Source: Cycas panzhihuaensis
Lineage: Eukaryota; Plantae; Cycadophyta
Direction of reading: 5' to 3'
NCBI GenBank assembly: GCA_023213395.1
Contig: CM041465.1
Span: 68,641,741-68,705,740 of the forward strand
DNA length: 64,000 bases
The notes beneath the pieces are model-generated. The model did no database searches. It was not told the origin of the DNA and was given only the letters and a program-made list of their open reading frames with translations. Shown piece by piece: positions 1-64,000 of the stretch. A program made the position numbers and the translations under genes. Positions within the stretch are counted from its first letter, which is position 1; every line of letters starts with the position of its first letter.

Positions 1-481
1 AAAGGAGATAAATAGAGTGTTATTATTAACAAATGGATCATTATTTCTTAGCTAAACTCATAACAAACTAAATAAAATACACATTAGAAGCTTTGATACC
101 ATGTCAATTTTATCAACAGGATTATATAACATATGCATTTAAATAAATTAGAAGTAAAAACTAAGATTAAAATAAAATAATAGAGTAAATTGATTACAAG
201 AATATATTATCGGTAAATTGATTACATCATGCATCTAAATTTAAGAAAAGCTTATACACATATTAAAAATCTAATATACAAATAAAAGAATTGTACTTAA
301 ATTATAAGCATGCGATACCTAAACACAAGTGATATAATTAGCTGACTTAGTAACAAGTGGGCATAACAAGCTAAACTATAAATTACATTTTAATTTACAA
401 AGGGGGTTTTATCCTATGATATAAAAGGTACATTGTACATGTAAAATACAATAGAATGAGGTGTCATTAGATGTTCTAACA
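1..481 (-). mobile_element. 5' end of an LTR retrotransposon running off the left edge (LTR ~102-481, PBS 90-101), inserted into the neighbouring Copia pol
   Basis: gctttgatacca at 90-101 is the reverse complement of a degenerate tRNA-Met PBS (TGGTATCAGAGC). It is followed by TG...CA (102-481), after which Copia integrase sequence starts abruptly. Confidence 0.65.
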
Positions 482-2930
482 CTTGTTCATTTCAACTAGG
501 TATATTTATACCACCTGAGTTAGTGTCCACTTCAATCATAATACTTTTACCTTTGTCCTTTTCAACAACTTCCTGTTAATACAATCCATCTCCCTTGAAG
601 ATAATATCCATATTCATAATAATCCTTTTATTCTTTTTATTATATACCTTATAAGACTTTGATGAGTCACTATTTCCTATAAATATACACTTAATACTTT
701 TGTCATTTAATTTTATCCTCCTTTATTCTGAAATATATGCATAAGTTATGCACCCAAAAACTCTTAATTGTTTAATACTTAGTTGTAACATATCTAAGTT
801 TTTTCAAGTGTAACATATCTTACTACTTTAATTATATATTTATTTAATAAATAAATAGTTATATGTATAGCTTCTACCTAATATTCATTATCAAGATGCT
901 TATCCTTAAGCATACTTTTAGTTATTTCAATAATTATCTTGTTCTTTTTTTTTACAACCCCATTTTATTGAAGTGTATAGGGATTTGTGAGGTGTTTCCT
1001 TACCCAAAATATTTGCAATAATTTTTGAATTTATTTGAAATGAATTCTCTCTAATTATCTAATCTTAAGGTTAATATTTTATATCCACTCTATCTTTCAA
1101 CCATATTTTTGAAGCTAATAAAATATTAAAGTGCATCTAACTTGAACTTGAGAAAGTAAGTCCAAGTTATCCTTATAAAATTATCGATGAATGTCATGAA
1201 ATACTTGGTTCCACTAAGTGAAGGCACATCCATTGGTCCAAATAAATCTACGTATATGAGTTGAAGAGTCCCATATACCATATAACTCTTATTAGGGAAT
1301 CCTTCCCTCTATTGTTTACTTAGTATACACCCTTCACACACTTCCTTGCTATGTTTAATATTAGGTAGACCTATTACCATTTCTATATTCTTTATTAATG
1401 CCAAATTATTATAGTTCACATGGCCAAATCTTTTATGTCATGTTTAAGTATCCATATTAGTTAAAGCCTTCAAGGTATAATAATTAGTTAGGGAAATGAC
1501 TAGTTTAAACAACTTATCACTAGTCATTTATCGCTTAGCAACTATTGCTTTGTTCCTTAGCTTATCCTTAATGGTGCACTCTCAATTGTCAAAGATTATT
1601 TTATGCTTCTTTTCTAGTATTTATCCCACTAATAGTAAATTTTTCTTAAGTGTCGAGATATGAAATATATCATTAATACACCTTATTCCTCTAAAGTTTA
1701 TTTTTATGATCGCATTCTCTTTGTTAACTATAACTTAAGTGGTATTGTCTCCAAGTATGATTTTGCTCTTTTTAACTCCTTGAACCATTCTTCCCTATGT
1801 AGCATATGGGTAGAACATCTTGAGTCAATATACCAATAATCTTCTTCTTCATTTACCATCAAACTTGATAAAAAGAGTCACTCATTTTTTCTTTCATTAA
1901 GTGTTATATTAGTTGTTCCTCTTTGTAAGTTGGGCCTTTTTGTGAAATAATTTTCTTCTAAGTGTCCACTTCTATGGCAATAGGAACACTGCATTGTCCC
2001 TCTACCTTTAGGACTTCTTTCTCTTTGTCATTGGTTCCTACATTTTGAACTTTATCATGTACCTCTTTCTTAAGGCCCAAAATTTTGTCCTTGACCTTGA
2101 TTAAATCGACCTTAAAAATAATGTCTTTATCCTTGACCTTGAAATTGATTTTGACCTTGATGAAAAATACGTTGACTTTGATAATATTATCCTTTCCCTT
2201 AATAAGCTTGAACTTGTCTTTGATAAAATTGATTTTGATTCCTAAGGTTTTAACCTCTTTCTCTAGGAAGTTATCCTCTTTCCCTAGCACTTTGGCCTTA
2301 AAAGATAGGCATATTCTTTGCCTTAGTGGCAAATGCATATTCTAAAAATTCACTAACCCCATTTTTCTCTTCAACAATAAGTAACATTACACTTAATTAA
2401 TTAATTATGATGGTAGTTAGGTCTTTGGAGACCTCAATACTTGTTATAACCATTTTAAACCTTGTAATATCATTAATACATCTTAAGATCTTCTCTACCA
2501 CTCTTTATTCAATAATGACTTCTCTTGAGGCCCTTATTTGATTAACTAGGCCTTGTATTTTTGTTATAAAATTATTTATTCCTTCATTGTTATTCATCTT
2601 ATAGTTTTTAAACCTTCTCCTCAATGTTCAGAGTTTAAATACAATAGCTCCTTTGTAGGTGGTCTTTAATGCATCCCATGCTTCCTTTGATGTAGTTACT
2701 TTACTAACCCTTGAAAAAATGTGATCCTCCAATACATAGAAGATGAATGCTAAGTCTTCATAATCTCACTTTTTATTTTCCTTATAGGTATTATTTTGGT
2801 CTTCAGTAGCATTAGCATCAAGTGGTATATAACTTACTTTAAGTAAATCCCATATATCCTTTAAGACAGAGACAGGTTTCATTCTTTGACTCAAATTCAA
2901 AAAGCTATTACTATCAAAATTTGAAACCAT
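482..2930 (-). pseudogene. Copia gag-pol remnant (gag, protease, integrase)
   Basis: MVSNFDSNSFLNLSQRMKP...DIWDLL start, QGQNQFQGQG low-complexity linker, integrase core; closely resembles the gag starting at 11132. Confidence 0.85.
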
Positions 2931-4252
2931 TACATTACTTATTTTTTAGGTTATAATGAAGAGATTATCTTTAAAAATAATCATTTTAAAAAAGTAAAGT
3001 ATTTGAATGAAATTACTGAAATGCACTTGAATAAGGCAATAAAGGCACTCAAAAACATAAGAAAAACTTGTTTCCTTTCAACTTCAAGACATGTAAAAGT
3101 GTCCTAATTGGGACTTAACCTCTTCCAAAGTAAAATTTTTGTATTAATAATGACTACAAGCTAAAGTTTTGATATATTTATTAAAGGGTCAACTCGCAGG
3201 AAGCCCACAAACTAACATCAACTTTGACTATGAAAATATTATATTAAATAACTTCAAAAGTCCTTAAGAGATTATTCACTCAATAAAGCATCAAAATATG
3301 AATCCAATATCTCAAATAACACCTAATTATGACTTTTTATGACCAAATTATACATTAACAAGTACAAGGTTAAAAGGGATGAAGAACCCTTTAGTACATG
3401 AACCATAAAGAATATTTTCATCAACTTTTAGTCATTAAAAAAGATGTCAAATAAAGACCCAACATAGTTATATGACCAGTTATTTCATTTGGGTGAAAAT
3501 TTAGAATACTTAGGAGTTGGTAGATATGAAAATAGGCTCTATTGGTGGCATATATCTTTGTTGGAGCAGAAATGGGTGTTTGATTTGAAATAACATCCTT
3601 GAAAAATAGATTTACCTATTTAAAAATTGTCCTTCTAGCCATTTAACTCTACTATGTGACCTACAAGTTACAAGACATGAGGGCTATAAGATGACAAAAA
3701 TTAGCTAATTATTTTAAACAAATGTGTATATGTTAATATCAATCACATAAATGACTACTTTAAACAAAGGTGTATACCAATAACCTTGTAGTACATATTA
3801 AAGAATCAAGTTAGGGACAAATGGCATGTGGGCAATAAAATACAATTGCTAAGATTAAAATAGATGCCAATGATCATTTATAAGATAACAGACATGTCAA
3901 GGAAACTAAAATGCAAATTTAATTATATAAATTTGTTTAAGGAGAAGACTTATGTATGGTTCGTTAATTAGGTGAATGAGGCATAAACGAGCATTGAACT
4001 AACTACATATGATGCAAGTATTAAGGAAATAATTCTTTTGCAGTCTACCCATATAAAGAAGGAAAAGGCTATGAAATATTAAAAAAACATGTAATGATAT
4101 TTCTTCAATGGCTACCAATATTAGAGATGCTAACATTCCCACCATCACATCCACTCATAGAGTTATGGAAGCATGGTATGGAAAGATCATAAAATTGTAC
4201 TAGTGTAGTTAGGTATGGACTATGAAGAAGATCATGTAGTTTTAACTCTATC

Positions 4253-4535
4253 ATGGCAGTTGACAAAAAACAAGAGTATCTCAAAGGATAAGAAGAGAGG
4301 CAAAAAAGAAAGTTATGGATCCATTTTCAAGAAGGTTTGGTATGATGTTTAAGCACTTTTAATGCTTAACACAAGGACAATTAGAAAGACCCTAGTTATC
4401 CAAACACAGCGTACTAAGATTGCTTTTGAGGGCCTTAAGCACTGTGTATTTGAGTTATTTCTAGCTAATCTACATACTAATAAAGATCAAACTTATAAAA
4501 GAACTAAGCTTCATGTAGAAGATGTTTAGGGAAGA
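4253..4535 (+). pseudogene. RPS3A: Captured 40S ribosomal protein S3a (eS1) N-terminal fragment, uninterrupted
   Basis: Translates with frameshifts as MAVDKNKSISKDKKRGKKKVMDPF.KKVWYDV*A...TRTIRKTLVIQTQRTKIAFEGLKHCVFELFLANL...EDV*GR, matching plant MAVGKNKRISKGKKGGKKK..DPF.KKDWYD.KAP...GKTLV.[24 protein letters not shown]...EDVQG. Confidence 0.9.
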
Positions 4536-5496
4536 TTATTCATGAAGCAGACCACACTATTAGAGTCTTATTTTGGCAGTAGGTATTTATAAAAAAGGAG
4601 ATGGCAGTAGATATTTTTATTATGATATTGTAGTACTTTATGATAATACCAAATCTTAGTTGTAGGAGGTCCATAATAAAACCAAAAATTCCATGGGCTT
4701 GGGCATGAGGCATAGCAATGCGATAACTAAAGACACAGGTTGACGCTTCAAACCGGTCATAAAATGCATCCAACGGAATACTCTTTAATGAGTAGGGACA
4801 TAATTATATATTATTCAGTGAATGATAGACGTGACTAATCTAGACTAAATGATAAGTAGAGTTAGTGGAGATAGAATATAAAAATAGGGACCTCTCCCAA
4901 ATAGAGACCAAATAGATATGAATAGATGATTGACAACCTTCTCTCTAAATGAGAGAACATAGATGCCCAATATAAATCGATCCTACAGTTTGGTTAAAGT
5001 CTCATAATCTAATCTAACAACATTAAAATAGGGATAAATAACATAGAAAGATAGATAAGGATTTTCTTTACCTCTTCAGATAGATGTAATGATAATATGT
5101 TCACCTTACAAACTTAATTCTTCTAAGTTGATTGGAGGGAAAATAGAAGTTGATGAATGTACAATAGGATGATGAGGATCAACCTAAAGCTCTAATACCA
5201 AATGATGGAATTAAAGGACAAAGAGAACAAAAAAAGAGAAATAGAATGTATACAAGAGGGGACAACCATCAATCTATGAGGATGATGGTATTAATGAACA
5301 TCAAGGTCTTCAGATCCCATGAATAAATAGATAGAACTGAGAGGATTTAGCACACCTCTTAAGGTCTACTACAGTCTGGCATTAACAAACACCTGGTATA
5401 GTGCCACTAAGATATCTCCACTAATTTAGGTTATTACCCCAATGTGGGTAATCTCCCTAAGTAGGTAATCGCCCTAATATTAGTATTATTCCAACA

Positions 5497-7145
5497 AAAT
5501 AGAGTGATAAAATGAGGATATAAATGAGGATTTATACTAAATGTATCTACAAAATTAAAAATTGGCATCATATCATACTACTTAATTCCATTGATTACAT
5601 AATAAATGGTAGTCCAATGAAGTTTGTGGAAGGTCACCCAAATTTATTAACGTTTTTCATCGATCTATCTCTGTAACTCATCAATAAATAGGTCTACATT
5701 ATGACATCTGCTTTGCAACATACCATGTGTCTACGAAGTCTCTCTAGTAATAAATTTGTAAAAATAAAATCCACTAATAATTTACACACTTAGCCATATT
5801 GGTTCAAGCTACTCACAAAAATCACTTTTGAGGTTAGATAGTATATCAAGATTGTAAGGGTTTAGTAGCACCAACTACTCCATTATGAACTCTACATCTC
5901 ACTCTTCAGTAATTCATTACACTATCTAATCATCAATCTTCCTATCCTATATTACTCTAGCCTTGCCTTCCATAAATAACTAAACACTAGAAACACTAGT
6001 TGAAATACTTGTAGGAGATGATGGAGAAGAGCTAGGTCCACCTCCTCAAAAATACCTAGATATAATCAATGAGGGGAAAGATTAAAGATAATGTGGGGGG
6101 GTTGTTATTTATGATTGAGCTAAAGCTAATGAGTTGTGCAAAATTATAATCTAAGATTATCATATGAATAAAATTAGTTTATAAAGTATAGAAATAAATT
6201 TAATTAACTCATGGAGACATAAAGAAAATCTTATGAAGTGAACGATAGAGAGACTTGTGGGTTAGCCTCTGGATTAAATCTTGAGGACATCATGAATCGT
6301 GTAATTAGGCAAGAGGTATTATAGTAACATCTTAAAAGGCTTCTCCAAGCCATCAAGGACTTTCTCAATTGGTAAAGGTCGATTTCTTAGTTACACTTAT
6401 AAAGCTTCAGTACCACATATTGCTCCTTGAAGTACAAGAGTTTTGACTTCAAGGAAACCATTCTCTCCTATATCTTTATATATCTTAAAAATTATCTTTG
6501 CTCTTGAGCAAAAAATATCTTCTACCTTAGGGTTTACAATCATATCTACATATCATTAGCGATATCACTTCTTAACATCTATCAACCCATAATATTTATC
6601 AGATAAAGGAAGTAAAGGCTTTGTAAGCATTGAAACCTCCTTTACATATGTAAATTAGATCTCAAGATATTTGATCTTGAGTGCAAGAAAATCTAGTACA
6701 AGCCTAACTTATAACCATGATATTGATGTTGCAAAGGAAATGCTTATAGATAAAGTTAAATGGATTTTTTCATAGTTGAAGGAGGAGGGATTGCAACTTT
6801 GATACCAAGTGACCAAAGTGGAATTCATACCAACTTACTCATAGGATCCAATCACAGAAAGTATACAAGAAAAGTAACTAACAAAGATGAGGGTGTTAAA
6901 TTACTTAGGCCTCCACAATCAATATCTATTCATTCATCACACTATTACATTATATTAAGTTATCCCCTCATATATACAAAAATAAATAGTTACGAGAGAG
7001 ATAAGAGAATGTAAAGGGTTGATCATGTAAGGTTATATTTAAGACCTTGCATGATCAATGTACATGTGCATTACATTGAGGTATGAGCAAATATGACCCC
7101 ATGAATATTAGGTTGACCACTTCAAGTTGTAACTAACCATTAACA
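5497..7145 (-). mobile_element. 5' part of an older LTR element (5' LTR ~6810-7145, PBS 6796-6807) interrupted by the Copia to its left
   Basis: actttgatacca (reverse PBS) followed by TG...attaaCA. The partner LTR is not in the window. Confidence 0.55.
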
Positions 7146-7711
7146 TAACAATAAAACATTTACAATATACTTTATCATATCAAGTTAATAAAGTAATTAA
7201 TATAACTCTAATATTTATAGATATATAATACATTATAAATGACTAAAGGTGAATTAATGAAGCATCATTAATTCTTCTATTAAAATTTTATTTAAAACTT
7301 GAAATGAGCAAGCTTATAAAGCATGTAATTCTACCAACATAACTATGTAAAAAGTGTTAAATCTTATAGAAAAAAAGACAGTATTTCTTAATTCAAATAG
7401 GACAAGTTAAAAGTCTAAATGCAAACTTATTTTTAACTTTAAAGATTGAAAACCCCATATATCATTGTAGAAATCACATTAGAAGATAACCAAATAAACA
7501 ACCATTAGCTCAATTAATTCTTGCAACCACCAAGTTAGGAAACCCCAATGATATATGAAATTAAATTAAGATGAAAATTTGACTTTGAAACCCTGCAAAA
7601 TAAGTACTAGATATAAAAGATCAAAGAAAACTAAATGAAATAAATGAAACCTACATCAATTATACCTAAATCAAACATTAGACTTATAAGCACCAAATTA
7701 GACTTATAACA

Positions 7712-7876
7712 TTTTTTTTTTTTTTTTTGACAATATGTTCTAAGTCGACAGAATTGGATCCCTATTTATTAGGGTTTATCACCCTTTTATTTAGTTCTTC
7801 CTTATAACCCTCCATTGGAGTTGAACCTAGGATTTCCAAAACCATATGATAAATACTTATTAGTACACCCTAGTGC
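7712..7876 (-). mobile_element. tRNA-derived SINE (~165 bp)
   Basis: T17 at 7712-7728 (polyA on minus), B-box GGTTCAACTCC (7817-7827 minus), 13-bp TSD tagacttataaca (7699-7711) / tagacctataaca (7877-7889). Confidence 0.85.
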
Positions 7877-8909
7877 TAGACCTATAACAAACAATGAAAA
7901 AGAATAAACTTGCACCCAACTAAGTTAAAGCCAGTAAACAATATATAAAACCAAAAACACTCAAACCTATAATCACAAAGGTTAAGAAATTAACTAAAAC
8001 CCTATAATATATGGCAATGCATGGAAATCAAATAATAAAACATAAATGCTCATAAGCAAATCCAAAAAAATATAAGTAAATTATTAATAATACTACAAGA
8101 TGTTGGGATAATTCCCAATTAATTAATGCAAGTGTGTACCTAGGGCCCTTCAATACCACCTTGGGCCTCCCCAGGACATCTCAGGCTACCTAATATCATT
8201 GAGTAGCTACTAGTAACTATCAAAGGAACCAACATAACTACCACAGTTAAGTATTTAATTAATTATTTAATATTTTAATTTTTTTTAAATTTTAAATATT
8301 GTCAGGTAGAGGCGCTTGTTGCCTCCCTAAATTTCTCTATTTATAGGTGGGAAATACCTCCCTGGTGTTTTTTAACACCACCAGTCTTATTTTAGAAATT
8401 ATTTATACTTTGAAATAATGTATTCTCACATGTAATCCTCTAGCTCTATATCTCAAGGCCAACATTTGGTATTAGAGCTAATCTTGGTGTATAGCTTCTA
8501 GCTTCTCATATGCTCAGTGAAAGTGCAGCATATGACTTCTTATTAGATTCCTGACAAACTCATCTACTCATTAGAAAAATCAGTTTGGAATTTCATCCCC
8601 TCTAGAAAGAGATATAACTCCTGGAAGACACATGTCTCAAGTTTATACAAAACACGCCAAGCATTGTTGGTATATTTGATTTATCATTCAATAATTTATA
8701 CTCAATTTTATAAGATTCATTTATCTCAAAGATTGCCAATCATTCATCCATATATATCGCATCTTTAATTAAGTAAGATCATTTCCATTAAACCATCAAG
8801 AGATCATCACTAGTCCTAAGGGAGACTTCCTTGTGATTGTACAGGCTGAGGACTATCAAGTCCAATAAATGAATTCCTCTATCATCATAATCAAGTATCC
8901 CATGTGATT

Positions 8910-8984
8910 ATCTTCAAAGAGTTAGTCCATTGCATCCATCATCTAGCACATAGACCTCATTTCAGTAAACAGATCCCATAGACC
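8910..8984 (-). pseudogene. Captured fragment of a plastid-type small heat-shock protein (Hsp21-like Met-rich motif)
   Basis: Minus strand reads GLWDLFTEMRSMC*MMDAMD*LFED versus plastid sHSP GL.DP.SPMRTMRQMLDTMDR.FED. Stops fit deamination of Q/R codons. Confidence 0.7.
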
Positions 8985-9590
8985 ATTTTTGTCGCCTTAA
9001 TATTTATGGGTTGTGTGTACTCTTTAATGGTTGTGATCTTTGCATCTATGTCTTAGCCAGATTCATCTCAGCATCCTCTCTATGTGGCTAAGACTATGTG
9101 GTATATGTAGCTATCTCTAATTTTTGCCTGCATTCTTTGTGCATCTGTGATCCCAAAACATCTTAGTTAGTGAAGAAGTCAATTATCAACCTTTTCTCCT
9201 TGAGATCCTGGAAGTTAGTGTAGAAATCTCAATAACTTCAAAACAACAATGAGCCCACGAAAGGAAATTCTACACCAAATCATTTATTCTTGACATTGAT
9301 CCAAAAGTATGAGGAGTAGTACTTTTATTAAACTATGAAAATCTCCATTTAATGGTGGAGAAATTAACTAGTAAAAGAATGGTAAAATTACAAGGAATAA
9401 ATGATACAATTATACCATAAGGGGGACTCCAACCCTCCAAAATGCTTCTCCAAGGATGCTTCCAAAGTCAAGTCTCCAAGAACCACCTCTCCAACCTGTA
9501 GGGCTTAATTTATAGAAAGAAACCAAAATTTCATGTTTAACAAGTGGCAATCATGTAAGTATAACTACTAACCACCAGAATGCATGTTGT

Positions 9591-9923
9591 CCAAGTGGCC
9601 TTCATGCAATTCTTAAAAAGTTGTAGCTTGTAACTAATCTTAATGGACTCTAATTTAGCTCAAATCTGGTACACATATAGGAAAACATGTCCCCTCCGCT
9701 TCCTCAAAATTTTAGCTCATTTGGATGTCATTTTACTACATTTTTATTCATTTAATGATAATATGTATTTGTTGTTTTTCTGCTATCCAAGTGGCCTTCA
9801 TGTAACTCTTAAAAATTGTAGCTTGTAACTGACCTTAACGGACTCCAATTTAGCTCAAATTTGGTAAACATATATAAACACATGTTTCCTCTGCTTCCTC
9901 AAAATTTTAACACATTTGGATGT
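9591..9923. repeat. Direct tandem duplication, period ~196 bp
   Basis: ccaagtggccttcatg...aaaaatt/gttgtagcttgtaact...cttcctcaaaatttta..catttggatgt at 9591 and 9787. Confidence 0.85.
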
Positions 9924-11131
9924 ACCTTGGTTTTATTTTATTCCTTGCATTATCAATCAAATATAAATTATTTCTTAGAACTTTTGATTACTTTAAGCAT
10001 AGTTTCTTTTAAAAAATGACAAGTTTATATAGTTGTTTTTGTTCTTATAAAGGAAATCTTTAGCACTCAAATTCCAATATCATTATCTTGCATATTAGTT
10101 AATAAGTTATTTTATTCTTTATTAAAGGATTTAGTATTTTTCATCTTGAAATTTATAAAAACATTGATTAGTTATTTACTTCAAAAGTTCAATCCAATAT
10201 TCTGAAAGTTAAATGACATTCAAGTATTAAGGATTTCTTTGTTACATTGCATCATAATTAAAAAGAGCATATAGCTTCTTATTTTTCCTATAAAAGTATA
10301 TCAATTTAAAAGCATTAGATTGTATATTAGTATTTGTTTCTTAGTCCATTCAAGAAAGAAGAGCATCTTGATTTTTTTTACTTGCTTTTATTATGATTTG
10401 ATATAAAAGTTTTGTATCACATTTTCATTTGAGATATATATTTTATCTTACCTAAAGATTTATTTCGATTCATTGTCATTTCTTAAATAAAAGGAATCCT
10501 AGAGAGATTAAGAAAAACCATATTCAATTAAAATTTACTTTTACATTAAGAAAGATAATTTATGAATTAACCACATCTTTTCTAGCCTTGCAAGGGGAGA
10601 AGTCGGGACCCCTAAAGTTACCACCACACACATGTCAATTAGCCTACTCATATTAGATGAGGAAAGACATTGGATATAAGGTGTATTACGTGGTAGGATG
10701 AGGTGGAGAACTAGTCTTTATTAAAGTTTAAAGACCAAGATTAGACGTGGAGAGGGTGAGTGCCTTAGTTAGTTAAACCTTCATCACTAGATCTGTCGCT
10801 AGGCATAAGCCTGGTGCAAGTAGACTAACAATTCAAGGGGGTGTACCAACCTTTATAATAGCCTACATATTGGAGTATATCAAGCCTTGAGCTCACATAC
10901 TGGTATACTGGGTCCCTATTTTTCCACTTGTGGGTAGGTGCCACTAAACATAATAGAAACCAAAGGTTTCCCTTAGAGACCCTTGTACTTAGAGCGTATA
11001 AGCCTTATTAAGGACTAGGATACTTGTAAAACCTTAGGAAAAACTTTGAACATTACTTCTTAGGTTAATTTTCAAAATCAAACCTTTGAAAACCTTACCT
11101 TATCTATAGTTTTTAAAACCTTTGCTAAGAG

Positions 11132-14100
11132 ATGGCATCAAATTTTGAAAACATGATAATCCCTAAATTTGATGGTAATAATTTTCTAAACTGGAGTAGG
11201 AAGATGAGACCCATCCTCATTACTAATGATATATGAGAGATTGTAAAAATAGGCTATAGTGAATTAGGATAGAATGCCACCAACATTAAAAAGGTAACAT
11301 ATAAAGGAAATGTAAAAAAGATAATAAAGCTCTTACCCTTATATTTTATACATTAGAAGACCATATTTTTTCATGAGTTAGTGAATCAACTAAGTTAAAA
11401 GAAGCATGGGATATCCTCCAGTTAATTTATGAAGGAGCTACATCATCTAAGATTCAAAACTTAAGGAGCAAGTTTGAAAACTTATAAATGATGCTAATAA
11501 AATTTATAACAGAATTCATGATTAAAGTCTAAGATATAGTAAACCAGATGAGATCACTTGGAGATAGATTAACAAAGCAAAGAGTAGCGGAAAGAATATT
11601 AAGGTATGTAGTTGATGTAAAAAGGTTTGAAATAGTAGCAATAAGTATAGGGGTTTCTAAAGATCTAAGCACACTAAAGGTGAAACAACTAAGTGTCATG
11701 TTGATGTCAGTTGAGAAGCAACAAAATATAAACAAATCGCTTGAGCATGCCTTTGCTACCAAGGCCAGAATTTAATCTCACTCTCAAGTAGGTATATCAA
11801 AATCTAGAGAATCACCTCCCAAGAGAAGGGATAGGAATCCTAGAAGGGATTTACAACAAGATCCACCTAAATATCAAGCTCCACATCAAAGGAGATAAGG
11901 AGCAAACCAATGAAATGTGAATCCTCCTAGGTATCTAAATCAGGAGAAATAACCAAAGGGACACTCATATTGCCCCAATTTCCAAGGAAATGTCCAAGCT
12001 ATAAGATCAAATCAGGATTATTGTGATAATAGACAAAGGGAAAATCTAGTTCCACATTATGAGGAAAGGGGAAGACCATCCCACATTGAAAGAACTCATC
12101 CACGAAGTCAAAGTCTAAGTTATGGGAGAAGAGAGACCCTATATTGCTCCTATTATCATCATAGTGGTCACACAGAAGATAAATATTTTTTAAAATATGG
12201 ACCACCCACCAAAGGAAGTGTAAATACTATAATAGAGACAAGGGATAATAATAGACTATTCCTATCTAGTTATAGAACTAAAGAAAAAGAAGATGATAGT
12301 TGGTACATTGACTTGAGTTACTCCACCCACATAACTCATAAAGAACATATATTTCATACCTTAGACAAAAGCAAAAGAAGTTCAATAATATTTAGAGATG
12401 ATACATCCCATGAATCAGTTGGTAGAGGTAACATAGCTCTCATGATAGATATAGGAGAGTATTTATACCTCGATGATGTATTCTATATTCCTACATTAAA
12501 GAAAAATCTATTATCAGTAGGGTAGATGATGGGTCAGGATTATAAGATCATCTTTGACAATGGCAACCATACGATTAAGGATAAGAAGAGAAACAAGACA
12601 ATTATTACAAAAGATAGAATGACAAAAGATAGGTTGTTTAAACTTCTCCTTATTCCATCAGATATCTATGTATTAAGAACTATAATTAAATTAGATAGTG
12701 ACTTATGGCATAGGAGATTTGGACACCTTAACTATAGTAGTTTGGCCCTAATGAAAAGAATGGACATGGTTAATGGTTTTCCTAATATTAAAGTGGATAA
12801 AACCATATGTAAGGGATGCCTACTTGGTAAACAACATAGGTAAATCTTTCCAGATTTTAGTTATCAAGCAATTAGTCCACTATATCTAGTCTATACAGAT
12901 ATCTATAATCCTATGGATGTACCCTCATTAGCAGGTGCACACTATTTTATTACATTCATTGATGACTACACTAGAAAGATGTGGGTATTCTTCCTTAAAT
13001 TTAAATCATATGCTTTTCAACACTTTGTTAACTTCAAAACCTTTGTGAAGTGACAAAGTGGCCATAAACTTCTCTCTCTAAGATCTGGCAATCGGGGAGA
13101 ATTTATCTCTAATGAATTTAAGGTATATTATATATATCATGGGATTAGAAGGCATCTCCCCAATCCCTACACCCAAAAAAAGAAATGATATAGCAGAAAG
13201 GAAAAATCACACCATTATCGAAATGGTAAGGTGCATATTGAAGGATAAAAACTTAGGTCATGAGTTTTGGGCAAGCAGTCCATACATCTATTTACCTCCT
13301 CAATAGATGCTCCACTAAATCCTTAAGATGGAAGATACCTAAAAAAAGCTTAAACAGGCTATAAGCCAAATATACATCACTTAAGAGTCTTTGGATGCCT
13401 AACTTATACACATATTCCTAACTAAAGGAGATCTAAGTTGGATGACCACAGTATCAAGTGCATATTTCTTGGCTATATTAAAACTTCTAAATCATACAAA
13501 GCCTATGATCCTAAGTTAAAGAGGGTCATGTTGAGTAGAGATGTAAAGTTTCAAAAAGATGCTTGTTATCATGATACTCAAGAAAAGAAGAAAGAGGTAA
13601 TAATCAATTTTGGTAAGTCCACCAAGTCAAAGTATATGCCTCATATGTTTGACTCTAGATGAGTTATCAATAAACTAAGTGGGGAGGGAACCTCCTTTCA
13701 ACCTCCACCACAAAATATTCCAAAATGGGTTCAAAGGAATTATGATGTAGGTAACATTTTGGATAACAATCGAAGATCCACTCACTCACATAGGGTAAAC
13801 TTTACCCTCCTGAGAAAAGTTTTAGAGTCACATGAGCCTCAAACTTTAGATGAGGTTAATACACATGCTTCTTAGGGAAAGGCGATGGAAGACGAATACC
13901 ATTCCATTATTAAAAATGACACTTGAATTAGTTAACTTAACTCCAAATAAAAGAGCAATTAGTATTAAGTGGATCTATAAAACCAAGTTCTGCTCTAATA
14001 GATCAATTAATAAATACAAAGCTAGATCGGTCACCAAAGGTTATGCCTAGAAAGAAGGCATTGATTACAATGAAACATTTACTAATATTACTTGAATAGA

Positions 14101-15350
14101 AACAGTTTGAATAATGATGAGTTTGGCAGCCCAAATGGGATGGAAAGTCTATCAAATAGATGTCAAAAGTGCTTTCCTCAATGGTTACATTGAAGAGGAT
14201 ATATATGTCCCTCAATCCCTTAGTTTTGAAGTCAGGGGAAAAGAAAACAAAGTGTACAAACTAAAAAATATACTTTATGGATTGAAATAAGCACCCATGA
14301 CTTGGTATTCCTAAATTGACAAATACTTTAGAGATCACGGCTTTAAAAGATCTCAAACAGACCCAAATCTCTACATCAAAATCAAGGGAGATTCTATCTT
14401 AATTATATGACTCTATATAGATGATCTTGTCTACACTGGAAATGACTGTTATCTTTTGTAAAACTTTAAGGAAGCCATGTGTAAGGAGTTTGAAATGACA
14501 TATTTGGGATTAATGCATTACTTCTTAGGTTTGGAGGTATGGCAAGATAAGAATGGCATCTTTATCTCCCAATGGAAATATACCTTAGACCTGTTACAAA
14601 AGTTCAGGATGACCAACTATAAATCATTGGCAACCCCAACAAAAGTAGGAATTAAGCTTTCCAAATCGGATGACTCTACACCAATTGATCCTACACTCTA
14701 TAGATAACTAATTGGCAACTTGATCTACTTAAGATCCACTCAACCAAACATAACTCATTCAGTTATTTTTGTATCCAGATTCATGTAAGACCTAAAGACT
14801 ACTCATTAGCAAGTAGCCTAAATAATTCTTCGTTATCTTAAAGGCACTTTAGAATATAGGTTATATTATAAAGATTCATCAAACTTCTAGTTGACAGATT
14901 ATATGGATTCAGATTGGGTATGTGACATCAACGATAGAAAATCAACTTCAGGTTACATGTTTAGCATGGGTTCAGTAGTTATAGCATGGTGAACTAAGAA
15001 ACAAAATACAGTTTCCCTATCTACAACTAAAGCAAAATATAAAGCAACAATTACTAGCACATATGAAACAGTTTGGTTAAGAAGACTATTATAAGATTTT
15101 CAACTAAAACAAAAAGGGCCTATAAGAATTTGGTGTGACAATCAGAGTACAATACAGATGGCAAAGAACCTAATTTTCCATGGTAAAACAAAATATAATA
15201 AGACACAGTATCACTTTATTTAAGAGCTAGTACAAGCAAGAGAAATTAAATTAGCATATTGTAGCACTAAAGACCAAGTAGCAAATATCTTCATGAAAGC
15301 ATTGGGTGAAATTAAATTTCAGAAATTCAGAGACAAGTTGGAGGTTTTTC
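11132..15350 (+). pseudogene. Copia gag-pol polyprotein remnant
   Basis: MASNFENMIIPKFDGNNF gag start, LWHRRFGHLNY pre-integrase, FIDDYTRKMWV integrase, Q.DVKSAFLNG and YIDDL RT, CDNQS RNase H; many stops and frameshifts. Confidence 0.95.
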
Positions 15351-16911
15351 ACATTGGTTATTATAGGGGAGAATATTAGTATAATGTCCAATTAATTAGT
15401 GCACGTTTATACCTAGGGCCCTTCAATGCCACCTTGGGCCTCCCTAAGATACCACAGGCCATGTAAGATCATCAAATAGCCGCTAACAGCCATCAGAGGA
15501 GCTGAAATAACCACCACAGGTAAGTATTCAATTAATTGTTTAATATTTTAATATTTTTTAAAATTTTAAATGTTGTCGAGTAGAGACACTTGCCGCCTTT
15601 CCAAATTGTTCTATTTATAGGTGGGGAATACCTCTTTGGTATTTTTCAACATCGCCAGTCTTATTTCAGAAACTATTTACACTTTGGAATAATATATTCT
15701 CACCTATAATCCTCCCACTCTACACCTCGAAGCTAATACAAGATACAAGTTAGCCAAATATGATAAAGTTTAAATAATAAATAAGTAATGTTCAACTATT
15801 ATAAATCATTGTAAAATCACTAAAAGCATGCAATTATACCTTCTAAATAATCTACCTTAGGAAACCCATATCATTTAGCTTCAAATCACCCCTACAAAAG
15901 TTAAGTGTGAAGAGGAAGAATTAAGCAATCAAAAACATGAAGAATAATGAAAATTTATGGTTAAAATTCATTAACATTAGTAAACAAATGATGTGATGGT
16001 TGGAAACCTACAAACAATTAGCTAATAATGCTTAAATGAATATAAAGTTAATGGAAAGACATTTTAAACAATATAAACAAACTCTCCAATGGTCAATTAT
16101 AAGTCAAATAGTTTCAATTTTAAATTTGGTAAAGTTTTAACAAAATAACATATCACAAAAAATTTTAACCCCCAAAATAATGGAAAAAAAGGAATTTATA
16201 AATAAATAGTAATATGGTTTTTAGGTCCATAGTTTTATAACAACCACCTAAAAAAGTATTAAAAAATTAATAAAAATATTTATTTTATTTTATTTTTTGT
16301 TAATCTACAAGCTACACCATTATGAATGTAGGTGCACCATTGTGTAGTAAAGTGGTGTGCATTACTTAAAAAATTATGTACTACTCTAAAATTTATGCAT
16401 CATTTTGACATAAAGTAGTGCATTTGTATCACTTAAAAAAATTTTAACAATGTAGCATACATTGTTTTGAAATAAAGCAATGCATGCTTACTACACTAAA
16501 AATTTATGGTGATGTAATGTGCATTACTTTGAAAGTTTAAAAATCATTATAAAACTTAAAATGGGTATAACTTTCTCATATGGTATCTGTTTTTAGCCCA
16601 CAACCATTTGTTTCCTATATGCTTAATAAGATTTACATAATGTACTAGGTAAAATAATTAATCTCACTCATATTCAAAGTATAAAAAATTATAAATTTTA
16701 TATAAAATAAGTAAAAATATTTAGAAAAAAATAGAAACTTAGAGAAAAAATAAGAAAATAATAAATCAAGACTAAGAGACAAAGCATAGATATGAAAAAT
16801 CTAAAGTGAGATGGAAATAAGGTGTATGTCAATGAGAAAAATAGTCAAAAGTATGATAAGTACTAAGCATTTATGGTGGGCGAAGCTTGAGCTATTTTGA
16901 TAATTATGCAT

Positions 16912-19558
16912 TTTGATAAATTAGAGAAGGGAAGCTAGTATGATAGTGAAAACTGACATGTCAAAAGCTTACGATTGAGTGGCTTGGGATTGTATGATGG
17001 ACTATCCCAAGGCCTTTGGGTTTGATGAGGTTTGAGGAGGATGGATGGAAATATCTATATCCAAACCTCATTATTTAGTCTTGATAAATAGATCCTTGAC
17101 ACCTTTTTTTCCTAGGTATAGAGGTTTAAGACAAGGATATCCACTTTCCCCCTACTTGTTTATGATTATGGCAGAGATCCTTAGGAGAATGGTGGAAGAG
17201 GTCAGAAGAAAAGGCTGGGTCTCAAGGATGAAGCCCACATCCAATATTGATAATATTGTCTAGCACCAGTTTGTTGATGATAATATTTTTCTAGGGAAGG
17301 CTGTTATGGAGGAAGCTAGGGCCTTTAAGGCTAGATTGATTTCTTAATGAGAAAGCTACAAATCAAAAAATAAATTTGGAAAAAAGTTCTATCTTTTTTA
17401 TAAACACCTATGAGAGATTACAAAGGAGGATTAATAAGGAGCTAAGGATCCCTATTAGGTCCCTCCCATCTATATATCTTGGGATGCCCTTATTTGTTAG
17501 GAACATGCATGGGAAACTCTAGAACCCCATTATGGATAGAGTACAAAAGAAGTTGGCAGGGTGGAAAGGAACCCTCCTCAATCAGGCCAAGAAGATTCAG
17601 TTGATGGATGTAGAGCATCCATGTGTATATGATATCTATCTTTAGGGTCCCTAACAGAGTAGTATCAATATTAGAAGGCATTTAGAAAAGGTTCATTTGG
17701 TCAGGGATAGAGAAAAAAGACAGAATCCACCTAGTGCCCTGGGACAAGGTGTGTATCCCCAGATGGGTTGGTGGACTAAATATTAGAAGGTTGGATCCTT
17801 TTAAAAGAGCCCTCGTGGCCAAATTGGGGTGGAGACTGGTGAGAAACCCAAAAATTTATTGGGGTAAGATTATATCCAACAAATATTTATGGGGTAATTA
17901 TTTTTTAAAAGTAGAATAGGGGGCAACTTATGGATCCACGATTTGGAGGAGCTTGGTTCAAGCTAGGCCTATCCTATTATTTAGCATAAGATGGAACTTA
18001 GGAAATAGGGAAACTATAAATTTTTAGGAGGATAAATGGTGTGGAAACTATACTTTGAAAGAAAAGCCTAGCCTTGGAGTTTTATAGGCAACCTGTGAAG
18101 AGAAATTTAGAACCAGAGTTAAGGATTACTGGGAGGGTCAAGGCAGGCACAGATTATGGAGATCCTTTGAGGAGTTGGAAGCATCCCAAGGAAGGGGGGA
18201 AAATATTATGGCACTGAAGAAGGAGTTGGGCCAATGTTATATCCCAAAAAATCCAAAGGCTAACATGATCATATGGGCTATCTCCCCATCAGGGGATTAC
18301 ACAGTCAAACAGGGTTTTTTAGCCTTATGCTTAGAGGCAAGGTTGGCTAAGAATCTCATGTTGAATAGGGTGTGGAAGTTGGGTCTCATAACAAAGGTGG
18401 TAGTCTTTTGGTAGCTTTATCTAAAGAACAAAATCCTGATGGTGGATAATCTTCACAAGCACGGGTTCGCTATGCCAAATATATGTTTATTATGTAAGAA
18501 GGATGAGGAGAATCTAAACCACATCAGCATTCATTGTAGACTCTCCAGAAGTATTTGGTCTAAATTTGGGATCTCATGGGTGAGCCCTAAGTCCCTGGAA
18601 GACCTATGGAGGGCATGGATATCTCCCTTTAGAAGCAAGACTTTAGGTTTACTCTAGAAAATAATACCACCAATGGTGGTTTGGAATATCTGGAAGGAAA
18701 GAAATCAAAGAATATTCTAGGGGTAAGAGTTGGAGGAGATCAAGATTTATTAGATGATACATTCAACGACTCTGGAATCTATTAGACAAGTGGATCAAGA
18801 AAGTATTTCGAAAAGGGAGGCTAGGATTATTGACTATTGGGGCATTAACACACCAAATATTATGAAAATTAGGAGAAAGAAATGTAGGTGGCGACCACCT
18901 AAAGATAACTAGGTTAAAATAAACTTTGATGGGGTTGCAAAAGGAAACCCAGGTGAGGCTGGAGGGGGTGGATTATATAGATACCTAAATGGTAGAGTAA
19001 GGTGGGCCTTTATGGAATATTATGGCTAGTAGACAAATCATAAGGTCGAGTTAAAGGTGATGTAGAAAGTTGTATTTATGGCCAATGAGGATGACCTGAA
19101 CAAGGTGGAGATCGAAAGAGACTCGATGAATGTGGTTAGGATCCTTAGAGAGGACACTAAGGAAGACTAGCAAAATGAGGAGATGGTGAGGGATGCTAAA
19201 GACATTTTAAAGGCAAAGGAGAGTTTTTTTATTGGTCACACGTACATAGAAGGAAATGCTACAGCAGATTGGTTGGCCAATTGGAGGGTCTTTAATAAGT
19301 ACAGGAAAGTTTGGAAGGAGGACTTCCCAGAGGATATTTTGAGTCTAGTTAAAATTGATAGGTTATCTCAGGAGGAGGGCTAAGCTAGCGATTGGGTTTG
19401 TCATGGCATTTAGGGTTAGTGTGGCTAGGAGGATTTAAGTTCAGCTAGGCCATGGGCTTGTCATGGCCCTCTTATTTATAGCCAAATGGCAGATTCTGTA
19501 AAAGATTTGGGTCCCTTATAAAACCCCTTTTACTTTTTTACCAAATCAAAAAAAAAAA
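16912..19558 (+). mobile_element. 5'-truncated L1-type LINE (ORF2: RT, zf-RVT, RNase H), polyA, 14-bp TSD
   Basis: KTDMSKAYD, RGLRQGYPLSPYLF, QFVDD, CLLCKKDEENLNHISIHC, KINFDGVAKGNPGEAGGG, EGNATADWLAN. A-tail 19548-19558. TSD tgataattatgcat (16898-16911) / tgataattatgaat (19559-19572). Confidence 0.95.
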
Positions 19559-21729
19559 TGATAATTATGAATATATATAAATGTAATTACAAGTAATAAG
19601 ATATAATTACAGACATAATCAAAACTAGATCAAATAAACCATTTACAGATTTAGTCAAATTAAAATAGGAAAGTATAGCTAACCACATCAAGGAGTTCCA
19701 AAAGCAAGTAAATATTTACCCCTTTAGTGGCATAAGCTCATTTAATAGAACAATGAAAGATGGTAGTCGATGCCATACAAGCTTGCAATATCATCTATTC
19801 TAGTATCAAGGTGGTTCATAGTCTATTTTAATTATGATGGGTAATCATAAAATGCTAGGCCTTAGTATGAAATAAGATGGACGGGTGAACAAAAAATAAG
19901 TTATAGTATGTAACTTGTACTTATCATAACATAGTTAAAAAAAAAAAAAAAAAAACTCTAATAATCCAAATTATTACATAATAACCTATGGTTTATTCAA
20001 CTTACCTTTTCTATAAAGATGGAAAATGATATCGAGAAAATGTAATGCCCATCAAATGGATCATAACCAAATGTTATTAGATAAGTATAGGAAATTTAAA
20101 AAATAATTATAGAGAAGATGGTTAGGTGATTACAATCTTGAGTTTTAAAAAAACTTTTACAAGCAACTCAAAGGTAAGCAAATAGACAATAGTATGAATA
20201 TGATCTTAACTCAAAAATAGCATATGAAGCTCTCACTTATGCCAAGCCCAAGAATCACGATATAACACCCAATCCATATACAAACTATGCATTGATAGGT
20301 AAGAATAAGACTATCATGTGACCTATCCTTAGTTCCAAGATGGTATTGTTATTCAGTTATTTTTTATTAATACTCATACCTTATCAAATAAAACTCAATC
20401 ACGAAAAGGGTCATGGTGAAGGTTGAGATACATCTATTGGTCTTAGTGTCTACTTCCTCACATAAAGTTGACTTAGGAGAAGTTAGGAACCTAATAATAT
20501 ATGAGAACTTGCTAAAATTTTGTAATAAAACATAAGTACTAATAAGCAAGTCATTTAAAATATAAGCAACCAACACTAATAATACGATTAAGTAAAGATT
20601 AACTGGTTTTTAGAAATCATCAAATTGTGAGGGGGTGACAGTAAAAGTTAATAGCTCAAGAATAAGAGTATAAGATGGTAAACATTTGACTTATAAGGTA
20701 ATAGTTTATTATAAATCTCAACTAGGTCTATCTAGAGTGAAATCATGATCTATAAGTGAAATCTAAATCTACAAGTAGAACAAAGGTATGTACAACAAAA
20801 TATGTTACTAGTTTTGAGTTGGGTAACCCTAAAAGCTGTACAACCCTTCAAAACACTTTGTTAAAGGCATGTGTATGATTGAGAGAAGATTAAATTAGAG
20901 ATGAAACTACAATAAAACTCGTGTATATATTTTTAAAATATTTTCTTTTTTATAGCATTTTTTCCCACCTTCTTGAAACTGAAATGAAACATATCCATAA
21001 TCTAATCTGTACTTATAGAGGACTTTAATTAGTTTAAACTTATTATGGAGCTATACCTCTAAGCATGATGTTGAAAAGGAGGATGATGAAGTTTTCACTC
21101 ATTACAAAGTGTAGCTATTTTAGGCTCATCGCGGAGTATAATCTAATTTAAACTTGTAGAGGAATACAGTTAGTTAATACTTCTTACGGAGTTTTAGCTA
21201 GTTTATCATCATTGTAGAGTGATAGCCTTAATAGGAAAATATGAAGTAAAATCCAACAAAGGTGATTTCATTCAAGGTTAGAAAAAAACTACTAGGAAAG
21301 ACATGTACCATTTGCATGAATTTGTGTTTAGATAGTTTACCTAGTAGCTGAGATTGCCAAATGATATAACCAATGCTAGGCTTGTATGAACTATTACAAT
21401 AAGAGATTGAGAACAAGTAGGCTATAGAAAATGAACAATACAAGTTCTCAAGCATAAAGAATGACAAGATAATAAACTTATATTATTTCATAGCTCACAC
21501 TCAATCAACTTCATAATATATGAGTGGAGACAATGAATACAAATAAGAGATTCCATGAGGTATTACACAAGCTCACACATATGAGAGTATGGTTAGAGTC
21601 TAACAATAGAAGGTGAGCATTATGATGGATTTAAGAGATATAATAAATAATTTCAAGTCTATAAGAAATGTCATAAATAATACTACAATTAATTAATATT
21701 ATTTCTAACATCCCCTCATAATGTAAAGC

Positions 21730-24700
21730 CATTATCTCTTAGAAATAAAAGTTTTTCGAGCCTCAATTTTCTTATGACTTAAGGCCTTAGTGAGAATGTC
21801 AAAAATTTTATCCTTAGTTTAATAATAAACCAACTCAATTATTATGCTCTGCACCTACTGCTAAATGAAATGATGGTAAACTTCCATGTGCTTTATCCTA
21901 ACATAGAACATTGGATTCTTCAAAAGTGAAATTACACTCTAATTATCATAGAATAGTTGTGTAGAATCATCCAATAAAAGTCTAAAGTAACCAAGAAGTC
22001 TCCTTAGCCAAATGGTCTCACAAGTAGCTATAATTGTTGCCTTATACTTAGTCTTTATAGAAGACAAGGATATAATAGATTATTTTTATTACACCAAGAG
22101 ATCACACTAAAACCAAATGTAAAAACATATGATGATGTTCATTTCCTCTCATTTTGATCCCCTACCTAATTTGAGTTAATGAAGCCCTACAGTCTAAGCT
22201 CGTCAAATCTAGTAAACATAAGTCCATATCTAATAAAGCCTTTTACATATCCTAAGATTTACTTTGTTGTCTTCTAATGAAAAATGGATGGAGCACTCAT
22301 GAAGTGTGATATGATACTAATAGCATAATTGATATCAAGTTGAGTGTTAATAAGGTAAATCAAACTTCCTACTAACTACCTCTACATTATAGCATTAATA
22401 AACTCCTTAGACAATTTGAGACCAACTTCCATGGAAATAGCTATTAGCTTACAATGCTCCATATAGAATAGTCTCAATAAATTATGGTTGCATTTGGATT
22501 GCAATACAAAAATTCTATCGCCCTTCTACCAAATCTCTAAAGTGAGGTAATAATATAGAGAGCCAAGATCTAGCATCTCAAATCATTATAAAATTACTTT
22601 TTGAAAGAGCCAATTTAAAGAGTATCACTTCTAATAATGAAGAGATTATCAACATAAAGTACAATAATAATAATCTCATCATTTAAGTGTCTCGCATATA
22701 AACTATAATTAGATTCATATTTAATGAATCCAAGTGGAGTAAGATAGTTATTGATGTAGGAGTATCATACCCTTAGTACCTACTTAAGTCCCATAAAGAG
22801 CTCTCTTCAATTGATAAATAAGATATTACTACTCAACCTATATAAAGCCTTTAGGTTTCTCCATATAGACCTTCTCATCAAGAATGCTATGAAGAAAATC
22901 ACTCTTTACATCCATTTAGTAGAGTATCCAACCAAATTAAGATGTAAGACTGATCAACATTTGGATGATAGTCATTTTTTCCACAAGTGTAAAGGCTTAA
23001 TTAAAGTCCACACTTGTTGTTTATACATAGACATTACCCATAATTAGGATTTGTGTTTGTCAATTACACCAATTGATCTATACTTCAATTTATATACCCA
23101 TTTGCAACCAATGGCTCTTTTATCTATAGAAAGTTTAATAAAGTCCTATATGTTACTCTTACTCTTTTTCTAAACAAGATTGATGCCATTAACCTTGGAG
23201 TCCTTAATGGTTTGGTAATACCATTTGGGCACTTTCTTAATAAGAGGAGAAGAGGAAGTATAAATCCAATCATTGTCCTTCTCCTCTTTACTCTTTACAT
23301 TTATTTTATCTATTTTATACTTTTCTTTACCTTTATTATTTATACTAGGTAAAATCATCTCATTAGATTCATTGAATAATATATCCCTACTAATTACAAT
23401 CTTTCTCTATGCAACATTATAGAGCCTATATACCTTAGATGACTCATAGTATCTAACAAGAATATATTTTTGGCTTGTGTCATCCATTTTATGCCTCTTC
23501 TCATTAGGCACATAGACATAAGTAATACAACCCAGAATATGAAGATTACAAACAAAGGGTTTTTTATTGATCTAGGCTTTCTTAGGAGCCATATTCCATA
23601 CTATTTTAGTGAGACTCTTACCTAATAAATAAGTAGTTACTTTAGAATTTTTTCCCTAGAAGCTTTTAAAGATACTTTTGCCTTAAGAAAGAATCAAATC
23701 ACCTCCATAATTATGCATTCTTTCCTCCTAGATATGTTATTCTATTACAAAGTGTATATAATAGTAAGTTAATATCGAATGCCTTAGAGTTTTTAAAAGT
23801 TAATAAAGTCATTTGATAAGTACTTACCTCTAATATCACTCCTTAGAATCTTAATTTTCTTTCCAAAAGAGATCTCAACTTCAACTTTTAATTCTTTAAA
23901 CTTATCAAAAGCATGTGATTTATTCCTAAGGAGATAGATCTAACATCTCCTAGTGAGATCATTGATGAAGGTCATAAAATAATTAGAACCTCTAGGTGAA
24001 GCAAGTGAAATGGGTTCACACAAATTAGAGTGAAGTAATTCAAGTTTATAATTAGCCCACCATATAGACTTGATAAATGGATCTCTATGTTGCTTCCTTA
24101 GAGCACAAATGTCACATATTTTGCTACTCTTTTAAATGAAGGGAAAGTCAAGTACAATCAATAATTTTCTCAACAACTAAGAACTACTATAGTTCAAGTG
24201 AGTATAGTAGTCATGTCATAGACTATTGTAAGATTTATATGTGATAAAAGCATGCTTAAGGATTTTAAAGAACTTATAGAGTTCATTCTCTTCAAAACCT
24301 CTATCTATAATAACATTTATTCTCTTAATATGGCACTTAGTTAAATTAAATATAACTTCCAATTATTATTTAGTGATGTGATTGATAGAAAATAAGTTAT
24401 ATTTATAGGAGGGTATATAATAAACATCTAACACTTTAAACACCCTACTATTAGGTTGATTAGAAGTTATATTATCATGAATAAAGACCTTATAATGACT
24501 ATTGTTGGCAAGAATAATAGAAGAATATAAGTCTTCATTTATCTCACTAAACCACTGCTTGTGAGGACTAATATATTTTGATACTCTAGAATATAAGTAC
24601 CAAAAATCTAATGCAAATATATAAAGAATTAAAATATCAAGTTTATTATTTATTATCAAAATGGGTGTAGATATAGATGTTGTCTTCTTGTCTTTCTTTT

Positions 24701-25470
24701 TTTTCCAGTAGTTCTTTTCAAGATGAACCTTCTTATTGTAACAATTACAAGAAATTTCCTTTTTAGGTTTATTAGTGTTTTTGTTTTGAGGAGGCTGTGA
24801 GACATTCTTAGGAGGGTTTTTATAGTTTTTCTTTTTAGACAAATTTTCTAGCACCATAACACTATTGCTACCTGGGTAATTACTCATCCTTTTCTCCTCA
24901 TCTAAGAGTAGCCTCGCAAGCTCATCAAATAATAAGGGCTTTGCTCTTTTATTTAAGGAAATACTAGTTACAAAAATATAGTAGCCTTCATGTAAGTTAT
25001 TCAAGGTGATACTAACTAATTCCTTATCCTCTATAATATCACCTATTATGATAAGTTAATCTCTAATCTCCTTAATTTTTTCACATGTGAAGAAATATCA
25101 TCTTTAGTGGTTATCTTATAAGAATACAAAAGACTCCTTAGGTACAAAACTTGAGTCTTATTCTTTGCTTCAAAAAGGCCTTTTAACGTCTAATATGCTT
25201 CAAATGTTAAGTCTTTTTCTTATAAATGTGTGATGAGATCATTTACCACTAATAAACTAATGATGGCTAAGGCCTCTTAGTTGCAATCCTCCTAATTGAG
25301 CACATCTTGACTTGTCATTGTAGTGTTAGTTACTATCTTAATTATTATAGTTAGTTTTTATTTGGTTTCTTCAACAATCTTTGTTAATTGTATTAAAGCC
25401 AAAATGTTGAAAATCTTGAATTTCTAAATGACATAATCCTTTCCATTTTATTTGTGTGAATTAGGTAATA
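21730..25470 (-). pseudogene. Copia gag-pol remnant
   Basis: Minus strand: gag (ORF 24366-25004), protease WYLYSRVSK, integrase TFINDLTRRC, RT LYVDNL, RNase H DILTKAL. Confidence 0.9.
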
Positions 25471-25567
25471 TATAGCATGAAATATTTACACTTAATATCT
25501 TTTAATTTAAAAAAAATAAACAAATTTATAAAAAAAGACAATAAGTGTGAGTTTTATAAGCTAACTT

Positions 25568-26877
25568 TGCTGGAATTGAAAATGTAATATACAACAAGAC
25601 ATCTAATGGTGAATAAAAGATTTAGTAATAAAGTACAAAAAGATAAAACATATACAAAGTGAATACCATATGTGGAGGATTGGCTAAAACTCAATTAGAG
25701 AGAATGAAAAAGTGCATACTTATAATACGTGCTCACCATTAGTGAGAGAACCTCATTGGTCAACTTAGAGGTGGCCCACAGCCTAATATAAAAATATAAA
25801 TAAATAGAGAAAGAGATTGCATAGGGGTAATATATAATTGGGTATTATACCCAACATTCCCCCTTGTAATAGTCAATTGCATAAGAGATTGTTATATCAA
25901 ATAAAATCTAAGTCTTCAAAAGTATGTTGGATCAAATACTATAGCACATAAATAAAGAGCTACCAATGTCCATATGAAGTGAAGTCCATCAATCGAAATG
26001 CATCGATCGTTAGTCGTTGCAACCACCAGGTGAGTATGAACTCCCTTTGTATATATGGATCAATCAGAGCTAATAAGAGTTATTGTAAAATGGTCCCACC
26101 CCTTATTCATATGGGAGTGCAAGTAGAAAAGTGTATAAGCGATACAAAAGTGGCTTTTAAAAATGTGTCCTACCTCTTGCTAAATAGGACTATCACTTCT
26201 TTAGCATCTAATAGCCATAAATACAATAGGCTCTATGGCCTCAAATCACCATATGGGCTACAAAATGTGTCTTTGGGCTTTATAACATGCCACCATGGGC
26301 AAAATAACCAACAATCAAGTTCTTACATGACTCAAAAAATGATAGATATGACTTAAATTATTACATGAATGACTCTCTCTTAAATAAAGCTCAAAATAAA
26401 ACTCAATAGGTTCTCAAGAGCTTAAAAAATTAAACTTTAGTACATGTTATCCCCCCTATTTGGGGTATATTATATCAAAAAATAGTATAAAACCTTAAGA
26501 ATTATATGTAAATGCCTCAAGAAGCTAAAAAAAAAAGGAAAGATAAAGATTTGATTGAAACTTTAAATTTTAAGCTAAAACTTTTGCATTAAAATAGCTC
26601 CAAAAATCATCAAGTAATCTATCAACAGAAAAATCTCTTTATTACAAATCTAATGTAATAGACAAGAGCAAAAACGAAGCGTCCTAGCTCAAGATATCAT
26701 CAAAAAGGCAAAAGGTACTCCACGACAAGTTGAAAATAAGGGGCTAGCCCCTTTCACTAGTTGGCTACTGGTCGCATAATGCCTCCATATGGTTGGGGGT
26801 TGAAACATAAGGGGGATAGGTAGATCTAGACCATTATATAATCTAGTTAAATCTAATTTTGAATTTGTAATATATAT

Positions 26878-26936
<59 letters not shown>

Positions 26937-28834
26937 GACCCTTTCATAAAATCTCACATCTGGCCAAATAAAAAATGTGCCCAAAAAACATTATCAAAAA
27001 TATTATATTATAACCCTAAAAGGAGATTAGGGTTTTGCCAGAAAACATTATCCTTGGCTACCATCAATTTTTAGTTACAAGTTTGTGGATCCATAGATTT
27101 GTAGGGTCGTTTGCAACATAACCACCATCAAATCTATTAGTTTGTAGGCCAGCATATTGGCCCTCCCTGAATTTCTAATAGGCTCTTTTTGTCTTACTAG
27201 TGCTACCCATTCTCCTCTAGATGGTATTGAGGAATCTATTATTGATGGTCAAGATGCATATTATAAATCACAGAAAAGACATCGACGCCCTTTAGTTTTC
27301 CTTCTCTATTGACAGACAGATGTTAAGTAATAAGACTACCTGAGTTATGATTTTAAGGACCCTCATTTGGTCTAATGTAGGAATAAAGTTAGAGGATGAT
27401 AGGTTCCCATGGGATGCATTAAAGATTACAAGGATAGTCTAGCCAACAAACTAGATTGGCTTCAACATAATATTCTAAGGCCATTGCTTATAAACAGGAA
27501 GCATCAAAGTCATCTACAAAGTAGTAGTATATGGAGGAGCAATCTTCCTAGGAGTAACTTCTTTTCTCATGCCCCCCTCATAGCAAGAATCAGCTCTCAC
27601 ATCATGATATGAAACTACAGACTAATCATATCCCTTATCAACAATCAAAGTCAGCCTATATGGATCGGCAACAAGCTAAGAAGAACTAGCCAAAGCAAAA
27701 TGTAAATTATGCCTCTTATAAATAACATCAGCAATCCTCTGGTCAAGGCTAGGGCCCAACTCAAGTGCAGGTTTCCCATGAAGAACAGATAGTCATGAGG
27801 AACATCTTTGATCTACTACTATGTAAAACTTTAAACAATAAGATGCTCCTATACCAAAGACTAAGGAATCTCGTGGAGCTAGCTAATATCATAGACAATA
27901 TATGAAGTACCAAGCATCACCAAACTTAACAACCCTTCTTTCTATTTTTTGATATATAAAAGCATAGGCCAAATTTGAAGGCTATACATACAAATTTTTA
28001 AATTTTTACATAAAATAATACAAATACATCCTCATAGAAAACTACTTAACTATAAAAAAAAATTCCAAGATGGAGTCATTTTTAACTTCCAGATAGCCAA
28101 AAAAAACTCACTCAATTTCTGTAAGCATATCTATTGTAACCTACCCACTGGCATGCAAGGAGATCACTTCATACAACTACGTATATCCATAAAAACCTTC
28201 TTCTTGATAATAACAAATAAGCTAATTCTATAGGGTGATCAGGCATGCATGAATAACTAATCTATAGTAGCTTCAAAACACCTTCATAGCATCAAAATAG
28301 AACTTTTAATAAATTTTAATAGCCTCAAAAAATAGCCACTTGAAATGATAAAAAATAACCCTAAATATTTAGCAAAAATCCCTTTATAGATATGCATTAG
28401 GTTGGCTTTTCATAACCTCAAATGCACTTTCAATAGCAGATCATAATATAGGTATAATACAGGTTCCTCAAAAGAATAACTAGAATGAAGGATAACATGT
28501 ACTAAAGATTTATAATGATGCCCTCAAGTATTAAACCTTGGGCTCTGATACCATGTTAGGAATTGAAAATACAATATACAACAAAACATCTAATCGTAAG
28601 ATAAAGCATGTACAAAGTGAACACCATATATGGAGATTTGGCTAAAACTCAATTAAAGAGAATAAAAAAGTACATACTTATAATACGTGATCACCATTAC
28701 TAAGAGAACCCCATTGGTTAACTTAGAGGTGGCATGCATCTCTAGGTGGCCCACAACCTCTAATATAAAAATACAAAATAAATAGAAAGAGAGATTACAT
28801 AGGAATAATATATAATTGGGTATTATACCCAACA
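25568..28834 (-). mobile_element. Non-autonomous LTR element, ~3.3 kb (LTRs 25568-25856 and 28554-28834; PBS 28542-28553; TSD AACTT)
   Basis: Paired LTRs, perfect reverse PBS gctctgatacca, reverse PPT ttcccccttg at 25857, AACTT on both flanks; no RT or integrase recognisable. Confidence 0.92.
26870..26936. repeat. Compound (TA)n(CA)n(TA)n microsatellite
   Basis: Directly visible. Confidence 0.95.
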
Positions 28835-29195
28835 AACTTAAAGGATGTAGCATCTCTTACACTTTTTTACTTTCAAATATAATGATGAAAAGAAATTAGA
28901 GAGCCCAAAAATAACCTAAATGTTGACAGTTAGTGTTTATTTATGGCTCATAATTTTAAGCTATAAGCCTCCCTTTTTAATCTTTGTAATTTATTAGTAT
29001 TAGGTTATTTTAATATTTATGTGACTAATGGGTCATTAAGGGTTGCAACTCTCACTTCAAATATATAATTTAGTTAGAATTTAGATTTGTTTTAGAGTTA
29101 TATTTATTTATATATAGTGCATTATAAATCTTAATGAGAGATGATTAAATTTTGAGATTTTATTAGTTAATTAAAAAAAAAAATCATATGATTGA

Positions 29196-31998
29196 TGTAG
29201 AATATTAGAGACGAGAGTGGAGCAAATAAATACAAGTATTCAATCCATATTAAAAAGTAAAATCATTTCATATTCAATCCATTATGAAGAGTACATCAAA
29301 TATTTCATTTGAGAGGTGGTGTTTAAAGAATACCAGGGTTTTATGCCTATTAAATAAATATGTTAGAGGAGGATGGAAGTCCTCATCAACTTGAAATTTG
29401 AAATATAATAAAATAATGACAAAACGTAATAAAACAATCTCACTTGATGTTTTGGGGTGGCTCACATGGCCCTAATACAAGGTTAAGTGATAAGCATTAA
29501 CCCAACATTCTCCCCCTTAATGGTTATCACATGCATCTTCAACTTCTCTTTAAACTTGTGATACTTGTACTTGAGGAAAACTTTGAACATATGTCTTTTG
29601 GCTTTATCATCATCCTTGAAGTGATCAACTTACATTATCATCCTTTCAGCATTGTGTGTCTCTTTAATACTATGTGATTCAAATGACTTCCAAGAAAATG
29701 TGGCTTGATTTGACTGAGTAGGAATGACTTTGTCTTTGTCATTTTTATTAATTAAGTTTAAGGTGCATATAACTTCATCAAATGCAATATTGGAGTCATT
29801 AACTTTATTGAAGTTTTCACTAGTATATGAAATATTAGTCTTGTCATCAAAGTTCACTTGCTCTAACATCTATCTCACATGAAAAGTATCATCAATGAAA
29901 TTAGTAATATTTAATTCCAAAGTATCTCCCTTATAAATCGATTCTAGGGTATCCTGTGTAGATTTGGAAGTAGTTAACTCACTTATGCTAGAAAATATAT
30001 TGTCATCTAGTTCATAAAACATTAGAGCTTAGGCCTTATTATCCTTTTTCATGTCTTATTTAACATTTGGTTCATACCCATCTTCTACAAACTTCCACAA
30101 ATTTTTAGAGACAACGAGTGTTTTTAGCAAATTCTTCTAAGATAAAAAACTAGTGCCATTAAACATGGGAATCATCAAATCATCTAGATAGGTGGCCATA
30201 ATAGGAGACTTTAATACATAATCCAAAAGATGATCTTAATGAATAAAGAAGTATTTTAACCTCAAATGAATAAATGACTTGAAATATACAATAAGTCTAT
30301 TTTTACAAGAACTTTCAATTACGATTTCAACATAGATTCCTCTCTAATCAATGAAGGATAATAACTTAGCAATAAAAAATATATATATCCTTAAAATTAA
30401 AAATAACAAATAAATTTATAATATGTAATAAATCACCTTTAAAACAAGATAAATTCTCTTTTGGAATGTAATTAATATTCAATTAATAATCTTTTCAAAA
30501 GGTGATATATGTATGAATCTTAAATAAACAAAAGCCTAACAATGAGCTTATAGTTATGTACTATAATACACCTTTGAGCTTTCAAATGCAATGACCTTAA
30601 ATTAATTTAAATATGCTTTATTAGTGAGTTAAGATATATATAAACTTTTAAATAAATACCTCTATGATCAATGAAGATATAATTTAGTAATAAAAAATGC
30701 TTATTGAATGATCTTAATGTAACTTGAAAAGCTTTAAAGAGGCAAAAAATGACCTTAAATAAGCAAAAAATATGCCTTAAAGAGCTTTAGAATCAGCTTA
30801 ATAAGCTAAAGTATGAAATGACAACTTTATAATAGAGTTAGAAGGGATGTAAATGCACAAGTTTATTATTTTTGTTCTCAAAGAGGCTCCTTCTCTTCAC
30901 GAGGCTGAAATAGAGTTAAATAGCTACAAAATTATATTATTAGCCTCTAGAATTGGCAAAAATCTATCAACAACTGATTAGTAGCTTAATAATAAACAAA
31001 TATACTGAATTAGAATTAAAAAATTACTTGAAATTTTTTTAAAATATGTCAACTTAGAACCAAATAGAACCCTTGATATTATTAGCTTTAAAAACCTATA
31101 AAATAATGTCATATCTTAATAAAACATACTCTAATATGTAGATAATCAAAAAATCTTTTTGATAGATCTAGCTATTTAAAAAATAGTCTCCTAGATCAAA
31201 AGTTATAACTATTTTAAGAACTTTTTTACTAGGATTTCTAAGGACTACAATAGTATCTAGTGGTAAAATACTAATAACTTTTTTCTCCTACATCTAATTA
31301 ACCTCAAACTAGTTCCAATGGAAAGGAAATTCAAAAATGCATAGAATCGAATAAAATTTGAGGTTATTTAGACACCTATAGCCAAAGTTATGGCTCTTTG
31401 AAGTTGAGGTTACAGAACTATCCCAAAAATATACTGACAAAAAAGTAGGCTAAAATTAAATCTACTATAATTTCTATAACTTTTAGCCAAAACTAGTATT
31501 ATAACCATTTAAAATTTATGGTGTGATCCTTTTTGTCCCAAATTCTCTATTGATTCTTTAAAATCTTTTGATTTTACTTCCAATGAGTAAAATTTCCATA
31601 TGCCAAAAACCCTTAATAAAATGGCAAAAAAATAGATCCCTAACTCTTATATAGATAAAAAATAGCTCTAATACCAAATGTTAGATATTAGAGATGAGAG
31701 CAAAGTAGGTAAACATTGATCCCAATCCATATTAAGAATGCATATTTGATACATCATTATATTAATCCATCTTGTAGAATAGTACATCAAATATTTCCTT
31801 TGAGAGGTGGTGTTTAAAGAACACTAAGGTTTTAAGCCCATTGAATAAATATGCAGTAGGAGGGTGGGAGTCCTCCTTAACCTAAAATTTAAAATATAAT
31901 AAAATAATAATAAAATGTAATAAAATAATCTCATGTGACGGCTAGGGATGGCTCACATAGTCCCAATGTAAGGTTAGGTGATGAGCATTAACCCAACA
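29196..31998 (-). mobile_element. Non-autonomous gag-only (TR-GAG-like) LTR element, 2.8 kb, no cargo (LTRs 29196-29507 and 31679-31998; PBS 31665-31676; TSD ATTGA)
   Basis: Paired LTRs, reverse PPT ttctcccccttaa, perfect ATTGA TSD; inserted in the LTR of the 28921 Copia. Confidence 0.93.
29520..30199 (-). pseudogene. Truncated Copia gag (mini-ORF)
   Basis: MATYLDDLMIPMFNGTSF...NLWKFVEDGYE...KKDNKA*ALMF..LDDNIFS; tail homologous to the mini-ORFs at 34320 and 48340. Confidence 0.75.
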
Positions 31999-34319
31999 AT
32001 TGATGTGTTAAGACTTCCTTTATTATATCTTCATTCCTATTATTTTAATAGTTTTACATGATATTGGAGCATGTTAAGGTACAATATCAATTATAATTGT
32101 TGACTATTATACTAGTTTTGGTGTGTTGATGGAATTAATATTTGTTACATACTATTAAATATTATTTATTAGGTTGAGATATTCAAAATTTTTAAACAGA
32201 TTTAGATGCATATTATAGGATGTATTAGAGTAGGTTTACAAGTTTTCGTATAAAGGTGCTCTTTTATAACACCTATTTTCAAACATTGATATGTGAGTAC
32301 CATTGAGCAAACAAAACTAGTAATTTTCTTTAAGGGGAAGTAGCCAAACAATAAGCTACAAATGCTTGTTCAAAGATTTATGGTATAATCTTTATATATT
32401 AAAGATACTTATTCATACTTTAAGTATGAGTTTTTTACATTTGGTATTTAGTATTAAGAACTTAAAATCAAACTACAAAATAATATGACCTATATATAGA
32501 TGTTTATAAATAACATGCAACCTAAATATAATCACTTTTGATGCAGGAAAATTACTCATTTTAATGAGCATTTTATACCTTTTATTTGCTATACATGTAG
32601 ACTAAAAGAGACATAAGCAGGTAGGCAGGTTGGTTCAAATAAATACATATGCAAATAGATCTACATGTAAATTGAAAAGACCTCCATTAAGAACATTACA
32701 TAAAAGTGTTGAAAAAGGACATTAATAATGTTGGGGCCACTAAATTTTAAAAAAGAAAAAAAAAAAAGAACTCTAATTAATAAAGGACATTAAGCAATGA
32801 TTAATATTAACTTTAGAATAAGGTGTGCTTGATTAAACAATGAAAATTCATTGCAAGATTCCAATATGTACATTGTAAAGTTACAAACTTTATTATTATT
32901 TTTTTTTTTAAATCATCATGCAATCATTTTTCAACATGTGTAGCGGTGACAAACTATCCATTGATTTTCTGTGAACTGCAAACGAATTACATAAGAAAAT
33001 AAATATCTATTTGATCAATAAAAGACTCTAATAAGTCATGCCCATTGAGGGATTAAACTTTATGGATGAACATGGTAGAATAAAGGCAAACAAAGACACC
33101 AAACCTTTTCTTATATGTAGAGAAACTATATAGGAAATCATGCAAAGAAGCTACCATGAAACTCACCATACAACCAATGCAATGACTGAGATGCCACTAT
33201 GGAGGGTATGTCAACACTAGAATTAACAGGCCACTATGAATGAAAAACCTTGTCTCAAATCCATAGATATACTAAGGTAAGTTGTGCATATAAAGAGTTT
33301 GTATGTATATTTACACAAGGAAGATCTATAAAAACAAAGATAAAACATAACTTTGAAGGTCACTGTTAAATCCTACATGGTAGAGAAGAGTCAAAGGTTA
33401 TATACTAAGAAAATATAGAGGAAAAATATACCTAGTGGATGTTAAACAAGCCCAAACAAGGATGGAGGAGGAAGATGAATATTTTTTTATATACACAATC
33501 ATGATTATTGCCACAAAACCATTCATAATGGCTTATCAAACTAATCATTAATAAATCAGTAATGCAATAACAAGGAGATTTTTGAATAAAATAACTCCAA
33601 AATAATGAACAAAAAAAATTTAGGATAATTTATTCACCATCCATGCAAGTTTGGAGAATATTTTATGAAAATAATCTTATATAGACATTGGATTTTAAAA
33701 AAAAATTATATTTATATAATATTAAATTAAATTAAAAAGTAATTTGAGGTCTATGACGAAGCCCCTATCAGCTAGCCTTTGATCACATGGTAATTTAGGA
33801 GATAGAGTTATTATAAGATGATTTGATATATACTTTGAAAAAGTAAATATACCATAATGCTCACAAGAAGCACTTTAGTATAAATTTTTGATGAAAATTT
33901 ATTTTTTTATGATTTTTGTAACATTCCAATTATAGGAAAATAATTTAATGGAGAACAGGGCAGAACATAAACAAATAATCATTAATCAATACATCATTGT
34001 TGTATAAACAAGAATTCTTTATATTCAATCCATTGTTCTGAAAAGAGAATTATAAATGTCCAAAATGGGGCGGTCTCTAAAAACACCACGGTTGCACACC
34101 CCTCAAAATATATAGTTTGGTGGAGGAGGGAAACTTCTCAACCCCTAAAATTTAAATACCATTAAAATAATAACTTAACTTAAATCAAATTAAACTTACC
34201 TTATACTTACCTACACATGTGAGTACCCACATGTGTAAATTGATGAGTATGAGGTGTCCACTCTTAGTTAGAAGGTGGGAGAGAGGTGATGAGTATTAAC
34301 CCCAACATTCTCGCCCTTA

Positions 34320-35000
34320 ATGATCATCACGAACAATGTCTTCTCTTTAAGCTTATGGAATTTGTACTTGAAAAAAACTTTGAAGATTTATCTTTTGGCT
34401 TGATCATTATCAAATTGCTTTATCCTTTTACCAACGTGTGTCGTACCATTGAGTGGTGAAAAAAAGTTGTAAGTAAATGAAGCTTGATTCAAATATGTAT
34501 GTGCAGCTATAACTTCAACTTTAACTTCTAAAACTTTAATTTTATTTTTTAAAAACTTTATACTATAAACAACTATTATATTATCATATCTCTTCCCTTC
34601 AAATGGAGGATCAGGTTGTTGTATAACAAGATAATCATGCATTTGATTTGAATCTTCTTTGGTCTTTTCATGACAATCCACCTATTCTGACAACTGTCTC
34701 ACATGCTCAACATCAATGTTAAATGCATTGAGGGTATCTCCCCCATAAGTGGAAATCAAGACATCCCATATGGGTTTAGAAGTTGTTAATTCATAAACTT
34801 TAGAAAAGACATCATCATTTATAGTGCAAAATATTAAAGCCAGGGCTTCATTGTCTTTTTTAATGTTTTCCTTAATACTAACATCATGTTCATCTTATAA
34901 GTATTTCAAAATATCATGTGTAATAAAATAATGTTGCATTGTTTGATGCCATAGTGAAAAATTATGGCCATTAAATATAAAAAATTGTACTTGATTAAGA
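34320..35000 (-). pseudogene. Truncated Copia gag mini-ORF
   Basis: FNGHNFSLWHQTMQHYFITHDILKYL...KKDNEALALIFCTINDDVFSKV.ELTTSKPIWDVLISTYGG, continuing into ORF 34388-34681. Confidence 0.8.
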
Positions 35001-36510
35001 TTAATTTCTTTTTTTTTTTTTATTTAGTACATAAAAGGAATATGCTTTTACAAAGTCAAAGAACTCAATAAATGAATAAGTATGACAAACTTATAAGATA
35101 TAATTTCAAATAAAATTTAAAATATGATGAATATATAAGTAAATTTTAAATGTAATTAAGATCCTCTTAACTAGGTCTAAATTGAAACTTTGAAGGTGAA
35201 AAAATAAAAAGTTCTTAAGATAATCCTATAAGGATATAGTTGAATACTCAAGTTTAACAGCTTTAAAATTGTACTAAACAATGTCAGAATAATGTGAAAC
35301 TTTACTAGTATGAAGATCAACGAAATAACTATTCAATGGAATTAACCGTTTTGAAAACAAGTTCTTGCAAGTCAATATTTTGATGAACCAAAGGTACAGT
35401 CCTCGTTTTGAAGCCTAACAGAAGCTTAGGGCTCAAAATAGTATAAAAATATTAATAAAAAACATATAAAATGATGGAAAATGATCAATTATAGTTTATA
35501 AGGCTACTTAATATACTTTTTAGTTGAAAAACTTGAAAATTAATATATAAAAGGATGTAAAAATGACAAATTAGAGGCTATTAAGTACCTCAAATTTGAT
35601 AGATTTGAAAATCTGAAAAAACACTTCAAAACTTATAAAAAATAGTGTTAGTTCGAAGAGGAGTGAGTTAGCTTCCCAACAAAATTGATGGATCTGAATT
35701 CTAACGTAAAACAGAAAAGTTAGAATGAAAATAACAACAAGTACTTTTATGGTTAAATGTTTAAAAAGTGTTGAAAAACACTAAAGTGTCACTTTGGTTG
35801 ATTAAAATAATAATTAAAATAAATCTTAAAAAATAAAATAAATAGATGATAATGAAGTTTGTTGATAGTATATGACTGCAGAATAGATCTGGGTAGAAAA
35901 TAATCACCTAGTGATAAGATGTAATCTGTTAAAATGTGATTTTGTAAAAAAAATAAAAAAGGCTCTAAAAATTAATGCCTAACTTTAAACTGAGTAAAAC
36001 ATGGTCAAATTAGTTCCAAATAGGTCATATGACTAGTCAAAATCACACCTCAAAAAATTTTAGACATAATGGGATAGGTCTTGTCAGAAATCGATGACCC
36101 CGTCAAAAGATATGACAAAAATTTGCCAGGTACCCTGTGTGAATTGAAAAAATAAAAAAATAAATCAAAAAGAAAAATTTTATGAAAATTGAATTGACCC
36201 CTTTAAGCAACGAGCTAAAGGTCACATGGAAGGATATGTGACTAGGGGCTAAGACTAAAAGGCTTAAGTTTACAATCCTAGAATTCAAAATATATATAAT
36301 TTAATTTAATTTTTTTTAAACCTTTATAAAAAATAAAAAATGAAAGGACGTCGCCACCTAAATATACAGAGAAAACCACAAAATGAGAAAATACGTCGTC
36401 ATTCGACCAAAGATAGGTATGTGTAAGGGCATCTTCCAATCTATTCCAGCGATCCTCGCAACCCTTACCATGGCCCAATGTAAGGAAGACGGTCATATGA
36501 AAATCACCCA

Positions 36511-36594
36511 GGCTTAGGGGCATATGGTTCTGAGCTCGGTGGCCTTAATCCTAGTGCCCTAGGCACATATGCTTCGCAAGCAGCTGCTTTATAG
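36511..36594 (+). pseudogene. Possible captured fragment of a UBA2-like RNA-binding protein C-terminus
   Basis: GLGAYGSELGGLNPSALGTYASQAAAL*; resemblance from memory only, and the sequence is low complexity. Confidence 0.3.
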
Positions 36595-36732
36595 GAGTCG
36601 GTGGATTAGGCCAACCGACTGGGGGTAGGTCATTGCAGTGTGCCAAAGAAGGTGCAGAAATTACTTCAGAATAAGGATCTAAGTATTGAAAAGCACGTGC
36701 ACAAATCGATTGCAGTGGTGAATGCCATTGAG

Positions 36733-36881
36733 CTAAATTCGTTTAGTTTGAAACTAAAGTCTTGCATTATGTTTCATTTGTTAATGAATGTGGCCTTCCA
36801 GAGGTAGGGTTAGATTATGGGGGCCTCTTCAAGGAGTTCTTAACAGATTTGGCAAAGCCTGCTTTTGATCCTCGTTATGGA
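36733..36881 (+). pseudogene. UPL7: Captured HECT E3 ligase fragment (UPL7/UBE3B-type)
   Basis: [49 protein letters not shown] (one frameshift), matching the plant UPL7 HECT start. Confidence 0.85.
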
Positions 36882-37028
36882 CAAGGTAGGGAAGCGACGT
36901 CCTCTAGGGTTGTAGATCTGACATGATTTTTGTGTGTGCAATTTGATATGGGGCTAGCCATCTATCGAGTGTAATAGAACCTCAAATCCTTGGATTGAAT
37001 AGAGTAGCGTATCTTTTAAGATGTCGCC

Positions 37029-37147
37029 ATGTCAACTCCTGCAAGGAAGAGGCTTATGAGGGATTTCAGGAGGTTGTAGTAAGATCCTCCTGCAGGAATC
37101 AGCGATGCTCCTCATGACAATAATATAATGCTTTGGAATGTCGTTAT
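37029..37147 (+). pseudogene. UBC2: Captured ubiquitin-conjugating enzyme UBC1/2 (RAD6) N-terminus
   Basis: [38 protein letters not shown]; the QQ codons are deaminated to stops. Confidence 0.95.
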
Positions 37148-37330
37148 CAGGATGTAGACCCAGATTTTGGTTCATGTCAGGCAAAGGAACTTCTAGATCA
37201 TCTTGAAAGCATGCTTGCAAATGAGTTTATTTCTATCAATAGTGGTCAGCATATAGTAGAAATTAAACCACGGGATGTTAGCAAAGGTCTAGTAGTAGAA
37301 TAGATTCTTTCAACAATGGTGCAGAGAGGC
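37145..37330 (+). pseudogene. TPS: Captured class II trehalose-6-phosphate synthase (TPP domain) fragment, spliced
   Basis: YQDVDPDFGSCQAKELLDHLESMLANEFISINSGQHIVEIKPRDVSKGLVVE*ILSTMVQRG; continuous across the KPQ|GVSKG position (37273/37274). Confidence 0.93.
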
Positions 37331-37969
37331 TCCTGTTAGGAAATGTTATGTGATTCATTCTTTTTTTTATAAAGGAGCAAAACCTAGGACCTATGGGATA
37401 TGATTTTGTCTCTATTTTGCTAGATGGTGTTTCTATGGAAAATGATTTTGTCTCTATTCTATCAGAAATTTTTGTTAACATTTTGGTATATGATGTTGAG
37501 GGCTTCTTAACAAAATGGATTAGACTTTGTTACAGGTATTTGGTAGACGAGGTTTGTTCTCTTCCACCTTACTCACAAACATACAAATATTAAACTGTGT
37601 TTTTGATTTTGCCTTTAGACGATTGTACTTATGAACGTGTCTTTTTCTTCACAAAACTTTCTTCATATAACTATAAGTAGTAGATGTATTAAATCAAAAA
37701 ACATATCAACAGAACCAGATCTTTTAAATATATTGATAGAAATATATCAAATAAATAAAATACATGTATATTTGAATCTAAAATATTTTAAATATGTTAA
37801 AGCAGATATATCAGAAAACTAAAAAAGATATATGTTTAAATATAAAAATAAAACTTAAGAACCTTGTAATGTAGTTGTGGCAGATTTATAGCAGATTGAC
37901 TTCTGATTCTTCCAGTAGATGGATATGCTATAATATATGGCTTGTTGGGCTGAATATGCACCACAACTT

Positions 37970-38465
37970 ACAGATCTGAAAAATAACTTAAAAAAAATAG
38001 TCAAATATATGATAAAATATACAGATCCGAAAGAAAATTTGAATAAATGTTACAGATCTAAAGTAAGTATTATAGATCTCAAGTAAATATTACAAATCTG
38101 TAGCTAATATTGCATATTTAAAGTAAATATTACAGATCTAAAATAAATAAACCAGAAAATAGTGAAATATTTAATAAAATAAGCAGATCTGAAAAAATAT
38201 ATAGTAGATCTGAAGAATATATAACAAATCTAAAGGAAACTTTAATAAATATTACAGATCTAAAGTAAATATTGTAGATCTGTAGCCAATATTGCAAATC
38301 TAAAGCAAATATTGTAGATCTGAAATAAATAAACCAGAAAATAGTGAAATATTTAATAAAAAAATAGATCTAAAAAAATATATAACAGATCTAAAGAATA
38401 TATAGCAAATCTGAAGGAAACTTGAGTGAATATTACTTGCAGCTGTGCTCCTGCATAGATCTAGA
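37970..38465. repeat. ~20-bp degenerate tandem array (AATATT..CAGATCT core) with ~190-bp higher-order unit
   Basis: Recurrent aaatattacagatctaaagt; block aaataaataaaccagaaaatagtgaaatatttaataaaa occurs twice. Confidence 0.85.
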
Positions 38466-39479
38466 AAAAATATTAGATAAATAGACAAAATATGCTTGAA
38501 AAATATTAAATATTTAACAGAAATATATAAAACTAGTTGATAAAACCACTTGTAGAGTGATGACAATTTGATATTTACTGTTTGCAGTTATGCACCTACA
38601 CAAATCTAAAGAAAATCTAGAATATATTTGTTATATCATAAGTATAGCTTCAAGAATAATCAAATCTCTGATAAAAAATACAAGAAACTTACTAATAAAC
38701 TTTACAGAAAATGAATATAACCAATATTTCTTTCTTGTGAGTAGATCTGCTACAGATATCAATAAATCTTCTTTCTCTCCACAAAAACTTCAATAGGCTA
38801 TCAAAATGTTAATAGATCAACCTGCTCTGATACCAGATGAAGGAAAATAATGCATGCTAAAATAGCTTTAATACCAGATGTAGGAAAAATAATGTGATGG
38901 AGAATATGGTAGAACATAAACAAATAATCATTTATTAATACATCATTATTGCATAAACAATAATCCTTTATATTCAATCCATTGTTATGAAGAGAGTATT
39001 CTAAATGTTCAAAATGAAGGCGGTGTCTAAAGACATTAGGGTTGCATACACATCAAAATATATAGTTTGGGGGGGGGAGGGAAACTCCTCAACCCCTAAA
39101 ATTTAAATAACAATAAAATAATAACTTAACTCAAATTAACTTAAATCAAATTAAACTTACCTTATACTTACCTACACATGTGAGCACCTACATGTGTAAA
39201 TTGATGAGTGTGAGGTGTGCAGTCCTGGTTGGAAGGTGAGAGTAGGGTGATAAGCATTAACCCCAACACCAGTTACTTATGAGTAGACTAAGGTAACAAA
39301 ATCACTCATTCTAGCTACTTATGTGGAGATTGATGAATTTTGTAGATTTCTTACTCTATTTCTATGCTTGTTTAATTACTTTCTAGTTGTTATTTAATTA
39401 ATTTTTTACTTAAAATGGTTAATAGAGAAAACATAATAGGTATAATTTCTGAAAACTCTTAGGACCTAAAAATTATATT

Positions 39480-42400
39480 GTATGGAAACATTATATATTT
39501 AGTTTTTCTCATTTAAATGATCTTTGGAAGTATGTAAATGATTCACTAAAGGATAGAAATGTTAACAAGATTACTGCATCTGAAACTAAATTAACTATTG
39601 ATGTTATTTTTAATGTTGAATATTGATCAAAGATACATATAACATTTGGTTTTCTTAGCATGTACATCAGTGGCAGTAACATTTTAAATATCAAAGGAGC
39701 TACTACACCAAGGTAGATGTGGAATATGGTCATGAACTTATTTAAGCATAAGGATGATTTGAGAACCTTGAATTTATGAAGTTAACTATATAGTTTGAAG
39801 ATGGCTAAAAATATGATAGAATGCATGTGTAATGTGAGGTCAATTCAAGATCAATTATTGACAATAAGGGAGAACACTCTTAAATCAGAAGTCATTACTT
39901 GTATATTAAGGAGTCTTCCACTCTAATATAAGAGCTTTATAACCATATTAACTTTGGCTAATAAATTGTCTACTATGATAATTTGTTATTTAGAATCCTT
40001 GCTTATGGAATATGAGCAAAAACTAAAACACATGCATAGTAAATCATCTAGGGCATTTTCATCTAGATCAAAAGGTTAAAAGGCATGTATTCCAAAGAAG
40101 AATATACCTTTTGAACCTATTATCCAAAAGGATAGACCTAGAGCTTCAACGGGAGAATATAGACCTAAATGTAGTAGAGGAGATGTCCACTTCAATTACA
40201 AAATAGTTATTTATTATCATATATAAAGTGGGTTCTGATATATAGGATGTATAGTTCATTGATTCTAGTGAATCATGACATATGACTGGAAGGTTAAATT
40301 GATTCTCTAAGATGTGGAAAGTAAATCAAAAAGTAATCATTGGGGATAACACTAAGTTGGAGGTTTCTAGACTTGTAAATATATCATTTCCCTTATGAAA
40401 TGATGATTAATCATATTTAGAAAATATTTTGTACATACTAAATCTAAAGATAAATATTCTTTCAATTGGTAAAATTAAATGACAAGATATAGCTATGATA
40501 TTTGCTTAAGGATAGTGCATAGTCTAAGATAAATAGAATAAGATTATAGACATAAGACTTAGAGAGAATAATATGTACAAACTATAAGGACACTCTTATG
40601 TATAAAGAGAATTCCTTACTATATCACCAAAACAAAAATTATGGTATGAAGTAATGGGTTATTTGAACTACTCTTGTCTCTAATCAATATAAAATTAAAA
40701 ATGGTGCATGGTCCTCCTATGATTAATAATAAAAATTATTTATGTAAACATTATATATTTGGAAAGAAACATAAAACACTATTTCTAGAGTGGAAAGCAT
40801 GGAGAAGCAAAGAAAATTAGAGTTAGTTTACTTAGATATCTCTAAACCAATGCTTGTCATCTCACTAGGTGGACTGAGATCCTTCATCATTTTTATTGAT
40901 GGCTTTTCAAGGAAATTCTAAGTTTTTCCATTGAGGAAAAAATTGCAAGCCTTCACTTACTTCAAATAATTTAAGAAGTTAGCAGAGAATGAAAGTAATT
41001 AGAAGATAAAGATCTTGTGAACTAACAATGCTTGAGAGTGTACTTCAAATGAATTCATATAGTTCTGCAATGATCATAGAATTAAGAGGCAATTTATTAT
41101 TGCTTATATGCCTTAGAAGAATGGAGTTGTTGAGTGGATGAACCAAATATTAGTTAAAAAAGCCAAAGCGATGTTAAGAGACAAGGATGTTATAGATTTC
41201 TTATAGGTAGAAGTTATAAACATAGTTGCATATATAATGAATAGAAGCATTAAAAGGGTTGTTAGGAACATAACACTTGAGGATGTTTAGTTAGGTAGGA
41301 AACCAACTATAAGTCATCTTAGAGCCTTTAAGTGTGATGTGTATATACATATTCCTAAGGAGAAATAGTGAAAGTTAGAAGATAAATGTATAAATTATAT
41401 CCTTATTAGACACTCTGAGGAAAACAAAGTGTATAGAGCATACAAGTTGTTCACTTTAAAAGTTCATACAATTTGTGATGTAATTTTTTAGGAAGATGAG
41501 AATTAGAATGTTGGTTCAATTAATGCTAAAAATTAAATACAGGAATCACCTAAATATAGTTCTTCATATGATCTAATTCAACTTAAATATGACTTATTTG
41601 ATATTGGTAAAATATAATTAGAATCCTTTTAGTTTTCATAAGTTAAATTTGAGCTGAAAATGAAGATTATAGTAGAAACTAAAGCCAAAGCTAAGGAAAT
41701 TGTATGATCCTTTACCTTCATCTTTAAAGAAGAAGCTTCCAAAATGATATTTAAAAAATTGTGGAGGATGCTTCTAAAAAGATGCAACCTTATGAATAGG
41801 TGAATATAGCTCTTATGGCATGTGTGTTAGATGCAAATGAACCATCTATAATTGAAGAACTAGCTAAAGAACAAAAGTGGAATAGCATTATAGAGACCAA
41901 ATTCTAAGCTATTAGAAGGAATTGCATATGGGATCTAGTTGAGTTGGCTACTAGTAAGCATGCAAATGAATCTATAGGAAAAAATTCAAATAGAATAAAT
42001 TTGTAAATAGATACAAAGCTCAACTTATAGCAAAATACATCAAGTAATAATAAGGGATCAACTACCTAAAAATATTTGCTCTTTTGTATAGATGAATATC
42101 ATTTGTCTCATTATGATGATAGTTGTATAATTTAATTCATAATTTTACCAGATCGATGTAAAGAATGAATTTTTAAATGGGGATTTAAATGTAGAAGTCT
42201 ACATGGAGTAGTCACTTGGCTTTGTTTGAAAAGGTCATAAGCACTTAGTGTACCAACTCAAGAAGGCCTTGTATAGCCTAAAATAAGATCCTAGAGCCTA
42301 GTATAAAAAGATTAATTAGTACTTTTTAAAGAATAGATTTGAGAGATCTCTAATTGGCTAAAATCTATATATCAAAGCTAAAAATAACAAAATCATATTT

Positions 42401-43345
42401 GTGGTGTTGTATATTGATGATCTCTTGATCACATATAATGATATCAATATGATATTAAACTTGAAGGAAGATCTTAGTCATTTCTTTAAGATGATAGATT
42501 TAGGAATTTTATACTACTTTCTTTATGTGGAAGTATGGCAAAGGCCTAAATATATCTTCATCTCGTAGACAAAGTACACCTCAAAATTTTTGAAGAAATT
42601 TAAAATAGATTATTGAAAACCTATACGTACCCCCATAGAGATAGGTTCTAGATTAATAATGAAAAATAGTGAAGCAGGTGTTGATTCTACATTGTACAAG
42701 TAACTAGAGGGAAGTCTAATATACTTGATTGGTACTAGACCTATTATATTTTGTACAATTAGAATGGTATCTAACTTTATAGAAATTTCAAAATAGAGTC
42801 ATTAAAAAACTATGAAAAGAATCCTCAAATACTTGAAATGGACGATCCAATATGAACTTGAATTATTTCATAATAATAATTTCAAGTTGATAAGATTTAT
42901 AAATTCTAATTAGATCGGATATTTAGATAGCAAAGAGTTAACTTCTAAATACTATTTTAGTTTAGGTTCAACTAAAATCACTTAGAATAGTGAAAAGTAA
43001 TCCAATATTACTTTATCCTAAAATGAAGTAGAGTACAAGGTTGTAATTATAGTAGCTACTAAAGCCACTCGGTTACGATAGATTCCAAAGAACATGAGAC
43101 TACCACAATTAGAACCAACTATCTTACACAATGATTATCAGAGGACTTTAAAATTTTTAAAAATTTATATTTTCTATGATCATACCAAACATATTGAGGT
43201 ATACTATAAGCTTAATCAAGACTTGATTCAAAACAGTATAATTGAGATGGTGTACAAGCCAACAAAAGAATAGTTGATTAACATCTTCATCAAATAATTA
43301 GCATATGATAGATTCTAGACTTTTAAAGATGGTTTAGGTATTAGG
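39480..43345 (+). pseudogene. Copia gag-pol remnant
   Basis: LNDLWKYVN gag, IFIDGFSRKF integrase, QIDVKNEFLNG and LYIDDLL RT, HTKHIEV RNase H; highly degenerate. Confidence 0.9.
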
Positions 43346-44957
43346 AAAAATGAAATAAACATTAAGGGGAAGTACAAAAAATTAGTGTTTATTTATGGCT
43401 TATAACTTTGGATTATGAGCCTCCATTTTAATTTTCATAATTTATTAGTATTAGCTTATTTTTATGTTTATATAAGTGATAAGCAATTGAGGGTTACAAC
43501 TCTCACTTTACATGTGAAATTTAGTTAGAATTTAGATTCTATTTTAAAGTTGTATTTATGCACATTCAATGCATTATAAATCTTAATGAGAGATAATTCA
43601 AATTTGAGATTTTAGCAGTTATTTGAAATTAATTCTCATGTTATTGGTGTGTTAATCTTTATTTTATTAGATTTGCATTCTTGTTATTTTAATAATTTTA
43701 TACAAAACACAAATGGGTTTCAATCCTATAAAGTTCAATAAATTAAGAAGAGAATATTCATAAAGAAAATTTTAATTTTAATATAATTTTAAAACTTTAG
43801 AAAAAATTTATAAATACTTTTAAAATATACATGGCAATAAATTTTTTAAAATGGTAGAAAAACATGATAATGAATAATTTGATGTTTCTCACTAAATACT
43901 ACACCAAATATTGCAAAATTAGAAACCCAGATAGATTATAAATAGATAACAACAATGCCAAAAAAATCAAAGAAGATTAAAAAACAAAGGAAATCTAAAC
44001 AACTAACTTTTTCAAAAAAATAAAATATTTTTGCAAACACATCCTAGTATACTGACTTCGATTTACTCTAAGAAGCTTATTTTAGCTTTAAATCTCATAA
44101 AAATTGAAACCTGCCTGTATAATTAGTAGATAAAGATCCTAATTTTTTTTCTTTAAGTTAAAAAATAGAAAAGATCTCAACCACTAAAATCAAGAAAAAT
44201 GTTTTGCCCTTAAAAGGCTCAAAACAATCTCTATTTGTGCTCAATTCTTGATAAATCTAGGCAAATTATAGCCTAAAATAAAGGTTCATAGTCTTTTTTA
44301 GCATGTTGGTGATAAGTTTTTCAATTGATTTGATGATACTTTCCCTCAAATAAGTAAAAAATAATCTAAAAAATTTCCCAAAATAATAAATCTTAATGTG
44401 GATATACTTAAAACCTGCAAAAATGGTTGTATAATAGTGTACAACATTGCCCAATCACTACCCAACAGCAACAAACATATATTTCCTAACCCCAACTTGA
44501 AGAAAATGACAAAAAATAAACTCAAAAAGTAGTGATATCTTTATTAGAAATAATGGACATATTCAAAGAATATTAGCAAGAGTTTTAGTAATCTAAAAAT
44601 ATTTCATAGGCACAAAACAAACATTTTCTTCAATAGCATGTTAGAGTAAGAAAATGAGAGAAAATGGGCTACAAAAAATGAACAGTATAAGCTCACAAGT
44701 ATAAAGAATAGCAAGATAGCAAACTTACATTATTTCATAGTTCACACTCAATCAACTTTATAATGCATGACTTAAGGCGACAAATAAAAATAAGAGACTC
44801 CATGATGCGTTACACAAGCTCATTCATATGAGAGGAAGGTCAAAGTCTAATAATAGAAGGTGAGCATTATAATGGATTTGGGGGTTATAATATATAAAAT
44901 CAAGTCCATAAGAAATATTATAAATAATGCTGTAATTACTTAATATTATTTATAATA

Positions 44958-47926
44958 TGAATAACCCTCAAATCCCATCAACTACCCTTATAGGAGTCAA
45001 ATGGAACTCAAGGGTCATGCTTGGGTAATATGACATAAATTTCTACCAATGTTCAATATATCTAGTTGGCTAATATTCATGCAGCACTTCCCCAAGGAGA
45101 TCTATTACTCATTAAATGAGTAATGAAGCCAATCTAATGAGAAACAAACCTCTAAAACATGATAGATTGACTTCACTAGTCAACTACAAAAGCATCAAGG
45201 GATTTACAACATGGCCATAGGTCTATCTTTCTAGATAGTCTTCTCTTTCCTCATATTACATCATTATTAATCAGCCTTAGTTTTATATCTTTCTCCTAAG
45301 ACTAAGTTAGTTTACCCTTAACACATGACCATGTCTAGTTTAAACTTATAGAGGAGCTTAGTTAGTTTATACTAGTCATGAAGTATAATTCTAGTTTATA
45401 CTCATAGAGAAGTATACTATAGTTTAGCCTTGTTATGGAGCTATGGTCGTTTTACCTCATTTTAGAGCATAATTCATTAGAATGAATGAGTACCCCATCG
45501 CATCTAATAATACCATCAATACAGGATAAAACCCCAAATCTAGTTGTGTGAATAAGAAATTGACTATTAAAATATAAGGAAAAGAAGTCCTAGGGCATGA
45601 TCCTTGAAATGGTTAAGATGTTGAGAGTGTCCACATTGAGATGAATGTGCCCCTCGCCATTGAAATCCTAAGTAATAATAAAAGGAAACTCATTAAAAGG
45701 CCCCTTTAAATGAATATTATCCTTAAGGGTATAATCTAATAGAATCTTAGGCTAAGTAGTTGGCTTCAAACTACCATTAGTTACTTCTTCTCATAGTATT
45801 TAATTGCATGCCTTAAAGGGTTGGTGAATAGTATTGATGGGAATGAAGTGTTTAAGGCTAGAAAGGACGTTAGGCACTCAAGTAGAAAGGTAGATGGATT
45901 ACTTTAAAGCAATCTTAAGCTTGCAAGTACATTGTATTAGAGATTAATCTAAGGGTGGTTTATATAGAATTAGCTCATAATAATAATTTAGAGGGATTGG
46001 GATAAATCTATATAAATACATCAAAACAGATTTGTTATACCTAAAAGGAACTACCACTAAGAGGACCTCCTTATTACACTTGAGGTAGGTCTATGGTGTC
46101 ATAAATAGAGAAATTAACACCAAGCTCATAAGTCTTTAAAGGAAAGATATCTAAATCACTTCTAAAAAATGTGTCCTACTTGGGTTGACGCAAGTTTTCA
46201 TAATAAAGTAAACACTCAATGAGAGGCTCAAGAGTCTCAAAAAGGCTAGAATCCTCATCACTATTGAAATGGATCCATCAACAATTTGGGAAAGGCATAT
46301 AGGGAAAATACTTATTGCCTAACTAAGTGATATAAGGATTAGAGTCAATTTCCATAACCCTAGCTTCTCCCATTGGGCATATGCTCAAAGGTAAAGCAAC
46401 CACTCATAAAATTAACCCCAACATTTGTTATGAAGTAAGCATAAATATATCTAAGTAAGAAGACGAATCAAAATCAAGCCATTCTAGAAAAAGATCTTAT
46501 AAATCAAATCTAACTTTAATAGTGTTATGTCTCATAAGGTCCTCAAATGTAGAGAAAATCATTACAATCATATATAATTTTTCTTCTTTTAATTCTCTAG
46601 CTTATAAAGGGAAATCTTCCTAATCAAGTTGGCATAGGTTGTTATCAAAACAATAGTTTAGGCTCATTTTAGAGGTGTGATAGCTTATCCTCACTCCAAA
46701 TGAATGATAGTTTAGGCTCATTTTAGAGGAATGGTAAAGATCTTATGGTGATTCTAAATTAAGACAAGCATAAAGACCAAAAAAGGCTTAGGATCTTCCC
46801 AAAGATGAGTATCTTGATCATTATTAAAGGAATTAGTATCCAAGATATGCTAGTAAGGATATGGTTCAAAATCTAATTAAGGGATATTGAGATTTGAATA
46901 AGATTTCATAACTATAGTTTGCCCCATTAGGCACATGCTTGAAGGTAAGGCAACCCTATACAAAATCGATCATTATGTATATTGCAAAGTAAGCACAAAT
47001 GCTCTTAAGTTAGTAGCAAAATTAAGTCTAGCTCTTCTAAGATAAACACCACATGAATCAAGTCTAAGCCTTAAAGAAGAAGCATATTATATAGGCTAAT
47101 AAAAAGTATAAATAAAAAATGTTGTAATAAACATGGCCCCTATTACCTCTTCAAATGTGCATTGAGAAGTAAGGACACATAAGGAAATGGAGGTGGAGTG
47201 GAGTGGAGTGGAGATAGAGGTGAAGTATACCAAATGAACCAAATAAAAACTACACTACAATGAGCCTTAAATGAACTAAACTCTTTACTAAAACCACTAA
47301 AGAGCATTGCCCTATGATGTCTTCAAGAAAAGTTTCATCAACAAATGGTCATTGGGCACATAATAAGTGCAAGCCTAAATAAGGCTTAAAAGATCTTGCT
47401 TAAATCCTCCTTTAAGGTTTAGAAATTTAAAAGAAGGGAGGGGAGGAGATGGTAAAAGAGAACCTTAAGTGTAATGGTATTCTTTTTAGAGTCTATAAAG
47501 GAAAAGGATGAGGCCCCAATAAATAGGAGATGTTATTATCCCCTACAATGCCTTAAAGACTAAATTAGGATATATATATATATATATATATAATTGGATA
47601 AAGGTTTTAATGTCCTGAAAACTAAGAAATCTCAAAAATTTTAGCAACACAACAACAATATGTTAGAGAAATTCTAAGATAAAAGGATGTAACTAACCAA
47701 ATTATGAGAATCTTAGAAAGTTTGGTAGAACAAAATTTACAAACTAAATAATTTCTAAGAAAAATTAATGAGTAAACCTAAAAGTAAAAGAGAAAGTATC
47801 TCAACTCTAAAAAACTTAAAAAATTTAAATCTAAAGAGATTTTGAGATTTAAAAAGGTAAGGTAGGTCTAGTAGATCCTTAGTATTATCACTAGTGATGA
47901 TTTCCTCATTAAAAAGGGCTTATGAG
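44958..47926 (-). mobile_element. Old Gypsy-like internal remnant, probably continuous with ~19740-21391 and 53607 onward
   Basis: The same ~30-bp degenerate repeats (agtttaaactt.tagagga, tttaggctcat) occur at ~21020-21230, ~45330-45470 and ~46650-46730, on both sides of the 21392 Copia. Coding motifs are weak. Confidence 0.4.
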
Positions 47927-48339
47927 TGTAGGAAAAATAATCATGGAGAACATGCCAGAACATAAAAAGAGATAATCATAAATCATTACATCATTGTTAC
48001 ATAGTAACATAAACAAATAAAACTTGTATATTCAATCCATGTTGTAAGAGAGATTTATAAATGTCTAAACTGAAGGTGGTGTCTAAAGACACCAGGGTTG
48101 CACACCCCTCAAAATATATAGTTTGGGGGAGGAGGGAAACTCCTCAACCCCTAAAATTTAAATAATAATAAAATAATAACTTAACTTAACTCAACTTAAA
48201 TCAAATCAACTTAAACTTACCTTATACTTACCTTCACATGTGAGCACCCACATGTGTAAATTGATGAGTGTGAGATGTGCACTCCTAGTTGGAAGATGGG
48301 AGAGGGGTGATGAGCATTAACCCCAACATTCTCCTCCTT

Positions 48340-49051
48340 AATGATTATCAAGGGCAATGTCTTCTCTTTAAACTTGTGGACTTTGTACTTGAAAAAAACT
48401 TTGAAGATTTATTTTTTGGCTTGATCATTATCAACTTGCTTTATCCTTTTACCAATGTGTGTCTTCACCATTGAATGGTGCAAAAAATCTATAGATAAAT
48501 GAAGCTTGACTGAAATGTGGATGTGTAGTTGTAACTTTGACTTTGTCAACTGGAACATTAAGAAAACTTTAAACTTGAACTTTGTTTTCTGAAAACTTTA
48601 TGTTATATGTAATTGTCATATCGTCATATATCTTTCCCTCAAATGGAGGATCAGGTTCTTGTGCAACAACATGATCATGCATTTCATTAGAATCGTCCTT
48701 AGTCTTGTCATTACAATCCACCTGTTCTTGCACCTGTCTCACATGCTCAACATCAATGTTAAATTCACTGAGGGTATCTCCCCCATTAGTAGAAATAAAA
48801 ATGTCCCACATGGATTTAGAAGTTGTTAATTTACAAACTTTAGAAAAGACATCATCATTTATAGTGCAAAATAATAAAGCTATGGCTTCATTATCTTTTT
48901 TAATATTTTCCTTAATGCTAACATCATATTCATCTTGTAGGTAACTTTAAAGATTATATGTAATAAAATAATTTTGCATAGTCTTATACCATAGTGAAAA
49001 TTTATGGCCATCAAATATAAGAAATTATACTTGATCGAGATTGATTATCAT
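48340..49051 (-). pseudogene. Truncated Copia gag mini-ORF
   Basis: FDGHKFSLWYKTMQNYFITHNL...KKDNEAIALLFCTINDDVFSKVCKLTTSKSMWDIFISTNGG (includes ORF 48569-48811). Confidence 0.8.
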
Positions 49052-50574
49052 TTTATCGAAAACTTTAGTATATAAAAAAGAATATGCTTTTATTAAGTCA
49101 AAAAAAACTCAATAAATGATAAGTATGATAAACTTATAAGATATAATATCAGATAAACTTTGAAGTAAAATAAATATATGAGTAAATTCAAATATAACTA
49201 AGATCCTTTTAACTAGGTCTAAATTAAAACTTTGAAAATAAAAAAATAAAAAGTTCTTAAGATAAACCTTATAGGATATACTTTGATGCTCAAGTTTAGC
49301 AGCTTCGAAGTTGTACTAAACAAAGTTAAAATAAAGTGAAACTTTACCAAATTGAAGATTAATGAAAGAACTATTCAATGGAACTAACTGTTTTGAAAAG
49401 GGGTTCTTACAAGGTAATATTTTAATGAATAAAAGGTGCAGTCCTCCTTTTGAGGCTAAACAGGAGCTTGCACTCAAAATATTATAAAAATGTTAATAAA
49501 AACTTGTAAAATGGTCAATTATAGTTTAGAAGGCTACTCGATATACTTTTCAATTGAAAACTTAAGAAAAAATATATACAAAATATGTAATAATGTCAGA
49601 TTAGAGGCTATTAAATACCTCAACTTTGATGGCTTTGAAAATAAATAAAAACACTTCAAAACTTATAAATAATAGTGTCAATTCAAAGAGGAGTGAGTCA
49701 TCTTCCCAATGAAACTAATGGATATGAATTCTGATGTAAAACAGAAAAGTTATAATGAAAATAGCAACAAGTACTTTTATGGTTAAATGTTTAAAAAAGT
49801 GTTAAAAAACACTAAAGTGTCACTTTGATCTATTAAAATAATGATTAAAATAAATCTTAAAAATAAAATAAATAAATGATAATGAAGTTTGTTGATAATA
49901 GATAACTACATAATAGATCTGGGTAGAAAATAATCTCCTGGTGAGAAAGTATAATCTGACAAAAAAGGTTTTTATGAAAATAGTTCAAAATAGCCTTAAA
50001 ACTCAATGAGTGACTTTAAACTTATTGAAACCTGATCAAATCAGCTCCAAATTGGTCATATGACCAGTCAAAATCATATTATAGAAAATTTCAAATGTAA
50101 TGGGATAGGTTTTGTCAGAAATGGATGACCTAGTGAGAAGTTATGATAAAAATTTGCCAAGTACCCTATGTGAAATGAAAAAATTAAAAAAAAGAAAAAG
50201 AAAAAAATGTTATAAAGATTAAGACACCCCTTTTAACAATGAACTAATGGTCATATGATGTAGTACGAGACCAGGGGATAAATCTAAAAGGTGCTTAAGT
50301 TTTAAAAACCCTAGATTCAAAATTTTAAACAATTTACTTTAATTTTTTTTTTAACTTTATGAAAAATAAAAGATAAAAAATAAAAAATAAAGATATGTCA
50401 TCGTTGGCACGCAGATGTCGCTTGTCAGTCTGTCACATATCTGCGCCTGTACATTGAATCTATGCTAAAGACGCTACCATGAATGCTCCCGCCGCCGCCT
50501 CAACTGCGCTACCATCTGGGAGTTGTCGCCTTCGCCGTCAAACCAACACAGGTCACCACTAAAGCCACTACGCA

Positions 50575-50922
50575 GAGGAGAAATAGATCGATGGGAATGA
50601 AACTGACCTTTCAGTGTCAAGGTTACGCCAGCCTAACTTAGGAGGATTTAATGATCCTACAACTACAGATGTTATTTTGAATCTACAAAGGGTTTCATCC
50701 AAAGATCCGAGAGGAATTAATGAGGTAGAGCAGGTGTGTGCTCAAGCTCATTTACATTCCAATCTTTTACAACGGTCAAGATATTTTGTTGCCCTTTTAT
50801 CTGAGAGATGGAAGGTATCTGTTAATGGTAAATCTAATAAGCCTTTCTACTTTAACTTGCGCGTTCTGTCTTCGAGGATGGTGGAACCCTGTTTTACTGT
50901 ATTCCAGTTGTTTTATCCCTAA
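50575..50922 (+). pseudogene. Captured plant BTB/POZ-domain protein fragment (At1g63850-like family)
   Basis: GGFNDPTTTDVILNL...HLHSNLLQRSRYFVALLSERW resembles the family motif FNDP..SDV.L.L...LH...L..S.YFAALLSDRW. Confidence 0.75.
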
Positions 50923-51177
50923 TTGGCATTGGATGTGTAATGTCATGTGCATTCTTTTGGATTAGGTAGAAGGAAGATACAAATTAATCTTTTTGATTTT
51001 GTTATAACTATTTTGGTCATCCCTTTCTTTCAATTGAAAAGAAGAGGATTTGGATTGATATTTACTCTTGATTTATTCCATTCACTCATTATCAATGGAT
51101 AATACCATACCTACTTAGTTTTTTGGGTTTGGCTGGTGTGGTGGGTCATGGTTTCTATTGTTATTTGTGGAGGGAAA

Positions 51178-51309
51178 ATGGTGGAGCAGCTTACAGAGGA
51201 GTAGATCTTAGAGTTCAAGAAGGCGTTCAGCTTGTTTAACAAAGATGGAGATGGATGTATCACAATGAAGGAGCTTGGGACAATTATGCGCTCTCTTGGT
51301 CAAAATCCA
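51178..51309 (+). pseudogene. CAM: Captured calmodulin N-terminal fragment, spliced
   Basis: [43 protein letters not shown]; continuous through the Gly26 codon (51253-51255), where plant CaM genes have their intron. Confidence 0.95.
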
Positions 51310-51612
51310 AAGAGACTATTGTGGAATCATTTGGATCATTTAGTTGTCCTTATTCATCAACTTCAGATGTGGAGCAAAAGGAGCAGGCCTTTGCATGTAA
51401 AGGGACTGGAGCAAGTATGTAAGAGGTTATAGGTAATGAAAAACTATTGGGATTCTTTTCAGGAGGATCTAGGGGTTAGCAAATCTAACATAATGATTGG
51501 AGCAGCTATTGGAGCCACTATGGAAGGCTTATGCTTTTTTAGAAGACCACAGTTTTTCTCATCATTGCAAGGAGATGCTTGAGCAATTCATTATGGAACT
51601 GTAGTATTGAAG

Positions 51613-51676
51613 ATTGTGAAGCAAATATTTGTTGGCATTTAGGACCTGTTAGATCAACCTAATCCTATTGATCCTG
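51613..51676 (+). pseudogene. SCE1: Captured SUMO-conjugating enzyme (SCE1/UBC9) fragment
   Basis: IVKQIFVGI*DLLDQPNPIDP versus plant SCE1 TVKQILVGIQDLLDQPNPADP. Confidence 0.85.
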
Positions 51677-52449
51677 AAAATGCGTCTTTATGTATTGTAT
51701 TAGGAGAGCTCAGAAGGTTGATTATTTAGAAGTTATTTCTGAAATGAAAACAAGATACGCATTTGATTTTGCCTTTGAATGATGGTGCTTATGTACATGT
51801 CTTTTCCTTCACAAATATGTTTAGACCAGAATATATATATATATATATATAATGTAAAAAAACTTTGGCCGCCACGTAGAGTGGCTGGTTATAAAAGAGA
51901 AATCTAACTCACCAGATCTCACCACTACATAGGCTCTCAAGGCCTATATGCAAATGGAGCAAATGCATAAATGTAGTAGAAAATATTTAAAATTATATAT
52001 TTATATAAAACATAAAAGATGAGTATTGTGTTTGAAATCTTTCAAATACACTTTGGGGTTTCATAAAAATTTCTTCAAATAATAACAGTAAAAAAAAAAA
52101 AAACATTTAATGGAAGAATATAATCATACAATAGAGTCATAATGAAAGCAAGAAAGTTTTTCAAATATATGGATAGAAATATATCAAATAAATGAAATGC
52201 ATATATATTTGTATCTGAAATATTTCAAATATATTGGAGTAGATATATCACAAAACTAAGAAACATATATATGTTTAAATCTAAAAATAAACTAAGAAGA
52301 ACCTAGTAAACAGTTGTGGTAGATTTGTAGCAGAATGACTCCCAAAGATGAGATCTTCTTCCACACAAATCAAAGCTTCAAACAGATTTCTCCAATAGGT
52401 AGATATGCTATGATATACGGTTTGTTGGACTGAATATACACCAAAACTT

Positions 52450-52825
52450 GCAGATCTAAAAAAGAACTTGAAACAATGGTCAAATATATGATAAAATATA
52501 TAGATCTGAAAGAAAACTTGAGTAAGTATTGCAGATCTAAAGTAAATATAGAAGATCTATAGCCAATATTACATATTTGAAATAAATAAACTAGAAAATG
52601 GTGAAATAATTAATAAAATAAGTAGATCTGAGAAAATATATAGCAGATCTGAAGAATATATGGCAGATTTAAAGGAAACTTGAGTAGATATTGTAGATCT
52701 GAACAAAATAAACCAAAAAACTATCAAATATTTGATAAAATAAGCTGATCTGAAGGATATATAGCAAATCTGAAGAAAACTTTAAATAAATATTGCTTGT
52801 AGCTATGCTCCTACATAGATCTAGA
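52450..52825. repeat. ~20-bp CAGATCT array homologous to 37970-38465
   Basis: Recurrent cagatctgaa/tagatctga units with a different copy number from element A. Confidence 0.8.
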
Positions 52826-55800
52826 AAAACTATTGGGTAAATAGATAAAATATGCTTGAAAATATCAAATATATGATCAAAAATATATAAAACTTGTTGA
52901 TAAAACCTCTGGTAGAGTGATAACAGCTTGATATTTACTGTTTGCAACTATGCACCTGCATAAATCTGAAGAGAATCTGAAATATATATGTTATATCACA
53001 AGTAAAACTTAAGAATAATCAAATCTGATCAAAAAATACAAGAAACTTAGTAATAAACTTTGTAGAAAATGAATATGACCAAGCTTTTCTTTCTTATGAG
53101 TAAATCTATCTCAAATGCCAATAAATCTTCCTTATTTTTCAAAAAATTTCAAATGAAGATGCAATAGCCCAACAATCTCTGCTCTGATACCAAATGTAGG
53201 AAAAATAATCATGGAGAATAAGGCAGAACATAAAAAGAGATAATCATAAATCATTACATCATTGTTGCATAGTAACATAAACATATAAAACTTGTATATT
53301 CAATCTATGTTATAAGAGAGCTTTACAAATATCCAAAATGAAGGCAGTGCCTAAAGACACCAGGGTTGCACACCCCTCAAAATATATAGTTTGGGGGAGG
53401 AGGGAAACTCCTCAACCCCTAAAATTTAAATAATAATAAAATAATAACTTAACTCAAATGAAATTAACTCAACTTAAATCAAATCAACTTAAGCTTACCT
53501 TATACTTACCTTTATATGTGAGCACCCACATGTGTAAATTGATGAGTGTGAGGTGTGCACTCCTGGTTGGAAGGCGAGAGAGGGGTGATGAGCATTAACC
53601 CCAATAATGAGAGCATTCTATATAATCTAAAGGAACTCATGAATAACTCTCCCCAAAAGAGAGTCATAGGCATATATTTTAACCAACTGAACGATGTAAG
53701 AAAGCATGAGCCTAACTAAAGTAGAAGGAAATAAACTATCTTAATTAAATTAATTAGACAAGAAATAAAAGGAAAATAAATAATACATAAAATATCTTAA
53801 TTATGATCCTAAGAACTAGACACAAATAGCAACAAACTAATTGAACCAAGAATGAGGAAGTTGGACTATAGGTGACACTTAGTGTAATGACCAAACTATT
53901 AAAGACATCTGTCAATTAAAGTTTGCCATACCAACTACCTTATATAAGGTCCAAAGGAAGGACCAAGTACCATGTAATTCTAGAAGTGTAAGATTAGCCC
54001 ACTTATTAAAGTAAATTAATCCCTCTGAAGGAAATGTAGCCTTAAAAGAGAGAATATAGAGAAAGTTAAGTCAAGGGTCTAAGACCACCCAACTTATCAA
54101 AGCCAATTGATTCCTTCCATGAAACAAACTATGCTAAGGAAAAAAATGTGAAAAAAAAATAAATAAATAGAAGTATGATTTCAAAATGAAAATATGATTC
54201 AAAAATAAAATAAGTAAAAAACTACTAATTAATCAAAGATTTAAGCAAACTAAAATATACATAATCGAGCAGTCAAACTAGCATACACAAGCACCAAAAA
54301 TCTAAGAAGGAAGAGGATATTTACTTATACTTATAATCAACTCTAACTCATAAGCTGAAAACATAATATTTTTTCCCTTTTTCTAAAAAATATGAACTAA
54401 AACATAAAACAAATAGGTAGCTAATCACTCAAGTGATAAAAATGTGAAGTAAACATGTAGCTAGAAATCTCAGTGTGTGTTTAAGGATTTATTTTTTTGT
54501 TTTATTTTTACTCTAATACCCTAGTCAAATGTTATATTTCAATAAGAAAATTAATTAACTTAATATCAAAGTGATGATAATAAGGATATGAATGTAAGAC
54601 TAACCAATAATGAAACATAACTCTAAACATCAGCAAAAAATGCCTAAATTAAACAAGTAAGCAAGCAATCCAATTATAATAAAAATCCACATCAAATTCA
54701 TAGAAACTTAGACAGCATTTCTATTAAATCTAAAGAATTTATAATGAATCTATGAGCTACTAATCTAAAATATGCTAAAATATTATTTAAAACTTGAAAC
54801 AAGAGAGCTCATAAAATATGAAATTTTTAGAATTTTTCTAGTATAAATGTTATACCTAAGGAAATTTTAAGAAGAAAAACATGTATGAAATGTTAAATAT
54901 TGTGGGAAAAAAGATAGAACTTCTTAATTCAACTGAGGCAAGTTTTAAAAATCTAAATATAAATACTTTTTAAACTTTATATATTGAAAAACCCACCTAT
55001 TATTAAAAAATCCATAATAAAAGATAACCAACTAAATAAATAGACTTGGTTCCATTAATTTCTATAACCACCAAGTTAAGAAAACCCAAATAATATATGA
55101 AATCAAATTAAAATAAATAATAAACTTTGAAATCAACTTTGAAGCCCTACAAAACAAGAGTTAGATGTAAAAGATAAAAGAAAACTAAATGAAATTAGTA
55201 AAACTTACATCAACCATAAAAATTAATGAAAATTATAAACTAATAATGTGATGGTTGGGAACTTGTAAACATCTAGCTAATAATACTTAAATAAACACGA
55301 AGTTAATGGCAAAGTTTTCCAAACAAAATAAACAAACTCCCCAATGGTCAATCACAAGTTAAGTAGGCTCAATCTTAAATATTATATAACATTATTGAAA
55401 ATATAGTAAAGCATATTTATTAGACATATGAATATACAACAAAATACATATACATAAGGTGATAATATATGTAAATAATAAACAAACTAACTTAAGAATG
55501 AAATATGTATAAGCACATAAGATAATAAACCTTATGGAAAATGATCATCTCCAATCATTGTATTAGGTATGAATGCATATTTATAGTACATAGTCACCTC
55601 ATGCTTGTCTAATCATATATAAGACCCTGATATCTAATATTGGGATAATTACATGAAAAGGTGTGAACTACCTTTCATACAAGTTAATATCCTAATTTAA
55701 TAATCCTATGAGAAAGTTAAGGGGGACTCCTTAACATTAACATTAACTCCAACACCACCCCCCCCCCACAATGTTTAATTACATAATTTAAATGTCTCAT

Positions 55801-56508
55801 CAACACTCTTTTATCAAGGCAAGAACCATCTGTCTTCTCCAAATAAGACAAGCATCATTTACCTTCTCTAACATGTGTCTCCATCTTATATTAGTTGTTT
55901 AACTAGAAGTTATACACTGAGCAATTCTTATTGATGTCTGTATAAAGAAATCTCCATCAACCATACTACAAAGGTAACTAGTCGCTGTAACTACAAATTC
56001 TTTAGGAAACTCCTTTAGGTACATGGTTTTATCAACACCAAGTCAACTATTCTAGGATCACTCTTGACTATGTGGCCAATCAAATAAGTTAAAAGTAAGA
56101 GTATCAAGTGGATCCCACCTCTTACTTAATGAGATTTAACAACAGTTTCTTCTTCTTAAAGGCTTCACCAAATGACTTTATTCTCTATCAATAATGCTTT
56201 CTGAGCCTACTCTCAATATATAACTATCCAATCTTAGGATTATAAGGTTTACTAACCATCTATCAATCAACAGACAACTATACTTGAAGTATCAAACTCT
56301 AAGCTCTTCAAGATTCTATGCAACATGTTTGTCTACTCAAAACACATATAACCACACCATACAAATACTAGCAACATAGGATGTGACTTTATAAAAACTA
56401 AAAAAATAATTCGCTCATCAAACATTTTTAACTAATATGGGTTCTTGAGAGCCTCAAAAATTCTAAGCCTATAGAATAATCTTGCTTTCCTCAATTAGAA
56501 TTGGCCTA

Positions 56509-56712
56509 AATTCCACTAATTCTTATATGAGTATAGGGATCTAGATTAATAACTCTAGATATCAAAGACCACACAGTAGGAGAGAACCATGAAGAATAGA
56601 AAATTTTGACCATACTAATCTTCTAATAAAGACTGATAAGATTAACCCCATCAAATAGAAGATATCCTGCCATTAATGCATAAAGTATAACTCCATAAGA
56701 CCATACATCTAC
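56509..56712 (-). pseudogene. CIPK: Captured CIPK/SnRK3 kinase subdomain IX-XI fragment (CIPK8/24-like)
   Basis: VDVWSYGVILYALMAGYLLFDGVNLISLY*KISMVKIFYSSWFSPTVWSLISRVINLDPYTHIRISGI. Confidence 0.85.
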
Positions 56713-57150
56713 TAGCATGCCAATGTCCTTGAAGTATTTTTTAACCTAATTTTAAAGGTTTGCATCTACACCTCTCGATACAACATTCCTTAACATATTA
56801 GTTATACTATTTTTTAAACAAGTCCTATCCAATGCTTTCAACTACATAGATCATAACTAATCCTTTTAATTTAGTCAAATGTTAAAGATGCACTAAAACA
56901 CTATAAATAATATTCGTATTTCATAATTGGCATATATTATTATTCCATAGCATTTGAGAAGGTTATAAAACTAGTGCAAAAAGATTGTGAAAAAAAATCA
57001 CCAACTTATTTTAGTGCATTTAAGATAAAACTCCCAAAGCAGGTAACATCAACCATAACTGCTGTCAACTATGAAGCCCATTAGAAATACAAAGCTTTTA
57101 GTTTTAGCCAAACACATCAAACAATAAAGGAAATTTTCAAGGAAGAATAA

Positions 57151-58125
57151 TCAAGCTACAACTTTGAGTAAAGTTTCTAATACAGTCTATTATAAGGGCA
57201 ATGCAAGAATTTCCCCTCTCTATCATTATTATTACACCACAAGCATTTGCAAACTTAAGTAATTATATTAAGCACTTTTCATCCTCATGTAAGGAAATGT
57301 CACAAGAGAGTTGGCTCAAAATTCCACTGACAAATGCATCTCCAACACCAATTGTATCTACAACTTCTACTTTCAAACCACCTACTCTACCATTGAAGTC
57401 CTTTATATAATATCAACACTTCTCTTAACTTTCTGTGAAAAGGAGCATCTTATGATTTGAATGACAAAGCTTCCATGCAATAGTATTATCAATAAGGTCT
57501 TTGCCATTACCTAAAAATGAAATCTATGAAATCTCATCTTTACTTATCTTTGTAATATATACTTTATTGCATATGCTTAAAATACCCTCTTGAGTTACCT
57601 TTGTCTATGACCATAATAGTAGCCTCAAATTAGGAACATATATAAGAAGAGAGCCAATATCTTTAACTATCTTTATTACAGTAAGATGTGCTAATTTACA
57701 TGGATCTACAATTAGATTTATAGACTTGTAGTGCAAAATTATTACCTTCTTAAGAGGATATACTTCAAACTTTAATTCAAGAAGTAGCATATTTACACTA
57801 GGATTTTTATAGAACATAAATTCTTATTCACCATCTGCTCTTACTATAACAAAATCTAGAGAATTTCTAACACTAACATCAAAACTCATGCCTTTTTTAT
57901 CCTTTTTTTTTTTTTAAGATATTAGTAAGCATATATCCAAATTCATACTTACCAACCTTTCCAGTAAATATTGAAAAAACACCAAGCCTTGTTATGCTGA
58001 TAATAACATTAGTAGGTGCACCTCCTATAGTTTTTTTGAAAGTAGGAGCTTTAACAAGGGACATCCCAATAACTATTAAGACAAAATCAATGAGCATTTC
58101 TCTAAATAAGCAAATAGATAATAGA
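57151..58125 (-). pseudogene. FRK: Near full-length intronless fructokinase (pfkB) retrocopy
   Basis: FREMLIDFV...KKTIGGAPTNV...GKVGKYEFGYML; MFYKNPSVNMLL...HYKSINLIVDPCK...YVPNLRLLLW; YYIKDFNGRVGGLKVEVVDTIGVGDAFVSGIL...KFANACG...ALP..TVLETLLKVVA*, in ~1 kb with no room for introns. Confidence 0.93.
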
Positions 58126-60095
58126 TTTAATTGGATAAAACAAGAGTTTAGATCACAGATATTATATGACAGAATCAAAAAGGTATAAAGAGGATCCAAG
58201 AAATTAAAAAAGAGAATTTCAAAAGCTTATTAGCTACCCTTTCTCTATATGCTTCCTTTCATGAGGATCACTAGACTAATGTCAACTTATCCATCTGCCT
58301 GATGATCTTACTCCACGTGGCTCTACACCAAAATTATAGTCAAAATGTTGACAAATACAACCCTAGCTAATGGCAATAAGATGAACGAATGTGTATAAAT
58401 ATTAACATTCTGTGTTATATTATTTATTCAAAAAAACTACTTGACTTTCTCCCTCTAGGAGGCAATTTTTTCTCTATAGAATACTCAAAATTTTATTTTC
58501 TAAATATTTCAATAGAAAGCAAAACATTGATGATGTGTCCCCTAAAAAGGCTTTCAATATTTGGTGATTAGCGCTTAATATTTAAGTTCATAGTTGCCCT
58601 TCATGAATATCCTAGTTTGAAACCCTTAAGCTTTATAATTCATAATTGATTGTCTTCACGTATTAATAGGTTAACCTTGGCTCTTCAATCTTTCCTCTTT
58701 AATTTACTATATATGATCAATCATGTTAACCTACTCTAATACCATGTTGAAAATATAGCAGAGTTATTCTATTAGACATATGAATATATAATAAAATGCA
58801 TGTACATGAGATGATAACAGACGTAAATAATAAATAAACAAACTAAAAAGGGAAGTATATACAAACATATAAGGCAATAAAGCTTATGAGCAATGATCAT
58901 CTCTAATTATCGCATTAGGTATAAATATATACTTATAGCACACAGTCACCTCATATTTGTCCAATCATATGTAAGAACATGTATGTCCACTAATGGGATA
59001 ATTATATGAATAGGTGCATACCACCTTGCATACAACTTGATATCCTAATTTAATAGTCCTATGAGAGAGTTAAGGGGGGCTCCTTAACATTAACATTACC
59101 TCATTAATTATTATCTCTAATAAAAACTTCACAAAAAAGGTTCAACCCCTAAAATAATAGGAAAAAAAACATTTATAGATAAATAAACCTATGGTTTTAT
59201 AAAATAATGGGTGTCAATATTTTTTGGATGTAAACTACCTCAAATAGTGTGAAAAAAATCAATAAAAATCTTTTTAAATCACTTCATATTAAATTATGGG
59301 CTATATTATTGTGAATGTAAGTGCATTGTTATGTAGTACAATGGTGTACATTATTGTAAGAATTATGCACTCCTCTAAAAAATTGTATACTACTCTAAAA
59401 GTTATGCACCATTCTAACACAAAGTGATGCTTATGTACTATTCTAAAAATTTATAGTATAGTGTGCACCACTCTAAAACAAATATGTGCATATACATCGA
59501 TCTAAAAATTTAAAGTGGTGTAGTGTGTACCTCTTTAAAAGTTTAAAATTTGCTATAGAATTTAAAATGGACATAACTTCCTTATATGGTGTTTGTTTTT
59601 ATCCCATAACCATTCATTTGCTATGTACACAACAAGATCTACATAATGGACTAAGTGAGATAGTCAATTTTATTTATTTTAAATGTTAAAATTATAAAAG
59701 AATGTATAAAGTAAATAAAAATACTTTTAAAAAGTCAAAACTCAGAGAAAAAAATTAGAAAATAATAAATCAAGATTAAGAGACAAAGCATAAATATGAA
59801 AAGCTCAAAGTAAGATGGAAATGAGATAAATTTTGATGAAAGAAATACAAAAAAGCATATTGAGCATTTATGGTAGATGAAACTAAAGTTGTATTCATAA
59901 TTATATAGGTATAAAAGTATCATTATAAGCAATAAGATACAATCGTAGACACATTTATTTATACATAAGCAAAATTAGATAAAGTAAACCATCCATAGCT
60001 TTAGTTGAATTAAAATAAAGAAATATACTTAGCCACATCAAGGAGGTCCAGAAGTAAGTAAATAACCCTCACAAGGGTAACAATTGACCTTCACA

Positions 60096-63000
60096 CTTTG
60101 AGTAACCCCCTATGGATTTCATAAACTATTATTTAAACAAAAAAAATTTAAATAATCAAGGGAAATATTCTCTGTACAATATATACATGATAAGAACATT
60201 CCTTATTAATTATAAAATGTTTCAATGAACCATAAAAGAGATGCAAAATCTTCTTTAATAAGTTTTAATATGTCTTCTTGTATGCCCTCCACTAGTAATG
60301 CTTCATTTCTTTCATTGACTTCTACAATATCTATAAACTTGTTCATGGAAAGAAGCACATTTCCTAGGAGTAATAATAAGAATTTGGCACATTTTGAGCT
60401 TTATGATTTACACCTAAGTGTAGCATCAAAGCAATCAAAGTAAATAAGAAAACATTCTACTTAAGTACTCCATCAACCAATAATTATTTAATTAATTTAG
60501 CTATATGTGCCATAATTCTACTATTCATATGAATAAGATAATAACCTTATAAAATTCAAAGAATCAGGGCCACTTCACAATTTACAAGAGGACTAACAAT
60601 TTACATGGGCTTCTCACAAAATATTTTATCTAAATTCACTATTGGGCCATTTTTTGGAGGTACAAGTGAGTGTTCAAACAAAGCTAGCACCACATTAGAT
60701 ATTTTATTTATTTTAATCAAATAATTTCTTCACTAAACTCTATTTCTATTTCCTTTTCATTAGTATCAACCTCTCCCACATATATGTTTGTAAAATTTTC
60801 TATTCCTTGTATAAAACATAGAACTCGCTCATCATCATTAAACACTTAACAATTCTATACATTATCTAGGATAGAAAGTCTTATAACAACTTTCACCATA
60901 TCACTTTTTTAATATTTGTTGGAATTAACTTTCAACAAAGAAGTAGCTACAACTAGTAAGTTTACAAGCTAATTATTTTCCTTGAAAATATGTTGAATAG
61001 AAAAAACTTAAAAATCATGTAATAATTCCCATACTCTTTGATGATATTGTTTTAATATTTCTTATTCACATGCATTTATAATCTAGTGGAAAATCAATTC
61101 AAAATCTCCAAAGACTAGATGAAGTTTAATCATTAAATTTATAGCCTTATAAATGCTTAATATTAATGCTTCAAATTCTACTACATTATTAGCACATTCA
61201 AATGACAACCTCTAAGAAAAAGAAAAAGTTTTTCCACTTAGAGATTGAATGATAATAGTTGCTATATCACCCATTTTTCATTTGGCTCCAAAAAAGCATA
61301 AGTCTACACTTTTATATCTTTATCTTATTCTAGTAAGTATTCATCTTCTTTGATAATGGACAATTGATTTTCAACTTCTATAAGAACTATATATATTTTC
61401 ATCTCACTTGGATTAAAGAAACATCCAAATATCATATACTCTCTAGTATGAACATGACTAGCAAAACTTTCTTCCTTAGGTTAAAGTCATTAAATGTTCT
61501 CTTATAGGAAAGGTGATGTTAGGCATTCTAATATTAGGTATGGCTCCAGTCTCATAAACTCATTCTTCGCCCAATAATAGACCATAAAGAAGTGGTATAT
61601 TAACCACCATAATCAAGATTATAGCAATAATTTGTTGGGCATTCAAATTAATTATGAGATATTTGATCTCTTTTATAATGGACATAGTTTTGAAGTCTAT
61701 TGATTTTATTAGTTGCTTTGCTTTAGTCGGGATTTAATAATTATATAAGGCATCATATTATGTTATGCTTCTATGTCTATAATGTAATTATGGAAGACAA
61801 AATCATTATAGATATTCAACGAGAAGTAAAAAGGGGGATTTCTAGACTTAATGGGAAGAATTGTTACTTCTACTATCTCATCTTCATTCATAGCATTTAA
61901 AAATTGATCATCATTCTAAAATTTTTTCATATGTCTATCTTTCTATTCTAGAAGCTTCATGACTTGGTGGAGACTCAAACCTATAAGATATCTTGAAAGG
62001 CCTTCGATAATGTCATACCTTTTAATAGGCCTATTTAGTCATTGATTTAAATTTTAGGTATTGATTAAACTGTTGGATTATGAGGCCTTTTTTTAGGAGT
62101 ATCATTTTATATAAATCTAAAGCTATATTGATATTAAATGAAATAGCCTTTTGTTAAACCTAACTTTGGCCTCTTTGTTTAGCCATTTGAGCTCCAATCA
62201 AGACTACCATCGTGGCTCAATTTGGGTTTATTCCTTCCTCTTTTGTAAAGGAAGCCATGTCTATGCTAAAATAAGAAGTTTTAGACTTTATAAGATTCTT
62301 CTAAGCCCCCATAACATTGAATAGTTCATAAAACTTAGTAGCCTATTCATTAATAAATATATGGTCAAATTTTGATTTATTATTAGTAGCATTAAGCTCT
62401 TATTTTACCTCTTGAGCACTAAGTATTTTTGAGGTTCTTTACCTTTATCTTATTTCTTTTATTATTTTAACTTGTTATCTATCCTCCTTATTAAGAATTG
62501 GGTTTGGGTTTCTGAATAGATAGTAGAAGTAAAGGTAGAAGTATGTAACATAACCCTACCTTTCCTAAGCACTAGTAAACAAGAGTCCCTAAATGGTTAA
62601 GGATTGATATTAGTTGTTAAGATAGGTGCAACAGTTGTTAAGCCTTCCAATAAGATGTAAGGCTGATAAGGCTAAGGATCACAAGGATGAAGACCCCCAT
62701 ATATCTATTTAAAGAGTCAAATATCACTTGTAAAGGGTTGTTGAGTATTATTATCTTTCAAAGAGAAAGTACTTCAGTACTCATTTTGGTGTTTAATTTG
62801 TGATCTCTTTGCATATTTTGTTCTCATTAAGGTGATATTTAGCTTTGGTTTCTATTAATCTACATTTGCAAGGTTGATTTTCTAAAAGGAAACACTTTAA
62901 AGCCTCTATTTGGGGCTTATTATGAAATATGATCTTACTTTTCCAAACTTGTTCCATACCCCGGTCTAACTCCTTTACATCATCAATTATATTAGGTAGC

Positions 63001-64000
63001 TTATATACTATCATAAACCTTATTTCATTATATAACCCTTCCAAGAACTATTTTTTATTATATTTTAAAGGACAATTTATAACCTATAACATTCATCTTT
63101 AGGATTTTATTAAATCTCTCTACATAGCTTGTTATAGTTTCTTGGGCCCCTTTTTAAGGGTAGATAACTCTGTTGCAAAAGTAACCACAATCTTTGAAAT
63201 TTAATATTTTGGTTTAAAAGCATCCAGTATGCTTCTCCTATAAGTAATAGAACTAGTAGGGAGTGATTCAAACTATTCAGATACTTTCTCTATTAAGGAA
63301 TAAATAAACACACCAAAAGCTACATTAGACTCCTTTATATTAGACATTTTTCACATGCTTGGAAATTTTTCTAAATGTTGCTTTATTATCCTTGTCCTAT
63401 CTCCTTTGAATTGAAGGCAAGCATTCCAGACCTTCTGAAGAACACCATTCTGATCTTCTTGTAAACTTAATAGTTCATTAATTATCCAAGGAGTCTCATC
63501 TCGATTTCCTCTTTAATTATTACCTCATTTTCACCCATTTATGAGTTGTCAAAGGCAATGGTTTTAGTGTCTTCAAAAAAGAAATCTTAAGGTTTAATAA
63601 TCAGGACTTCAACCTTAATTAGAATCCTTCTTCTTCATTCTTCTTAAGGAGAATGTAAAAGTTCCTCCCCTACACCTTAAGATCTAAACAACTATGTATA
63701 TGATATCCTAAAATCTTAAGCCAACTTTAAGACCTTTCTATAAATCAAACTAAGTAATTATCTCTAAAAATTTCTAATTCTAGAGAAATTTCCTACTATA
63801 GTCACCAAGATGTTTAATAGTATTCTTATATCTTCCAAGATTGCTTGAATGAAGTGGTTAGCTCTACAAAGTATTCACTTTTAGATGAAAAAATAGAGTA
63901 ATTGATGGGTGAAAAACCCTTTACTTTAAAGGACAACTCCTAACTATTTATAGTTGTTAATATATAGATATATAGGATTTATAATATGTAAAAATAGATA
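60096..64000 (-). mobile_element. Degenerate Ty3/Gypsy internal region (gag, aspartic protease)
   Basis: Gag-like VFIYSLIEKVSE*FESLPTSSITY..ILDAFKPKY (~63200-63320) and protease-like VVNIPLLYGLLLGEE*V...GAIP (~61510-61620). Confidence 0.7.

Follow-up and report, generated by a model that had tools for sequence, protein, structure and literature searches.

Two copia-derived retrotransposons of Cycas panzhihuaensis carrying different antisense mosaics of host gene fragments at one leader position: a variant of known gene capture

The window analysed here, a stretch of 64,000 nucleotides from Cycas panzhihuaensis, contains two sister LTR elements, A and B, which carry different strings of host gene fragments at the same position. 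They represent a variation on gene capture by retrotransposons as already known; a purpose-built, reloadable slot is not shown by them. A and B are old copies, from two subfamilies, of a non-autonomous, pol-less Ty1/copia-derived retrotransposon. The preferred reading, with a probability of roughly 60%, is that the cassettes of these old elements were built by serial reverse transcriptase template switching on packaged host mRNAs and have since been carried passively.

Structure and strand of the two elements

Element A (33931-39268, 5338 bp) and element B (47927-53606, 5680 bp) both lie on the minus strand. Alignment of the four LTRs revealed that on the plus strand they start with TGTAGG and end with CCCCAACA. 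The 5' LTR of A (38879-39268) reads TGTTGGGG...CCTACA in sense and its 3' LTR is located at 33931-34307; the corresponding LTRs of B are at 53195-53606 and 47927-48328, and all four are on the minus strand. Both elements have direct LTRs with TG...CA termini and 5-bp target duplications, which are identical in B (ATGAG/ATGAG at 47922-47926 and 53607-53611) and one transition apart in A (CCAAT at 33926-33930, CCAGT at 39269-39273).

A scan for primer binding sites (PBS) placed the tRNA-iMet sites beside the right-hand LTRs on the minus strand only. The site in B is perfect (TGGTATCAGAGC, 53181-53192). Element A has a degenerate site adjoining the LTR (38865-38876) and a second, perfect TGGTATCAGAGC at 38824-38835, and sequence reading showed that a copy of the LTR end precedes the second site, making the primer-binding region with both copies (38824-38878, minus strand) a tandem duplication of LTR end and PBS. 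Polypurine tracts on the same strand, AAGGGCGAGAA in A (34308-34318) and AAGGAGGAGAA in B (48329-48339) when read in sense, abut the 3' LTRs. A truncated copia gag was identified on the minus strand of each element, at 34391-35023 in A (~210 codons with two in-frame stops; Pfam PF14223, Retrotran_gag_2, E=3.2e-8 at 34685-34894, minus strand) and at 48572-48946 in B (PF14223, E=4.7e-5). The gag is described as truncated because it matches only positions 31-77 of the 172 in the Pfam profile and contains stops. No pol-like frame was found in a six-frame reading of A and B, and the 4.5-kb interior leaves no space for pol. A homologous-protein search with the gag stub of B gave no match, and metagenome scans with the conserved B LTR motif and with the PPT-LTR junction gave 0 matches each.

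The earlier note on this DNA had misjudged the strand, as its "mini-gag" lies opposite to the cargo. Since the tRNA-iMet PBS, the polypurine tract and the truncated copia gag are all on the minus strand, the cassette is placed in the 5' leader, between PBS and gag. The order in sense is 5' LTR, tRNA-iMet PBS, a leader of ~3.8 kb, truncated gag, PPT and 3' LTR, with the leader itself running from an AGATCT repeat array through the cassette to an AT-rich scaffold.

With the exception of the cassette block, A and B are about 82-88% identical throughout. BLASTN aligned 33933-36345 of A with 47929-50378 of B (82.4%) and 37722-39268 with 52158-53604 (82-85%). The common parts include the AT-rich non-coding scaffold from cassette to gag (35024-36345 in A, minus strand; defined by BLASTN, reading frames and GC content) and the array of 20-bp repeats each containing the palindrome AGATCT, which is real in both elements as the earlier note had described (38044-38434 in A and 52503-52793 in B, minus strand, the array of B being shorter). 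There are 16 AGATCT sites in A and 12 in B, compared to ~2 expected by chance as estimated from base composition. The identity within LTR pairs is 87.7% for A and 94.3% for B, and that between the LTRs of A and B is 83-88%; the two subfamilies were already ~8% apart at insertion. Their different target duplications, unrelated flanks and LTR identities indicate that A and B are independent insertions from two subfamilies, and the sister relationship that had been proposed for them is supported.

The variable slot and its cargo

Nothing aligned by BLASTN between slot A (36346-37601, 1256 bp) and slot B (about 50379-51761, 1383 bp), so the claimed divergence between common anchors stands. The borders of the two cassettes coincide to ~3 nt at the right and ~20 nt at the left, where the border is uncertain by ~20 nt because it falls within an (AAAAATA)n tract. 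The GC content of the slots is 0.39-0.48 compared to 0.20-0.30 for the flanks, which indicates that the cassettes are foreign in origin, and no copy of either slot was found elsewhere within the 64-kb window. TATA-like and splice-site-like motifs at the slot borders were set aside as expected in AT-rich DNA. The suggestion of a length-conserved slot is based on just these two values. The right anchor is a 54-bp island (37602-37655 in A, 51762-51815 in B, minus strand; 85% identity by BLASTN) with a smaller second variable site just beyond it. This second site, 54 bp from the main slot, was recognised by sequence comparison and as a BLASTN gap; it is a ~245-bp block present in B only (51816-52061) and is flanked by the 8-bp direct repeats TTCACAAA and TTCATAAA.

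Cassette A (plus strand) contains a HECT/UBE3C-like piece at 36771-36884 (PDB 6k2c, E=9.5e-6), a UBC2 piece at ~36990-37150 comprising the 5' UTR and Met1 to ~residue 40 (three-frame reading; PDB 2aak, residues 19-40, E=7.8e-8) and a trehalose-phosphate phosphatase domain at 37133-37300 (Pfam PF02358, E=3.8e-14). Cassette B (plus strand) contains the 5' UTR of a calmodulin followed by Met1 (~51178) to ~residue 45 (~51310), which matched the Pfam EF-hand (E=1.4e-8) and PDB calmodulins over residues 10-45 (E about 1e-24). A BTB-like piece at 50587-50919 (28 of the 30 nearest Atlas clusters BTB, score 0.92) is a lead only, and an SCE1/UBC9-like piece at ~51610-51690 was recognised by eye only; the PDB search gave no support for either. 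Pfam gave no match in the rest of the cassettes, that is at both ends of A and between the pieces in B. All six identified pieces are on the plus strand, antisense to the elements. Each cassette consists of decayed host mRNA pieces, unrelated to one another and strung together, in agreement with the mosaic composition first noted for the slot.

In plant CaM genes the intron sits in codon Gly26. Residues 10-45 of the calmodulin piece are contiguous across this position, indicating that at least this piece was derived from RNA. Directly 3' of the HECT piece is the sequence GTAGGG, which could be the start of a retained intron; in that case this piece would have had DNA or an unspliced transcript as its template. 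Frame reading revealed in-frame stops in the UBC2 and calmodulin pieces, consistent with an absence of coding selection on the cargo.

The GTAGGG motif, together with the 8-bp repeats around the B-only block, which fit a small insertion that duplicated its target or else a deletion in A mediated by the repeats, could be attributed to DNA-level events after integration: a nested Pack-MULE, Helitron or L1-type retrocopy, break-repair filler, or different deletions of a longer ancestral cassette. Such an origin is highly improbable for the main slots, whose borders have no TIRs, target duplications, poly(A) or Helitron-like ends. These include the signatures of nested Helitron, Pack-MULE or L1 retrocopy insertion that had been named beforehand as arguing against the slot, and with no termini the slot as a nested transposable element is rejected. 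Two independent post-integration hits on the same nucleotide in separate copies would be very improbable, differential deletion requires two deletions that are each flush with an anchor, and the calmodulin piece is without its intron.

The uniform antisense polarity of the six pieces, their constant position and the identity of the donors as highly expressed housekeeping genes would also be expected of a dedicated, selected slot that samples the transcriptome like a spacer-acquisition site, with the antisense cargo useful to the element or its host, perhaps by providing antisense or siRNA precursors that target housekeeping genes. We regard this reading, and with it the analogy drawn in the earlier note, as most unlikely. 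There is no repeat-spacer organisation, as no repeats separate the cargo fragments, and no acquisition gene or machinery, as the coding capacity of A and B is limited to a gag stub that is truncated and decayed, with no pol in either element. No stepwise gain or polarity of addition is seen in the two copies, and the cargo decays about as fast as the remainder of the element. One event with multiple switches would also give uniform polarity within a cassette, and in a neighbouring element, D, the cargo is in sense. The description of the slot as "dedicated" and "repeatedly reloaded" would rest on just two copies.

Origin of the cassettes by template switching

LTR-mediated retroposition, as it is known, already accounts for multi-gene mosaics through repeated template switches. 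Precedents are chimeras of this kind that are still mobile (PMC5131818) and Bs1 (PMC13317346). In the case of A and B, reverse transcriptase inside a virus-like particle would have switched serially among co-packaged host mRNAs to give the cassette. The published model places the switches in minus-strand synthesis on mRNA, which gives sense cargo (PMC5131818), as in D. This counts against the template-switching reading, as antisense cargo would call for a plus-strand form of the model or for host cDNA being copied. Jumps made while the plus DNA strand is being synthesised would fit the polarity. The growing strand would depart from the element just beyond the 54-bp island, copy one mRNA toward its 5' end, jump onto the next mRNA and finally return to the element at the left border, which is rich in A/T. 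That the UBC2 and calmodulin pieces reach the 5' UTR would be expected of an enzyme that is forced to jump on reaching the end of its mRNA template. The resulting chimera could then have continued to transpose with proteins from autonomous copias, and the cargo is most likely a passive by-product rather than a selected function.

Template switching explains the presence of two cassettes at one site only by half. The coincidence is non-random, albeit with two copies, and two random events hitting the same position are unlikely. Either the site is a spot that favours switching or one cassette has replaced the other.

The first of these alternatives can be extended to a recurrent switching site in the leader of a family with many antisense cassettes at the same anchors, repeatedly gained and replaced. 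This would retain the mechanistic core of the earlier idea minus its purpose, and it extends the template-switching explanation rather than excluding it. In its favour are the unrelated cassettes with closely matching borders, a rough estimate of ~1 in 10,000 that two events with random points of exit and re-entry along the 3.8-kb leader would coincide in this way, and the proximity of the second variable site. We nevertheless consider it doubtful, as there are two copies from subfamilies long diverged, and the relatives C and E within the window have no alignable anchors, their leaders giving just weak, non-collinear AT-rich matches to those of A and B. Pfam gave no match in the 2.7-kb leader of E or in a further element, F. 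That an internal polypurine tract causes such a hot spot is speculation only: the island of A includes a conserved run of 11 purines (in sense GAAGAAAAAGA), but runs like this are common, at 5-7 per element, and the case for it is weak. Tentatively, there may be one gag-only copia family, or several in the genome, in which plus-strand synthesis habitually jumps to packaged host mRNAs at one leader position, giving a hypervariable, antisense, 5'-biased cassette between fixed anchors.

Relation to known systems and significance

Maize Bs1 was reportedly described as an LTR-mediated retroposition chimera by Elrouby and Bureau in 2001 and 2010. Elements A and B resemble Bs1 and similar LTR-retroposition chimeras (Tan et al., 2016, PMC5131818) in having an interior in which several unrelated genes of the host are represented by pieces without introns, as exemplified by calmodulin residues 10-45. 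Bs1-type mosaics are ascribed to reverse transcriptase switching templates in the particle, and these chimeras also stay mobile and non-autonomous. One difference is that the cargo of Bs1-type elements is in sense, is co-transcribed from the LTR and replaces coding sequence, while in A and B the six identified pieces are on the plus strand, opposite to PBS, PPT and gag, and lie within the 5' leader, ahead of a gag stub that has been retained. A further difference is the presence of two different mosaics at one site in sister subfamilies.

With TR-GAG elements (Chaparro et al., 2015, PMC4350172), A and B share the form of a non-autonomous LTR element that has a PBS, a PPT and gag as the sole coding remnant. 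However, a TR-GAG element is <4 kb and contains a single intact gag ORF and nothing else, whereas A and B measure 5.3-5.7 kb, with a truncated gag interrupted by stops and an interior that consists mostly of leader and host cargo. Neighbour C (29196-31997, 2.8 kb) is a good fit to TR-GAG. The constant ends around a variable internal patchwork of host gene fragments are reminiscent of Pack-MULE, Pack-CACTA and Helitron capture. These systems take up genomic DNA with introns between inverted or Helitron termini, while A and B have LTRs with 5-bp duplications and a tRNA primer site; at least one of their fragments is spliced, and no TIR or Helitron ends were found.

The portions of a survey of gymnosperm giga-genomes drawn on here (PMC13477047) report exon fragments in Copia and gypsy LTR elements, with a mean of ~400,000 captured fragments per genome; most host elements contain a single fragment and 13.7% contain two or more. 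Those portions do not mention that exons captured by transposable elements are preferentially antisense or occupy a fixed position in the leader.

What has so far been known of gene capture by LTR elements comes chiefly from individual examples, Bs1 among them, and from bulk counts, and the reverse-transcription step behind it is seldom legible in sequence. In A and B the polarity, position and 5'-end bias of the cargo form a legible signature, which points to switching in plus-strand synthesis or host-cDNA copying and away from the minus-strand route of the textbooks. If the genome contains just two cassette types, then A and B are ordinary old chimeric elements. If many cassettes occur at the same anchors across the genome, the family would naturally document which mRNAs enter virus-like particles. 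Habitual switching at one site would make it a retrotransposon counterpart of Pack-MULEs, mass-producing antisense copies of housekeeping transcripts, and many cassettes would amount to a large antisense source against housekeeping genes, relevant to the epigenetic conflict over captured fragments in maize and conifers.

Orientation and anatomy of the sister elements

The LTR elements A (33931-39268) and B (47927-53606) were analysed by BLASTN of both regions and with a repeat finder, which bore out the proposal of the earlier note that they are sister elements. All four LTRs were alignable throughout, and on the + strand they start with TGTAGG and end with CCCCAACA. Element B is surrounded by a perfect 5-bp duplication, ATGAG, and element A is bordered by CCAAT and CCAGT. 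The remaining flanks of A and B are unrelated, indicating that the two elements inserted separately and did not arise by segmental duplication. BLASTN aligned them with an identity of 82-85% over 33933-36345 of A with 47929-50378 of B and over 37722-39268 of A with 52158-53604 of B. The sole match between these two aligned stretches was an island of 54 bp, at 37602-37655 in A and 51762-51815 in B.

The earlier note had taken the + strand as sense, which is contradicted by the primer site (PBS), the polypurine tract (PPT), gag and the start of the LTR, all pointing to the minus strand. The 12-nt initiator tRNA-Met (iMet) PBS, TGGTATCAGAGC, was found on the minus strand only, just inside the right-hand LTRs (38824-38835 in A and 53181-53192 in B). 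This site, complementary to the 3' end of the plant initiator tRNA-Met, is a standard copia primer site. In A, the minus-strand region 38824-38878 contains a tandem duplication of a unit in which ~15 nt from the end of the LTR are followed by 2 nt and the iMet PBS; the PBS is decayed in the copy that adjoins the LTR and perfect in the inner one. On the minus strand, a purine tract lies next to each left-hand LTR, with the sequence AAGGAGGAGAA in B and AAGGGCGAGAA in A. The sole transposon-type coding remnant in either element derives from the N-terminal part of a copia gag (Pfam PF14223) and is located on the minus strand at 34685-34894 in A and 48572-48946 in B. The sense start of the LTR, TGTTGGGG, is common to the neighbouring copia elements C, D, E and F, oriented by the same criteria.

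In sense order, both elements consist of the 5' LTR, the PBS, ~1.3 kb of leader, the 54-bp island, the cassette of host fragments, an AT-rich scaffold of 1.3 kb, a gag that is truncated and interrupted by stops, the PPT and the 3' LTR. Neither contains pol, and A and B are non-autonomous copia derivatives. The variable block is part of a leader that, at ~3.8 kb in all, is unusually long. The first part of the leader contains an array of 20-bp repeats, each centred on AGATCT, at 38044-38434 in A and 52503-52793 in B, confirming that this array is common to both elements. AGATCT is a self-complementary hexamer, with 9-12 sites per array; such palindromes in an RNA leader could allow RNA-RNA pairing or dimerisation.

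The identity between the LTRs of a pair is 87.7% in A and 94.3% in B, while A and B differ from one another by 12-17.5%, with transitions prevailing. After subtraction of the decay following insertion, the source lineages would already have been ~8% apart when the elements inserted. Identity between A and B is equal to the left and right of the slot, giving no sign of recent recombination. Protein and metagenome searches gave no further copies of the family. The earlier note had proposed a dedicated cargo slot that is repeatedly reloaded; the comparison shows two old subfamilies with one cassette of their own each, and no more than that.

Antisense host fragments in the cassettes

The non-aligning blocks measure 1256 bp in A (36346-37601) and ~1383 bp in B (~50379-51761) and had no match elsewhere in the window. 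Their GC content is 0.39-0.48, compared with 0.20-0.30 in the surrounding element. Cassette A contains the start of a HECT domain nearest to that of UBE3C, the UPL7-type ligase (PDB 6k2c, E=9.5e-6), followed by GTAGGG, which is possibly the start of a retained intron. It also contains a piece of a trehalose-phosphatase domain (PF02358, E=3.8e-14). A third piece comes from the N-terminal end of an E2 of the RAD6 type (UBC2): its residues 19-40 match Arabidopsis UBC1 (PDB 2aak, E=7.8e-8), and Met1 and upstream UTR were visible on reading of the frames. Cassette B contains calmodulin residues 10-45 (PDB, E ~1e-24; Pfam EF-hand match), with Met1 and UTR upstream on frame reading. A BTB-like piece of ~110 residues in the same cassette is a lead only, with BTB in 28 of the 30 nearest Atlas clusters and nothing in PDB and Pfam searches, and a short SCE1/UBC9-like stretch was recognised by eye only and had no PDB match. 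Approximately half of each cassette gave no identified gene piece in the searches, including those of Pfam.

All six identified pieces lie on the + strand and are antisense to the element. Frame reading revealed in-frame stops in the cassette pieces, indicating that nothing was kept as protein. Plant calmodulin genes have a single intron, in codon Gly26, and the calmodulin piece is uninterrupted at this position, which points to a spliced RNA template. The sequences show A and B to be chimeric LTR elements that were once mobile and that hold host fragments in antisense, with an RNA origin for at least one fragment. With the elements read on the minus strand, the observation in the earlier note holds, and its interpretation is partly borne out, in that alternative mosaics of host mRNA pieces do occupy the same site.

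Slot borders and the proposed route of capture

No inverted repeats, target duplications, poly(A) or Helitron-like end were found at the slot borders. Nested insertions with their own termini, the scenario that the earlier note had set against its reading, were looked for at these borders and not found, so that nested transposons were ruled out. The right border of the slot coincides in A and B within ~3 nt, and the left border, situated in an (AAAAATA)n tract, within ~20 nt. By our own estimate, borders this close would arise in roughly 1 in 10,000 cases if exit and re-entry had happened twice at random in a leader of 3.8 kb. This improbability suggests either that the site favours switching or that one cassette replaced the other via the conserved flanks. 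Within the island, immediately before the cassette in sense, lies a conserved purine run of 11 nt. That it marks an internal point at which plus-strand synthesis is primed or ends stays speculation, because there are 5-7 such runs per element. A second variable site lies 54 bp from the main cassette, where a block of ~245 bp is present in B only (51816-52061). This block is bounded by TTCACAAA and TTCATAAA, near-identical 8-bp repeats, and is either a small insertion in B or a repeat-mediated deletion in A.

Passive capture by template switching of reverse transcriptase is the most economical reading, and the cassettes would have been made by serial switches inside the particle. In the published model minus-strand synthesis hops from the element RNA to an mRNA (PMC5131818), giving sense cargo, as in element D, a minus-strand LTR element at 55395-59102 with the PBS TGGTATTAGAGT and a G-rich PPT. 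D holds a pfkB/fructokinase copy that is almost complete and lacks introns (58226 to 57266; Pfam profile positions 3-271), together with a piece of a protein kinase (56626-56745); the two lie in sense, which is the textbook polarity and the opposite of that in A and B. Antisense cargo would arise if the hop occurred during plus-strand synthesis, the growing sense-strand DNA copying an mRNA, or alternatively if minus-strand synthesis copied a host first-strand cDNA. From approximately codon 40, both the UBC2 and the calmodulin piece extend back past Met1 into the 5' UTR, and these extents fit an enzyme which runs off the 5' end of the mRNA and must jump. The pieces of a cassette all have one polarity, which is more in keeping with a single event of several switches per cassette than with loading piece by piece.

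Neighbouring elements and known gene capture

Element C (29196-31997, minus strand) is a gag-only copia derivative of 2.8 kb flanked by a perfect target duplication, ATTGA. It has an iMet PBS, and a C-terminal remnant of pol adjoins its PPT. It is ~60% similar to A and B across the LTR and the gag-PPT region, and no recognisable host cargo was found in it. Element E (8108-15714, + strand) is an autonomous copia, now decayed, that retains frames of gag, integrase and RT and is flanked by a CAAGA target duplication; its leader is unusually long at 2.7 kb and has GC-richer blocks that gave no Pfam matches. Element F (~25620-28834, minus strand) is a further non-autonomous LTR element that spans ~3.2 kb and whose iMet PBS, at 28542-28553, is perfect. 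A (TG/CA)n microsatellite and GC-richer blocks are present in its interior, and it gave no Pfam matches. An older repeat is present in two copies, 7341-19714 and 54878-60064, which are collinear in blocks with 75-81% identity. The LTR elements E and D have inserted into one copy each, so that both insertions can be compared with an empty site.

Multi-gene mosaics in LTR elements are established, with three genes in Bs1 and four in a mouse 'super' retrocopy (PMC13317346, PMC5131818). In gymnosperm genomes, copia and gypsy elements are reported to have captured exons on a scale of hundreds of thousands of fragments (PMC13477047). No published description was found of a consistent antisense polarity of the cargo, of a gag-only copia with the cargo in its 5' leader, or of two different mosaics at one site. 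The two elements are therefore filed as a variant on known LTR gene capture.
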